Part shown: positions 1 to 64,000 of the stretch, one piece after another
Position numbering within the stretch: the first letter of the stretch is position 1
Layout of the letters: each line of letters opens with the position of its first letter
Source of the DNA: Blastocladiella emersonii ATCC 22665
Lineage: Eukaryota > Fungi > Blastocladiomycota
Direction: 5' to 3'
Assembly: GCA_025594325.1 (NCBI GenBank)
Contig: JANHCV010000008.1
Location: 1,364,001-1,428,000, forward strand
Length of the DNA stretch: 64,000 nt
Notes under the pieces: generated by a model
Databases searched by the model: none
The model's input: only the letters and a program-made list of their open reading frames with translations
Told to the model about the DNA's origin: nothing
Position numbers and translations under genes: made by a program

Positions 1-935
1 GCGAGGGTCTTGGACGGGTCGCCGATCATGTCGTAGAGCGGGTCGGACTCCCTGCTGGGCGTGTCGTAAATTTTATGAGTGAAAACGTGTTTGACTTGCC
101 GCTCCGAGCCGATGACCGGGTCGTCGATATCAATCACCTCGGCCACGAGAGCGCGGAACTTGAGATAATAATCACCCACGGTGCTGCCGGGTCGCGGCTC
201 GAGGGCGTGGAACCGCGCGACCCACTCGCGGTTCCAGTCCGGATCCGCCGCGTTCATGAACACGCGCCGCGCCTCCACATCGGTCGCGGTCTCGCGCAAA
301 TAGATCGAGAAGACGTGGTACAGCGGTTTCGGTACGTTGAACCGCGACAAGTAAAGCGCTTGGCACAGCGGGATTTCGGGCGTGAGCGCCTGTAGCATTT
401 TGAGGTACTCGGCCGCGTCGCGTGCTACGCGCATCCGCTTCGGACCGCGAATCCCAAGCAGCGGCGCTCGTTCGCGGATGACGTCAAAGTAGCCCGAGTC
501 GTAGGAACGGCGGTGCGTGCCTAGCATGTGCGCAGGGACCGGTGTTGGGGCAAGTTCCGGCTGAGTCGAGTTTGCTGGTATGGTCCGAGTCAAGTCGTGT
601 GCACGGCGCTGTGCTGTATCGCTGCACTCCTCGATAGAACGCCGGAGATTTTCCAGCTCACAAATGACGGCCGCAAGCTCGGTCAACCGCGACGAAGCAA
701 GCTCGGATGAGCATCGTTGAAGGTGTAGCGTAAGCGATAGGTTGATGTGCTTGAGACGCAGTTCCATGGTCTGGCGGACCACGGCTTCAAGCAACTGGAC
801 CAAACCTGCCTCGTCGGACGGCAACTCGCGCAAGGCGACGAATCGAGCAAGTGCGGGCGGCAAGTGGACGCCGTCGCGCGACAGAAAGGTAAATAGCCTT
901 GAAGTTCCGTTGCATGGAGTACATGGCGATTTCAT
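1..935 (-). CDS. Gag-like orphan family A, copy 1 (runs off window start)
   Basis: Manual translation from ATG at 935 (MKSPCTPCNGTSRLFTFL...APLLGIRGPKRMRVARDAAEYL...WNREWVARFHALEPRPGSTVGDYYLKFRALVAEV...) is open to base 1; absent from the ORF track because no stop lies in the window. Confidence 0.8.
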   Translation of the reverse strand, partial: MKSPCTPCNGTSRLFTFLSRDGVHLPPALARFVALRELPSDEAGLVQLLEAVVRQTMELRLKHINLSLTLHLQRCSSELASSRLTELAAVICELENLRRSIEECSDTAQRRAHDLTRTIPANSTQPELAPTPVPAHMLGTHRRSYDSGYFDVIRERAPLLGIRGPKRMRVARDAAEYLKMLQALTPEIPLCQALYLSRFNVPKPLYHVFSIYLRETATDVEARRVFMNAADPDWNREWVARFHALEPRPGSTVGDYYLKFRALVAEVIDIDDPVIGSERQVKHVFTHKIYDTPSRESDPLYDMIGDPSKTL

Positions 936-1038
936 GGTCGTGGGAGTGGTGTTAAGGCCTCGAGGGGGAGAGAGAGGAGGCGCTCGGGACGGTGGCGAAA
1001 TGGGCTGCGCCACACGACAAGAACGTGCGCCGAGGCAT

Positions 1039-1059
1039 CACATGATTGTTTGACGCGTC
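1039..1059 (-). promoter_or_regulatory. Composite MCB-N7-E-box element upstream of family A copy 1
   Basis: CACATG-attgttt-GACGCGTC, 104 bp from the ATG at 935. Confidence 0.7.
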
Positions 1060-1198
1060 TCACACGAGCAGTTCATCAATGCGGTCTGCCCTTTGCTATT
1101 CTCGCTCACTGTCTTCGCTTGCCTTCTACCCAACTGCTTCGCAACGTCGCGTCCGCACCCTGATGCCGCACCTCGGACGAAAACGCTCGCTGAACCGA

Positions 1199-1366
1199 TC
1201 AACGACAAGGCTGCCATATAAGAAGCGCGAGGAGTTCTGTCTCACAGTCTGGCCGCTTTCGTGAGACAGCGAATAGGCTGAGAGCTGGCGCCAGACCGTC
1301 TCCGTTGAACATGAGAAGTGTAAATAGCTCCATGGGTCTGTTGAATGGAGTGCAGGGCGATTTCAT
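1199..1366 (-). pseudogene. Degenerate 5' remnant of family A
   Basis: MKSPCTPFNRPMELFTLL...LAPALSLF matches the family N-terminus then decays; own degenerate element at 1437-1457 (CACATG-attcctc-GGCGCGTC). Confidence 0.65.
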
Positions 1367-1534
1367 AGCGACAGGATTGGCCTCACACCACCAAAAAGAG
1401 TCGAGAGTCCCCGAGCTCGGGTCGCTCATAGTTTGTCACATGATTCCTCGGCGCGTCAGCTCCGTTCGGCTGACCCCATCGAACGTGGCACTTCTCGCAG
1501 GCGTGATACTGCGATGAAGTCTATTTCAGCCCGC

Positions 1535-2995
1535 CTACACATCGAACAGCAGACCGCGCTTGGTCAGTACCGCCCTTGCCTCGTGCCAGACATCCAGCAC
1601 TGACTTGAGCGCCCACGCCTCTTCCTCCTTCAGCACGACAAGCAACGCGCCAAGTATTTCGGTGCACTGCTCGACCTTGAGCCTGTCGTTATTCGTCGAC
1701 AGACGGCGCCAGCACGCGCCGACGTTGTCGCGCAAGCGATTGATACTGTGAATCAGCTCCTTGGCCGTGCAATTGGCCGGCAACACGGTACACGCGCTCT
1801 CGGCACGCGCAACTTGGATCCCCTCGGCAAGCATCTTACCATAATTTTGGACGCGCTGATGCAGCTTTTTGCACTCGTGGGATGTGTGCGTCGCGGCCCC
1901 GTGCGCGTCGTGCTTGATGGATCGGCAGAAGGAACACCGATCCTTGCCACTGACGTTCTTGTGCAGGGCGCGCGATGTGTCTGCGGTCGGAAGTGGCGCC
2001 CGCGCGGGTGCGGCATCAGGTATGCGCAGCGAGGCAAAATGCGCAGCCAGTTCCGCAAGTGTCAGGTACTGCTCGCCGAGCATCTCGTTCACCGGGTCGG
2101 ACAGGCCGCCCATCACCTCGTAGAGCTTGTTCGAGAAGACGTGTTTGATATTCCGCTCGGAAGCAATGTTGCGGTTGTCGATATCGATCACCTCGGCAAG
2201 CAACGCGCGATATTCAAGGTGAAAGTCACCCACGGTACTGCCCGGCCGCGGCAAGAGCGCGAGAAATCGCTGGACCCAGTCACGGTTCCAGTTCGGATCC
2301 GCCGCGTCCAGGAACACGCGGCGCGCTTCCGCATCGGTCGCGTTCTCGCGCAAGAAGATCGCGAAGACGTGATACAGGGGTTTGGGCACGTTGAACCGCG
2401 CGAGATAGAGCGCTTGGGCGAGCGGAATCTCATAAGCAACAGCGCGCAACGAATCGAGAAAGTCATTTGGGTCCCGAGCGACCCGCATGCGCGCGGGCCC
2501 ACGGATCCCGAAGAGCGGTGCATCCTTGCGGATAGCCTGAAAAAAGGCCGTATTGTACGAGCGGCGGAACCCTTTCCGGTTGACGAGCGGGGCTGGCAGC
2601 TGGTGGGCCGTCGACGCACTAGAAGGGCCGTGTCCTGGCTTGGCAGAGCGGGAATCGGGTCCTTGTTGTCGTACACGTGCGCGATGCTCCTCGATGGCGG
2701 AGCTCAAGAGCTCGAGCTCCCGAACCATGGCGGCCAGTTCAGTTTCAGCCGAGGGCTCCAACATGGGCGCTAGCTGTTGCAGGCACCGCGAAAGAGACAA
2801 CCGAATGATTTGGATCCGCAAGTCCATGGTTTGGCGAGTGACGTCTCCCAATAGGTTTGAGAGCTCCTCGTCGCCGGTCGGGAACTCGTTTGAGCGGACG
2901 AAGCGAGCAAGTGCTGGCGGCAAGTTGCCGCACTCGTGCGCAAGGAAAGAAAATAGCTTTTCGGGTCCGTTGCATGGAGTGCATGAGGCTAACAT
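1535..2995 (-). CDS. Gag-like orphan family A, copy 2 (intact, ~486 aa)
   Basis: Open ORF; ATG at 2995 aligns with paralogue starts (MLASCTPCNGPEKLFSFL); capsid-like PRPGSTVGDFHLEYRAL and CSFC-x12-H-x4-C. Confidence 0.85.
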   Translation of the reverse strand: MLASCTPCNGPEKLFSFLAHECGNLPPALARFVRSNEFPTGDEELSNLLGDVTRQTMDLRIQIIRLSLSRCLQQLAPMLEPSAETELAAMVRELELLSSAIEEHRARVRQQGPDSRSAKPGHGPSSASTAHQLPAPLVNRKGFRRSYNTAFFQAIRKDAPLFGIRGPARMRVARDPNDFLDSLRAVAYEIPLAQALYLARFNVPKPLYHVFAIFLRENATDAEARRVFLDAADPNWNRDWVQRFLALLPRPGSTVGDFHLEYRALLAEVIDIDNRNIASERNIKHVFSNKLYEVMGGLSDPVNEMLGEQYLTLAELAAHFASLRIPDAAPARAPLPTADTSRALHKNVSGKDRCSFCRSIKHDAHGAATHTSHECKKLHQRVQNYGKMLAEGIQVARAESACTVLPANCTAKELIHSINRLRDNVGACWRRLSTNNDRLKVEQCTEILGALLVVLKEEEAWALKSVLDVWHEARAVLTKRGLLFDV

Positions 2996-3091
2996 GGTGT
3001 TGGGAGGGAGTATACGGTGGTTGCAAGGAGGCGCGGTGGTTTGAACGCGCTGCTGCGATCTGAAACGCAGGTTCGACCTGCGGCGGGACAT

Positions 3092-3112
3092 CACATGATA
3101 TCTCGACGCGTC
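3092..3112 (-). promoter_or_regulatory. Composite element upstream of family A copy 2
   Basis: CACATG-atatctc-GACGCGTC, 97 bp from ATG. Confidence 0.7.
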
Positions 3113-3555
3113 CACGCTCGCTCGCCAACCGCCCGGGCTCCCGTTCTCTCAGTCCGGTTCTCGGGGTGAGCCGCCCTCCTAGCTGACGCCCAGCGCTTAC
3201 GACCAACGTGCGTCCGAAGAGTGCCGTCGGATCCGACTCGCATCGGCAATGAATATGCAAACAAACGTCGTGCAATATTGTTATCAGTCAGATCAGAGCC
3301 ATCCCTTGCTGCATCGAGAGAGTCTCCTGCAGCAAGTCCTGGCCAGCCTTGAGCGCCCACGCCGCCTGCTCAATTGGCAGCGCGAGATACGCCGCGAGGC
3401 CCTCGACTACATTCGTAACATGATCCATGTCCTCGCTCTCAGCCATGCATCGAGGACCTGAGATACCTGATGCTGAGCCTGGCGGAAGGTAGCAACAGTT
3501 GGATAGTCGTTTATTCAGTTAATGATCGTAAGAATTTGGTTCCGCGTGCAAAAGG

Positions 3556-4959
3556 CTACTCGGCCCGATGCCAGCCGCGTTGTTTCCCCTCCGTTCGGGT
3601 TGCTCGCCACATCTCCTGGACAGACCGGAGAGCCCAGCCTTCCCGCTGAACTGGAAGCGCGAGAAGCGCTGCGAGGAGGTCCACGCAATCGCCAAGCTTG
3701 TACTTGTGCGACCTTGTCGGTAGAAAGCCAGAATAGCCACCAATGTACGTGCGCAGCTCTTGCATAGTGCGAATGAACTCGTCCGCCCCGCAGTCTCCCT
3801 GCCAAACTTGACGAGGGACCCGCGCTCGCGTCACGTAGATTCCCTCGGCGAGCATCGCGCCGTAGTGACTCGTGCGCTTTAACCTGCAGCACTCCTCGGT
3901 GGTATGCGATCCAGCGGCGTCTCGCTCACGCGGCAACGCGCGGCAGAAATGACACGACATATCACGTTTGACACTCCCGCGGCCCGGCGTTGGCCTCTCG
4001 ACTACCGTTGACGAAGTCGAGTGGCGGACTATTTTGAGCGAGGAAAGTTGACTTGCCATTTCGGCGAGAGAAACGGTTTCGAGGCCAACCAATTTGTTGA
4101 TGGCCATCGTCGCTGCGCCCAGGACCCGGTGCAGCTTGATTGAGAATATGTGCTTGATCTGCCGCTCGCTGCCAATAACCGGATCGTCAACATCGATGAC
4201 CTCGGCAAGCATCGCTCGGTACTCGACGTAAAATTCGCCCAAAGTGCTACCCGGTCGCGGCTCGAGTCTGCAAAACCGCTTGAACCACTCGCGGTTCCAG
4301 TTCGGGTCGGCTGCGTTCAGGAACACGCGACGCGCTTTGGAATCTGACGCGGTCTCGCGCAAGAAGATGCAGTAGACAGTGTAAACCATTTTGGGCACGT
4401 TATGCCGGGCGAGGTAGAGTGCTTGCGCGAGCGGGATACTTGGTACGAGCTTCCAGAGGTGGCCAACAAACTCGATTGCGTCTCGTGCGACCCGCGAGCT
4501 CGGCCCGTCGATGCCGAGGAGTAGCGCGGATTCTCGGATGACTCGGAAGCAAGCTGTATCATACGATACGCGAGGCTTGCCCGGCGTGTGCCACAGCGCG
4601 CTGACGGGCGACTGTGGTCGGGACGAGCGCTCGTTTCCAAGAGCACGGCGTTGCTCGATCGTGGGAGTCAACTCGTTGAGCTCATCAAGAAGCGCGACGA
4701 GCTCAGCCATCTCGGGGGCCGCCTGCTCGGGTAGACGGTGGTCAAGGCCGCAAGTGAGGGACACGCGAATCGACTGAATGCGCAAGTCCAGTTTCAACAG
4801 AATCACCGCTTTTAACAGCTGTAGCAGCTCAGAGTCGGCCGGGGGAAACTCGTTGGAGCGTGCGAAGCTGACAAGAATCGGCGGTAAACTGTCGCGCCGC
4901 CGCAAAATGAACGAAAACAGCTTTTCAGGTTCGTTGCATAGAGTGTCTGGTGTTTTCAT
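3556..4959 (-). CDS. Gag-like orphan family A, copy 3 (intact, ~467 aa)
   Basis: Open ORF, start MKTPDTLCNEPEKLFSF; same motifs; CHFC-x12-H-x4-C. Confidence 0.85.
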   Translation of the reverse strand: MKTPDTLCNEPEKLFSFILRRRDSLPPILVSFARSNEFPPADSELLQLLKAVILLKLDLRIQSIRVSLTCGLDHRLPEQAAPEMAELVALLDELNELTPTIEQRRALGNERSSRPQSPVSALWHTPGKPRVSYDTACFRVIRESALLLGIDGPSSRVARDAIEFVGHLWKLVPSIPLAQALYLARHNVPKMVYTVYCIFLRETASDSKARRVFLNAADPNWNREWFKRFCRLEPRPGSTLGEFYVEYRAMLAEVIDVDDPVIGSERQIKHIFSIKLHRVLGAATMAINKLVGLETVSLAEMASQLSSLKIVRHSTSSTVVERPTPGRGSVKRDMSCHFCRALPRERDAAGSHTTEECCRLKRTSHYGAMLAEGIYVTRARVPRQVWQGDCGADEFIRTMQELRTYIGGYSGFLPTRSHKYKLGDCVDLLAALLALPVQREGWALRSVQEMWRATRTEGKQRGWHRAE

Positions 4960-5042
4960 GGCATTGGAAGTGCTGTACGTGTCGCCGATCAGAGAGGAGA
5001 CGGTCCGCAAGCAAACAGCCTGGGTCGCCCAACTTGAAACGT

Positions 5043-5063
5043 CATGTGATAACTCGACGCGTC
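5043..5063 (-). promoter_or_regulatory. Composite element upstream of family A copy 3
   Basis: CATGTG-ataactc-GACGCGTC, 84 bp from ATG. Confidence 0.7.
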
Positions 5064-5296
5064 GCCTCCGCGTCGCTCTCGCAAAGCCCGTCACGATCAT
5101 GTCGTGCATGCTTGCCGACCGCTTCCGCCTCAACTCGAATGGAAGCGGCGACAATCATACACGCGCTCCCCGTCAAACTTTCGCTCAGGCTCACATGAGG
5201 TGTACATCGCCTGGTTGCTCACGTTTTGAACACCAGAGAGGGCATCAGCTGCAACACAACAAGTCAAAATATAGTTAAACACGCAGCGACTCACAC

Positions 5297-6766
5297 TCAT
5301 GCACCATTGAACCATCCCTTCTTCCTGCCAACAACGAGCGTCTCGCGCAACACATCACGGACCGCCTTTAGTGTCCGTTCCGACTGATCGATTGGGAGGG
5401 CAAGAAACGCTACAACGAGCTCGACGCTGTCCTGGACATTGATTTCGTTGTCGCCTCCAGATCCAGGCACCTGTGCTTGTGCCTTTCTTAGTGCCCGCCG
5501 CAGGTCCTGCAGATCCTGGACCAAGGCACGAATTGAGCCGTGTTCGCGCCAGAGGTCGCGCGGAGCGCTCACCTGCGCGATGAAGATTCCCCTGGCAAGA
5601 ACAACATCGTAAAACCGCGCGCGCAGCAGTTTGTGACACTCTTCAAGTGTATGTGTTGCTGCGCCGTGGCTCTCGCGTGTCAAGGTCCGGCAGAACAGGC
5701 AACGGTCATTGCCTGAGAGCTTCGCCTGGCTGGTGGCCAGTTCCGAGTCAACGGGGTGTCGCGACAGAGGCATTTTCGCTGAATCGGGAATCTTGATGGA
5801 AGCAAATTGGCGCGCCATGTCTGCGACGGTCTAGTTAGGATAATTGACCATTGAGTGGATCGCATCAGATGATTCGACAAACGCCTCGTGCAGCTTGTTG
5901 GAAAACACGTTCTTGACTTGGCGCTCGCTCCCGATCATTGGGTCGTCGATATTGATTACCTCGGCGAGAAGGGCACGAAACTCGAGATAGAAATTGCCCA
6001 CGGTGCTCCCTGACCGGGGCTGCAGCGCATGAAACCGGGCGACCCACTCGTGGTTCCAGTCGGGATTGGCTGCATTGAGAAAGACCTGCCGCGCCTCCGC
6101 ATCGGTCACGTCCTCGCGCAAGAAGATCGATACAAGATGGTACAGCGGCTTCGAAACGTTGAATCGCGAGAGATAGAGAGCTTGCGCAAGTGGGATGGTA
6201 GGCACAAGCTCCTGCAGCAGACTGAGATACTCGGCGGCGTCGCGCGCAACCCGCATCCGCTTCGGGCCGCGGACTCCAAGCAGCGGCGCTGACCTGCGAA
6301 TAGTCTGGAATTGATCCGACTCGTATGAGAGGCGGAAACCGCGAAAGACGCTGGCTGGTTTGCGCGGCGCGGACAGGTCATTCGATCGCGTGCGATTTTG
6401 GGTTGCAGGAAAACACTGAGCCCGAACATCCTGGGGAGTTTCGAGGCGTCGCTCGATCGCGGAGCTAAGCGTCTCGAGCTCACGAAGAACTTCCGCGAGC
6501 TCGGCCGCTTGCACGCGGTCCAGCTCGGACGACTTGTGCGACTGATGACGTGAGGCCTGGTCAAGAGACAGGTGGATGACGCGTATGCGCAGTTCCATGG
6601 ACTTGCGAGTCACAGCATCAAGCAGCTGGATGAGATCCGCGTCGCCAATCGGAAACGTATTCGATGCGACGAATTGAGCAAGTGCTGGCGGTAAGCTGTC
6701 GCGGTCTCTCAAAAGGAAGGAAAATAGCTTTTCTGGTCCGTTGCATGGAGTGCATGGTAGTAACAT
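5297..6766 (-). pseudogene. Family A copy 4 with a single in-frame TAG
   Basis: ORFs 5831..6766 and 5297..5818 share one frame; TAG at 5833-5831 where paralogues have K/R. Confidence 0.8.
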
Positions 6767-6869
6767 GGTGGCGTAGGTTTCATACGTATGCGTTGGAGAG
6801 CGGAAGCGCCGATCGAGGCGGCGATCGTCTCGCGGGCGCCTCGAGACACCTCACGTGCACTTGAAACAT

Positions 6870-6890
6870 CATGTGATAGCTCGACGCGTC
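6870..6890 (-). promoter_or_regulatory. Composite element upstream of family A copy 4
   Basis: CATGTG-atagctc-GACGCGTC, 104 bp from ATG. Confidence 0.7.
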
Positions 6891-7111
6891 GCCTCCCCGT
6901 CGCTCTCGTAGGCCCGTCGCGATCCTGTCACGCATGCTTGACGACCCTTCTCGCCTGAATTCTAATAGGAGCAGCCACGCTTACACACGCGCTCTCTGGA
7001 AAAGTGTTGCTTGGCCATTATGAAATGGGCGGCGTCGCCCTCCTCCTCCCGTTCCTAACACCGGAGAGGGCATCAGCTGCAACAAAACAAGTCAAAAAGA
7101 GCGGACCCCGC

Positions 7112-8580
7112 TCACGCATCATGGAACCACCCCTTCTTCCTGCCAAACGCGAGTGTCTCGCGTAACATTTCGCGGACCGCCTTGAGTGCCCACTCCTCCC
7201 GCTCAATTGGCAAAGCAAGAAACGCGGTGACGCGCTCGACGCTGTCCTCACCATTGACCTCGTCTTGGCCACCAGACTTTTGGACTTGTCCGTTCCGCAG
7301 TCCCCGCCGCAGGTCGTGCAAGTCGCGGATCAAGGTACGAGGTGGTCCGTGCTCGCGCTGAAGCTCGCGCGGAACACACGTACTTGTAATACGGATCCCC
7401 TTGGCAAGAATTGCGCTGTAGAACCGCGCGCGCAGCAGCTTATGGCATCCTTCAGCTGTACGAGTCCCTGCACCATGATCCTCGCGCGTCATGTCGTGCA
7501 GAACACGCAACGGTCCTTGACCAAGAGCTTGCCTTGGTTTCGGACCAAGTCGATGTCAAGGATGGGTCGCGACACGGATGCGTGCGGTGAGTCGGGAATT
7601 TCAACGGAGGCATGCTGGCGCGCCATCACGTCGGAGACCGTCCTGCCCGCGTAATTGACCACCTCGTGGAGCGCATCGGATGTGTCACCGAGCGCGTCGA
7701 GCAACCTGTTGGAAAATACGTGTTTGACTTGCCGCTCGCTGTCAATCATTGGGTCGTCGATGTTCATGACCTCCGCTAGCAGCGCGCAAAACTCGAGGTA
7801 AAAGTCTCCAACGGTGCTGCCCGGTCGCGGCTTGAGCGCCGAGAAGCGCTGGACCCAGCCACGGTTCCAGTTTGGATCGGCTGCATTGAGAAACACCTGG
7901 CGCGCCTCCGCATCGGTGGCTCTCTCGCGCAAGAAGATCGAGAGAACATGGTACAGCGGTCTCGACACGTTGAATCGTGAGAGATAGAGAGCTTGCGCGA
8001 GCGGGATAATGGGGACGAGCTCCTGCAGCGCTTTGATATAATCGGCTGCATCGCGCGCGACCTGCTTTCGTTTCGGACCGCGGATCCTAAGCAGCGGCGC
8101 TGATCTGCGAATGGTCTGGAATTGATCGAGCTCGTATGAGAGGCGGAAACAGCGAAAGCCGCGGACTGGTTTGCGCGGCGCGGGTGCGATAGTTGATTGC
8201 TTGTGGTTTGGAGCGCCAGGCGTCGACTGACGAGCTCGAAAGTCATGGGGAGCTTCGAGGCGTCGCTTGATCACGGAGCTGAGCGTCTAGAGCTCGCCGA
8301 GAATGGCCGCGAGCTCGGCCTCTCGCGCGCGCTCCAGCTCAGTCACATCGAGCGACTGCTTACGCGCGGCCTGGCCAAGAGTCAAGTGAATGGCGCGTAT
8401 GCGCAGGTCCATGGACTGGCGGATCACGGCATCAAGCAGCTGGATGAGATCCGCGTCGCCGATCGGAAACGCGTTTGATGCGACGAATTGAGCAAGTGCC
8501 GGCGGCAAACTGACGCGGTCTCTTACAAGGAAAGAAAAGAGCCTTTCTGGTCCGTTGCATAGAGTGCATGATGGTGGCAT
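7112..8580 (-). pseudogene. Family A copy 5 (nonsense + frameshift)
   Basis: TAG at 8289-8287 replacing E; frameshift inside the zinc finger near 7495; finger His replaced by Arg. Confidence 0.8.
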
Positions 8581-8663
8581 GGTGCATTGAGCTTCATAGG
8601 TATGGGTTGGAGAGCGGGAACGCCAATCGCGTTGCGCCCCTTGAAACCTCCCGCGCGAAACAT

Positions 8664-8684
8664 CATGTGATCGCTCGACGCGTC
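8664..8684 (-). promoter_or_regulatory. Composite element upstream of family A copy 5
   Basis: CATGTG-atcgctc-GACGCGTC, 84 bp from ATG. Confidence 0.7.
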
Positions 8685-8787
8685 TCCTCCATCATGTTTC
8701 CCCTCCCCCCCCCCCACCACGATCTCGTTACAGGAAACAATGTTTTAAAACTGCGAGTCAGCAGAATGTATTCATTCATCCCGATCC

Positions 8788-9830
8788 TCACAACGACCGT
8801 TCGGCGTGATACCACCCGCGTTTCTGGGCTTCCGTGCGAGCTTTCCGCCACATCTCCAGCACGAATTGAAAGGCCCACTCTTCTTGTTCGATTGGGAGCA
8901 CAAGGAACGCTCTGAGAAGCTCCACGCAATCCTCGATACTGCGTGCAATTGACGGCTTTGACAGTGAGCCGCGGTAATCCTTGATGCTCGCGCGCAGCTC
9001 CTGCATCGTCCGAACCAGGTCTTTTGCTGAACACTCGGCATGCCGCATTTGGCGCGGAACGTGTGACCGCGGAGCGTGGATCCCCTCGGCCAGCTTCACG
9101 CTGTAGTACGTCGTGCGGCGCAGTTTGTGGCACTCCTCAGTCGTATGTGATCCGGCGCCGTGGTTCTCGCGCGCCATAGCGCGGCACAAGGCGCATCGGG
9201 AATTTCCCTTAACTCTGCCGGCGGGACGCAGCGGTCGCGCCGGTTGAGGCGGTGGCGACGTCGAGCGATCGGGGAAAGTCACAGAAGCAGCTTGAGCTGC
9301 CATTTCCGCGACAGAAACGGTTGAGAGACCGACCAAGTCGTTTAGGGACCCCATGGCAGTCCCGAGGGCCTCGTGCAGCTTGTTTGAGAAGACGTGCTTG
9401 ATCTGCCGCTCGGAGGAGACCATGGGGTCGTTGATTGGAATCACCTCGGCGAGCAGCGCGCGGAACTCGGCAGAGAAATCGGCCACGGTACTGCCTGGGC
9501 GTGGCGTGAGAGCGTGGAGCCGCGCGATCCACTCGCGATTCCAGTTCGGGTCAGCGGCGTCCAAGAATACGCGGCGTGCCTCGGAACCTGAGACCGTCTC
9601 GCGCAGAAAGATGGCATACACGCTGTACAGCGGCTTGGACACGTTGTACCGTGCGAGGTAGAGTGTCCGCACGAGCGGGATACTGGGTACAAGATTGCGG
9701 AGGAGCTCGAGAAATTCGACCGCGTCGCGCGCGACTCGCATGCGTTTTGGTCCCTTGATTCCAAGCAACGGGGCGTTTTCGCGGATAACTTTACCCCCCA
9801 GACCCTCTCTGCGTGGCACGTAAACACGCA
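8788..9830 (-). pseudogene. Family A copy 6, 5'-truncated
   Basis: Homology starts at IRENAPLLGIKGPK; N-terminal helical domain and promoter missing, replaced by the 3' end of the RanBD sequence. Confidence 0.75.
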
Positions 9831-9881
9831 CCACGTGTCTATTGAACATTCGGGCTGAACGAGCAAATAGAGCCTATTGCA

Positions 9882-10484
9882 TTATTTAATCAGAGAATGG
9901 CCAAGGCGTGAAGTAAAAGCGGGGGGATGGCAGAACAGGTGATCGGCGTCGGGGGCGGGGACGCTGGGCCCGTTCGGGGAGGCGGCGCCGGCGTTGAGGT
10001 CGTTGTTCCACTTCTGGGCCTCCTCGAACTTGGCCTTGAAGCGCTGGGCAATGTCCGAGTTGGCGAAGCGCACGGCGAGCATCTCAGGCTTGACCTCGTC
10101 CTCGGAGAAGTCGGCGAGGGCGGTCCAGACCCACGAGCGGTCCGAGCCGACGTTGGGGTTGAGCTTCATCTCGGGGGCAATGACGTGGTTGGCGCAGAGC
10201 TTGAGCGTCTTGTCGCGGCGCATCAGCACGCGCACCTTGCCCGACTGCTTGTGCATCATGAGGCGCATCTCGCCCGTGCCGCGCTCCTTCCACTCGGTCG
10301 TGGCCTTCTCGAACCGGAACAGCTTGGCGCGCCTGTATCATTACGAGTGGATTGTGAGTGGAGGTGGTCGCGGCGGTGAGACGCGTCGCTCACGCCGGCC
10401 GTGGGATACGCGTGAAAAGAAACGAACGCACATCCTGAACAGGGGCGTCTCGTCGTCCTCGGCCGTCTTCACCTCTACCTTCTC
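9882..10484 (-). CDS. Ran-binding domain (RanBP1/Yrb1-like) exons without their own start
   Basis: [18 protein letters not shown] / [24 protein letters not shown]...KLCANH...SDRSWVW...[22 protein letters not shown]; intron 10431-10333 (GTGCGT...TACAG). Confidence 0.85.
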
Positions 10485-12328
10485 GACGAGACAGTGAGAA
10501 AAACAATCACGTCGCGCCGAGATGACCAGTCGCATACCTTTGACTCAGCGACAGGGTCGCACGGAGGGATCACGCACGCGACCTGTGAGGTTGGCGTAAG
10601 TTTGTCGGGAGAAGCGGTCTGCGGTTTGCCAACAACTGGTTGCACATCAGCAAGCTCAACGCGGAACATCAAAGAGAGTTGCGCCACGATGGCCGAAAAA
10701 GAAGGCCTCGCGTTGCTGTCCCCGGCCCAGCACTCCTTGACAAGCGCCCACAGCTGACTCGAGTAGCTGTAAGAACAGGTCGGCGCAGCGGGACGGACGC
10801 CCTCCTTGATCCAGTCCTTGACAATCCCGTCGTCGTGCTCCTCGTAGAACGGCAGCTTGCCCGCGACCACCTCGAAGGCGAGCATGGCGAACGAAAACAC
10901 GTCGGACTTGAGGTCGAGCTTGACGCCGTAAGTGTACCGCTCCGGCGCAATCCAGCGCACGTTCCAGAGAGAAGTGGCAACCGAAACAGACGAGCGGCTG
11001 GCGGCCGAAAGCACGCGCGCCATGCCGAAATCGGCGACCTGCGCGCGGCCGTAAAGGTCAACGAGCACGTTGTTGGCCTTGAGGTCGCCGTGCAGCATGT
11101 CCTTCGAGTGCAGGTACGCCATGCCCATGGCCGTCTCGGTCAGCAGGCGAACGTGCTGGGCGGGGCGGTCCGCCGCGTACTTGGACAGGTCGCCGTGCTC
11201 CATGAGCGGCATGACGAGGAACGGCGTGTCGGACGTCAGCGAGAAACCGAGCAGCGGCAGCACGTGCGGGTGGCGCATCTGGCTCCACACGAGGGCCTCC
11301 TTGGCGACGAGGTCGATGCCGTTCTGGTCGGCGGCCGTGTGGCCGAGCAGCGGGATCAGGCGCTTGATGGCGACGGGCGTCTTGGACGCGATCCACGTGG
11401 CGCGGACGACGAGACCGAACCCGCCGCGGCCGAGCGGCTGGCCCTTGTCCTCGTCAAAGTCGAACGAGGTGACGGCGAGCGGCTTGAGCGCCGTCTCGGC
11501 GTCCGAACGCTCGGCCGAGACGCCCGAGTTGCGCGAGATGGCCGAGTGCATGTGCTTGTACAGCTGCTGCAGGAGGTCGAGCACCTCGTCGGTCTGCGCC
11601 TTGGACGCGTCGATGCGCTGATGCAGCGCGGCAAGGGCCTCGCGCGCATCCTGGTTGCCGAGCGCCAGGCCGCGGTACAGGTCCGAGTGGTGGGCGGCGA
11701 GCATGTCCTTGAACGAGACGAGGAGGTTGATGCGATCGCGCTCGGCCGCGGCCTTGAACTCGGCGGCCAGATTGGCCGAGGTCATGTCGAGCTTGAGGGC
11801 GGTGCCCAGCTCGCCGAGGACCGTGACGAGCGTGGCGCCTGCGCGCTCGAACGGCGCGTTGTAGTCGGTTCCGGCGAGCACGCGCTTGAGGAGCGTCGAC
11901 TCGCCGAGCTTGGTCGCGGCCGCGTTGGTCTCAAGTAGGACGCCGTGCATGGTGGTGACGTGGCCAGCGAGCGAAGGAGGTAATTTCTCGCTCGTGCCGC
12001 GGACCATCATGAGCGCACAGGTGATCGAACAACAAAATCCCAGTAGCGCCGCGAGCAGGTGCATCGGTTTCTTGGCCGACTTGACGAAGCGGTCCAGCTT
12101 GCTGACCTGGTCGGCCACGTCGTTGAGGCCAATTTCGGCCGTCGTAGAGAGTTCCATGGTGGCAATTTTATATATCTTTGTTCGGAAGCTCGAGGCAGCC
12201 CCCTGGGATTTTATACTCGAGCAACCACTTGGACCAACACGCTGCCTCCGCGATCCGTCGTCTGACGACGCAGAACGATTTCGGACAAGGTTTCGAAATT
12301 TGTCCGTGATTTGTCCATAATTTGTCAT
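10475..12328 (-). CDS. TKL-type Ser/Thr kinase with N-terminal helical (MLKL four-helix-bundle-like) region
   Basis: LGRGGFG, VAIK, HGDLKANNVLV, DFG and DVFSFAM motifs intact; helical N-terminus ending KRVLAGTDYNAPFERAGATL; start at 12328 or 12157 (GCCACCATGG context). Confidence 0.85.
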   Translation of the reverse strand: MTNYGQITDKFRNLVRNRSASSDDGSRRQRVGPSGCSSIKSQGAASSFRTKIYKIATMELSTTAEIGLNDVADQVSKLDRFVKSAKKPMHLLAALLGFCCSITCALMMVRGTSEKLPPSLAGHVTTMHGVLLETNAAATKLGESTLLKRVLAGTDYNAPFERAGATLVTVLGELGTALKLDMTSANLAAEFKAAAERDRINLLVSFKDMLAAHHSDLYRGLALGNQDAREALAALHQRIDASKAQTDEVLDLLQQLYKHMHSAISRNSGVSAERSDAETALKPLAVTSFDFDEDKGQPLGRGGFGLVVRATWIASKTPVAIKRLIPLLGHTAADQNGIDLVAKEALVWSQMRHPHVLPLLGFSLTSDTPFLVMPLMEHGDLSKYAADRPAQHVRLLTETAMGMAYLHSKDMLHGDLKANNVLVDLYGRAQVADFGMARVLSAASRSSVSVATSLWNVRWIAPERYTYGVKLDLKSDVFSFAMLAFEVVAGKLPFYEEHDDGIVKDWIKEGVRPAAPTCSYSYSSQLWALVKECWAGDSNARPSFSAIVAQLSLMFRVELADVQPVVGKPQTASPDKLTPTSQVACVIPPCDPVAESKVCDWSSRRDVIVFLTVSSRR

Positions 12329-12430
12329 CAATAAAGCCGCCCATCTTTTAACTGTGATCCGTCCATGTCGGAGCCTCCCGACAGAAGCTGGCCGTCAAGG
12401 AGCAGCTGCGAGACATTGAGCGCGAGACAT

Positions 12431-12451
12431 CACGTGATTGTTTGACGCGTC
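12431..12451 (-). promoter_or_regulatory. Composite element upstream of the kinase
   Basis: CACGTG-attgttt-GACGCGTC, 103 bp from the ATG at 12328. Confidence 0.75.
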
Positions 12452-14792
12452 TCGCGCTACTTCACCCATTGCAGCACACAGCTCGGGCAATTCGACCCGT
12501 CGTGACAACGGCACCGCAAAGCTCGAGTTAACCGCATCATATCGGAAACACAGCCCAGCGTAGAATGGGTCACGGTCACGCTGCCAAAAAAAAAATAGAT
12601 GGTCGCCCTGACGGGGTCCAGCATGTGGTCTATGACGGTTTGACGACGGGTCGCGGCTCTAGTACTCGCCGTGGCTCGCCGTGTTACAGTCGCTCATAGA
12701 GGGGGCAGTTTCTTCACACGCAGTACAGCTTGCATGTATGAACATGGCGAGACCCGGTCAGAGTGTCATGAGCGAGCTGATTGACGATGGTCGCGCAGGT
12801 GGCGGCGACCAGCTTATCGGAAATCGCGGATCACAAATTGTGCGGCCAGCTGCAAATATGCACTCAATTCTTGGGCCGGGTCGGGTGAGGGTCGAAATCG
12901 CAAATAAAGATTTCCGGTCAATGTAATACATGAGTGTGATGGGGGAGGTCAGGGGGATTTTTCGCTGGTGGTCGCGGTGGTCGGAGTTGCCCTTGGAGAA
13001 AGTTGGACTTTTCACCACAACGGCTCAGTCGATTGCACTGTTCTCGACGGTGATGAACTGATCGTGGTGAGAGCTACAAAAGAGCTAATTAAGCGTTGGG
13101 GTGGTTGGAAGCCGGGTGTCAAGAAAAAAATGGCAATCGGATTCTCAACGCTAACACACCGCTGGGGTTGATTCGAGAAGCTAACCTCGAAAGTCGTTCC
13201 TGCGCAACGGAGTGAAGGATGTGACTCGCGGAAATATATTTAGCGCTCAGAGGAGCACGGAAACGATAGACACTGTTTGAATTCATGGGGTCGCAAATCG
13301 AGTACAGCATCCAATCCAGAGGGTAAACAGGCTTTCTCCTGGCGGCAAACTGGTCAACTACATTACCTCTACCTCGGTAGATAAACTTGTTTTCCTGGCC
13401 GGGATTGCAGTTTACAGAGGGCGAAATCTGCGTTCGCCTGAAGGGGTTTGCGGCGCGCATGCTGTTGCGGATTGCGCTCGCGGATCGAGCTTATTAGGTG
13501 GACGCCTACCGGCGCGGCAGGCCAAACGGCCAAAAAAAGTTGATTTTCTTCAATTGTTTGTACGTGGCCGCATACTGGCCCGATTCGTACAAGTTGACGA
13601 GAGCGAGCGAGTGAAGGACCGCTTCCGCTAGCACGAATGGACAACAATTGCCAGCCTCGAGTAAAGCTGGTGAGCCCTGGTACTTGGCTTGCTCACAAGT
13701 CAGCGCTTCTGCGAGAGCGCACGGGACGGTCGCTCAACCAGTGAAGCACGTCCATGGCGCTGAACCGGCACGTTGCAAATCTTTCAAGAATTGAATGAGG
13801 TCCATGCAATCCAGCCGGTGCGATTGAGCGCCTGGAACGCATCAAAGGCCACTTTAGAGAGTTGCGAATGGTGCTATTCCTTTGCTTGAACACAGGGTCG
13901 CGGAACGGCCATGCTCGAGCTGCCTCTGACGCTGGTAGAACATGTAACACCGCGTGATCGAGCTTCACTATCTGCCACGCGGCGCCTTTAGAGCTGAAAC
14001 GCGACGTGAACGTCTACAGCTTCATGGTAGAGTCATGGATCAGTAGGCGACATTCTGTTCGTCACTCAAGGGCGGGTCTCCGACTTGGCGAGCGGCCCTA
14101 TCAACTAGCTGAAGCTACCGGCGGTCAAATCAAAAGCGGACATGACTTCTTCTGATGCGCTGGGAGCGACAGGCGCGGCTCGTCAGCGGCTGGCGGTGCC
14201 TGTGTTACGGGTTCGGCGCGGCGCTCGAATCGCGCAAGAAGACATAAACTAAGCGCAATTCGAAAGAAGTCCATGGGTTTAAGACATTGCATCAAGTGGT
14301 ATCTGCAGCATACGTAAAATATGCCCGGAAGGTGGAGGGAGCGACTGAGTGAGCTGTGGCAGGCGTGTGAACTCCATCGTCCGACGCCACCGCAGGGCCA
14401 CGTTGGCCACGTCCGTTCACGCTTGGCTTGCGAGCTCGTTCAAGCGCAAGGTCCCCTTCAATCCGCGATGAATGACCTTTGCGGCTCGCTTGAGAACCTC
14501 GCGTGAGCTGCGGTACGATCCGGCCGCTGCGATGTGCTTACAACTGTCATGACAAGGGGCTCGTCGCTCCAAAGCCTAACCAAATTCTAAGCTTTCATCA
14601 ACTCGAGAACAAAGGGGGTAACCGCGCGGCCGCGTCACGACCCGGAACGCGCCGTGCCCTGCCAGTTCCTCCCTCCTCCCCTCGCAGTCCTGCTTTCAAG
14701 TGCAGTTTGTCGTTTTTTTTTTAACCGCGCGTTTCAAGGCTAGCGAAACTGAGCGAGAGTCGTGGCACGGCGGGTTGCGAGACGGGCTGCGA

Positions 14793-14813
14793 GACGCGTC
14801 GCAAAAACACGTG
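14793..14813 (+). promoter_or_regulatory. Composite element upstream of a putative spliced transcript
   Basis: GACGCGTC-gcaaaaa-CACGTG with a further CACGTG immediately downstream. Confidence 0.6.
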
Positions 14814-16066
14814 TCGGTCACGCGCACGTGACACAGGTTGGCGTGGACGTGAGCGCGAGCGCGCGTCGGCCGAGCGAGTGACTCTTCGCCACGCCGCGCG
14901 CGGTCCCCGCTCCCTCACTCATCACCACTCGCTGCAATGTATCACCCATCCGACAACGAAGCACACTGCGACCTCGACGCACGGCATTCATGCGGCCACC
15001 GTCAAAAGGTACGCGTCATTCCGCTCCGCCGCGGCCGCCGCCGCGCGCTTGGCTCCCATCGCGCCGACCGTCGTGTTGCGGTTTCGGAGCGGTGTGCCCG
15101 GCGTGGTGCGCGTCATCCACTGCTCGCTCCACGGTCGACGCACCGTGAGACCAGCGGCGTCGTCGCCGCTACGCGTGCGCGCCGTCGTGCGCGCGCTCCC
15201 CCGCGCTCATGCTTCGGGTGCGGCACGGCGCAGCGCAGGTGGACCCCACCGGGCTACCAGCCGCGTGCGCGCTCATCAAAGGTGCTGACACCTGTGCGGT
15301 GCCCATGTAGCCGCCGGCGCGCGTCCGCCACCAGGGACTCAACATTTGGCGACTCATGGACCTGAGACCATCGAGCCAGCATCGCGCGCGACGGTACGCC
15401 GTCAACACCACACCACTTGCGCCTGCTGTATGTGCTCACGCCACGCGCTCGCGCCAGTAGCGCCGACGGGCTCGCTCAAGCGGTTCGGCCGCGCCCACCG
15501 CGTGCGTCAAGTCCCAGTCGCAGGTACGCTCGACACTTTTCGTCGCTGCGCAAGAGTTGGCGCGCGACTGACATGCTCGCTCACATTGCTCCTCGTAGCC
15601 CCTCGTGATCCACTGGTCTCTCGCTGCACCATCAACCCGCCACCTCTCGATGGCCCATCTGACGAGCAAGATCCGCAAGCTGTAGGGTGCCGATTCCTAA
15701 GACGACTTGGTACGCCCTCGTCACACGCCGCTCGAGGCGCAGCGCGACTCACATGAGCTCTTGGACCTTTCTTGCTTGTAGCAGCGATCTCTGACCACCA
15801 TCTCGCCCAGCCGGTTTCTGTACTCGGGGTCGCGGCGCGACCTGACCGCGGATCGCAGCAAGTGCGACGCGCACGCGGTTCGGGTCACGGGCGGCGGCTC
15901 CGAGTGCGGAGGCCTGGTGCTGGCGACGGCGTCTGCGGTCCGCTCGGGTACCTGCTTGTCGTGCATCGTCGTCGCGCACGGGCCGGGATTCCGACTCGCA
16001 TGCCGCGCGACCCGCGGCGGTGGCGACCTGACCTGTATCTGAGATCTCCCTGTACGCAATACACTC

Positions 16067-16254
16067 GCAAATTTGCACCAAAACACAGTCCCCATCTTGA
16101 GAATATGCCATCAATTTGTGCGCCAACCGGGTCGCTCGTCTCACAAATTGGCCATCAAATCTGCCATCAAGTCGCAGCAGATTGACGGCAATTGGTTGCA
16201 AATTCGCTGTCCTAGCCGACCCGCGGGCCGCCGCCCAATTTGGTGCAAATTTGC
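16067..16254. repeat. 16-bp perfect inverted repeat within an AT-rich CAAATT motif cluster
   Basis: GCAAATTTGCACCAAA (16067-16082) / TTTGGTGCAAATTTGC (16239-16254); several more CAAATT/AATTTG motifs out to ~16300. Confidence 0.7.
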
Positions 16255-17157
16255 TCAGGTTTAAAATTTGCCTCCAAACCGTGTAAATTGGCCGCAAATT
16301 CGCAAGGCCCGGATTTCCGATGAACCAATGGCCGCTGACAGCGGGCGATAAGACCGCGCCTCGCACCTGTTCGACAGGCGATGTGGGAGAGTATGGAACA
16401 AACGAAGGCCGGCCCGGCCAACGTTCTGCACCTTTCGACGTGGTCGCGCGTGCGTTTCACTCGTGCGACGTCGCCGAGGTCAGACTACGCGTCCCGACTC
16501 GCTCACTCGATCGCTCGTATCGCTGCCGGACGTCGCGTTTCCCATAAAATAGAAGTCCGCTGCACGCGTTTCCGTTTCATAGAGTTAATTCATGTGCAAC
16601 TGCTACCCCTGAATGAGGTCCGACACGAGCGCGCTTTGGTGACGCGAAGCGGGCGGCGCCACACGCCACACGTGTCACCGCGGCTGTCTCGCGCGGCGCA
16701 CGTGTGCGTGTGGCGCCGTGGTGCGAGACACGCGCAATTTGCGCGCAAGCCAGCGCCACAACCGCCGATCGCGCGCCCTGAGTGGCCACTGCTCCACGCC
16801 ATGCCGACGAAATCAGGGGCGGCGCGCGCGCCGCTGCGTCACTGACTCCCCGAGCCGGAACTCGGCGCTATCGCTCGCGCGCTTCCACGGAAGAAAAGGT
16901 GCGCCGAGCCCGAGCCCCGAGCCCTGCCCGCGCCCAGCACACACAAACACAAGCATGCGCAATTTGATCTCGCTGCGGAACGCAAGGGTTGCGCAGCGTC
17001 CAATCCGAGGTCGCTCTCGTCGGGTCCGCGGCCTCTTCTCCCAACCGCTCCCCCCAACCCAAAGCACATGTACTAGAGGAGGCCGCGCCCGCCTACTAGC
17101 GACGGCTGTTAGACAACCGCTACCACCATCAGCTCGACCAACAACACCACCATCATC

Positions 17158-19567
17158 ATGTCTGCTCCACTCGCATCGTGGCCGTCGTGGTCCGACGATA
17201 TTCTCGGCGTCGTGGTTGTTGTCGTCGGCGTGTCGACCACGCTATTCGTCGCCGTGCACATGTTCATGCACTTGGTACGTCGCTCCACCGTGTCCCGAGA
17301 CGCATGAGCGGTCCACTCACTCACAGCCTCGCCGTCCGCGTAGTGGTGCTTGTACGGCATCGCGCAGATAGGCCTGAACGAGGGCCGCGAGGGCGCGGTG
17401 CAGACCTTCAACCAGGGCGAGGGCAAGCTGCGCGTGTTCCTGTGCGTGGTCGTTGGCGCGCTGTACGCGGGGTTCGTCAGCTTCTTCCTCGGCACGGTGC
17501 TGCTCATCATGGCGCACAAGGACTTTGCGCCCGAGTTCATGCGCACCGACTGGGAGCCGATCCCGCGCGACACGCTGCGCACCGTGATCGTCGCCTTCTT
17601 CTTCATCTACGCCGCGCCCGCCGTCATCTCGACCGTCACCACGGCCATCGCCTTCTCGCACGACCGCATCAAGCTGCGACGCCTCGACCGCGTCAAGCGC
17701 GAGGCCGACGACGCGCGCCGCGCCGGTGCCGCGGCCGAGGAGGCCGGGTTCTCGCATGCGGCGGTGCCCGAGGGCCAGCAGTCGTACGCCTGGGACAAGG
17801 ACGTGATCATCCTGGTCCCGACGTACCAGGAGCCGCTCGCCAACCTGCTGTCGACCATCAACGCCATCACCGAGTCCGAGTACCCGCTCGACAAGGTCCA
17901 CGTGCTTGTCGGGTTCGACGACGACAGCGACAAGACGCTCACGGCCATGTTCACCATCGAGCGCATCCTCAACGGCGACGTGGTCCAGGGGTTCGGTGGC
18001 AACGACGAGTCGGCGCTCCGCGTCTCGGCGCCCGGCTCGGCGCTCTCGGGCATCGGCAGCGATCTCGGCAACAGCAGCGACCTGAGCAGCACCACGCTGC
18101 CGTCGTACGACGACCTGCCGAGCGCGCTGGGCCGCAACAAGTACAACGGGCTGCTCAAGATCGCGCACCAGTCGCGCTCGTCGGTCGACGTGCGCGGGAC
18201 CAGCAGCACCGTGTCGGGGGCCACGTCGCCGCTGTCGGCGGGGTCCATGGTCTCGTTCCGCTCGCACGCCGACCGTGACCCGAGCCCGCGCGCCATCGAC
18301 ATCCACTACCGCAACGTACAGTTCACCATCGCGCGGTACGAGCACGGCGGCAAGCTGCACACGCAGGCCAAGATGTTTGCGCTCGTCGAGGAGCGCGTTC
18401 GTGCTGGCGTGTACCCGCCCGACGCGCTGCTGCTGTTCGTCGACTCGGACACGACGCTCGTGCCGTCCACGGTGCGCAAGTTCGTCGACCACTTTGCCGT
18501 CCACCAGCAGCGCGCGTGCGCGACCGGGTTCATCGTGTCGCGCAACGGGCACGCGAATAGCTGGCTCCAGAAGATGCAGGATGTACGCTCGCTCTCTCAA
18601 GACGCGGTCGGTGTGCGGGACTCGGAACTGACCCCCGCGCGCGCGCGTGTTCACGTAGGCCGAGTACATTTTCATGCAGGTCTCGATGCGCTACGTCGAG
18701 GCGACGTTCGGCAGCGTGACGTGTCTGCCGGGCGCGCTGACCATGATCAAGTACGCGACCATGCACGAGCTGGCGAAGATCTACTTCCACCAGCCCGACG
18801 TCGACTCGACGTTCGAGTTCTGCCGGCGCAAGCTCGGCGAGGACCGGTTCCTGACGCACCTCGCCATGGAGTACCTCGGCCCGTACTCGATCGGGTTCGT
18901 GCCCGACGCCGTGTCGAAAACCGAGGCGCCCAACCTGTTCTACGACCTGCTGCGGCAACGGCGGCGGTGGCTGTTGGGCTCGCTGACCAACGAGCTGTAC
19001 ATGGTCACGACGCCGAGCTTCTTCGTCAAGTACCCGGCGCTCGTCATCTTCCGCATCATGACGGTGATGCGGCTCGGCGGGTCGACCTTTTACCTCGCGC
19101 TGATCGAGTGCATCCTCCTCGCCATCAAGCGGCCCGACCAGGTGACCCCGCTCGACGTGTTCGTCCTCGTCTTCTCGCCGCTCCTCTTCTGGCTGATCCT
19201 CACAGGCTGGGCCGTGTGGCAGCGCCGCATCAAGTCGCTCGGGTTCTTCTTCGCGTACCTGCTCACCAACCAGGTCATGGAGATCTTCTACTACGGGTAC
19301 ACGCTCTGGACGCTGCGCGAGCGCACGTGGGGCGGGCCGCGCGCCGTCGGCGAGGCCGAGACGGTCGAGATCGTGGCGGAGAAGCCGGGCGATGGTAAGG
19401 TGGGCGGAATCGCGTCGTACTCGATGCCGTACACGCCGCCCAAGGGCGGGGCCCCGATCCCCGCTCCCGCGCGCACGGCCAGCAGGATGACCATGGTCAT
19501 GACGAGCGGCGGGGTGCCCGTCGCCCAGGGCTCGCCGTTGGCGCAGACTCAGACTCAGACTCAGTAG
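17158..19567 (+). CDS. Chitin synthase-like GT2 membrane glycosyltransferase, paralogue 1
   Basis: Exons 17158-17274, 17344-18582, 18659-19567; motifs VPTYQEP, FVDSDT, TCLPGA, LGEDRFLT, QRRRW; TM segments at both ends. Confidence 0.88.
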
Positions 19568-19862
19568 AGTGTTTCACATAAAAATACATGATAGATTTCG
19601 CGTGCTCATGATCCCGTCTTCCGTTCACGACTGCAAGGAAGCATCGCTCGGCGCCGACTCGCGCACCAACGCCTACAGCCGGCCGTCAGCTGCCGCTCAC
19701 ATGCATGAGACCGCATTGCATCGGGTACTCTGGCCGACCACCTCGAGCAGCGACCGCCGAGGACGTGAAGATGTGCGCGCGTGTGGCGCGACGCGTCAAG
19801 GGGCGAGCGGGTGTCATCAGCTGACGCGCTTTCACCGCTTCTCCCGCAAGCCCCACCCCATC

Positions 19863-22425
19863 ATGCAGCCCGTGAGCGCCTTATGTATGCTACTCCATGC
19901 AACGCGCTGTTTATGTCGATAATAACGCGCTGAAACGCCGCATAGCGCGAAGCTCGCTCGAGCGCTACCACGACCTTGTGCCGCGCCTGCTCGCCCACCT
20001 CGGCGTGCCGGACGGCGGCGACGTTGCGCTGCCCGTGTCTTTCGATCCAAACGTCTGCATTAGGCTTCGACGCGACTTTCTTGCACTCGATCTGGACGCA
20101 TGCCCGTTGGACGACGTGATCCAGGCGCTCACGAGCGACGCGCTACTCGCGCTCGAGCCCGCCGAGCGCGCGCAGTTTCACGTCGTGCCCGTGGGCTTGT
20201 TCACCGAAACTCTCGTGACACTAGCCTGCGCGCCAGCCGTCGACTTGGCGAGCAGCAGCATAGACTAGTTTGCGCGTTGGATTCTTGATCGGCTGACCGA
20301 CGCGCACGACTTCGTCCTTCTCGTCTGTTCGGGATCCGTGCAAGCGATCTACGTACTCTTCCTCCGCCGCCTCTGTCTTTCAATCCAGTGCGCGGCGCTT
20401 CGCTTCGGCGGCGTGCGCAACGCCGCGGCGACGCAGGCGGTGGACGCCGCGATTGCTGTGCTCGTCGCGAGTCTCTCGAGCAGCGGCGAGCCGTGGACAC
20501 TTGGTCTCATGCAGCGGTTTATGGACTTCGAAGCCGGTTTGGGACCGCGCGAGGCGCCGACGCTTGCGTTTCTGAGCTTTGTTCCGTGGATCTTTGAAGC
20601 GGCGAGCAACGCGGTCGCCGCGTGGCCATCGCTCGCGCTGCATGCTCCAAAGCTTGATTGCGAGGAGATGAGCTCGCGGATCGTGCAAACTCTCCTCACA
20701 CATGTCGCTCGGTCGGCCCACGCGATACAGTCCCTCCCTCCCGAGCTTGCAGCGGAACTTGCCGAGTGGTCGGTCGTCGATAGTAGTGGAGTGGCGCGTC
20801 GCGGTGCCGTTGCTCCACGCTCGTCCTTGGATGCACGCTTGGCGGCACCGACCCGCCAAGAGCTTGAGCCCGTCATGAACGGCTCCTCAACCAGTGATTT
20901 CTCGTGGACGCGAAGGAAATGCCGCCTGGAATCCATGGTTGTTGTTCCCAGCTTGCCGAGCGAAGCGGGACGTAAACGGCGTGGCCAAATCGTTTCGGAC
21001 TCGGACGGCGCAATGCCAAGTCTTCTCTCATTGGTACGCTCCCGCGCTAGTAGTCGTTCGTCACGTTCGCTCGCTGAAAGCGTTAGTGTGTGTGAAGCCC
21101 GAACCCGTTCAACTCGGCACTCCAGAGTCTGAATGCCCGCCACCAGTTGCATCGCCGCGCGCGCAATCTCCGCTCCAAGCTGCCCCGCCGTCGCCAGTCC
21201 CGCTCCTAGCACAATCAAGCGCTCACGACGAGTACGTGCCTCGCGAACAGTGTGACGTACCACCATCCTCCGCGCAATCAGCTCCATGGCCCTCGACGCG
21301 AGCCAGCTGCAGGGCACCGTCGCCGCGACCGCGACCGCGTCCGCCGTGCCGCACTCTGTTATATCCGGCGTGGTCGTGCTGCGCTCTCTCGAATCGCTGC
21401 TTGCCACGGACGTCGTCATGCACGCCGTCACTGAGCTCCTGTGCGGGTTCGCAGACTTGATAGCAATTGATCTCACTCCAGTCCTTTGCCGCCGCCACTC
21501 GCTCGACGAGTACAAGGTCCTGTGGGCCGCCGTTTCGAACGAAGAAGCGCTTTCTCACCCGCTCGCCATCATCGCGTCACCCTCCCGCGCCATCGCGAAA
21601 GCGCAGCGGAATATGGTCCTCCTAGCGTGCGTCGCCGACCACCTGCCCGCCGCGCTCGGCACCGCCGCCAGCACTGCCGTCGCCGCGGGCACCGACCGGC
21701 TACACGTCATGGTCGCCTTCGACCGCCTCAACCGGCCCGAGTGGACGCGCTGCATTGACTGGTTCGCCCGCGCCATGTCGTGCCCCCGCATCCGCGACCT
21801 CGGGTCGGGCACAGACAACGTCCCGAAACGCCTGCTCTGCCGGCTACACGCCGCGCTCAAAGCACACCCGCTCGACCCGTTCCTCCCGTCGCTCGCGTCC
21901 CCCGCGGCGTTAAGGACACACCCGCCGCTGCGCCCGTTCGTCTTCGACGCTCAGGTGTGCCACCTGGTGAGCCGCGCCGCGGCTACAATGGCGGTCGCGG
22001 ACCCAGGGTATCGCGGCCACCTGGTCCGCCGGGTCGAAGAAATCGCGCGCGCGGGGGATCTCACGGCGGGGTCCGCGCGTACTTCGGGTTCGCGTGCGCG
22101 TATCTCCCGTCGCGCGCCAGACTGGTCGCATCGGCTGCGGTGGCGGACGGTTACGCGCTGGAAGGCGCCGAGGAGACTGTTCGTATTGCTATCCCGTGAC
22201 TCGAGCAGCAGCAGCAAACAGACGCCACGGCTCCCGCGTGCCCCGAGCCCGCGCAGCGGCTACACTTCCACAGGGCGCGCGACCGGCCAAGGGAATGGGA
22301 ATCGGTCCTCATCAGGCTGCCGGGCTGGGACGAGTTCAAGCGCAAGCACGCGGCCGCGCTTGACACGGTTGCGCGGCGCGAGCGGAGCGCGCGCGAGCGG
22401 GAACGGCGCGTCTGAACACGAGTGA
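19863..22425 (+). pseudogene. Orphan family B (Ulp1-like N-domain + C-terminal domain), copy 1, disrupted
   Basis: Phase-1 first intron (GTATGC...CATAG) as in the paralogues; in-frame TAG at 20266-20268; frameshift near 22070-22140 in the C-terminal domain (ends ...GLPGWDEFKRKH in another frame). Confidence 0.7.
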
Positions 22426-22485
22426 AGGTTTTGAGAGACCAGCTTGCTTGCGGGAGAGCATCGGTTCCGGGCGTGAGGGACGCGA

Positions 22486-22506
22486 GACGCGACGAACCAC
22501 CACGCG
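22486..22506 (+). promoter_or_regulatory. Degenerate composite element upstream of family B copy 2
   Basis: GACGCGAC-gaaccac-CACGCG, 87 bp before the ATG at 22593. Confidence 0.55.
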
Positions 22507-22592
22507 ATCGGTGCGGCGAGAGGAACCGGCGTGGCGCCGCCTCTTCCCACGCGAACCCGCGAGCAGGACAGCTCCCCTCGAACCACCCCACC

Positions 22593-25255
22593 ATGGATCC
22601 CTTGGATGAATTGAGTATGCAACTTGATGCAACACGCTGTTTATGACACAACTGACCGATGCACGATCCACGGTTCAGCGCAACGCGGGCTCGCGCAGTG
22701 TCGCGCCGTCGTAGAGCAGCTTATTGCGCACCTAGACGTGCCCGCTGACGGAGACTTTGGGCTCCCTGTTTCTTGCGATCCATGTGTGCGCATCAATCTC
22801 CGCGGCGACTTTCTGCCTCTCACACTTGCGTGCAGCCCTTCCGACGCTGTTGTGCAAGCCCTTGTGAGCGACGCGCTTCTTGCACTTGTCGCCGCTGAAC
22901 GCGCTCGGTTCCTTGTCGTCCCGGTCAGCGTTGTATCGGATGCTTTTCGAGACTTTCACAGCGCGTCGCCCGCACTCTCAACTAGCGACAAGGATCCAGC
23001 CGATTGGGAGCCGGCGAAGCGCCGTCTGTTCGACACGCTGCAGCCTTGGATTCTAGACCGCCTTATGGACTCGCACGAATTTGTCCTACTGCCTTGCTCA
23101 AATCCTATCAACGTGCTCTACGTGTTGTGTCTGCAGCGTGTGGGCCCCGCAACTCGCTGCACCATCCTTCGCATGGGCGGCATCCAGCAACGCCCGCTGC
23201 TCAAGATCTTGGATTCAGCGGTCGTCGAGTTCGCGACGCGGCCGCGTGACGGACTCTTCGAGCGAGCCGCTTGCGCGTTGCAGGTTTGCTCCGAAGTGTC
23301 TCATCTCTTTGCGGACCACATCGGACTGCTCATTTTCCTCCTTGTGGTGACGCAGTTCTTCAACGCTGCCATCCGCATTAACATGCATTCCACTTCTTCT
23401 GATCCGCACAATCTGCTTGCGTGGGAATATCCTGAATGAGACAATTTGATGCGGATGCCGCTTTAAGTCACGCTTACGCTGCTCCGCTACCTCGCCCAGT
23501 CGGCCGAGAACCTTCGCCCTCTGCCGCCCGCTCTTGCTGACGAAATCGAACGACTTGCCACTGAGCACGCGCCACGGCCGCCCATTCTTGCCTCGAATTC
23601 AACCGACTCCGCATCCCTCCCCGCCTTGCTCAACGCGCCGACCCGGGCCGAGGCCGACGCCGTCGCTTTAGCGGCGTTGGCCTCGTCGCTGGCGCGGAAG
23701 CAGGAGCTTGCGCGCCTCGGCTCTGAGCGATGCGACCTCGCATCCGCGGGCGACGCGAGACCCAGCAAGCAGATGCGGCTTGCTGGGGATGATGAAGCGA
23801 GTGCAGAGCCACGTCCCGTTGTACGCCATTACACTCGTTTGCCCCTGACCTGCCGCTGACAACGGAACACCTGTGTAGACTGATCGGTCAGACTTAGACG
23901 ATTCCAACGGGTTTGCTTTGGACGCTGATCCGACTCTTCGACCCAGCCCCTCTTCGCCTTCCCACCTCACTTCGCCGCCCACGCCAGCACCGTCGGCAGC
24001 GATTTCGAGTGACGATCATCACTTTGGCCCGTCCGATTCACCTGCCGACGGGTACACGCCGCGTGAAAAGTGCGACTCTGCCACGATGACTCGCGCGGTC
24101 AATTCCGTCACCCTTGATGCCAGCAAGCTGATCGGCGACACTGTACCACGCAACCTCGTCTTTAATCTGGTTATTTTGCGCTCGCTCGGATCCTTGCTTG
24201 AGTCTGAATCCGCGAAACACGATCTCATCGAGTTCCTGCGCGGTTTCGCGGACTCGGATGCCTACGATTTCTTACCGCTCTTTCGCCGCCGTCACACGCT
24301 AATCGAGTACAAGACTTACTGGGCCAACCTTCGTTCCGCTCTAGACAGCTCGCTGTCCCATCCATGCACCTCACGCACGCCGGTGTTTGACAAACTTGCT
24401 CTCGCACAGCGGATGTTTGTCGTGCTCGCGTGTGTCGCTGACCACCTTCACGACGCGCTTGGAACGGCCAGCATCGACGTCCCTGCGGGTGTTGACCGGC
24501 TGCACATCATTGCCGCCGTGAGCCGCCTCGAGAAACCCAAGTGGAATCGGTGCATCGAGTGGTTTGTGAGCCACTTTCCAGCGTCAGAGCTACGCGACCT
24601 CGTCAAAAACCGGAAAGCAAGCGCCTGCCGCGCACTCTTGCGGCTCCGCGCGGCGATCGAGTCGCATCCGCTTGACGCCTTCATCCAGTCGCTGTGGTCG
24701 AACGAGTGCCTCGCCGTATATCCTGGGATTCGGCCAACCGCCGTTGATCCGTGCGAATGCCAGCTCGCGAGCCGGGCGGCGACTGCCGCGGTGCTCGCGG
24801 ACCCAGACTACCGCCAGCACGTGGTTAACAGGATTGAGGCGGTCGCGCGCGCAGAGGGAATCGCGCCTGTGGTCCGCGCTTACCTCGTCATTGCTTGCGC
24901 GTACCTCTCGTCCAATGCCAAGCTTGTTGCGTCCCCTGTCCATCCTGATGGGCGGTCGGACTTTGCTCTGGTTTGCGCCGATCGACCGGTGCGCATCGCT
25001 GTGCCTGGCTTCGAGCAGGAGCCAAGCGATGCAACCGTGTACACGAGCAACGGGCGTTGGACGGCCATGGCGGCGCTCGCGTCGGGAGACGTGGAGGACG
25101 AGATTCTTGCCCGCACGCTTCGCGTGATGCGAAACTTCAACCTGCCCAAGGACGCGCTGCCCATTGGACTTCCCGGCTGGGACGAGTTCAAGCGCAAACA
25201 TGCTGCAGCACTGGACACGATTGCGCGTGGCGAGCCACAGGCATGGCACGGCTGA
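22593..25255 (+). pseudogene. Orphan family B, copy 2
   Basis: First intron GTATGC...TTCAG; intron 23821-23878 joins the N-part in frame to ORF 23918..25255; in-frame TGA 23437 and TAA 23464. Confidence 0.72.
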
Positions 25256-25580
25256 GATTGTTCCTTTAATAAACGGGACCCGGTGGTTAGAATTCCTTTC
25301 CCGCGTCTTGGCGAGCAACGAGTCGAGGGCTAAAGCCCTCTATTTTTGCCTAGCCGACGCGCGCCCTTGGGATCTGACGTGTCTCCCTGGCCCACGTGCG
25401 TCACGCACGTGTTTCACGCGTTTCACGGGATATATCCAACGCGTCCGAGTCTCCCACCACCAAGCTCTCTCGCCTGCAGTCAATCGCGATAGTAACAAAA
25501 GAAATCAAATATTGTGAATGAGAGGACAGCAACAACAAAGGAGGGAAAAGGAGGAAGTGTAGAGAGGAACACGACGTCGT

Positions 25581-26387
25581 TCAGTTAACTGAACGGCGGC
25601 CACCGCCACGGCCGCGGCGACGCTTGGGCATCGCCTCAAACTCGTCCTCGTTGCAGCCGCCCTCCTCGGCGGCCATGGCGGCCGTGCGCTTGGGCGCGTC
25701 AGCGGGAACGGCCGTGGCCGACGCGACCTCGCGATCCGTCGTGCCCGCCTCCTCAATGATGGGCGCCGCGAGCGCGACTGTCGCACTTGAAGTCGACGAC
25801 GACGACGACGACGCGGCCAATGAGCCGACCGGCGGCCCGGCGGGCTGTACGGCGGTCGAGAGCTTCGAGGTCGATGACGACGAGGCGACGGTCGCGTCGA
25901 CCTGCAAAATGGCGGGCTGCACGGCGGTCGACGACGACGACGACGCGTTGGTGATCTGCGGTGCGGCGGTCTGCACGGCCGTCGTCGAGGAGGACGACGA
26001 GGCGACGCCGTCGTTGAGCTCGCGCAGGATCCCCGCCATGCGCGTCGAGAACTCGGGGTCCGAGTCGCCCTCCCCGTTGGACACGTCAAACACGAACCGC
26101 GGCTGGCGCACGGGCGAGGACAGCGTCAGCCCCGACAGCTGCGTGGCCGGGGTTGGCGGGATGCACTCCTGCGGGCGGGCGCCGTACGGGTTGCTGCGGC
26201 CCGCGGGACCGCCGTGATGGTGCGCCGGCGGCGGCAGAGCGGGCGCTGACGACGAGCCCGCGGGACCACCGTGATGGTGATGGTGGGCCGGCGGCGGGAC
26301 GGCGGGCGCCGACGACGAGGAAGAGGGGGTGGAGGGCGGGTTGAAGTGCGAGGCCGGCGGGGGCATGGCGGGCGCCGTGGGCGCCAA
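25581..26387 (-). CDS. Low-complexity ORF (Ser/Pro/His repeats, basic C-terminus); 3' part of an unknown or truncated gene
   Basis: Internal repeats SSSSSTAVQ x4 and APAxPPPAHHHGGPAG x2; ends KRRRGRGGGRR; GC3-biased codons; in-frame TAG just upstream. Confidence 0.45.
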   Translation of the reverse strand: MAPTAPAMPPPASHFNPPSTPSSSSSAPAVPPPAHHHHHGGPAGSSSAPALPPPAHHHGGPAGRSNPYGARPQECIPPTPATQLSGLTLSSPVRQPRFVFDVSNGEGDSDPEFSTRMAGILRELNDGVASSSSSTTAVQTAAPQITNASSSSSTAVQPAILQVDATVASSSSTSKLSTAVQPAGPPVGSLAASSSSSSTSSATVALAAPIIEEAGTTDREVASATAVPADAPKRTAAMAAEEGGCNEDEFEAMPKRRRGRGGGRRSVN

Positions 26388-26449
26388 AGGCGGCGGCGCC
26401 GGCTTGGTGATCTGTTGCTGCTACTGCGGCTGCACCTGCGCAATGAAGT

Positions 26450-29400
26450 CACACGGCGGCCGCCGGAATCTTCTCGCGCAAGTTCGCGCCGCTGCTGCTG
26501 TACCAGGCGATGCGGTGGCTCGACCTCGCGGGCGTCGCTGCTGGCGAGGTGACCGAGCAGGATGTCGAGTGCATCGCGAGCACCATCAGCGTCGACAGCA
26601 AGCCGATGCTCAATGTCGCGCTGCACAACTACGTGTTCCGCCCGCCCGAGCTCGAGAACCTGTCGTGGTACGAGTTTATCTCCTCGTGGTCGCGCGTCAA
26701 CATGCCGCCGAAAATGCGCGAGGTCCTCGCCAACGGCGGGCGCGTCGTGCCCGCGCAAGCAGAACTCGGACCAGCTGCCGACATGCCGCCCGGCACGAGG
26801 CTGTCCTTCATGGCCGACCACCCGCTGGCCAAGACGCACGAGCTGCGCAAGAACATCGTCGAGGTCGTGCCCAAAATCGCCGGCCCGCACATGCCCGACC
26901 CGCGCAAGTTTTGGGGACGTGCCCGGGTCTGAGGAAAAGTACTCGCGCATGGCGCTGCTGCTGCTCCGCCATTTCCGCGTCTCGAGTGGCATTCTCGACG
27001 AGAACGGCTCGGCGATCGCCAAGTTCAAGGCGTTCAAGGAGGGCCTCCAACCCGGCGACCCTGCGCTCAACCACCTCGAGTACGCCCAGGAGTACTACTT
27101 CAGTCTCGACGGTGCGCGCGCGTACCGTGAGTGCCGCGATCGCGAGAGCGCCGAGCTCTCGGCCAGGCTGTTGCAGGAGAAGCGCGGCGAGCTGATCGTT
27201 CGATCTCGCGACGGCGACCGCAACGCGTCAAGCTCGCGCGCCAAGGCGACCGCCAACGAGGACCCGACTGCAGAATGGACCATGTTCACTCAGTTGCAGC
27301 AGGACATTGCCCTCGATCCGGTCATTGCCGACAACGCCATGAACGGTGCTGGCGCCAAGGTCGCGCCCACCGTTAGCGAGCAGAACTTCAAGCTGGTGAT
27401 CGACGCGCTGGTCCCTGGTGCTGCGGCAGACCTGGTCGACCACCTGCGCCTCCCTCCAGTGCGCCCGTTCGACGTCAAGGCGGCCGTCCCACCGACGACG
27501 CTCAAGGAGCCCATCTCGGCGAACACGCTGAAAGCATTCCTGGCGCAGCACCGCAGCGCCGCATCTGCAGCGCCGGCCGCAGCTGGAACCGCTCCTGTCG
27601 CTCCGCAAGGCGGGCAGTCGCCGCTCATCGGCGCGTCAACCACGGCAGACGCTGCTGCCGAGTCGCAGATCGGCGTCGATCCCGAAAACGTTGTTGAGGA
27701 CGGTCCAGAAGCACCAAAAGTACCCGCCGCCGACTTTTGGCGCGATACCTTCGCCGCGAGATCAACGGAATCTGCAGCGAAGCGCAAGCGGTTCCTCGTC
27801 ATGAAGACTGCAGACTCGCTCAACAATTTTGACCACGCGACTCGCGGCAAGGAGTGGACGGAGGCGGAGCAGCGCACCAAGCACACACCCGCGTACGCGA
27901 GCCTCGCGCAGGTTTCGCTCAAGTTCAACCTGAACAAGGAGCAGCACCGCGCGTTCGTGCTCTTCCTCATGCCGCTCATCGCCACGTTCATTGGCGGCGA
28001 CAGCGGTGTCGCCGAGGCCGCCGCGTCATCGGATCCAGGCGCCCTCGCGTCGGGCCGCGACCGGCCAAACGCACCAGCTCTCGCCTCGCTTCCGCCCATG
28101 AGCAAGGATCGCTCGCCGATCATTCTCACAGGCTCAGGCGGCACGGGCGGCACGGGCAAGTCGCGCGTCATTGACGCGATACGGTACTTTCTCGCGTCCT
28201 GGAACCGCGAAAAGTGCATGATGGTCTTGGCCATGACGGGCATCGCGGCCGCCAACATTGGCGGTACCACCATCCACGCCGCGTTCCAGCTCTCGCTCAA
28301 GGGGGAGAGTCTCAGCCCCGACATCAAGCGCCTCCGCACCGACTCTGCTGTCGCCAGCGCGTGGCAAGGACGTCACGCCGTGATAATCGACGAGTTCTCC
28401 ATGTGCGACCCGCAGGTGCTCGGACGGGTCAACGCGAGCCTTCGCGACCTGCGTCGGTGCGACGAGCCGTTTGGCGGCTGCATCGTCATGCTCGCCGGCG
28501 ACCATTTGCAGCTTCCACCAGTGAACGGCACGGCGCTGTTCCAGCTACCCGAGGTGCTCGACGATGCGCCAGACTCGTTCTTCGAGCGGCTGCTCGCGTA
28601 CGACACCACGGGCGCGAAAAAAAAGCACTCGGGCCAGCTCGCGGACTGGCGCGCCCGACGTGTCGTTCGACTCGTGCGCAGCAACCGGTTCGTCAACGAC
28701 CCATCATGGGGCAGGTGTCTCGACGCGTTCCGCCTTGACAAGGCCCCGACGAGCTGCGCCGCCTGCTCGACTCGCGCACGACCGCTCGCCTGCGCCAGCT
28801 GAGCGACGACCAGGGCAACAACGAGCTCAAGAAGTCCTCCAGACGCGCGGGCTCACAGTCATTACGCCCGACAACTACACGCGTCACACCTTCAACCTGC
28901 TGTACACGCGGCTCGCCGCTGCGGACCCAGAACGCGTCGCGTTTCAGATCAAGGCCAGCATCACGCGCAAGAAGGAGCGAAACGGCGCAACCGTCCGCCT
29001 CCCGATTGGCGAAAGGGACCTGTTCCGTCTCGCCGAGGAGTCCGACTCGATCACTCGTTTGCCAACCATCCTCGAGGTCTTTGTCGGCATGGAAGTGCGC
29101 GTCAAGGTCAACCAGTGCGTCGAGAAGGGGTGCGCGAATGGCGCTATCGGCGTCATGCACCACATCGACTGGTTTCCGGGCACGACGTTTACCGAGACCG
29201 GCTCGCGCATGTACCGCCCATCGCGGGAGCCACATACTGTGTGGATCGACCTGCCCGACGCGCCGCCTGGCCCTTGGTTTCCTGGAATGCCGGCCGATTG
29301 GCCAGACACGGTCATCCCGCTCGCCATGCACTCGGACGACTTTCTTTACAAGGAGGGCGGTATGACGTCGCGCGAGCGAACCGAACTCAAGAAACCCGAG

Positions 29401-29976
29401 TCCAGCGCACTGTGCGCCAAGATGGTCAAGAACTTCGATACTCACGAGCAGTACAAGGACCACGAAAAGGTCAAGATCAAGCAGTTCCCAATCGTGCCCG
29501 CCTTTGCGATGACGGTGCACGGGGTCCAAGGCGTGACCAAGAACGCCATCATCTTGACGGATCCGTGCCCAGCTGGCTCGTCTGGATCGATCAACGGGTC
29601 GTCGCTGTACGTTGCGCTCTCGCAGCTCCGCCAGAGCGCGTTTCTGTGGGTCCTCCATCCGATCCCGGACGGCGTGTACGACGTCATGGTCCCTGATCCG
29701 CGGGCCGTGGCCGAAGACTTGCGGCTCCAGGCGCTAGACGTGTTGACTGAGGGCGCGTTCGCTCACGGACAAACCGTTACGCAAAACCACCCACGAGTCG
29801 CAGAGCTCTTCTGTCACGCGATGCAAGAGCATCGCCAGATCAAGAGCGACAAGGAGGAGAAGCAGAAGGCCCGCGAACGAGAGTACTCAAGGCGGTATCG
29901 CGAGCGTAGGCGCGAGCAGAAGCGCGCTCCAGAATTGCATGAGCAGCGGCGGAGCAAGAGGCTTCGCGATAGATAG
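26450..29976 (+). mobile_element. Decayed Helitron-type Rep/Helicase fragment (PIF1 helicase), lacking the Rep catalytic core
   Basis: FRPPELENLSWYEF and EKYSRMALLLL (Helitron post-Rep motifs); Walker A GTGGTGKS, IIDEFSM, AGDHLQLPPV, FAMTVHGVQG, LYVALSQ; frameshifts near 26930 and 28790. Confidence 0.75.
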
Positions 29977-30230
29977 TGTAAGATTTCATTTGTAGTGTTA
30001 TAAAGTATACTTAGTTGCTTTCAATTACTTTGGTGTGTGATGGGAACAGAGATGCGACTCCATAATGACGCGCGACTGTCAGCGGTACAAAACCTCCCGC
30101 GTGTGCCGTGCTCCAACGTGGCGGAGGGCTTTAGCCCTCGATTGAAGACCAGACGCGAAGCGTCTAGGTGGTTCAAGTAAAATCCTATCTGCGTGTCCCG
30201 AAGAATAACGAAGAGAAATGCGAGACCCGA

Positions 30231-30251
30231 GACGCGACGCGATATCACGCC
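30231..30251 (+). promoter_or_regulatory. Degenerate composite element upstream of the distant family-B gene
   Basis: GACGCGAC-gcgatat-CACGCC, 157 bp before the ATG at 30408. Confidence 0.45.
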
Positions 30252-30407
30252 AGGTCCACGTGATGCTGGTGAGGTCGCGAAGCGACGCGTCCTCGCGTGT
30301 GTCGCTCGTCCCCCTCCTCGACCATGAATAGACAATCCATGGAGCTCAACTTGTGCATGTAACTAGATGCAATCGCCATTTCGGTTGACATTTGACAGTC
30401 CGCCACT

Positions 30408-32696
30408 ATGAACTCTCAAATCGCGGCTGCGCGCGAGCTTGTCCGGTGTCTCGCCGCGCACAATGCTTCGCCCGTTCTCTACACCTCGCCGGCCTCTGGG
30501 TCAGCGCTAGACGTAATCATGCTCGACGCATACCTTAGTCCAGATGCCTCCCAGTGCAGGCTTTCGCCAGTCCTCGCCGATTCCATCACCCGTTCGATTG
30601 TCAGTGCGCTTCCCTCGGCCGATCGAGCTCGCATACTTTTAGCAAAAACAAATTCGCTCGAACATGCCATAGCAGACTCACGTCTACACTCATCACAATC
30701 AGGTTCACCTGCAGGCCGATTGCTTGCGTCGTGGATTTTGAAATACCTGGATGTCGCGCACGAGCTCATCGTCTTCCCGTTCGTCAATGGGTCGCGCGCC
30801 GCGATCACCCTTGTCAGCGTGCACCACCAACCGACCGGTGGATTGCCGGCTTTACACGTGTTTCGCGCGGGACACTCGGCCGATGTCACTATCAAAAGCT
30901 TTCTAAAGGGTGCGCTGGCCGAGGTTTTTGGTGTCGAGTCGGTTTGCGTCACCGTCGAGCCTCGACAGCACTGGGGCAACGCAGCTGGTTTCTACCACGG
31001 ACTGGACCAACTTCTTTCAGGCGTCGAAGTGGCGCACTCGGCCATGGGTGCTTGCATGGACCCGATCGTGTTTGTTTCGTTGAGCGGCGACACGCTTGAT
31101 TTGCGCGCCGAGGCCCTCTATGCGATGCTTCCGCAACTTGGCGCACATGCAAATCGGATACGACAGCTTGGGGATCAGTTTGTGGCTCAGATACTCGGAT
31201 TTCGGACCGAAATCAAGCTTCGTTTGCAAGGGAGGCGTCGCGACGAAATGCTGGATGATGGTACGTCGTGTCGTCACCGTGGCGATGGCAAGTCTCACCT
31301 TGATCGTGTAGATTTGGCGCGCAAGATGGCCGCGTCTCGCACGACCGCCGAGAGCACCGTGCCTGCGGGGAACGTAGCGGCGCTGTGCGCGGCAACGGTT
31401 GGACCGAGTATCACCCATTCCCCGGGTCAGGCCGCACCTCCGGCCGCGAGCATTCCTGCACTTCCTCGTCGGGAAAATACTGTCGAGTTTGCAACTACAG
31501 CTGAAGCTCCTCCTTTCATCACGAACCACCTTGACGATTACACGCAAACGAACATCCGATCCGGATCTGACGAGCCCAGCATCTCTGCTTGCGACGTGGG
31601 TGGCAATGATCCGAGGCCCGCTTCTGTACGTGACGAGCTCAGCAGATCCGGTGTCGTCTTCTTGGACTCGCTCAACGGCGCAGCCGAGTGCACTCCATCG
31701 CGAACTGGTTCTGCAGTGGTACGCTCAGCGCTTGTCCTTATGGCCTACAAGGATGGCACTCACACTGTCAGCTGGTTGTAGCCTCAACCAGACGACTTCT
31801 CGGCTGACTTGAGGACTGGTGCGCGAATCGACGACAATCACTCGAACGCTTCCGCTCATTCTGAGTCGTTGAAACCTTCCATCCCTTCTACCACCTCGCG
31901 CACCCAGACCTCGACTCTCTCGGATGATCTCTCTAGACCTTGCCGAACGGCTCACCAAGTACTCCTCACCTCTTCGCACTTTCTCGAACTCGCTTTTCCG
32001 AATCAACTGCTTGACCCGCCGACTTCCGCAACCGAAATCGCATCACCTCATCACTGGATTTCAACTCCAAGTCGTGGCGCACATACGATTGATTCTCGGA
32101 GCCCAATCTTGAGTCTGCTGGCGGTCGCCGCCCTGGTGCCTCTGCCAGCAGGCTTCGGAACTCGGGCCAATTCCTTCTTTTCTGCGGGACTTGACGGCGA
32201 CCCCACACCGATCCACAGACCAAACGACCCATGCGATACATCAAACGAAGCGCTTGGCGTGACGGGCCCGCCATCTGGAACCCCTTTCCCTGATTCTTTT
32301 TTATCTTGCTCGCTTCGCAACTCACCTGTCAAGGATTCAACGGGCCCTTCTCTCCAGCCTTCCTCTCGCCAGGCTAAGCTTGGCGACGGTGTGAAAGCCG
32401 CCATTTCGCAGTTGGTTCTTCAAATCCGCATGCGCGTGCCCTCACTCGAACCGTCGCCCACCGTCGCAAACCCTCTCGGTGCAACATTGCAGTCTGTCAC
32501 AGCCGTCTCGCCGCCGATAGCGAGGCCTTCGAAGCGGGCTCGGCTTCACACTGTTCCGGAGGTTCCGCCCGCTTTCGTGAGCACTCACGCGCCGCTTTCT
32601 GTGACGGATACTGCCGGACCTGACGGTGTCGCTTCACTTCAACCCCTTGGAGGGCCGCTCAACTTGATGCAGGGAACGTCGGGGATGCGGTGGTGA
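30408..32696 (+). CDS. Distant family B member (Ulp1-like N-domain + low-complexity tail)
   Basis: ORFs 30408..31781 and 31809..32696 share one frame, joined by intron 31719-31781 (GTACGC...CTCAC...TGTAG); LPSADRARILL and ASWILKYLDVAHELIVFPF resemble family B motifs. Confidence 0.55.
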
Positions 32697-33402
32697 CGCG
32701 CGTTCAAGGAGCGACACGCGGCGCCAAGTACTACGGGCTGCCCGCCTTCTTCCTGTCCAAGATGGCCGTCGAGCTTCCGTTCCAGGTCACAATGCCGGCG
32801 CTCCTTGTCGCGATCCTGTACTGGATGGTCGGGCTGCAGCACGACGTCGGCAAGTTTGTGGTCGCAGTGATCGTGACCGTCGCCATGGCGCTGTGCGGGA
32901 CCGCGATCGGCACGCCCGCCGCGTGCGCGTTTCACAACATCGGTGTCGCGCTCACCATCGTTCTGGTACGCTAACTTTTCCCCGTCGACTGTGTGATCAA
33001 GGCCTTCCTACTGACCAACGTTGTCCCCGAACACAGGCCGTGCTGATCCCGCTCCTCCTCGTGTCTGGCCTGTTCTCCGGCGGCACGCCTGCGTTCCTGT
33101 CGTGGCTCAAGTACCTCAGCCCAAAGTCGTACGGGTACACGGCGCTGGCCAAGAACGAGTCATCGGGTCTCGTCGTGTGCCCAAACGACGCCAAGGACGA
33201 CGCGAGAACGCTCGCCCGCGGATGCGTTCGCGGCGAGGAGACCATCACGACCCTTGGGCCCAATGACTAGGGCTCGATCGCGGTGAACGTGTTTGTCGCG
33301 TTCGGGCTGTGGCTCGTGCTCCTCGGATTTTCGTACCTCGCGCTGTGGCGGATTGTTCAAGCGACCAAGAACGTGGATTTCACCCCGCCCAAGAAGAAGT
33401 AG
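32697..33402 (+). pseudogene. ABCG (white-family) transporter C-terminal TM fragment
   Basis: RGAKYYGLPAFFLSKMAVELPFQ...AILYWMVGL...SWLKYLSP..YGYTALAKNE; intron 32966-33036; in-frame TAG at 33268; no NBD or promoter. Confidence 0.8.
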
Positions 33403-33548
33403 GCGGGCAAGAATGAGTCGCCGCTTCTCAACGGTGTTTCGACCCAGTAACGCTCTTTAGTACTAAATAGCCGGATAACGTTGATGTACTCTTCATTCTC
33501 TTGTCAATCTACCAAAGTCGTGCACCGAGCACATGTCTCGCAGTGCGA

Positions 33549-33569
33549 GACGCGTCGATCAATCACGTG
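33549..33569 (+). promoter_or_regulatory. Composite element upstream of chitin synthase-like paralogue 2
   Basis: GACGCGTC-gatcaat-CACGTG, ~850 bp before the ATG at 34420. Confidence 0.6.
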
Positions 33570-34419
33570 AGCGTCAGCTGATGCCTGGGCGTCGCGCTCG
33601 CCGACCCCCCAGCTCGATCAGAGCGACTTGGGCCGCCCTTTGCTTCAACGATCTCGCTAGGAATGTTTGATGAGGGTGGGGAGAGGAGTGCGTCGATGCC
33701 CGTCGGCGGGGTGGGATCACGAAACGTGCGCCCGCGCCGCTCACTTGCCCCGACCTCGACCTCGCCGCCCGCTTGATCAAAAATGGAAACTGATGGAACC
33801 TCACCGCGTGCAACGGCCGCAAGTCGCCGATCCCGACGCCGGGATCCCGAGCGGGAGTCTCCACGGCGACAACGCCGACTTGCCCTTCCCTCGCGACTTG
33901 CCTGGCTTCGTGTGGCGCGGCCTCGCGAGCGACTAATGGTTCCTCGGCCTCGACACTACGGATTCTCCTTCCTTGCATTGTCGCGCTCACTTGCTCGGGG
34001 TGCTGGAAGGCCGTGCCACGTTTGCAGCGACTACTCGTCCACGTGCGGGTTGCGCAACCGTGACGTGCCGCGATGGCGAGCGACCTGCGGTATTCGGCAG
34101 CCCCTCGTTTGCTCGTGTGCCGCACCGAGAGGCGGGCAGGTCACCGTTTCGCCCGGCGAGTGGCGGTGAAACGCGATAGCGAGAGCGCGCTGGTTTGCCG
34201 TCGAACTCGGCGATCTTCGTTCCACGTCGCGCTTGCCCGTGCGCCTCGGAATTGTGGGTTCTCGCTTGCTCTTTGAGCCACGAGCGTCCGATCGGCACCG
34301 CCGCTGCCCTCAAAAGGCGGGCCCGCGTGGTGGGACTCCATGCTCTCTCCCACCCGAACACTTCGGCCTGATCGTGCAGACTTGCCGTCCGGCCTCACGT
34401 TCCCGCTTTCGCTACCGCC

Positions 34420-36685
34420 ATGTCCTCGACGCCGTCGCCGACACCGCCGCCGTCCGATGGCCTGATCCACCCGTGGGTGCAGTCCGTGTTCGGCATCGTG
34501 ATCGCGGTCGTTGCCATCACGACAGTCATCTTCGTCTTCCTGCAGCTGCGCATGAACCTGGTCCGTATGCCTTGCAAGCACCACCCACCCGACCGCGCTT
34601 ACCGACCCACGCGGGTGTAGTGGGGCTTCTACGGCTCAGCGCAGATCGCGCGCAAGGAGGGCCGCGTCGGCGCGGTCCAGACCTTCAACCAGGGCGAGGC
34701 GCGCGGGCGCATCGCGCTGTGCATCGTGTTCGGCGTCCTGTATACGGCCTTCATCCTCTTCGTCCTCGCCTCGTTCCTCCAGGTCATGCTGACGCGGTCG
34801 TCGACGCCCGCGTGGCTGCGCATCCCGTGGCAGCCCATCTCGCCCGCCGCCATGAACGTCAGCTTCGTTTGCATCTACCTCAGCTACGCGTCCACCGCCA
34901 TCGTCTCGGCCGTCGCTACCTTCATCTCGTTCTGCCGCGATCGCGTCCGCATGCGCTCGCTCGCCGCGCGTAAGGCCGAGGCGGATGCGGCTCGCGGGGA
35001 TGGCTCGCTCGAGGCCGGGATCACGCCCGCGGCCGCGGCTGCGTCGCCACCTTCGTACGACTGGGACAAGGACGTGATCATCCTCGTCCCGACGTACCAG
35101 GAGCCGCTGTCGAACCTGCTCTCGACCATCTCGGCCATCACCGAGTCCGACTACCCGCCCGAGAAAATCCACGTACTCGTCAGCTTCGACGACGACTCGG
35201 AGAAGACGCTGACCACCATGTTCACCATCGAGCGCATTCTCAACGGCGGCATCGTGCGCGGCTACAACGACGACGATCCCGCCAGCTCGCGCCTGCCGTC
35301 CGCCGACTATGAAGACGTCGACGCGCCGCCCGCGTACGACGACCTGCCGACCTTCAAGACCCGCGACAAGTACAACGGCCTGCTCAAGCTCGCGCACCTG
35401 ACGCGCTCGTCGCTCGACCTGCGCTCGCGGCGATCCGCGGTCCCGACTGCCTCATCCTCGCCGTCGCGCACCTCACTTGCGTCGTCGACGGGCGACGACG
35501 CGGACCCGAACCCGCGCGCCATCGAGATCAACTTTGCCGGGATCCAGTTCACGGTCGCGCGGTACGAGCACGGCGGCAAGCTGCACACGCAGGCCAAGAT
35601 GTTTGCGCTCGTCGAGGAGCGCGTCGCCGCGGGTGTCTACTCGCCCGACGCCCTGCTGCTGTTCGTCGACTCGGACACGACGCTCGTGCCGTCCACGGTG
35701 CGCAAGTTCGTCGACCACTTTGCCGTCCACCAGCAGCGCGCGTGCGCGACCGGGTTCATCGTGTCGCGCAACGGGCACGCGAATAGCTGGCTCCAGAAGA
35801 TGCAGGATGTACGCTCGCTCTCTCAAGACGCGGTCGGTGTGCGGGACTCGGAACTGACCCCCGCGCGCGCGTGTGTTCACGTAGGCCGAGTACATTTTCA
35901 TGCAGGTCTCGATGCGCTACGTCGAGGCGACGTTCGGCAGCGTGACGTGTCTGCCGGGCGCGCTGACCATGATCAAGTACGCGACCATGCACGAGCTGGC
36001 GAAGATCTACTTCCACCAGCCCGACGTCGACTCGACCTTCGAGTTCTGCCGGCGCAAGCTCGGCGAGGACCGGTTCCTGACGCACCTCGCCATGGAGTAC
36101 CTCGGCCCCTTTTCGATTGGCTTCGTCCCCGACGCGCTCAGCAAGACCGAGGCGCCGAACCACTTCTACGACCTGATGCGACAGCGCCGGAGGTGGCTGC
36201 TCGGCTCGCTCACAAACGAAATGTTTATGATCACGACGCCGAGCTTCCTGACCAAGTACCCGGCGCTCGTCATCCTGCGCCTCGTGACCATGATGCGGAT
36301 CGGCGGAACCAGTTTTCTCCTCATCTGCTTCGACACGATCCTGCGCGCCTTCGAGTCGCCGCACCTCGTGTCGTCGTGGGACGTGCTGCTCGTGATCGGC
36401 GTCCCCATGATGTTCTGGGTCGTGCTCACGGCGTGGGCCGTCTGGCAGCACCGCGTCAAGTCGCTCGTCTTCTTCTTCGCGTACCTCGTCTGCAACCAGG
36501 TGTTCGAGATGGTCTACTACGCGTACGCGCTCTGGACTATGAACCAGCGCACGTGGGGCGGGCCGCGCGCCGTCGGCGAGGGAGCTGGTGAAGACGAGGA
36601 GGAAGCTGCTCTTGCTGGGGAGCCAAGTCTGTTTGCAGCGGGCGAAGTGGATTCGGTTCCACGGACGACGATCGCGGCCGCCTAG
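34420..36685 (+). CDS. Chitin synthase-like GT2, paralogue 2
   Basis: Exons 34420-34560, 34621-35808, 35885-36685; same motifs and intron positions as paralogue 1. Confidence 0.88.
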
Positions 36686-36836
36686 GTTGGAGGTGGTCCC
36701 AGAATGGCCTCAATAGTTTGCAGCTGTACGAATTTATCCCCTGGATCAATAAATGCGTCGACCACGTAGAAAAGGATCACTGAGAGATGCGGGGGACGAG
36801 TTTAGGCAAACAAAAACAAGGCGAAACGCGCAGGGA

Positions 36837-36857
36837 GACGCGCCGCGAAATCACGTT
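36837..36857 (+). promoter_or_regulatory. Degenerate composite element upstream of LRR family copy 1
   Basis: GACGCGCC-gcgaaat-CACGTT, 100 bp before ATG. Confidence 0.55.
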
Positions 36858-36956
36858 GTAATCATGTGACGCGAGACAGTATGAGCTGCGTCCTCTGGAA
36901 GCGAGCGGCTCTTCTCCCGTCCGCTCTCCCGAAGACGAACCACATGCAACGACACC

Positions 36957-38667
36957 ATGAAACTTAATGCGACGATCGTGCTTGAGCTCATATTGATCAA
37001 GGCAGTCTGGCTGCACGACCCAACGGACCGCGAGGGACTCGCGCAGTACGCCCGCGTCCTGCACCGTGCCGACGCTCCGCACCTGTTTCCTGCTATTATC
37101 GAACATGTTGCCTACCACTTTCCTCTCGCTAAAGCGGCCGAAGGCGGCCACTTCTGGGCACTCGAGATGCACAAGGCGAGCGGCCGCCCGATTCTTACGG
37201 ACGAAGTTTTGTTCACCCGCGTCCTCGACTCTGGACGTGTCGACGTGATCGAATGGTGGCGCCGCAGCGGTCTCCCGCGCCCTGAAGCCAAAGGCTATTG
37301 GCCGTCCCTGCTGCGTCTGCTTTTCGATCTTCATCCGGATCCAAGTAATGCGACAGAGACCTGGAGCAGCCTTGTACGTCATTGCGAATCCCGCCGCCCG
37401 TTGAAATCTCACTGACGCTGACTGCATCCCTTGCACCAGGGCGGTACCGACCGTGCTCCAGGTGACGTACTTGTCGAGCGTTTGAGCCACTGCGTCGCTA
37501 CAGGTAACACGACACACTTGCTCATTGAGGACGTTCGGATTACCGAAGATGCAGCACGCACACTGGCCGATGCGTTTGCGAGCCCAGCCCAGCGGGTCGA
37601 CACGATCGAACTCAAATCTTGCTGTCTGTCTTTCGCCCTCCTTGTGCAGATCGCATCCTCGAGCACGGCGAAAATTCTCATGTTGGGGGGCAACTACTTC
37701 ATCTACAGCGCGGTCTCGGATGTCGTTGGCACAAGTCAGTCACTTCCCGATACAGTTGAGCTCGAGATTTGGTTCCCCCTTGGCGACACGGGCTGTCTCC
37801 CGAGATTCTCTATGGCCGCTTACCCTCGTCACTTCGCAGACTCAGCATCTCACAATTCGAACGGGAGATGATACGTTCATTCATCTCGCGCACGGGATGC
37901 CCCAAGGATTGGAAGCGCTCAATATTACTGTGACGGAGGCGGGTCCCGATGCTTGCACGACCCTCATGTCTCGCCTTCCTGCGTCGCTCAAGAAACTCGT
38001 GCTCAAGCTGCCCTTCAATGAGAGCGAAGCCGGAATGTATGCAGTGGCAGGCGCGTTGCCGCCAACTCTTCTCGAGCTTGATTTGGCTGGCGGACTCGGT
38101 GACCATGGCGCGCACCTTCTCGCCAACAACATGCCTCCTGCGCTTTTACGCCTCAATCTGATCGAGCCCCATTTTGGCTATGAGGATGCTTCTGTTGTAT
38201 TGGGTTCTCTTCCGCAGACGCTCGTGTTCCTTGAGCTCAATTGCGCGTTCAGCCTGAACGACGCGTGCATCTCTGCGTTGGTCCGGAACTTTCCGCCTGC
38301 GCTTCGCACGCTTTCGTTTCGGTGTGGCCAATTTAATGTCTCGGGTGCACGAATGATTGCCGACTACTTGCCCTCGACGCGGCTCGAGGTCCTGAAGTTT
38401 GAACAAACGGAGGCGATCGACACTGCCGTTGCCCTTGCGATCCTGGACAACGCACCAGACTCGTAGGTGCATATCGATTTCAACTACTCCGACCTGGACG
38501 ATGCCTTTTTACGCGGCGTCACCCAGCGCGTGCTTGCAGGCCACCGGATCCCGGAAATCTTGGCGACGAGGTGCAAATTCACGCGGTACGGCCTAATCGA
38601 GCACCGGAAACTCGTGCCCGACTCGCCAGTCAAGACGGATATCCAGCCGCCGGCTTCGCAGACATGA
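36957..38667 (+). pseudogene. Ankyrin-like + RNI-type LRR family C, copy 1 (disrupted)
   Basis: AAEGGHFWALEM...DSGRVDVIEWWRRSGL N-domain; intron 37374-37439; LPxxLxxLxL repeats; frameshift near 37790, TAG at 38464. Confidence 0.75.
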
Positions 38668-38779
38668 AAGCGTCAGTAGTGGGACCGAACATAAATGATT
38701 TCGTTGTGCTCAACATTTACGTTTACACAGCGCGGTACTAAGTGCTTAGGGCACAATGTCCTTCGCTTGGGGGATTTGA

Positions 38780-38800
38780 GACGCGTCGCGAAATCACGCC
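38780..38800 (+). promoter_or_regulatory. Composite element upstream of LRR family copy 2
   Basis: GACGCGTC-gcgaaat-CACGCC, 158 bp before ATG. Confidence 0.55.
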
Positions 38801-38957
38801 GTTATCACGCGATCGTTCAGCTGTGGCGTCGCTGGTCGCCGAGTCAGGGGGGCCCCTGGCCGAGTTCGCCTCGCCGCTCGAACGCCACCGCAAGGGCGAC
38901 GCTGTCGATTCCAGCGCACGCTCTCCCTGGCCTTAACGGATTACATGCACCAACACC

Positions 38958-39853
38958 ATGAAACTTGATGCAACGCTTGTACTCGAAGAAATCCTGATTA
39001 GGGCCGTCCGCCTTCTCGACCCAACGGACCGCGGCGGCCTCGCGCAGCACTCCCGCGTCCTGCGACGCAGCGACGCGCCACGCGTGATTCCCGCTCTCTT
39101 CAATCACGTCCTATCCAAAGTCTCCTTGGCCGAGGCCACGGCCGCCAGCCACGTTTTCGTCGTCAAGATTAGGCTGACGACCGGCCGCCGGCTCCCAATC
39201 TCTGTATGCACGCTTTGAGGCGCACTTTTGGCCAAGCGCGTCGACGTGTTTGACTGGTAGCTTTGCGCGGGAATTCCGAAGAATGCCTCCGCGGTCCGCT
39301 CACGTTCGCGGCCGCGCAATCACTCGCCACTCGCATGTCACCCGATCTTACTCATCTTCGCTTGGAGCGGAGCGACCTGTTTGGCGACGAACTCCGTGAG
39401 AGCATGGGCAGTCTTCTGCCGTCGCTCGAGCTGCTTGAGCTTCGTGAAGCGTTTGAGCTAAGCAACCAGTGCATTGAAGCGTTTGCCGCGAACGTTCCAC
39501 GATCCCTTCTCGAAGTTTGCCTTCAGCGTGGCGAAATGACTCGGGCTGGCGCGATCCAGCTTGCCACGTGCTTCACAGCGACTCGGCTCGAGACGCTGTC
39601 GCTCGATAACATCGATGCGATTGACGCGGTCGTAGCACTTGCAATTCTGGACAACGCGCCCAGCTCGATTGAGCTGCTTCGCTTCATCCAAATCTTCCTC
39701 CGGGGCGTCAGCCAGCGAGTTGCCGACGGGCGCCAACTTCTCACTATTTCTCGCTATGATGGTCAGTTCATGTCGGGAGGGATCCGGGAGTACAAAACTC
39801 CAGTGTCCGACCCACCCATCGACAAGCATTTTCTGCTGCCTTCGTTCTTTTAG
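38958..39853 (+). pseudogene. LRR family C, copy 2 (internally deleted, frameshifted)
   Basis: MKLDATLVLEEILIRAVRL start identical in type to the paralogues; jumps to the late LRRs near 39270. Confidence 0.72.
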
Positions 39854-42800
39854 AACTTGGGCGAGGAGTGAGCGCTGGCAAGGCGCGCCAAGACACGTCT
39901 TGCTTACCGCACCTCCTGTTTGGTGCGTTGCTCGCACGATCTGTGTTCAAGCATCGTGCTAGTGGTTCCATTCAATGCACTTCGATCCTTCTCATTACCT
40001 TGTCGTCCGATACAGCGGCCTCCTCGATGTACGGTCATCACATGAGCTGTGTGCAGCGCGCTACCACCCGCAACGTCCGTGAGCTTGATCGCCTCAACAA
40101 ACCGGGCGTGTGGCGGCACGCGATGCGCCACACACGTGTCGAGCGACCGAGGTTGAACCCCTCCCTCGCCTCGTGCACCTTGAGCGGCTCCCGCGGCCCG
40201 CCCCCTCTCCTGCTCCGCATCACCGATTCGCATGTAACTTGAACCCAACTTCCTGCAACCTATTCCCGGCCTGGCTTTACTTGAATCTGCGCTGGTTCGG
40301 TGTGCTTTGGCGTTTGTCGCGTGAGTCGTCGTGCGCGCGCCGTGCCGCCGAGTTGGGCGCTTGCGTGCCACGCCAGCATGTCGTGCCGACTCGTTGTTTG
40401 ACGTCTGCCGCCGTTGGTTCCGCTTGGTGCGCACATGATTGCAGAACAAACCGGTGAACGACATGGTCTAATCTCTGTCAGCCCTTGCAGGCAACAGATG
40501 ATCGCCTTCCGATAAAAAGAAGGGGACCATTTCGCCGAGATTCTTGAACCCCGCAGCGGTCGTTGCCATCAATGATGAACTTTGCAGGCAGAGGTGATGG
40601 TGTGGCCCGATATGAAGGTAATCCGTCATCGCGGACCACACCATTCTTGCCTCAAGCCGCCAAAAGCCCCGTCACTGATTCTTTGCCGTGTCTCTGCTCA
40701 CAACATCGCCTGCGCCTGGATAAATACGCCCGACGCCACTAAGCCATCACTTTAGCGCACCCCTGCATTCAGCTGTGCGACAAGGGAGAAGTACGTGATG
40801 TCGCGTGCCCTGTTGAATGCTTGAGTTCACCCAACCATCCCTTGTAGGTGGTCGTTCACGCCTGTTGTTATGGCAATCACTGCAGCTCGCGCAACAGGCT
40901 CATTCTCGCGCACTCGCGGACACTCGACCGGTTCAACAAGCTTTCCGCGTGATGCCCGAAACCCACTCGCTCAAACTGAACCCAAGCGCCCTGTTTCTGG
41001 TGCACGTCCATTGAACACCGTTCGCGCGGGCGCCGTGAAAAGGCCGCGCCACCCGCGGGTGCGGTGCCCTCAAGCGAACCCTGGTGTGATTGTGGCGTGC
41101 GGCAGGAGCTGGTTGTGTGGGATCAATACTGCATTAGTATTTGAGTGTATTCCACGAAGGCGCACGCGCGCTGGTACCGTCGCGTCGGTGAGGCTGTGGG
41201 CTAGGAATCAAATCAGTGCGCGGGCCGTACGCGATGTGTGACGGAGATCCCGATCCGCAAGCGCCCTCGGGTTGCGATCTCGTTCGAGAACATAAGCCCG
41301 CGGTTGTGAAGAGAGATGTGCTGCCGCGTCGCCGGATGGAAGCTCCTGGGAAGCCATGCGAGCGTACCATGTGCGTCACGAAGCGTGCCCCACGCTTACA
41401 AGTGTTGCGGTGAACGGCACTTCGAGTGCTCGAGGCAAGGTTTGGAAAATCGGCTCGTTTCGTAGCTCGACTGACCCAAGCACGAGCCGCTTGTGACTCG
41501 GCCGACCAGCCTGTGGCTCGCTCGTGACTCGGCGGTGGGGCCTCAAGCGCAAGGGGAGCACCAAGCGGCCCGACGAGCACGCCACGTGCGTGGGTGAAGT
41601 CACGGTGATGTCAGCGTGAGAGAGTGCAAGGCTCGAGCCGCTCGTGGCTCGGACTCTGGTAGTGACTCTCGCTTGTGGCTCGTGGCGCACGACAATACCC
41701 CGCTCGATTCGAGCACGAGCACGAGCAAGCGACGAGCGGCTCGGCCAGTCCAGCCAAAATGCGCAACACTGACTCGCAGTACTTCTCAAACAAGTGGACT
41801 AGCGACCGGATCCCTCGGATAATAGGAGGGAACATGCATGGTGGCGAGGTAAAGAGAGAGGCTCAGACGCGGAAGCAACTCTGAGGCGAGTTGCGCGACT
41901 CGTGGTCAGGAAGCAGATCAGTAGTGATTACGAGCGAGGGAAGCCGAAAAAATGGCGTTCTGTCTCATGGAAATACATGGGACCCGCAGAAAGTAAGCGC
42001 ACGGGCTCACGAGATCGCCCGGGCCGTGGTGGGGACGTCCGAGTAACACGATCGGGTCGTCCGCACGACCCCGACACCACGGATCCATGTCCATGGCAAT
42101 AAATAGCAGTTTGCATAGAGTTGCTTTCATGGGTCTGCATGGCACGGAGGTGTAGGGGAGCTGAAGCGATCGCGTGCTCGCGGATGTCTCGCAAATCTCG
42201 GCTCGTTCGGGCATCGCGTGACCGGCGTGACCGGCCGAAACGCGACGCGTCGGTTAAAATCGCGCGTTCCGACCCGCTCCGCCGACTTCGCCATCGCGAT
42301 CTCGCCGACCGCGTTGGCCTCCTGGCGCGTTGCTATCCATCTCCCACTACCCAGTTCGTGCAGCGGCATGTGGAACAAGAAGGACCGGTCAACCGGTTTA
42401 CCCGACTCCGGCCTCCCCTGAGAAGCAGCCCTTGAGCGTGAATGAGCAGCCCGAGCGGTCGCCCACCTGGAGACGCGACGGCTGCGCCGCGTCGCGGGAG
42501 CGGGGTTCCCTTGGTCGTGAGAGCGCGAGTTTGGGTTGACCCAGTGGCTCGCTCTCTCGGCAGCATCGAGCGCCATGGATCTCGCCCCATGACATGTTGG
42601 AACGTGAAGCTTGACTTGTGTGGATGTGTGTGTCGGAGTGGGCGCAAGCGGCCCGGAGCGCGAACAAGGCCTGTCGCGCAACATCGTGCGACGCGCCTCC
42701 TGCAGGTTGAGTCGTTGAAGCCTCTTCTGGTCGTGATCATGGCGTCGCTTGCAGGCTCACCCGAGTGTCCCGTCCGACAGCATGTGCGCCGTGGTGGTCT

Positions 42801-43283
42801 TGATCGTGGTGGTCATGATCATAGTCGTCCTGATTGTGGTGGTGCTGATCGTCGTCTGTCGCCAAAAGGCCCGCGCTCGCGCCCGTCTTCACCGCGGACG
42901 CGTCGAGGATCGGAGTGGCCGCGCCACCCGGGTCACGAGACCTGATTAATGACGGTGTAACGATGTGATCAGCTTGGGAGACTCGCGTGAGTGGCGCCAA
43001 ATCTGCCTTCGCACACTTGTCGCCCGACAGAATCACGCACTCGGCAGTCCCGCGGGTCCACAAGTACTCGGCGCTCCCGCATCCCCTCTCTCATGCACCT
43101 CCAACTTCGACCCGGTCGCAAGATATCCCCCCTGATTGCGCCGTTCGCCCTCGAGCCCGCCGAATCACCCCCTGTCCCGCCGACAGCTGTTCCCCCTCAC
43201 CGTTGCCACCAGTCGCAACCGCACCCGCCCTGATCGAGCACCTCCCGCCACACGACCGACTTCCGGTCCACTCGCGCCTCACC

Positions 43284-46200
43284 ATGGGCTTCTTCGGCAA
43301 CCTCGCCGCCAAGGCGATATCCGCCGGGGCCGCCATGGTCACCTCGGCCGTCATCGGCGCGTTCGCCTTCAGCCTGCCCGAGTTCGACGCCACGACTATG
43401 TATACCTTCGCGCAGCAGCAGCAGTACGTGATCGAGAAGCCGATATTGCGCGCACGTAGTCGGGTGGCACAGCACGCTCCCACGCGTCGCGTCGCGCGCC
43501 GCCGTGATCGCGATATTCCCCCACGATCCTCGTCGAGTCCTCACTGATAAAGCTCCGCACTCGCTGCAACATGTATCTAGGACTGCTCCCGTCACCGTCA
43601 CCCCAGTCTCCGTTACCCCCGTCACTGTCCACGTTTCCGACGCCGGCTCGGCCCCGACCGGCAAGGTCGCCCAGCAGGCCACCGCTACCGGCACCATGTA
43701 CGATCCGCCGCTGCTCACGCCTTGCCGACGTGGTCGTAACCATGCGCGTGCGACATGTAGTTCGGCTACCCCCGTCAAGTCCAGCACCGTCACCACTGTC
43801 AACTGCTCGTCGCCCGCGGCCGCTGAGCCCAAGCGCACGATCCCCGTCACCGACAACAAGATCCCCGTCACCGACTCGGCCGTTCTCGCTCGCACCCCGA
43901 CTGGCTCGGCCGAGTGCTTCGTTTCCGCCGACCTGACGCGCGTCACCCGCGTCGCCTCCGTCCCGTCCGACCCGACCAACAACACCGTTTCCGCGTCCGT
44001 CACCGACGGCCTCGAGGCTGCCCTTTGCCCCAAGTCCGACTGCGCCGCCGCTACGCGCGCCCTCGGCCATGGCCTGAACGAGCTCAAGACCTCGAGGTAC
44101 GTGTCAGAACGGCTACGGGGTGATCTCGGATGCTGACTCGACTCACGTTCGTGTAGCCCCAATACCCCGGCTCGCGGCCCTGATACCGCCATCGACAACC
44201 ACGCCGGTCCTACGACATCGTGGTACGCGTCGTGCGTGTGCGTGGCGGGATCGCTCGCTGACTCGACTTGCGCCCGTGTAGCCCCGATACCCGCGGCCCT
44301 GCTACCGCCGACAAGAACCAGCTCGCTCTCGCGACCTCGTGGTACGCGTCTCCACGGCGGCCCCCGCGCGTGGCCGCTCGCTGACGTAGCTCGGGTCCGT
44401 GTAGCCCTGATGCTACCGTCAACAACCACGCTGGTCCTTTGACCTCGCGGTACGGACCACGATGTGGGCGACATGGGTCGCTGGCTAACGCAGTTCGACT
44501 CTGCGTAGTCCCGGCGCTCCGGCTCGCATCGTCGCGACCACCGTCACCGCTCAGCCTGAGCTCCCGACTTCGTCCGAGCTCAAGAATTCGAGGTACGCGT
44601 AGCCCTGCACGCATCGCTGGGTCGCTCGCTGACGCGACTCGAGTCCGTGTAGCCTCGATACCCCTGCACTCGTTCTCACCGACACCACCAAGAACCTCAA
44701 CGATAACTCGGCTTCCCCGGCTCCCGTTGAGCCCGCCGCGCCCAACACGGAGCGCCAAGTCAGCTCGCCTTCGGGCCTCGACTCTAAGGACGCCAACTCC
44801 CACGGGTACGCGATCATCGCTCGGCTCGAAACCATGTCCACTCACACGCCATTCTCTCAACGACTAGCGACAAGGCCAAGAAGACCAACGCGTTCCTCAA
44901 CACGATCCGCTCCAAGCTGCTGCCCGCCGGCCCTCCTCGCGAGGCCTCGCCGGCCGCCGTGCCCCTGACTACCTGCTCGACCTCGGTCGCTCACCATGCA
45001 CCCGCTGCTAACGCCGCGCCGCACGCGGTCGCGAGCAACTCGAACATCGCCGAACCTACCACCACGTATGCTCCATCGCGAATTCGCTCGCGCAAGTGTA
45101 TCTGCGTGCTTACTCCCTCTCCCCGTCGTGTAGCAACAACAACCCCGTCTCGCTCCCCGCCACTGTCGCGGACTCGAACACGTCTGAACCAGCCCGTCTT
45201 CGCGTCGACGCTGACGGCCGTATCCAGCTTCCCGCCAACTACAACCCGCTGATCCACGGGTACGCGTCATCGGTGTCCACTCGCCCGCTCGCACGGCCCA
45301 CTAACCTCGCGTCGTGTAGCCACTACTGCGACCAGGACGCCGTGAGCTTCATCGGCTCGCTCAACGGTCCGCCCGGCCGCCGCTACGGCAACTGGCTCGA
45401 GGACATCAAGTCCGACGCCGACTCGATCCTGCCGACGCCCGCGTACGAGCGCGACGCGAAACGCCGCGCCGATGCGTACGCCACCCGCCGCAAGCTGACC
45501 GCGGTCGAGGACGCGCTCGCGCGCCGCGCCGACACCATGAACAAGAAGTTCTTCGGCGGCGAGCCGCGCGCGGAGCGCGGCCACAACTCGTTCAACCCGA
45601 AGCGGGTCCCGACCATGGAGCAGACGTCCGACAACTGGCAGCGCGGCAACCGCAGCAAGGGCTTTATCACGGTGCGCGAGCGCCTCGTCCTGGGATCCTT
45701 TGAGGGCGACCTGCAGGCGTGCCCGGGCACCTCGGGCCGGCGCGGGTACACGATCCAGCAGCAGTTTGACAAGGGCAAGATCGGCCAGCTGCGCGTCGAG
45801 CGCGACGGCGACCCGGACTGGTACGCCGATGTCCTCGAGGCCGTCGAAGCGATCACCAACAAGTACGCGCCCATGGTCGGCGGCGAGGAGATGATCACGC
45901 ACGGCTCTCTCATGGACTTTCTCGGCGTGGTCCTGCGCACGTCGTCGGGCGGCCCGCTCATCTCGGTCACGGCGCTCGCGGCCATCGTCAAGCTCGTTAA
46001 CAAGTACCCCGTGGTGCGCGACTACTTTGCGCACGCGCCCGGGTCCGTGTCCACGTCCAAGGGCTCGTCCGAGGAGCGCGCCGCGTGCCGTGCCATGATC
46101 AAGTCGGACATGGCCGACCTCGACGCCAAGCTCGGCAAGCTCTTCAGCAAGACCAAGCATTTCGCGACGGCGCAGGTCGCCGAAGACGCGCTCGTCTACC

Positions 46201-46430
46201 TCCAGTACCTCGCGCGCATCACCAAGCAGCTCAAAGTCCACGCGGTCCAGAGCAAGCTCGAGGCCGTGACGGGCGCCATGGCGGCGACCGCGATCCTGCA
46301 CATGGCGCGCATCGACCCGCACAACAAGGCAAGTCTCAAGGAGCACGGCCTGTCCGCGGGGTTCGGCCGCGAGGCCGTGGCCGCGGTGCAGTACCTGCTC
46401 GAGTACACGAAGCGCACCGTGAAGCAGTAG
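43284..46430 (+). CDS. Unknown ~811-aa protein: hydrophobic N-terminus, Ser/Thr/Pro-rich repeat stalk, globular C-terminal domain; 11 exons
   Basis: Introns 43424-43580, 43698-43760, 44097-44156, 44223-44281, 44342-44404, 44450-44508, 44593-44652, 44806-44867, 45066-45133, 45260-45319; spliced length 2436 nt, in frame. Confidence 0.75.
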
Positions 46431-46529
46431 AAGTAGTTTGATTTGAAGAGTACCGTACAAATAATAGATCTCAATTTTTCTAACCCGACCGTGAAGGCTG
46501 CTAACATCTCTTGAATTGAGGCACGCATT

Positions 46530-47985
46530 CTACTCGCCGCGCGCCCATCCGAAGTTCACCGAGGCCCGAAACCCCTCGCGCCACACGTCTCGGACCGCCT
46601 CGAGCGCCCAGTCCGCTCGACCGAGCGGCAACGCGATAAGCGCGGCGAGTAGCTCGACACACTCCTCGGCCTGGTCCCGGTCCGTGGCGCGGTGCAGCCA
46701 GCGTGCTCGCTCGTCCAGCCTGCACCGCAAGCGCTGCATAGAGTAGATCAGGTCGTTCGGGGAACACTGCGCGCGCCAGACGTCGCGCGGGACGGAAATT
46801 GATCCGACGTGAAGCCCAGCGGCAAAGATGGTCCCGTGGGACCGAGCGCGGCGCAGCTTGCGGCAATCTTCGGCCGCGTGCGAGACGGATCCCGGTCGCT
46901 CGCGCACGATCGACGCGCAGAACGCGCACGGGACTCCAGTTGCGGCACTGCCACTGCGACGCGGGATCGCGGCAACGTTCGCCGTTGGTCGGGTTTGGGT
47001 TTAGTTCAAGGCAGTGGGGGAAGCCAGACAGGCGGCAACGTCCGCAAACTTCTTGGACGGCTCGGAGATGAGAGTGAGGACCGAGTCGGGCGTCCTGCCG
47101 CCAAACGCCTCGTGGACCTTGTTTGAGAGCACCTGCTTGACCTGGCGCTCGCTCGTGATCACGGGGTTCTCGATACCGATCGCCTCGAAGAGAACTGCGC
47201 GGAAATCTGCAATGAACTCGGTCACGGTGCCGCCGGGTCTCGCGCGCAGCCCTTTGGAACGCTGGACCCGGTCGAGGTTTCAGTTTGGGTCCGCCGCGTT
47301 CAAAAACACTTGCCGCGCCTGGGCATCGGACGCCGTCTCGCGCTCAGGAACAAGGCGTACAGGTTGAACATGGGTTTCGGGCCAGGTACACGGCTTGGGT
47401 CAGGGGGATGGAGCGTGCGACTCGGCGCAGCTGCTCGAGAAAGTCGGTGGCGCTTTTCGCGACCCGCATGCGCGTCGGTCCGGTAATCCCGAGCAGGGGT
47501 GCCTGCTCGCGAATCTCGTGGAAGAAGGCCGACGCGTACGAAATCCGGTTTCTGACAGAGGGCAGCTTGAAGTCTCGCCGCGGAGCGTGCATGAGGACGT
47601 ACGGGGAAATCTTTTCGGGGTGTACAAGCTGACAGAGCGGCATTGAGCGCACAAGTGTGAGGCGCTGCTGGATTACCAACGACAAGGCCTCAAGCTCGTG
47701 GAGGAGTGAGGTAAGCTCTGCTACCCGCCGCCGCACCAACTTGGCGGTCTGGTCGGGCGAGCCTTGCGTCACGCAAGGTTCGAGCGTCAAGCGAATCAAG
47801 TAAACCCGGGTATTCATAAGCTGAAGCGTGACGGCTTCCAACAGCTGCGACAGGTCCGTTTCGCTGGTCGGAAGCTCGCCAAGCTTTGCGAATCTGGCGA
47901 GCGCAGGCGTCAGCCCACCTCCCACGCGGGACAGGAGAGTAAATAGCTTTGCAGGTTCGTTGCATGGAGTGTATATAGATTTCAT
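46530..47985 (-). pseudogene. Family A copy 7 (frameshifted)
   Basis: MKSIYTPCNEPAKLF start; small deletions/frameshifts near 47370 and 47280; CAFC-x12-H-x4-C retained. Confidence 0.78.
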
Positions 47986-48074
47986 GGTGCGGAGAGTGGT
48001 GTTTAGGTTCGTTGGGTAGGAAAGCGCGTCCCGTCGTGGCGCCACAGCCGCGGCGCGATGCGTCACACCGAGCT

Positions 48075-48095
48075 CACATGATATTGAAACGCGTC
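48075..48095 (-). promoter_or_regulatory. Composite element upstream of family A copy 7
   Basis: CACATG-atattga-AACGCGTC, 90 bp from ATG. Confidence 0.6.
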
Positions 48096-48335
48096 GAAGG
48101 AGCACGTCGCAAGAGCCCCGGAAACACCGCTTATCCGTGGGATCCAGCTACGTAGAGTCACCGACTAGACCGGCAGGTTGCCTGCGATGGCCCACAAGAT
48201 TGCTTCCACTGTGAAGGTCACGACGGACGCCAAACTCGATGTTCGGGGTGCCCAACAATACTTGTGCGTTTATTTTGTCCGATTTGACTTAAAAGGAAAC
48301 CCGGGCCTTGCGAGGTGCGGGCTTGGGACCCGAGC

Positions 48336-48356
48336 GACGCGTCGAAATATCACGTC
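48336..48356 (+). promoter_or_regulatory. Composite element upstream of LRR family copy 3
   Basis: GACGCGTC-gaaatat-CACGTC, 106 bp before ATG. Confidence 0.65.
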
Positions 48357-48461
48357 TTGATCACGCGACCGCATTTTGGGGCGGACCACCTGTGATGACG
48401 CGGGCGGCGCCCGAACGCCTTCGCTCCTCCTTCGCAACACCGAACCATATGCAACGACACC

Positions 48462-50149
48462 ATGAAACTTGATGCAACGCTCGTGCTCGAGGACATGCTC
48501 GTCCGCGCAGTCCGGCTACACGACGCGGCCGACCGCGACGGGCTGGCGCAATACGCTCGGGTCCTTCCCCGCTGCCACGCCCCTCGCGTGTATCCCGCTA
48601 TCGTTGATCATGTTCTTGATAAGATTCCAATGGTGGAAGCCGCTGCGAGAGGCCACATCTTTGCTCTCAACATGTGGCTTTCCAGCGGCCGGCCGCTCCC
48701 CGATCACAGTGACTTGCTGCATTTCGCCAGTTTTGCGAAGCGCATTGATGTGATTGACTGGTGGGGCAGCTTGGGCCTACCTTTAAGCAATCTCGGCTGG
48801 GGCGAGCACGAACAGTTGCTTCATGTTCTCTTGGACGCGAACCCGCCTTGGCTGGCTCAGGTCCAGCGCAACCAAAACTCTGTACTTTGTGCTAAAATTG
48901 TCGTGTTCTGCATCCGCTCAGCTGTTAGCCGGTCTAGGACGACGCGAAGCTTACTCTTGGCGATCTCTATGCGAGACACTTGAGCGAGAAAGTTGCCTCG
49001 GGTGCTCTCACGCACTTGGTCATTTCTGCTGTTCGCTTTACGGACTTCTCAGCCAGTATCTTGGCCAATGCACTCGCCAGTCCAGCTCAGCGAGTCGAGA
49101 CAATCGAAATTAACGGGTCGTGTCTCTCGTTCTCACACCTCGCGAAGATTCTCTCGCCGAGCACGGCGAGGATGGTCAAGCTCGAATCCAACTACTTTAC
49201 GGACGAGAGTGCTTGTGATACCGACAACCCGCGTCGATGGCTGCCAGAGACCGTAGGGGAGCTCCTCTTTGAGTGCGGCGTCACCGAATCGTGGTTTTTA
49301 CCATCCGCGCTCCTCTTTCGCAACATGCCGTCTTCGCTCCGCAAGCTCACCTTGTCGAAATTGCAAGGCGAATTCGATGAGTTTACTCACATGGCAGACG
49401 GACTGCCCCGTGGACTGACCTCCTTCAAGTTGGCCGATACTTGCATTTATTACGATGACTGCACCTTGCTCATGTCGTCCCTACCATCCACGATCCAGGA
49501 GCTCACAGTCAAGCTGCCCGAACCGAATGAGGATTCCATGTCCGCCATCGTCAAAAGTCTTCCGCAAACGCTCCTCAAACTGGACTTGGGTAGCCCACTT
49601 GGCAGCGAAGGCGCCCGCATTCTCGCCACTCGCATGCCACCAGGTTTGGCGCACCTACGCCTGTCACAGTGCGAGCTCGTTGGGGATGAACTATGCGAGC
49701 TCATGAGCAATCTGCCGTCGACGCTGGAGACACTTGCGCTGTACGACGACTTTGAGCTGAGCGACGGATGCGTTGCGGCGCTCGCGCGGAACTGGTCGCC
49801 GTCGCTACTCCAGCTTGATTTATCTTTTGCCACCATGAGCCGTTCGGGCGTCCTACAGCTTGGCGCACGGGTTTCATCGACTCAGCTAAGAGAGCTGCGG
49901 CTCGACGGCATCGCTGCGATTGATACAGACACTGCGCTTACGATCCTCGACCGGCTGCCCAGCTCGCTCACGTTACTAGGTTTGAGCCACCAGCGACTCG
50001 ATGACGCGTTCTTGCGGGGTTTCGGCGAGCGGGTTGCTGCGGGGCGCCGCTTTCCCGCGATCCTCGCGTGCAGCAACGCATTCTCACGACTGGCCATTGA
50101 AGGGCACCGGGCCGTGATTTGGCCGAACGGAAGCTTGATGGTTGAATAA
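48462..50149 (+). CDS. Ankyrin-like + RNI-type LRR family C, copy 3 (apparently intact, ~536 aa)
   Basis: One phase-0 intron (donor 48861 or 48882, acceptor 48937) joins ORFs 48462 and 48980; about 9 LPxxLxxLxL repeats. Confidence 0.78.
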
Positions 50150-50559
50150 ATACCGTACCCATCCCGCTCAATCGAGCGAGTGTATCCACTCAGTAGTCGG
50201 CGCTCGACTCCGGCGATGGGTTTGCAGTGAAGGCGCCGCGTCCCTTCGCGCAACGATCATGAGCGAGCCCGGCGTGCGCGGGCGCGTCATTGCGCGGCGA
50301 TCACCGCCACGTGAGAGAGGTTGGTTGCGCCTGATTGTCGCTGTCAGCCGGCGGACCTTCCGTTCCACACAACGCATATCGTTTTTTTTTTCAGGCCGCA
50401 TCTGCGCTCCGACCTTCGACCCTCACATCTTGCTGTCGCTCTCATACCGCTCAGCAGACAACTAGGGTACGTTTGATGGAGCTCCTATCTCAGAGGTAAC
50501 CGCGGCACCCGCTGGCATCTCTCGACTGATCCACATTGCACGCAATCGAGCAACCCATA

Positions 50560-52035
50560 CTACTCGTCGCGCACCCATCCGCGCCTCACCGCGACCCGGA
50601 ACGCCTCAAGCCACACGTCGCGCACGACCTCGAGCGCCCAATCCGAACGATGGAGTGGCAATGCGATAAGCGCGGCCAGTAGCTCCGCGCACTGCTCGGC
50701 CTGGTCCCGGTCCATATCGCGACGCAGCCAGCGCGCCTGGTCGTCCACCTTGCGGCGCAAACGCTGCATGGCGCGGATCAGGTCGTTCGAAGCACATTGC
50801 GCGCGCCAGACGTCGGGCGGAACGGAAATGGATGCGACGTGAAGCCCAGCAGCAAGGATGCTCCCATACGACCGGGCGCGACGAAGTTTGCGGCACTCCT
50901 CGGCTGTGTGAGAGGCGGCGTTCCACCGTTCGCAATCCAGCGACGCGCAAAACTCGCAGCGGCCACCTGCGCTGGTCCGACTACGACGCGACGCACGGGC
51001 ATCGTTTCGCGACGGCGGGAGTTGAGGGCGGTCGGACACTGTGAATGACGCAAGGCACGCGGCCATGTCCGCGACCGTCTTGGACGGGTCGGCGATGAGA
51101 TCCAGAATCGAGCTGGAAGCCACGTCGCCAAACGACTCGTAGATTCGGTTAGAGAATACCTGCTTCACTTGGCGCTCGCTGCCAATCTTGGGGTCCTCGA
51201 CATCAATCACTTCGGCGACCAGGGCACGGAAGTCGGCAATGAACTCGGTCACGGTGCCGCTGGGCCTCCCGCGCAACCCGTGAAACCGCTGGACCCAGTC
51301 GCGGTTCCAGTCCGGGTTCGCAGCGTTCAGGAACACGCGCCGTGCTTCCGCATCGGACGCCGTCTCGCGCAGGAGGAGCGCGTACACGTTGTACAATGGC
51401 TTTGTGAGATTGTACCGCGACAAGTACAGTGCTTGGGCCAGCGGAATGGAGCGCGCGAGGTCTTGCAAGGCGTGAAGAAACTCGGTTGCGCTGTGAGCAA
51501 CGTGCATGTGCTTTGGGCCGCGGATCCCAAGCAGTGGCGCCTGCTCGCGGATCAGCTGGAAGCAGGTCGTAGCATACGAGCTACGCGAGTGGTGGGGATG
51601 CGGACCAAGGGGCATGCGCGGCGGTGCAGGTGCATGAGCCTGTTTGAGAGCGGTTTTTGGCGGTCGAACGGGTTCGCAGGACTTGAGTGAGCGCGCTTGC
51701 GCGCGACGCTGCTCGATCTCACGATTCAACGTCTCTAACTCGTCGATGGCGGTCGCGAGCTCGGCTGAAAGCGACACTGGCACTCGCTGCGGCTGGGCGA
51801 ATGTGGGCGCGTGCGTGACGCAACGTTCAAGCGACAAGTGGATCAAGCGGAGCCGGAGGTCCATGAGCTGATAAGTGACGGCTTCCAGTAGCCGCGAGAG
51901 CTCTGATTTGCTGGTTGGCAGCTTGGCTGAGGACATAAAGCGAGCGAGCGCCGGCGGGACTTTCTCGCCTTGCTCGCGTCCCAGGAAAGAAAATAGCTTT
52001 GGAAATCCGTTGCCTGAAGTCTGTGAAGCTTTCAT
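50560..52035 (-). CDS. Gag-like orphan family A, copy 8 (intact, ~491 aa)
   Basis: Open ORF with all family motifs; CEFC-x12-H-x4-C. Confidence 0.85.
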   Translation of the reverse strand: MKASQTSGNGFPKLFSFLGREQGEKVPPALARFMSSAKLPTSKSELSRLLEAVTYQLMDLRLRLIHLSLERCVTHAPTFAQPQRVPVSLSAELATAIDELETLNREIEQRRAQARSLKSCEPVRPPKTALKQAHAPAPPRMPLGPHPHHSRSSYATTCFQLIREQAPLLGIRGPKHMHVAHSATEFLHALQDLARSIPLAQALYLSRYNLTKPLYNVYALLLRETASDAEARRVFLNAANPDWNRDWVQRFHGLRGRPSGTVTEFIADFRALVAEVIDVEDPKIGSERQVKQVFSNRIYESFGDVASSSILDLIADPSKTVADMAACLASFTVSDRPQLPPSRNDARASRRSRTSAGGRCEFCASLDCERWNAASHTAEECRKLRRARSYGSILAAGLHVASISVPPDVWRAQCASNDLIRAMQRLRRKVDDQARWLRRDMDRDQAEQCAELLAALIALPLHRSDWALEVVRDVWLEAFRVAVRRGWVRDE

Positions 52036-52295
52036 CACTGCGTCGATGGTAGAACATGCGTCGGAAGAGAGGCGAAGCGGTCAGTCGTTGACGAGGATGG
52101 GCGACCAGCAGCGCCACACTTGCGCCACACATCACATCCCGGAACGGAGCGCGTCGTTCATCGACCGTAGCGGGGCTCCATCGCGCACAAAGCACCTGAT
52201 TAAAACGCGCATCGCACAGGAGTCAGTGGTGTCAAGTTCCGGCGGGGTCGACCTTAGTTTGAAGCCGAGCGGGAGGTGAGGCAAGCGTAAAGCTA

Positions 52296-52370
52296 GTGTA
52301 TTCCTGCCTTCGGGCCCGAACCAGGGTAGGGTGAAGGAGAGAGGAGAACAAAGCGGGGAGCGGCGCCGCG
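52296..52370. repeat. Degenerate fragment related to the chromovirus LTR
   Basis: GTATTCCTGCCTTCGGGCCCGAACC...GGAGAACAAAGCGGG resembles the LTR core TATTCCTGCCTTCGGCCCCGAACC...ATAACAAAGCAGGG. Confidence 0.55.
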
Positions 52371-52747
52371 TGGGCGCAAGGTTGGTGATGTGGACGTGGG
52401 CCACACTGTCCTACGCCACACTGTTCGCTCTGCCGACTTGTCTCGCAGCTTTCGTCTCAGCCACATTGCGTGACCGGCGTGACCGCTGGCGACGCGACGC
52501 GTTGCTCCAAAGTGCAACCTCCGACCGAGGGGCCACTGCATGAAGGAGCAGAATGGAGTAAGGAGACGCTGCCTTTGCTTCGTTCATGGTCGAAAGAGGG
52601 ACCGATCATGTAAGGGCCCGTTTGGTTCCGGGGTGAATCAGGTGGATCAATCGATTTTACACGGTCCGGTGTTCACCCAGCTGAAACGTGGCATTTTCAC
52701 CCCGTCGCGTTCATCGCGGCGTTTGGTTCGACCCCCGGGTGAGCTGA

Positions 52748-53212
52748 ATGGAACCCTCGTCGCTGAATCGCCCGTCTGCTCGCCCCCGAAACCTTCAGGC
52801 TGTGCTCCCCGGCCTATATAAACGCCGTTTTCCTTCGTGGGGCAGCTCGACCACCACCGGCGAGTACTCGCACCTCAAGCAGGACGGCAAGGAGTCTGGT
52901 GACGTGGAAGGTGTCGATGGTCAAGACGACGCGGCCCCCGCCAGCAAGCGCAGCCGCACTTCGGACAGCAGCTCGCGTCGCCTCTCGGACTCGGAATTCC
53001 TCATGGGCATCAAGGAGGTGTTCCAGAACGTCTCGACCGCCGACTCCAAGCCCGTTCTGACCGCCGCACTTGAATGGGTCCAGGACGCGTACAATGACAA
53101 TGAAGAGTACCAGATCGACGTCGCCACCCGCCTGACCGAGGATCAAGCGCTTCGCGCCATGGCCGTGTCCGGACCGAAGCGCAAGCGCGTCCTCGAGTTT
53201 TTCATTCAGTAG
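52748..53212 (+). pseudogene. Remnant C-terminus of the Harbinger accessory ORF
   Basis: Convergent to the transposase inside the TIRs; no Myb/SANT domain visible. Confidence 0.45.
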
Positions 53213-53379
53213 CTCTCTCGCACATGTCCCCCTCCCTCGCGTTGCTTCCTGGCCTTGTTCTCGCCCATTTGTGTCCAATACATCTGGCTTTGTGTCCATC
53301 GTATCTTCAATCGTTACCCTTCGCTCAAAAATGACGCGACTCGTTGAGAAACGCGTGGTTCTCGAAGTGTCTCACACGT

Positions 53380-53400
53380 CACGTGATTGATCGACGCGTC
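53380..53400 (-). promoter_or_regulatory. Composite element carried inside the Harbinger
   Basis: CACGTG-attgatc-GACGCGTC; flanked by extra ACGCGT sites (~53351, ~53427). Confidence 0.55.
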
Positions 53401-53524
53401 TCCACCGATGCGTTCTGACCTCAGCGACGCGTCAAATCATCTGGAATCGCTTATCTAACGTTATAGTACTTGACAAATCAGTATATTACAGCATGCATGC
53501 GGGTACAACAATTATTTCGCGCCT

Positions 53525-54842
53525 TCAAAGACGGGTCCCACGAGCGGCCATGACGCGCCTGTACTCGGTCCAAAGAACATTTGCGATGCGGTTCCGAAGC
53601 GAGATACCGCGCTGACGAGCTCCGTCCAGGGAGGCCTCGAGGACAGCGGCCTCGTCGTCCTCCTCGTTCTCGTCGTTCAGGGGCTCGCGCCCACGCACTG
53701 GCGCCTCACGCGCCGCGTCCCGCGCGCGCCGGAGCTCCGTCTCGGCGTCGCGAAAGAAGGTGTCGCCGCCTTGGTTCCACTTGTTGATCATGTTGTGCAG
53801 CGTGCAGAGCGCGTACACAAGCTTGACTTGAGTCTTGATTGGGTAGGCCGCGCCAATCGAGAGGACGCGGAACCGCTTCTTGAGCACGCCAAAGATATGC
53901 TCAATGGAGTTGCGGAGCGACGCGTGACGCAGATTGAAAAGCTCTTCGCGGTTCTTAACTCTACCTACGTTGGTGAAGCAGATGAGATGGCGCCAACGTG
54001 ATGGTCATGGCAGTGAGAACGTACCCATCCTTGCCGCGGGCAAACTCGCGAAGATGATAGCGGGTACCGCTGAAGGGCACGATGATGGACGTGCGGTTTG
54101 CGTAGCCGCCGTCGGCGAGGTAGAAGCGGCCGGCGGGGATCTTGAACCCACGGGCGAAGGCGTCCGAGAGCACGCGCGAGTCATGCGCCTTGCCCTCCCA
54201 CCCTGCGAGAACGTAGGTGAAGTTCAAGTCAAAGTCGCAGGCAGCGAGGACATTTGAGGATATGGTCCCCTTGCGGTTTCGGAACGAGTCGTGAAGCTTA
54301 GTGGGCACAACAAACGGGATGTGCGTTCCGTCAAGCGCGCCGACCGCGTTCTGGAACGGAGCGTATTTCGGGTCGTGGGCGATGCGCTCATGCACGGGCG
54401 TAGAGTCGGACGGCTGGACAATGAACTCGGGCATCAGGCGGTACAGAGCGTCGAGCACTTGCTTCAGAACCCTGGACGCGGTCTCGCCAGAGATTTGGAA
54501 CCGCTCCCTGAGGTTGCGGTTGGTGCTGCCCTCGCCGGCCATGACAAGAAAAACCATGAAGCGCGCCTCGACGGACAGCTCGCGGCCGTCGGCGAGAAGG
54601 CCACGGTCGCGGAACAGGCGGCAGATGGCCTTGAAGGTCTCGCGGGGCATACGGGCGATTTCCGAAAAACGCGTTTCGCTGTTGCACGTCAGCAGCTCTT
54701 GAACCCACGACTCGCCGGAAAGCGTGGACGTGCGGATAGGCTCCCACGAGCGGCGCTCGTTGCGAGCAGCGAGACGTCGCAGGAGAGCGAGGGCGGCTGT
54801 GAGCATTAGGCCGCGCAGCTTGCGGTTGTATCCCTTGCCCAT
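53525..54842 (-). CDS. Harbinger/PIF DDE transposase (~417 aa, one intron)
   Basis: GALDGTHIP, YVLAGWEGKAHDSRV, YLADGGY, ELFNLRHASLRNSIEHIFGVLKKRF; intron 54024-53961 restores the frame. Confidence 0.9.
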
Positions 54843-55229
54843 GTTGTTTGAGGGCTCGAGAACACGATGCGTGAGGTTAGGTGTTGATTCGTTGCAATAA
54901 GTGCGGCTGCAAAGAGGTGGGAAAGATTTTATTGCGGGGGGGCGTTCATCCAGCGGGGCGTTTGGTTCGCACGGCCGCTGAGATGAACGGGGGTGAGGTG
55001 AAACGTGGCAACTTTTTCAGCTGATCCACCTGATCTGAACCAAACGGGCCCTAAGGTAGGTAGTACTAGCTGGGCGCCCTCCTCGAACTCACGTTCAGCG
55101 CACACGTCGCTCAGCGCACACGTCGCTCAGCGCAAATGTCGCGCAGCGCCTTATTCCCGGGCCGTTCAATCTGACTCTCGCAGGGTTCAAGACTTGCTAG
55201 CGACGCGGACACCTTACACAAGATCGCCA

Positions 55230-55830
55230 CCGCTCCCGCGTTTCCTATCGCGTTTCCCGCAAGCGCGAGGTGCTCGAGCTTCGAAAGGATCTGTGCTGCG
55301 AGTGCTCGAGCGCCCGCGTCGTCGAGCCGACATCCCGCGAAGTTGAGGCGAGCATGACCGCGCGGCAGAAGATTTCGGTTCCTGCGTCGCCGATCGGGTA
55401 GCCGCCGAGCGTGAGGTCCACGAGCACACCGCCAAAATAGCCGGTGAGCTTGGCGGTGCCCAGTTTCACAATCCGTTTGCTATGTAGGTACAGCTCAGCG
55501 AAGCCGGGCGGTATGTCCTCGCCAAACGCGGCCGCGACCATCTCACCGAGCGCGTTGTGCGACAGGTCGAGCACGGCCACCGACGGCGGCAGCTGGTTAG
55601 CGACAAACTTCGCCAGTGCCCGCTTCTTCAGGCGCGTTGCTCGAGACGTGCAGCTGCGTCAGAGACTCTGTCAGCGAGCCGGCGAGGACGAGCAGGCCGG
55701 TGTCCGAGATCCGGTTGATGCTGAGGTCGAGTTACGCGTACAAGGCCGGTATGCGTGGTGCGAGGAGGCACATGACAGTGTTGGTGATGCGGTAGCCGGC
55801 GAGCAGGAGCGCAGTCGTGCCCAGGGCGGG
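55230..55830 (-). pseudogene. Degraded RNI-type LRR gene
   Basis: NQLPPSVAVLDLSHNALGE...VDLTLGGYPIGDAGTEIFC; stops and frameshifts upstream. Confidence 0.65.
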
Positions 55831-55979
55831 CTATTTGGCGACGGCCGCGTCGCTGACATTGTTGCGCAGCTAGCGATCGGAGTACCTTGCACGAATTCAA
55901 AACATCTAGGCTTGTCGCTTGCCTTTATTGAGCAATAGAGCAGGACAGAGCATGCCTCTGGCGAGGGAGCGGCCCGAAA

Positions 55980-56000
55980 GACGCGTCGATCAAACACGCG
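55980..56000 (+). promoter_or_regulatory. Composite element upstream of family B copy 3
   Basis: GACGCGTC-gatcaaa-CACGCG, 82 bp before the ATG at 56082. Confidence 0.6.
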
Positions 56001-56081
56001 AGGGTCACGGGATATCGGGTCAAGCCTCGAAGAACGAACGCCGCTTCCGTCCGTTCGCTCTCTCACTTCCACTAACCCACC

Positions 56082-57826
56082 ATGGATCCGGCGCATAGCC
56101 CGAGTATGCAACTTCATGCAATGCACATTTTATGTCTAACCAAATACGCTAACCGACGGGACTCCCCGCGATTCAGCTCAGCGCGGGAACGCGCAGTGTC
56201 GTGAAGTAGTGGTGCAGCTTCTCTCACATCTTGGCGTGCCGGTGGGGTGAATGGTCGTGCCGCGTGGCTCAGCGCGAGACGTTTCGAGTCAAGCCACGTC
56301 CCACGCGACGCGTTTCCCATCGCGTCACGCGACGCCACTCAGACGCGTTCCCCCTCCTCGTCACCGCTGCGCGACGCGTCAACTCGGCCGCGGGCCTCGA
56401 ACCGAGCCTTCTCTCCGTCTGCTGTTCTACGAATCACACGTAACAGTCGATCGGAGCGTCGGTTCGGAGCTCGAGTGCTCACGTCGTTCGTCGCGCAGGT
56501 ACTACTCGCCGCCCTCCCATTTGTCCCCTCATGCCACTCCCCGTCGTCGTCGCTCCCTTTGGGAAGCTCCTCCTCCTCCTCTCTCGGTTATATACGGTCT
56601 GCTGTTCTACGAATCACACGTAACAGTCGATCGGAGCGTCGGTTCGGAGCTCGAGTGCTCACGTCGTTCGTCGCGCAGATTCTGGACTAGACCTCTTGCA
56701 GTACCTCTCGGTCCCCGGTCCCCCAACACCGGACGGTGGCGAAATTGCGCTCCCGGCTTCCTGCGACCCAACTTTATGCATCTACCTCTGGAAAGACTTG
56801 CTTGATCCAACGTTTGATACGTGTCCGTCCTTTGACATCGTGCAGGTGCTCCTGAGCGACGCGCTGCTGGCCCTCGATATCAATGAGCGGTCGCGATTCT
56901 TGGTCGTTCCGGTCCGCGTGGTCTCGCAGGCGCTCGAAAGCCTCAATTGCGAGTCGAGCAAGTACATCGAGGGCAGCGTCAAGTGGCACGCAGCCCCCGC
57001 CGAGTTAGCTCCAGCAATGGCCCGCACGACTCGCTTCCTTGAACAGTGGGTCGCCGATCACTTGATAGACACGCACCACTTTGTCGTACTTCCTTGCGCG
57101 GGAATTACCAAGGTCGTTTATGTGATTTGCCTCAAGCACTCCGTCTCGAACCCACCATGTGACGTGATTCGCTTTGCTGGCCCCAAGCGGGCCAGGGATG
57201 CGAATTGGCCCAACGGTTTGATAGTGGCTCTCGCAAGCAAGCTTCTCGGCGTCGACCTGTTGGATGTCCGCATGATCCACAATCTCTCCAGGTTGTGTTT
57301 GCACGAGCGCCAAGTCTGTTTTGCCTTTATCGACGCTGCCTTGAACTTTAACTCTCTCACTTACGACGCTCTTGCTGCCCTTGGTCATGGGGATGAACGA
57401 CGTACCGATATCGACCCTCCGAGCATGTCCCCGGCTTCAAGCTACTTAGACCCAAAAGGACAAGACAAAATCCACATGCAGTTCATGCAATCATTGCTTC
57501 CCTATGTCTCGCAAGCAGCCCAAGCGCGCCTTCCACTTCCGACTGAACTTGCTTCCCAAATCAACTCTTGCATTTGTCCAAGCGCGCTCAATCGTGCGCA
57601 GCCACGCGACCTTCGTGCGCGGCCAGCCCACAGCTCGACCTTTGACGCTTTATTTGGCGAGCCAACTCGGCCGGAACTTGACGCTTCTTTCTACAAACTG
57701 TCCGCTGCTCCCCTCGCTTCAGTGCCCAGGACAGAGCACCACTCGCACCAGCATCAGCTTTGTTTGGTTGCCGCTGAACAGCCTGGTCCTGCTGCCCTTG
57801 ACTCCGACCGCCTAGGTGGAGATGGA
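56082..57826 (+). pseudogene. Family B copy 3, 5' part (interrupted by a solo LTR and a full LTR element)
   Basis: MDPAHSP + phase-1 intron; ...HLGVP|solo LTR|DGGEIALPASCDP...; ORF breaks at the LTR insertion. Confidence 0.78.
56243..56728. mobile_element. Solo LTR-like insertion (486 bp)
   Basis: TG...CA ends (TGGGG.../...CCCCAACA), 4-bp CCGG duplication, internal 82-bp direct repeat (56417-56498, 56597-56678), TATA-like TTATATA; removal restores GVPDGG. Confidence 0.75.
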
Positions 57827-58042
57827 TGTTGATGCCGACAGAAGGAGGCGGGAGACAAGTAGTCAGGGATGTCTATTCCTGCCTTCGGCCCCGAACCCAA
57901 GACGGGGAGAGGGGAGAAAGGATAACAAAGCAGGGCGCGCCGCAGCGGGGTGCGGTGGCGCGGGAGCGAGGGATTGCAGGCGGCTCACGCGAGATCAGAT
58001 GATTGATCACCGCGGTCGTGGCCACATGAACGACACGCAACA

Positions 58043-61000
58043 TCACCTCCCCCCAGACCGTGACCTGAGCGACTTGACGAACCCTTGGTGCACCGCGTTC
58101 TTGAGCTGGCGACCGGACCGGCTGCGCGTGATGGACGACGGCGGGTCGGGCGAGGGTGAGCGCGCGCGCTTTGGGTTGGCGCGGGCGGGCGATGAGGCGG
58201 CTGACGACTGCGTGACTGAGAACTGAGACTTGTTGGCCGAGACTTGGCGAGGAGCAGGATCTTGGCGTGGAGCGGGCACAGGGGAAGACGCGGCGACCTT
58301 GGGGGCGAGACGCTGCAGCGAACGCTGGCGCTCGAACCAGGTGTTGGCCGAGATCTTCTTGTGGTAGTCGTTGATGGCGCCGGCGGTGTCGAAGCTGCTG
58401 GCGGGGATCCACGAGTTCTTGGCGGAGCGATCGGACCAGCGGACCAGGTACTCGCGCTCGCCGTTCGCGCCGTCGCGATGACGGAGGATGTCGCGCACGG
58501 TGTCCGATTCGCCCAAAGGCGCCGACTCGGGCTGGATGAGGCGCAGGTGGTGCGCGGGGTAGATGGACTCGGTCATGAGCTTGAGGTGAGCGAGCTGCTC
58601 CTGCTTGGTCATGTCGCGGAGGGGCGGCTGCGCGCGGTAGTCGCGGAGCGCGTTGGCGGGACGCGCGAACATGAGCGAGAAGGGCGTCGAGCCGTGGCGC
58701 GCGTGCGCGCGCGTGTTGTAGGCGTACTGGATGGCCGGGACCATGGCGGGCCAGCGGTTGAGCTGCCCGTTGAGCGAGGGGAGCAGCACCTCCTTGACCG
58801 AGCGAACGAGACGCTCCGAGGCGCCGTTGGCCTGCGGGTGGTACGGCGACACAAGGCAGCGGTTGATGCCGGCCATGTCGGCGAGCGAGGCGATGATCTG
58901 GTTGGCAAACTCGGGGCCGTTGTCGGACTGGATGATGCGCGGGAAACCGAACTGGAAGCACGTGGCCAGGAAGCAGGTGGCGACCTCGCCGGCAGACGCG
59001 GAGTGGATCGGGTGTAGCCACGCGAACCGGGTGCAGATGTCAATGATCACGAGCACGTGCGTGTATCCGTCGGGCGAGATGGGCAGCTGCATGCAGTCCA
59101 TGGACAGGTGGTCGAGCGGCAGCAGCGCCTCAATCGAGCGCATCGGGTGGAAACCCTGCCGCGTGGCCGAGAACCGCGCGCACGGGATGCAACCGGCAAT
59201 GACGCGCTGGCAGTCGGCGAGCATGCCAGGCCATTCGTGGCTGAGGACGACGAGCTGCTGCTGTGTGGCCGCGGGACCCGAGTGGCCCCAGTTGTGCACG
59301 TCGCGGATGATTTGGTCGCGCTGGTCACGCGGAACGGGCGCCGTGTTGAGGCGCTGCGCGGGCGGGACGGTGCCGATGGGCGAGAACTTGGGCCGCGGCG
59401 CGCTACCCTCGGGGGCGGGTGCGGCGGCGACAACGCGGGCGTGCACGGCGGGCGCGGGTGTTGAAGAAGAGCTGCCCCCATGGGTGGGTGCGGCAGCGAA
59501 AGCGCGGGCCCGCTCCGCAGGCGGGAGCGAGGCCGGCGCGAGGAAGAAGTGTCGAGCACGATTCTCCGCAAGGGAGAGATCGTGCGTCATGAGCTGCTCG
59601 AGCTCGCCGTCGCCGAGGGCACACTCGGGGAGAGACGGCGCGGGTGTTGAAGAAGAGCTGCCCCCATGGGTGGGTGCGGCAGCAAAAGCGCGGGCCCGCT
59701 CCGCGGGCAGGAGCGAGGCCGGCGCGAGGAAAAAGTGTTGAGCACAATTCTCCGCGAGGGAGAGATTGTGCGTCATGAGCTGCTCGAGCTCGCTGTCGCC
59801 GAGGGCACACTCGGGGAGAGACGGCGCGGGAGAGGATCCAGAGGGACCCCCCCCCCACCAGCGGGCGCCCACGGGGGGAACGCGATACAGGACAACGGCC
59901 GGCGCGGTTGATGGCGACGAGATGGGCACGGGCGTCGGTATTATACAGGCGCGACAGGATGTCGGGCAGCACGTTCAGGACGCTGGGGAGGTGCGTGACC
60001 AAGAACGAGAGGGAGAGCAGCGTGTCGAGCCAGTTTTCGAGGATGGGTGACAGGCGCTTCTGCGTGAACATGTGGGTGAGCGCCGCGTGGTCCGTGAACA
60101 ACGCGAAACGGCGGCCGTGGAGGTAGTAGAAGAAGCGAGTGAGCGCGAAGACGATGCCGAGGAGCTCGCGCTTGGTGGCCGAGTAGTTCTGCTCGGCGGG
60201 CTGCAGAGAGCGAGAGGCAAACGAGATGTAGCGCGGGGACTCGCGGCTACCCTGGAACAGGACGGCGCCGAGACCGACGTTCGAGGCGTTGGTAGCGACG
60301 AAGAACGGCTTGGAGAAATCAGGCGGCGCGAGACACGGGGCGGCGGCGGCGGCGACGGCGGCCTTTAAGGCGAGGAACGCCTGCTCGCACTTGTCGGTCC
60401 ACACGTTGCGGACGTTGAGGTCGATGCGCTTGAGGTTGCGCAGCGCGTCAAGCGGGTGCATGAGGACCGCGGCGAGCGGGATGTAGGCGCGCAGGTAGTT
60501 GACGAGGCTGAGGAACTTCTGGACCTGGTTGCCGGACGTTGGACGCGGCCAGTCGCGGATCGAGACGACCTTGGCCTCGGCAGGCTGCACGCCCTCGGCC
60601 GAGACGACGTGGCTGAGCAGGTGCACGCGTGCGCAGTAGAAGAAGCACTTGGCGGGGTTGAGGCGGAGGTTCCACCGCGTGAGATGGTAGACGACGAGGA
60701 CGAGGTGCTGCGTGTGCTCCTTGACCAAGGCCGAGAAGATGACGAGATCGTTGATGAAGACGCGCACAAACGGCATGTCGTGGAAGATGTTGGACATGAC
60801 GGCCCGGAACTGCGCCAAGAGGGTCTTGATGCCAAACGGGCCGCGCGAAGACGACATCGGGCTGGATAGAGCCGGAATGATGTTGTCAAGGAACAGGTCT
60901 GCACGCACGGTCAGGAACGCCGGGTAGCACCGAGAAGGCTCGCTGCGAACGGGCGTGCGGTTCGCCGCAGCCAAACAAGCGCGCGAAGGCGACATTGGGC

Positions 61001-61232
61001 TGGATAGAGCCGGAATGATGTTGTCGAGGAACAGGTCTGCACGCACGGTCAGGAACGCCGGGTAGCACCAAGAAGGCTCGCTGCGAACGGGCGTGCAGTT
61101 CGCCGCAGCCAAACGAGCGCGCGAAGACGACATCAGGCTGGATAGAGCCGGAATGATGAGGTCAGGGATATTATTATTGTGAGTGACAAGCGCCACGTAC
61201 AGGTTGCGGATGGACGCGCGTGCCCAGGTCAC
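58043..61232 (-). pseudogene. pol remnant: RT C-half, RNase H, integrase with chromodomain
   Basis: FINDL (YxDD mutated), ATNAS, TDH; HHCC, LSMD/QSDNG/GASE triad; VRDILRHR..EYLVRW..NSWIP chromodomain; 138-bp and 186-bp tandem duplications; frameshift near 59900. Confidence 0.88.
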
Positions 61233-61577
61233 AAAAATGTGGGCGTGCCCAGCCAGTCAGGGTCGACCGCACCGGCGCCATCGTGCTCACGGCGCGCACC
61301 AGAGCGGGCGGGGGCGGCGAAATGCGCAACGGGACCGAGGCGGCCGCAAAGGGGATCGTTGCGGGTGACGGTGGCGGCGCGGGCCGAGGTGGGGCCAAGG
61401 CAGGAGCCAACGATGATGTGGTAGAACTTGTCAAGCAGGTGCGCGAACAGGCTGGTGGGGGACGCCGGCAGGAGGGCGAGGACACGGAGGTGGTGGGCGA
61501 GCAGGGGCTGGGAGCGGGGAATGCCGTCGACCGCGCGGGCAGGCAAGGAGACGAACTCGGAGCGGGAGCGCTCGAGG

Positions 61578-62960
61578 TCATCCGCCAAACTTGGTCTCAA
61601 GACCCGCGGGCCAGACGGGCGCCACGGCCGCATGGTAGTTGCGCGGGGCGCGCTCGCGCACAGCGGAGCGGGAGCGCGAGCGCTGACGCTCGTCGCTGCC
61701 GCCATGGTCACGATTGTGGCGGTCGTTGGGCACAGCGAGAAGCGCGCGCAGGGCGTCGTGGGACGCGCGGTCGTCACGGCCGGCCTTGCCCTTGTCGTAG
61801 TGGCTGCTCTTGTTGTGGGCGCCGCCGCCGTGGTGGTTGTTGTAGTTGTTGTTGTTCTTGTTGTCGTAGTTGTTGTAGTTGTTGTTGTTGTTGTTGTAGT
61901 TGTTGTTGTTCTTGTTCTTGTCCTTGTCCTTGTCCTTGTCGCCCGACTTGGTGCGCGCGGCCGGCACAGCAGACAAGGCGTTGCCAGCGTCGCCGGCGGG
62001 CGCCTTGCTGCGCGAGGCGATCTGGACGTAGCCGTGGGGGCCAATGAGGTTGACGAGCGTGAGCGGGGTGCGCTTGGAGGTGGCGGTGCCAAGCGTGTGG
62101 CAGAGGGCGTTGTAGACGTCGTCCTTGATGCCCTTGACCGAGTTGAGGAACAAGGAGAGGAGCGCGGGAGGCAGGTGGCCGGTGGGATCCAGGCAACCCC
62201 CCTCGCGGAGACGCCAGACAAACACAACGCAGTGGCGCTCAAGGGTGAGGCCCAGAGTGGCGGGGAACGAGAGGTCGAGGTAGCGGACGATGGCAGCGCG
62301 GTCCATGTGGTCAAAGAAGTGGGCGATCAGCTGGTGCTCCTCGAGACCGGCGCCCTCGCGGACCATCAACTTGTACACGACCTGGGCGTTGTGGCCAACG
62401 GTGGTGGTGGCGGCGTCGAGCAGCTTGTACAGGTCGTGCAGCGGGTAGAGGTCGCGGAGGTTGCGGAGGAAGGTGGCTGGGTCTCGGCAGTTGCCGCGGG
62501 TCTGGTGGCGGAAGTTGATGCGGGTGCTCTCAATGTCGGCGCGCAGCTGCTTGTTGACACTGGTGGTCGACGCGGCGGGAGCGGCTGGCAAGGCGGCGGC
62601 CGGCGCGGCCGGGGGCGCCCCGGCGGGCAGCATGTCGACGGCGAGGTTGATCATGTTGTTGTAGCGCGAGTGCGCGGCGATGAGCGCGTCCAGCGCCTTG
62701 GCGGCCTGGGCCTGCAGCTTGGGCGGGTGGGTGGCCGATGTGCCGTTGCCCTGGGACGGCGCGGGTTGCGCAGCGGCGTTGATGGCGGCTGAGCAGGCAG
62801 CGAACTGCTCAGCGAGTAGCTGGCGCAGCTCAGCGGCGCGCGCGCGTGCGGCGGGCACGGCCTGGGGGTCCTTGGCCGCGGCGCTGCATGTGCCGGGGAG
62901 CGCGGAGATGTCGCTGCAGAGCGCCGGCGAGATGGTGAAGGTGGTGGGGTTCGAGGCCAT
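61578..62960 (-). CDS. Retrotransposon gag (with Asn-rich microsatellite expansion)
   Basis: ORF starting just inside the 5' LTR; (AAC)n tract at ~61830-61930. Confidence 0.7.
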   Translation of the reverse strand: MASNPTTFTISPALCSDISALPGTCSAAAKDPQAVPAARARAAELRQLLAEQFAACSAAINAAAQPAPSQGNGTSATHPPKLQAQAAKALDALIAAHSRYNNMINLAVDMLPAGAPPAAPAAALPAAPAASTTSVNKQLRADIESTRINFRHQTRGNCRDPATFLRNLRDLYPLHDLYKLLDAATTTVGHNAQVVYKLMVREGAGLEEHQLIAHFFDHMDRAAIVRYLDLSFPATLGLTLERHCVVFVWRLREGGCLDPTGHLPPALLSLFLNSVKGIKDDVYNALCHTLGTATSKRTPLTLVNLIGPHGYVQIASRSKAPAGDAGNALSAVPAARTKSGDKDKDKDKNKNNNNYNNNNNNYNNYDNKNNNNYNNHHGGGAHNKSSHYDKGKAGRDDRASHDALRALLAVPNDRHNRDHGGSDERQRSRSRSAVRERAPRNYHAAVAPVWPAGLETKFGG

Positions 62961-63203
62961 GCGGAAAACTACTTGAAGAAAATGTTGACGCCGACAGAAA
63001 GAGGCGGGAGACAAGTAGTCAGGGATGTCTATTCCTGCCTTCGGCCCCGAACCCAAGACGGGGAGAGGGGAGAAAGGATAACAAAGCAGGGCGCGCCGCA
63101 GCGGGGTGCGGCGGCGCGGGAGCGAGGGATTGCAGGCGGCTCACGCGAGATCAGATGATTGATCACCGCGGTCGTGGACACATGAACGACACGCAACAAT
63201 GGA

Positions 63204-64000
63204 CACGCTGCAACGCGCGGAAAATGTGACAGTGGGACCATGACTCGGGCCATTGATTCAGTTTCCCCTGACGTGAGCCGATTGCTTTGCGGCTACCTCT
63301 CGCTCAAGGTCGCCATTCCACGCTCTCTCGCGTTCAATATGCCCGTACTGCGCTCGCTTGAGGCTTTGCTCGAGCGGGACGCCGCTATGGAAGCAGTCAC
63401 CGACTTCTTGTGTGGATTTGCCGAATCCGAAGGCGCTGTTGACATTTCCCCTATCCTCTGCCGTCAACACATCCTTGAAGAGTACAAGGTAATGTGGGGC
63501 CTGGCTGCCTCGAGCGGCACGCTCACACATCCGCTTACCTTGGCTAAGCGGATCTTCGTCATTCTTGCGCAAGCGCGTCAGCACTTGATTTTCCTCGCTT
63601 GCGTTGCCGACCATCTCAGTGCCGCGCTCGGTTCCACTTGCATTGACGCTCCCGCGGGGGCAGACCGACTTCACCTCATGGCGGCCGTCGATCGCCTGAA
63701 TCGCACCGAGTGGGTGCAGTGCGTGACCTGGTTCGCAAATGCGATTCCAGCGCCGGACCTGCATCGGCTGACTCTTACGACAGATAACGAGACCAGGAAA
63801 GCGCTCTACCGTCTCCGCGCGTCCATGGGCCCGCACCCGCTTGATCTGTTTCTCCTCTCCCTCTGGTCGCCTATTTGCCTCGAGGCGTACCCTGCTCTCC
63901 GACCCTTCGCAGTTGACTTGACTGCTTGCCACGGTGCCAGCCGGGCAGCAACGATTGCCGCGCTCACCGATCCAAGCTATCGCGCGCGCGTGATCGAGCG
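63204..64000 (+). pseudogene. Family B copy 3, 3' part (runs off window end)
   Basis: After the TSD the frame continues HAATRGKCDSGTMTRAIDSV...VLRSLEALL...LACVADHL, colinear with copy 2 (YTPREKCDSATMTRAVNSV). Confidence 0.8.

Follow-up and report, generated by a model that had tools for sequence, protein, structure and literature searches.

The window analyzed here, a 64-kb stretch of the genome of Blastocladiella emersonii ATCC 22665 (contig JANHCV010000008.1, positions 1364001 to 1428000), begins with a head-to-tail array of intronless genes that a sequence-only reading had taken for a domesticated Gag family. Co-option of Gag is known chiefly from animals, and the locus raises the question of whether these genes descend from the gag of a retrotransposon and, if so, whether they serve the fungus or persist as relics.

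Copies and promoter-like motifs in the window

A direct-repeat search identified six in-register copies arranged head to tail on the minus strand within positions 1 to 9849, with start-to-start distances of 1,674 to 2,054 nt; outer bounds of the copies were defined by tblastn using the open copies as queries. The 3′ part of c1 (1 to 935) is lost to the window start, and its 319 visible codons are free of stops. Copies c2 (1535 to 2995, 486 amino acids [aa], ATG at 2995) and c3 (3556 to 4959, 467 aa, ATG at 4959) are open, and the spacer between them holds a remnant on the same strand, a 93-nt gene-tail piece assigned to repeat family D6 (3315 to 3407). Copies c4 (5297 to 6766) and c5 (7112 to 8580) span the full length; c4 is broken by a single in-frame stop, and c5 by a stop plus one or more frameshifts. 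At the array edge, c6 (8788 to 9849) contains an open reading frame of 353 aa that covers the central domain, finger, and tail and omits the N-terminal helical part. Two further minus-strand copies lie at 46.5 to 52.0 kb, namely c7 (46533 to 47988), with two stops and one or two frameshifts, and c8 (50560 to 52035), which is open and encodes 491 aa. Protein identity among the window copies is 41 to 57%. The copy layout of the sequence-only reading was confirmed by both searches. Of the eight copies, c2, c3, and c8 are fully open, c6 is open but 5′-short, c1 runs off the window, and c4, c5, and c7 are broken.

No LTR, protease, reverse transcriptase (RT), or integrase was detected in or adjoining the array, no LTR-like repeats were found in its spacers, and searches for tRNAs and Rfam families gave no hits anywhere in the window. 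The public annotation of B. emersonii is ab initio only and leaves c2, c3, and c8 uncalled (PMC9730499). Most genes of the family are missed or mis-joined in this annotation of a model fungus.

The motif GACGCGT-N5-WATCAYRTGA matches 13 times in the window against 0.08 matches expected and precedes six of the eight copies. On the minus strand, it lies approximately 85 to 125 nt upstream of the start codons of c1 (1038 to 1059, comprising an ACGCGT box and a CAYRTG box), c2 (3091 to 3112), c3 (5042 to 5063), c4 (6869 to 6890), and c5 (8663 to 8684, one mismatch), and at a similar distance from c7 (48074 to 48095). It is absent upstream of c6, and no clear motif precedes c8. Since unrelated window genes also have the motif upstream, for example, a kinase gene at 12430, it appears to be a promoter motif of the genome and not of the family. 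The earlier notion that every copy has its own promoter element therefore holds for the presence of the motif at c1 to c5 and c7 but not for its being specific to the family.

Family extent and absence of mobile-element hallmarks

Approximately 60 family copies were seen in about 250 kb of sampled sequence, and their positions span at least 1.2 Mb of a single contig; a lone open copy flanked by housekeeping genes was found on contig 1. Word-based protein searches recovered a single relative. When 1.84 billion proteins were searched exhaustively with a profile, 16 were returned, all of them hypothetical proteins of B. emersonii and 15 encoded on the window contig; none came from outside B. emersonii. 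Among 43 central domains, the median pairwise identity is 28% and the highest 75%, with no pair reaching 80%. The scale of the family, to which the window array contributes only a small share, had been greatly underestimated in the first reading.

At none of the roughly 60 copies seen was an LTR, a target duplication, or a linked protease, RT, or integrase observed, as the sequence-only reading had maintained of LTRs and pol for the copies known to it. In contrast, both nearby LTR elements proper do display the hallmarks of mobile elements. Near-identical copies, the mark of an active or recently active repeat, are likewise missing from the family, given the maximum central-domain identity of 75% and a smallest synonymous divergence (dS) of 0.37. 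The sampled stretches are sparse in annotated genes (one or two per 21 to 25 kb), and LTR elements, a Harbinger-like transposon, and PIF1-like helicase genes surround the copies.

Homology to the Gag proteins of resident Ty3/gypsy elements

Two resident elements served as comparators. The window itself carries a Ty3/gypsy LTR retrotransposon, not a member of the family, on the minus strand at 57827 to 63198. It has a 5-bp target duplication, and its LTRs, each of 217 nt, are 98% alike. The gag position is occupied by ORF1 (61578 to 62960), which is open and encodes 460 aa, and pol lies in two frames. The second, on the same contig, is an intact 1,744-aa Ty3/gypsy Gag-Pol (L005:17338-22572, minus strand) in which RVP, RVT_1, RNase H, and integrase domains follow the Gag part. 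These two proteins share no similarity by BLASTP and match no known Gag models or structures; each is called Gag by its position in the element only.

A hidden Markov model of the family central domain directly matched the N-terminal part of the L005 polyprotein in HMMER (18.6 bits, E = 2e-4, profile positions 7 to 165). When a 42-row family profile, built without the L005 Gag row, was compared with residues 1 to 450 of this Gag using hhalign, the probability was 94.6% (E = 7e-8, score 55.5, 152 columns). Controls scored far lower: pieces of pol gave 14 to 19, the reversed sequence gave 16.1, and 100 shuffles averaged 12.9 with a maximum of 22.1. With the full-length family profile, the alignment extended over 260 columns, pairing family positions 29 to 324 with L005 Gag positions 6 to 269.

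ORF1 of the window element also matched the family profile (hhalign E = 4.8e-5, score 38.2), and with the first family profile, its score was higher than that of all 150 shuffles. Among 110 non-family ORFs of the window, it ranked at the top (33.6 versus a null maximum of 18.1); the profile used in this ranking contained the L005 Gag row, and the key comparison gave the same result when repeated without it. Match scores rose as the family profile was deepened, and identity between the family and the resident Gags is 15 to 26%. On this profile evidence, the Gag part of a genuine Gag-Pol is homologous to the central domain and N-terminal part of the family and colinear with them, and ORF1 of the window element is a distant relative of the central domain. 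Descent from a Ty3/gypsy-type Gag, which the sequence-only reading had based on a motif resemblance, is thus upheld by comparison with the Gags of resident elements and not by that motif. As judged from these alignments and from the absence of LTRs and pol, the family is derived from gag and freed of its element, and in that sense it is co-opted.

Protein architecture and predicted structure

Alignment and an AlphaFold model agree with the proposed layout: the N-terminal part is helical, the central block is strongly conserved, and a Cys-Cys-His-Cys finger precedes a family-specific helical tail of about 100 aa. In c2, these parts occupy residues 11 to 110, 150 to 330 (nucleotides 2006 to 2548), 354 to 375 (nucleotides 1871 to 1936), and 376 to 479, respectively. 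The finger had been described as of the CCHC type; its cysteines and histidine are in place, but the window copies have the spacing C-x2-C-x12-H-x4-C in lieu of the x4 spacer of the retroviral zinc knuckle (C-x2-C-x4-H-x4-C). Of 36 family tails, 30 show the pattern C-x2-C-x(10-16)-H-x4-C, and the spacer is 12 in 20 of these. The resident L005 Gag-Pol departs from the retroviral knuckle in the same manner, with a long-spacer finger of the form C-x2-C-x14-H-x4-C.

Single proteins of the window copies gave no matches in Pfam, and no curated Gag model (Retrotrans_gag PF03732, PNMA PF14893, and kin) was matched at threshold by the family; with single domains, PNMA matched 1 of 43 at an E value of 0.031. 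Matches of protein P0002 to PNMA and Retrotrans_gag were set aside. The PNMA score (E = 9e-5, 22.4 bits, below the cutoff of 25) is the sum over three repeats and is equaled by an obviously false match to His_Phos_1 in the same protein. Searches of PDB sequences with a single protein and three profiles gave nothing above noise (a designed helical bundle, for example) and no capsid protein. A lead to the Max helix-loop-helix (E = 0.34), located where the central domain begins, was gone once a deeper profile was used.

An earlier AlphaFold run with an 8-row alignment was unusably poor (pLDDT of 62). The later model is confident, with a pLDDT of 90 to 98 in the central domain, and is all helical, with approximately 10 helices in 180 residues. 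Foldseek searches of PDB and BFVD, run with the untrimmed model rather than the central domain alone, returned nothing at an E value of ≤0.001. The best capsid protein was PNMA2 (rank 31, E = 1.7), and tungrovirus coat proteins appeared at E values of 0.14 to 0.53. The comparison with capsid structures that had been suggested for these proteins thus provided, for the untrimmed model, a confident helical fold and no significant match.

Selection and gene turnover

Ratios of nonsynonymous to synonymous divergence (dN/dS) are 0.17 to 0.42 for the 14 closest pairs and 0.13 to 0.40 among the window copies, well below 1, and demonstrate purifying selection on the protein. Through the domain and tail, 28 of 39 near-complete copies are open, with dS between pairs ranging from 0.4 to more than 1. 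Under neutrality, as few as 0.2 changes per site bring the probability of a copy being open to less than 1e-4. Open and broken copies stand side by side, and gene turnover fits the birth-and-death pattern that had been proposed.

Discussion

We conclude, with a probability of roughly 60%, that these genes form a stand-alone family descended from the gag of the fungus's own Ty3/gypsy LTR retrotransposons, which lost LTRs and pol, became immobile, was amplified by tandem and segmental duplication, and diversified extremely, with most copies kept open by selection.

The likeliest of the other accounts sees the copies as selfish or relic DNA that does nothing for the fungus: part of a retroelement, containing gag only, would have been amplified into a tandem repeat with long monomers within a transposon-rich segment of one chromosome that has few genes. 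The high copy number, the concentration on one contig, the few called genes and the transposon-related neighbors, and the three broken copies among the eight in the window all accord with it. Yet we consider it unlikely, as most copies are open despite their synonymous divergence, dN/dS lies far under 1, neither homogenization nor young copies are seen, the promoter motif is shared with host genes, and one open copy resides in a housekeeping neighborhood. Gag-derived regulators comparable to the vertebrate SCAN zinc-finger proteins, in which the Gag-like domain would be a pairing module and the finger and tail would bind DNA or RNA, could explain why a finger follows a helical domain of the pairing type, why the genes lie in tandem clusters, and why Max gave a weak match. 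That match did not survive the deeper profile, however; each protein has a single finger and no known DNA-binding domain, and so extreme a divergence better fits conflict, which makes a regulatory role quite improbable.

Kinship with Gag might itself be questioned, if a lineage-specific helical protein matched the profiles through shared helical make-up, and the lack of any match in Pfam, PDB, or Foldseek agrees with such a view. It was already disfavored and is very unlikely given that shuffles, the reversed sequence, the pol part, and 110 other ORFs score 12 to 22 versus 55.5 and 38 for the two Gags, that scores climb with profile depth, and that HMMER alone found the L005 Gag. Descent could also have run in reverse, with a host family arising first and a member then being captured by Ty3/gypsy elements as their first ORF. 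Neither comparator Gag matches a known Gag family or structure, and so nothing links them to the Gags of other organisms. Against capture, two elements with Gags beyond BLASTP similarity carry the domain in equivalent positions; one of them encodes it in a single frame with protease, RT, and integrase; the N-terminal part and finger are colinear as well; and the profile search revealed no relatives in other fungi. We regard this as the least probable of the alternatives.

For the co-opted family that we favor, the protein would retain both activities of Gag: through the helical N-terminal part and Gag-like domain it would bind itself or other Gag proteins, and through the finger it would hold nucleic acid. 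The family-specific tail may contribute a new function. Mouse Fv1, sheep enJS56A1, and the truncated Gag p22 of yeast Ty1 are Gag relatives that disturb how related elements assemble or uncoat, and variants of the present family might similarly co-assemble with the Gags of incoming or resident retroelements and poison them. Such a role is the most likely one for a large and fast-diverging set, yet, unlike descent and selection, it is a guess. More tentatively still, over 1 Mb of one chromosome could constitute a diversified store of Gag-derived proteins, an inherited repertoire against retroelements or viruses with a variant for each target and birth-and-death turnover like that of immune receptors; we think this possible but doubtful. 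The family may be a case of a large Gag-based defense set. If our conclusion is correct, this early-branching fungus owes dozens, probably hundreds, of stand-alone genes to a Ty3/gypsy Gag; most of them are still open, and they offer a natural series on how a capsid-type protein changes once freed from its element. The Gag proteins of Blastocladiomycota elements themselves lie beyond the reach of current Gag models.

Comparison with known systems

The family resembles the resident Ty3/gypsy Gags in its homologous central domain, colinear N-terminal helical part, and downstream long-spacer C-C-H-C finger. It differs from them in having no LTRs, protease, RT, or integrase, in possessing its own helical tail, and in lying in tandem, with a promoter-like motif at most window copies, rather than being dispersed with target duplications. 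The co-opted gags of animals (Arc, PNMA, RTL/SIRH, PEG10, Fv1, and the SCAN domain) are likewise stand-alone, intronless, Gag-derived, and under purifying selection, and the order of parts, in which a linker joins the helical N-terminal region to a Gag-like domain, also resembles Arc. There is no significant match to these proteins in sequence or fold, PNMA2 being weakly listed in the fold search, and the B. emersonii family far exceeds them in copy number and divergence, with tandem arrays over more than 1 Mb in a fungal host. Whereas Fv1, enJS56A1, and Ty1 p22 are single genes or an element's own product, the present set is large and diversified.

To our knowledge, no co-opted gag family described so far is as diverse, and we are aware of no prior report of a large Gag-derived family of this kind in fungi. 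Blastocladiomycota were absent from a kingdom-wide co-option screen (PMC10799480). Gag co-option in fungi had previously comprised three genes only, Crtg12 to Crtg14, which are single-copy, stem from Ty1/copia or Bel-Pao elements, and occur in Dikarya (Wang and Han 2021, PMC8321522). Compared with these, the family described here is apparently derived from Ty3/gypsy elements, numbers dozens to hundreds of copies, and belongs to the Blastocladiomycota.

Copies of the family in the window

A direct-repeat search of the first 12,000 nt of the window (G+C, ~60%) recovered six in-register copies of the stand-alone Gag-like gene spaced 1,674 to 2,054 nt apart, and the long open reading frames (ORFs) of this array all lie on the minus strand. 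When the three fully open copies were used as tblastn queries, eight copies were found in the window. These searches confirmed the layout proposed in the sequence-only reading, namely, six copies plus a remnant in the array and two more at 46.5 to 52.0 kb. All eight are on the minus strand. c1 (1-935) is truncated by the window start and shows 319 visible codons without a stop; c2 (1535-2995; 486 aa), c3 (3556-4959; 467 aa), and c8 (50560-52035; 491 aa) are open. c6 (8788-9849) retains an open ORF of 353 aa that lacks the N-terminal part. The other three are broken: c4 (5297-6766) by a single in-frame stop, c5 (7112-8580) by one stop together with at least one frameshift, and c7 (46533-47988) by two stops plus one or two frameshifts. 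The remnant, at 3315-3407, is a 93-nt tail fragment. Protein identity among the window copies is 41 to 57%. The predicted CCHC-type finger is present as a Cys-Cys-His-Cys finger, although its spacing, C-x2-C-x12-H-x4-C, is unlike that of the retroviral knuckle.

Relationship to resident Gag proteins

Searches of Pfam and of PDB sequences with family copies returned no match. The family was compared with the Gag proteins of two Ty3/gypsy elements. One is an LTR retrotransposon in the window itself (57827-63198, minus strand), with 217-nt LTRs that are 98% alike, a 5-bp target duplication, RT-RNase H and integrase, and a pol that lies in two frames; its ORF1, in the gag position, is open and encodes 460 aa. 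Two internal tandem duplications, 186 nt ×2 and 138 nt ×2, were also seen in this element. The other lies among family copies at sampled locus L005 as an intact Gag-Pol ORF of 1,744 aa (L005:17338-22572, minus strand), with RVP (residues 656-761), RVT_1 (895-1048), RNase H (1117-1243), and integrase (1404-1609) domains. No LTR pair was found for it in the sampled stretch, which stops 127 nt upstream of the ORF.

The family HMM directly matched residues ~110 to 269 of the L005 Gag-Pol. With the L005 stretch removed from the family alignment, hhalign still aligned 152 columns with L005 Gag at a probability of 94.6% (E, 7e-8; score, 55.5), while pol pieces scored 14 to 19, 100 shuffles reached at most 22.1, and the reversed sequence scored 16.1. 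The full-length family alignment extended the match to 260 columns, pairing family positions 29-324 with Gag 6-269. L005 Gag also bears a finger of the same unusual type as that of the family, C-x2-C-x14-H-x4-C at residues 440-463. Against ORF1 of the window element, the family profile scored 31.4 (P, 0.003), compared with 20.6 or less for all of 150 column shuffles and 13 for the reversed sequence; with a deeper profile the score was 38 (probability, 68%; P, 5e-5). When the 110 non-family ORFs of the window were ranked with a profile that included the L005 Gag row, ORF1 came top at 33.6 (null mean, 11.6; null maximum, 18.1). The relation to Gag, proposed earlier from a motif-like central block, thus holds at the level of profiles, with controls far lower. 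The two Gags showed no similarity to each other by BLASTP, and neither matched Pfam or PDB, which explains the lack of such matches for the family: B. emersonii Gag proteins fall outside current models. Subthreshold PNMA and Retrotrans_gag matches of P0002, an annotated hypothetical protein with family domains, were rejected as evidence of Gag.

Predicted structure

AlphaFold prediction from 23 rows gave a model with a mean pLDDT of 82. Two long helices (residues 42-110) are followed by a disordered linker (112-148), a compact all-helical domain predicted at a pLDDT of 90 to 98 (150-330), a second linker, the finger (354-375), and a helical tail that runs to near residue 479. Foldseek searches of PDB and BFVD, with the uncut model rather than single domains as the query, returned nothing at an E value of ≤0.001; two tungrovirus coat proteins appeared at E values of 0.14 to 0.53, and the PNMA2 capsid ranked 31st (E, 1.7). 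The prediction thus supplies a confident all-helical domain, but with no significant match a capsid-like fold is not established for the family.

Distribution in the genome

When 1.84 billion representative proteins were searched exhaustively with a family profile, 16 relatives emerged, all of them B. emersonii hypothetical proteins. Fifteen are encoded on contig 8, that of the window, under locus tags 006651 to 006885, and the remaining one on contig 1. DNA around eight relatives was sampled, and family HMMs were run across all six frames. Each sampled contig-8 locus held several copies (3, ~12, 8, 8, 5, 7, and 3 per 21 to 25 kb), most of them arranged head to tail along the same strand at intervals of 1.2 to 2.5 kb. 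Together with the window, ~60 copies were counted in ~250 kb, at 0.19, 0.70, 0.88, 0.95, 0.98, 1.15, 1.28, and 1.36 to 1.43 Mb of contig 8. Because each locus was chosen for an annotated member, the sample is biased, and the family total may lie anywhere from ~60 to a few hundred.

Outside contig 8, the family was encountered only once, as a lone open copy on JANHCV010000001.1 (L008:9791-10705), which has a 543-codon stop-free stretch, is annotated as a 175-aa fragment, and is flanked by two housekeeping genes, a pyridine-nucleotide oxidoreductase gene and IML1. Several other gene models merge adjoining copies: the central domain occurs three times in P0002, and the P0004 model extends over 5 kb. 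Since c2, c3, and c8 were not returned as proteins in protein searches, they have no gene model. The annotation of B. emersonii is ab initio, and the family is not mentioned in the genome paper (PMC9730499).

Divergence and selection

When 43 central domains (the Gag-like all-helical part of the protein) were compared, pairwise identity had a median of 28% and a maximum of 75%, so no pair reached 80%. Array neighbors were about as divergent as copies taken from separate loci, except in the window subfamily, whose members are ~60% identical to one another and to the copy at sampled locus L001. The proposed check of dN/dS among intact copies gave values well under 1, at 0.13 to 0.40 for the window ORFs, where dS is saturated, and 0.15 to 0.42 for the 14 closest pairs (dS, 0.37 to 1.9). 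Differences between window ORFs fell most often at third codon positions, then first, then second. A single stop-free stretch joins the central domain to the tail in 28 of 39 near-complete cases. In c2, c3, and c8, ~3.2 to 3.8% of all single-base changes would create a stop, so that in the absence of constraint a copy would remain open with a P of <1e-4 after only 0.2 changes per site. Open frames and low dN/dS thus show that selection has acted on the protein for most of the time that the family has existed, and that broken copies are later losses.

A promoter-like motif

The array spacers share a 22-nt motif, GACGCGT-N5-WATCAYRTGA, composed of an ACGCGT box and a CAYRTG box, which occurs 13 times in the window, where 0.08 matches would be expected. 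Six copies (c1, c2, c3, c4, c5, and c7) have it upstream, at ~85 to 125 nt from the start codon in c1 to c5. In all sampled DNA, 15 of 52 family copies had it within 1.1 kb upstream. The motif also precedes unrelated genes, including a protein kinase gene (motif at 12430-12451, minus strand), plus-strand genes (motif at 14793-14814, 33549-33570, 48336-48357, and 55980-56001, all plus strand), and one with the motif at 53379-53400 (minus strand). The suggestion that each copy has its own promoter element therefore stands for six copies but not as a mark of the family; the motif appears to be a promoter element in common use in B. emersonii, the copies included.

Neighboring repeats and genes

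Other repeats share these neighborhoods. A second lineage-specific unit of two adjoining ORFs, without a Pfam match, has three plus-strand copies at 26 to 50% identity (20269-22422, 22615-25252, and 56624-57829 plus 63186-63998), the last split by insertion of the LTR element. A third family of repeats, which matches leucine-rich repeats weakly (E, 2.6e-4), is found on the plus strand at 36885-38463, 39254-39850, and 48399-50146; the last of these copies separates c7 from c8, whose starts are ~4.0 kb from each other. Two places on the contig, 52613-55054 of the window and L002:14542-16990, carry a Harbinger-like transposon of 2.45 kb (DDE_Tnp_4) with 98.7% identity. It contains a short stretch weakly resembling the family tail (24 bits), and gene model P0004 joins family copies to this piece.

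Two chitin-synthase-like paralogues (17350-19398 and 34726-36591, plus strand) share 62% protein identity, and stretches of their DNA match that of the chitin synthase gene adjoining the L001 copy (L001:11157-17526) at ~80% identity. This likeness between the window and L001 points to segmental duplication of whole neighborhoods. PIF1-like or other helicase genes repeatedly adjoin family arrays (window 26562-29976, plus strand; L003:20736-21826; L006:16502-17584; L001:3927-6917); that of the window is seemingly split over two frames, and no Helitron Rep domain was seen.

Interpretation and comparison with known gag co-options

Overall, we conclude that this is an old, immobile, and very diverse family that descends from Gag, has shed LTRs and pol, and is under selection. 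The helical parts would probably bind their own kind or other Gag proteins, and the finger would probably hold nucleic acid. Our best guess at the role of the family is interference with retroelements. Retroelements are present and have been recently active in this genome, as evidenced by the intact L005 Gag-Pol and the window insertion with 98% LTR identity.

No earlier report of the B. emersonii family was found in a literature search, and a kingdom-wide co-option screen did not include Blastocladiomycota (PMC10799480). Three gag co-options have been described in fungi, all of them single copy, derived from copia or Bel-Pao elements, and found in Dikarya (Wang and Han, PMC8321522).

Follow-up and report, generated by a model that had tools for sequence, protein, structure and literature searches.

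A fixed-spacing MCB-like and E-box composite as a probable proximal promoter module of lineage-specific genes in Blastocladiella emersonii

The MCB (ACGCGT) is bound in fungi by MBF (Mbp1-Swi6, of the APSES/KilA-N family), and early-diverging fungi are the lineage in which SBF/MBF proteins were added to the ancestral E2F network. Class-B E-boxes with a flanking T include the yeast CDEI/Cbf1 site RTCACRTG and the MITF/TFE M-box TCATGTGA. Fixed-spacing composites are read by cooperating factors in Cbf1-Met4-Met28, Pho4-Pho2 and Sox-Oct systems, and half-sites with one preferred spacing and orientation usually point to cooperative or complex binding. The mimivirus early promoter motif, AAAATTGA, is a regulon-wide upstream motif, and mimp, a remnant of a transposon, carries terminal inverted repeats. 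To our knowledge, the promoter architecture of Blastocladiomycota has hardly been described. Work is under way to make Blastocladiella emersonii a model for zoospore biology and optogenetics.

A composite element on contig JANHCV010000008.1 of B. emersonii ATCC 22665, analysed here in a stretch of 64,000 nucleotides (the window), resembles each of these systems in part. SBF/MBF-family proteins have been reported in early-diverging fungi (PMC4862756), and the distal half of the element has the ACGCGT core of the MCB, extended to the palindrome GACGCGTC. Unlike the MCB, the B. emersonii box is tied to an E-box by a constant distance of 7 bp and has a fixed orientation, and a G1/S, DNA-synthesis or cell-cycle function is recognisable in none of the downstream genes; these comprise orphan families, ankyrin/LRR proteins and possibly a TKL kinase, with no replication or cell-cycle domains among them. 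The proximal half takes CACGTG, CACATG and CATGTG and keeps the flanking T/A, as CDEI and the M-box do, whereas ATCAYRTGAT is almost confined to the composite in the window. As in Cbf1-Met4-Met28, Pho4-Pho2 and Sox-Oct, two half-sites have one preferred spacing and orientation, and cooperativity would be the presumed counterpart here. The literature searched has no description of an MCB-like box and an E-box at 7 bp. Promoter elements common to effector genes of accessory genome compartments are reported in Fusarium oxysporum (PMC5140021), and the likeness is that a short element marks unrelated fast-evolving genes clustered in a repeat-rich compartment. Unlike mimp, the B. emersonii motif has no transposon features. 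The mimivirus early promoter is similar in that a single short motif precedes many unrelated genes within a restricted range of distances, but here the start-codon context matches that of other genes of the fungus.

The consensus of the 25-bp element is GA-GACGCGTC-GA-NNW-AT-CAYRTG-AT, with 17 copies in the window (Table 1), where about zero are expected by chance. All 17 sites of the original prediction are present at unchanged coordinates, and its list is complete for the window because weight-matrix scores are bimodal, with these 17 sites at 25-38 and just two others at 10-15; the same matrix gives a top score of 20 in simulated sequence. Exact GACGCGTC-N7-CACGTG occurs at four of the 17 sites (12431, 14793, 33549 and 53380; 0.01 expected by chance), six further sites have one mismatch and another six have two. 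Site 30231 has three (GACGCGAC...CACGCC) and was found through the weight matrix only. With up to two mismatches allowed, there are 19 matches against 2.07 expected, and none of 100 shuffles gave a count as high as 19.

Table 1. Composite elements and related features in the window, with weight-matrix scores.
Feature	Position	Strand	Score	Downstream context
Composite	1039..1059	-	37.1	Heads family A gene 3-935, 311 aa; ATG 103 bp downstream
Composite, 2 mismatches	1437..1457	-	25.0	Heads truncated family A fragment, ATG 1366, ORF 55 aa
Composite	3092..3112	-	33.1	Heads family A gene 1535-2995, 486 aa; ATG 96 bp downstream
Composite	5043..5063	-	32.1	Heads family A gene 3556-4959, 467 aa; ATG 83 bp downstream
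Composite	6870..6890	-	36.0	Heads family A gene 5831-6766, 311 aa; ATG 103 bp downstream
Composite	8664..8684	-	35.1	Heads broken family A copy (~7489-8580), first ORF 97 aa
Composite, exact	12431..12451	-	38.2	Upstream of TKL kinase H9P43_006899, link uncertain
Composite, exact	14793..14813	+	31.9	Heads unannotated ORF 14937-15365
Degenerate relative, MCB half alone	19790..19797	+		100 bp before family C-type start, ATGCAAC 19897
Composite, E-box = CACGCG	22486..22506	+	28.0	Heads family C gene, ATGs 22593 and 22627
Composite, 3 mismatches	30231..30251	+	29.6	Heads ORF 30408-31781
Composite, exact	33549..33569	+	37.6	No clear target gene; ~1 kb ahead of chitin-synthase-like paralogue
Composite	36837..36857	+	29.6	Heads family B (ankyrin + LRR) gene, ATG 36957
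Composite + second ATCACGCGA	38780..38800	+	31.4	Family B gene, ATG 38958, 157 bp downstream
Composite, subclass GACGCGTT...CATGTGAG	48075..48095	-	25.4	Heads family A gene 46514-47985
Composite	48336..48356	+	33.5	Heads family B gene 48462-50149 (ankyrin, LRR matches)
Composite, exact	53380..53400	-	37.6	Heads ORF 52814-53299, 161 aa; ATG 80 bp downstream
Composite	55980..56000	+	29.9	Heads family C gene, ATG 56082
Start module example ATGAAACTTGATGCAAC	48462..48478	+		
Other ATGCAAC copies	22617, 22627, 36944, 38968, 48449, 56106	+		
Other ATGCAAC copies	915, 2975, 4939, 6746, 8560, 47965	-		

Half-site pairs in the window, counted with at most one mismatch per half over k=0-40, number 17 at k=7 and 0-6 at each other k. 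This spike, whose absence had been named as a refutation, recurs at the equivalent spacing in other B. emersonii loci, where 109 kb contain six such pairs against at most three at any other spacing. The composite as a whole recurs with its 7-bp spacing in 176 kb of other loci, a small sample that was partly picked via family A; DNA of B. britannica and Allomyces, 60 kb in all, did not contain it. A spacer of exactly 7 bp, as first claimed, holds for all 17 window sites, but other B. emersonii loci have variants with spacing equivalent to k=6 and two further spacings. The spacer sequence had also been described as variable, which is right in part only: positions 9, 10, 14 and 15 are constrained, with G at position 9 in 14/17 sites, A or C at position 10, A at position 14 in 17/17 and T at position 15 in 14/17.

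GACGCG is invariant in the MCB half (17/17 sites), and the complete GACGCGTC is present in 12. The window contains 20 copies of GACGCGTC against 4.9 expected, with 12 inside composites, two adjoining them and about six solitary copies that are at roughly chance level. The E-box half is really a 10-bp palindrome, ATCAYRTGAT; its core CAYRTG is found at 11 of the 17 sites and is degenerate at the other six (e.g., CACGCG or CACGCC), and the AT...A(T) flanks of the core are conserved. ATCAYRTGA occurs at 11 places (1.2 expected), 10 of which lie within or directly beside a composite. Where the first E-box is degenerate, in family B and at site 30231, it is followed 5-11 bp further on by a second copy, ATCAYGYGA, as with the CACGTGA 5 bp past composite 30231 and the second ATCATGTGA 11 bp downstream of composite 36837.

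The element has the same polarity at 17/17 sites, with the MCB half distal and the E-box half proximal to the gene, as originally predicted. Across these sites the likely start ATG lies 70-157 bp past the E-box half and never past the MCB half; the predicted 82-106 bp to the ATG in most cases is close to the 80-106 bp found at 12/17 sites, but is narrower than the full range. ORFs of at least 100 aa open 70-130 bp past the E-box half at 11 of the 17 sites and past the MCB half at none, whereas 14% of random positions have such an ORF start (P ~2.5e-6 for 11/17). At another B. emersonii locus (L009), an independently annotated gene lies 178 bp downstream of the motif in the same orientation. 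Composites 48336 (+) and 48075 (-) are divergent. Between the motif and the ATG there is a CT-rich tract and a CACCATG start context, both of them general features of genes in B. emersonii. A second conserved block, the start module ATGAAACTYSATGCAAC, is newly recognised 103-125 bp downstream of the composite; of the 17 ATGCAAC copies that the window contains, 13 follow a composite on the same strand at a distance of 86-167 bp. The start module is common to families A, B, C and D, in which it is used in different reading frames.

Seven motif copies in the window belong to family A, three to family B and two to family C, each family being paralogous, and the 17 sites amount to about eight independent groups owing to this paralogy. 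The claim that the element is shared by unrelated gene families stands in that at least eight groups have no tblastx similarity, and further motif-headed groups of this kind occur in other B. emersonii loci; the families are nevertheless not fully independent because A, B, C and others share the start module. The "Gag-like" and "Ulp1-like" labels first given to downstream genes found no support in Pfam, nor did PDB sequences and a fold search support them for family A. A close link to the kinase gene was likewise not upheld: its annotated ATG (12157) lies 273 bp downstream and has its own TATAAA, and the motif is missing from its two closest paralogues. Family A, the principal target family, is restricted to the species and is located almost wholly on contig JANHCV010000008.1, with two copies in the window that lack the motif (8788-9849 and 50560-52038). 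Public annotation misses most motif-headed ORFs. Downstream ORFs at 1437, 8664 and 19790 are truncated or broken, and part of the set may therefore be decaying; the broken family A copy at 8664 is a tandem duplicate of the 5032-6896 unit.

The element is probably a cis-regulatory module of proximal promoters in B. emersonii that serves a lineage-specific regulon. Its two palindromic half-sites, one MCB-like (GACGCGTC) and the other of the class-B E-box, CDEI or M-box type (ATCAYRTGAT), have their centres 14 bp apart and would act as a single oriented unit, recognised either by a pair of cooperating dimeric DNA-binding proteins or by one complex. This module would lie ~60-90 bp ahead of the probable transcription start, a position that is itself predicted, and would be followed by the CT-rich tract, the CACCATG context and the start module. 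It would give common regulation to fast-evolving, species-specific families concentrated on JANHCV010000008.1. Protein binding and transcriptional control by the element are predicted from sequence, and APSES/MBF and bHLH factors are candidate binders by resemblance of the half-sites to their known targets. The original prediction of a core promoter is doubtful because, of 24 genes annotated in the B. emersonii loci that were sampled, 22 lack the motif, which lies ≤400 bp upstream of the other two; the composite behaves like a regulon-specific upstream element.

Because families A to D share the start module, some motif sharing could be due to spread of a 5' cassette and not to independent recruitment. 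An explanation based wholly on such an inherited cassette (motif, ~100 bp, ATGAAACTYSATGCAAC), copied or recombined onto other gene bodies and reflecting shared descent of a young, species-specific gene set without present function, would account for a start module in different reading frames, for a species-restricted family A almost entirely on one contig and for the several broken copies. It is unlikely, however, given how the paralogous promoters have diverged. Proteins of eight family A paralogues are 44-55% identical, and 14 of the 19 invariant columns in their diverged promoters fall in the motif; the remaining five are isolated columns, some of them in the start codon region. Mean pairwise identity in family A is 0.74 in the motif against a near-random 0.42-0.44 in the drifted flanks, families B and C are alike in pattern, and the motif is the sole conserved upstream island in paralogous promoters. 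Together with the second E-box copies that back up degenerate first ones, drifted flanks around a kept motif indicate purifying selection on the blocks. A landmark for chromatin or silencing, in which the motif recruits a repressor or boundary factor that keeps selfish-looking families silent, is about equally improbable. The annotation gap over most motif-bearing ORFs would suit it, as would the protein searches, in which no transcript-derived copies of families A or C were found; yet repeat masking can cause annotation gaps, and strict orientation and ATG distance suit a promoter-proximal element. Only the sign of the effect separates silencing from the promoter-module explanation.

The region is rich in mobile elements (an LTR element, a PIF1 helicase and a Harbinger DDE transposase), and the Harbinger transposase gene is flanked by an inverted pair of sites, 53380(-) and 55980(+), which could suggest a transposon terminus, target site or recombination signal (Harbinger, Helitron or other). 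This origin is very improbable. Any two divergent copies of one consensus are expected to look like an inverted pair, and all sites have an ORF start on the E-box side at the usual distance, including this pair, in which each faces its own outward gene. Non-paralogous copies have no similarity running inward or outward from the motif, and the PIF1, LTR-element and transposase genes have no upstream motif. Self-BLAST of the window and promoter alignments, which address the other refutation named at the outset, gave no flank common to different families, and this absence of shared flanks speaks against a longer dispersed repeat or transposon end. An integrated giant virus (NCLDV) was also rejected: hallmark genes (capsid, packaging ATPase, polymerase or similar) are absent among ~40 scanned ORFs, IMG/VR viral contigs have no motif match, and the family A structure model has no viral structural match.

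Beyond the promoter module itself, it is possible, if doubtful, that a lineage-specific compartment exists mainly on JANHCV010000008.1, in which orphan families sit on a private ~150-bp 5' cassette (composite plus ATGAAACTYSATGCAAC) that was grafted onto unrelated gene bodies and is read by a dedicated factor pair. Such a compartment may be likened to the effector compartments of plant-pathogenic fungi, here in a free-living early-diverging fungus. A compact element with a testable spacing rule would give a handle for regulated expression constructs and would aid in finding transcription factors of an early-diverging fungus. It would also define an orphan-gene regulon that is largely absent from current annotation, and the motif brings to notice dozens of ORFs skipped by gene finders. 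One of these newly visible reading frames, ORF 14937-15365, has an MY... start that resembles the gene after position 19842 of another B. emersonii locus (L001).

The composite motif, which joins an MCB-like distal half (GACGCGTC) to a proximal E-box half (CACGTG or CAYRTG), far exceeds chance expectation in the window. Exact GACGCGTC-N7-CACGTG occurs four times against 0.01 by chance, and 19 matches against 2.07 expected are found when up to two mismatches are allowed. A weight matrix trained on the 17 window sites scores them at 25–38, with just two further positions at 10–15; the highest score in simulated sequence is 20. The original prediction claimed a spike at a 7-bp spacing, and this is borne out within the window: with at most one mismatch per half, 17 pairs have spacing 7 and each other spacing from 0 to 40 has 0–6 pairs. 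The spacer, said to vary in sequence, is in fact constrained: position 9 is occupied by G and position 15 by T at 14 of 17 sites each, A is universal at position 14, and position 10 takes either A or C; the full consensus spans ~25 bp (GA-GACGCGTC-GA-NNW-AT-CAYRTG-AT). Twelve of the 20 GACGCGTC copies in the window (4.9 expected) lie within composites; two of the other eight adjoin one (30284, 53426) and the remainder are at about chance level. Likewise, 10 of 11 occurrences of the extended E-box half ATCAYRTGA are inside or adjoining a composite. This confinement of half-sites indicates that the element behaves as a single unit rather than as two chance co-occurring motifs. Where the first E-box is degenerate, a second ATCAYGYGA follows 5–11 bp past it (36861–36869, 38804–38812, 48360–48368 and 30256–30263).

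Orientation and position are equally regular. An ORF of ≥100 amino acids starts from an ATG 70–130 bp past the E-box half in 11 of the 17 cases, while none of the 17 has such an ORF start on the MCB side (14% at random positions). The likely start codon lies 70–157 bp from the motif, and 80–106 bp away at 12 of 17 sites, in agreement with the originally described arrangement of a distal MCB and a proximal E-box, usually 82–106 bp before the ATG. ATG depletion gave no signal of transcription start location (17 ATGs in motif-to-start intervals against ~19 expected, an estimate from base composition). When the 2.5 kb following each of the 17 window sites is compared by tblastx, the sites fall into about eight independent groups, comprising three paralogous gene families (A, B and C) and singletons (Table).

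A second conserved block, the start module ATGAAACTYSATGCAAC, lies near the start codon. It follows the motif by 103–125 bp at most sites in the window and other loci, and of the 17 ATGCAAC heptamers in the window, 13 follow a same-strand composite motif at a distance of 86–167 bp. In most cases the block forms the latter part of a pair of tandem ATGMAAC units ~10 bp apart, ATGAAACT[CT][CG]ATGCAA(C), a two-unit pattern seen eight times in the window where 0.8 would be expected. Its in-frame translation is M-K-L-[H/D]-A-T; family A has additional bases between the units that shift it out of frame, and in family C the long ORF begins at the second ATG. Because its reading frame differs among families, the block is either conserved at the nucleotide level or a relic of a common 5′ cassette. 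Some identical 16-mers of the block precede ORFs that have no recognisable composite. The view that unrelated gene families share the motif thus stands as far as the tblastx groups are concerned, but the common start module means that their 5′ ends are not fully independent.

Conservation within families is concentrated on the motif. When eight family A promoters are aligned, it holds 14 of the 19 invariant columns, the other five being isolated singles, some at the start codon. Mean pairwise identity in family A is 0.74 across the 25 motif columns versus 0.42–0.44 in the 60 bp on each side; equivalent values are 0.79 versus 0.44 and 0.51 for family B, and 0.64 versus 0.40 and 0.42 for family C. 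Preservation of the motif amid drifted flanks, with degenerate E-boxes backed by a second copy, points to a proximal promoter module, as do palindromic half-sites, one preferred spacing, asymmetric flanks and fixed orientation and distance. This function is predicted from motif anatomy. We propose that such a module would be read either by factors that cooperate or by a single complex.

Other explanations are less likely. The start module could be a relic of a common 5′ cassette, and the composite might similarly have been inherited within such a cassette without function; this is less likely than a promoter module given how the flanks have drifted around it. A transposon signal, for which the window offers several candidate sources (Table), is also less likely: a matrix scan found no motif upstream of the LTR element, PIF1 gene or Harbinger transposase. 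The chitin-synthase-like genes also lack one upstream. A transposon end or longer repeat, raised with the original prediction as the alternative to a promoter module, is rejected because flanks are not shared, with no motif-carrying repeat common to different families in self-BLAST of the window and no common flanks in the promoter alignment. A silencing landmark is a further less likely reading. An RNA element was rejected, since the window has no Rfam match and no tRNA and the 8-bp palindromes are too short for hairpins. An integrated giant virus was rejected for lack of hallmark domains in the ORFs scanned, of viral-contig matches and of a viral fold match for family A.

Seven further B. 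emersonii loci (176 kb; L-numbers), fetched via kinase paralogues and annotated family A relatives, contain additional motif copies. One of these, at L009:20449, has the same orientation as an independently annotated 427-aa gene and precedes it by 178 bp. In the first five loci (109 kb), ACGCGT-N8-CAYRTG, which equals the 7-bp spacing, occurs six times and any other spacing at most three times. The 7-bp spacing is nevertheless not absolute in the genome: neighbouring variants at L003:2510–2570 include one with a 6-bp spacer and one ACGCGT-N10-CACGTG, and the latter form also lies upstream of two paralogous LRR genes (L008:14756 and 16870 (-)). A distinct subclass, GACGCGT[TC]-N2-GATAT-CATGTGAG, with weaker copies in L001 and L027 (Table), hints at two or more lineages or affinity classes among the elements; window site 48075 (spacer CAATAT) and L009:20449 also fall within it. 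The motif occurs within 400 bp upstream of just two of 24 annotated genes in the fetched B. emersonii loci, and CT-rich tracts and CACCATG start contexts are found in motif-bearing and ordinary genes alike. Both observations argue for a regulon-specific element and against the core promoter originally envisaged. No copies were found in 60 kb around kinase homologues (two B. britannica loci and one Allomyces macrogynus locus), and an exact scan of viral contigs gave no match; metagenomes gave 16 single matches, none with a second copy, which is about the number estimated for chance. The 151 kb sampled from contig JANHCV010000008.1 (the window, L001, L007, L026 and L027) hold 28 sites, versus 2 in the 67 kb from two other contigs, with sampling biased by locus choice.

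The E-box half resembles CDEI and M-box type E-boxes. The other half resembles the MCB (PMC4862756). In neither case does resemblance establish membership, and none of the downstream genes has a recognisable cell-cycle function, as targets of an MCB would. The literature searched contains no description of an MCB and E-box composite or of any B. emersonii promoter motif. The composite thus combines site types that are already known in a new way, and it is directly testable.

Motif-associated groups and features in the window and other fetched loci
Feature	Sites or position	Remarks
Family A	7 sites	Members 44–55% identical to longest copy
Family B	3 sites	Weak ankyrin and LRR matches
Family C	2 sites	Two members 42% identical
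Singletons	12431, 14793, 30231, 33549, 53380	5 sites
Strong motif copies, other loci	L001:9284(-); L003:4391(+); L007:900(+), 18184(+); L009:20449(-); L026:3049(-), 5032(-)	
Weaker copies of the motif subclass, other loci	L001:19842; L027:4270, 9149, 18299	
Start module, window (-)	915, 2975, 4939, 6746, 8560, 47965	
Start module, window (+)	22617, 22627, 36944, 38968, 48449, 48472, 56106	
Start module, other loci	L001:19971; L007:13481, 16564; L027:2029, 9279; L009:1989(-); L003:16346	
LTR/Ty3 element	57826–63198	Chromovirus type; RT-RNase H, integrase, chromodomain matches
PIF1-helicase gene	26562–29976	Helitron-like
DDE_Tnp_4 transposase	53961–54842	Harbinger-type
Chitin-synthase-like paralogues	17158–19567; ~34617–36591	2 in window

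The motif at 12431 is only weakly associated with the kinase gene. The TKL kinase ORF at 10475–12328 (minus) is 100% identical to H9P43_006899, whose annotated start is 273 bp past the motif, with a TATAAA of its own. The motif is absent from the two closest kinase paralogues, and a third has just a degenerate MCB half ~340 bp upstream. L002 and the window overlap in opposite orientations (subtracting an L002 coordinate from 22158 gives that of the window), which places the window at ~1.363–1.427 Mb of contig JANHCV010000008.1 in assembly GCA_025594325.1. The GC content of the window is ~0.61 and its CpG observed/expected ratio 1.27, so CpG is not depleted. GGACA(C)AAAT words are repeated downstream of the 12431 and 53380 motifs (12300–12345 and 53260–53300 (-)), and also precede kinase paralogues, ~190–210 bp (L003, L007) or ~220 bp (L008) from the ATG.

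Two of the protein labels given earlier to the downstream genes find little or no backing. Family A, called Gag-like, carries a C-x2-C...H-x4-C knuckle; apart from this, the label is without support. There is no Pfam match, the best PDB match in a profile search has E = 0.16, and Foldseek of an AlphaFold model (mean pLDDT 64; all-helical core ~80) against PDB and viral structures returned nothing at E ≤ 0.001, with TM-scores ≤0.16. A profile search of 1.84 billion proteins found 16 relatives, all from B. emersonii: 15 are on contig JANHCV010000008.1 (1.8 Mb; tags H9P43_006651 to 006885) and one is a weak match on a 5.14-Mb contig. The GenBank annotation includes none of the family A copies in the window, and exact-protein look-up of a family A ORF found no entry. 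Family C has neither a Pfam match nor a homologue, which leaves the Ulp1-like label unsupported. No transcript-derived proteins came up when families A and C were used as queries.

A third chitin-synthase-like paralogue occurs at L001:11157–17526; the three copies are 78–81% identical (DNA) and each is near family A genes, a pattern suggestive of segmental duplication in this contig. Further PIF1-like genes are present in L026 and L027. The Ty3 element has 217-bp LTRs that are 98% identical and internal tandem duplications at 59451–59830 and 60831–61158. The family C gene region contains a perfect 82-bp direct repeat (56417–56498 and 56597–56678).
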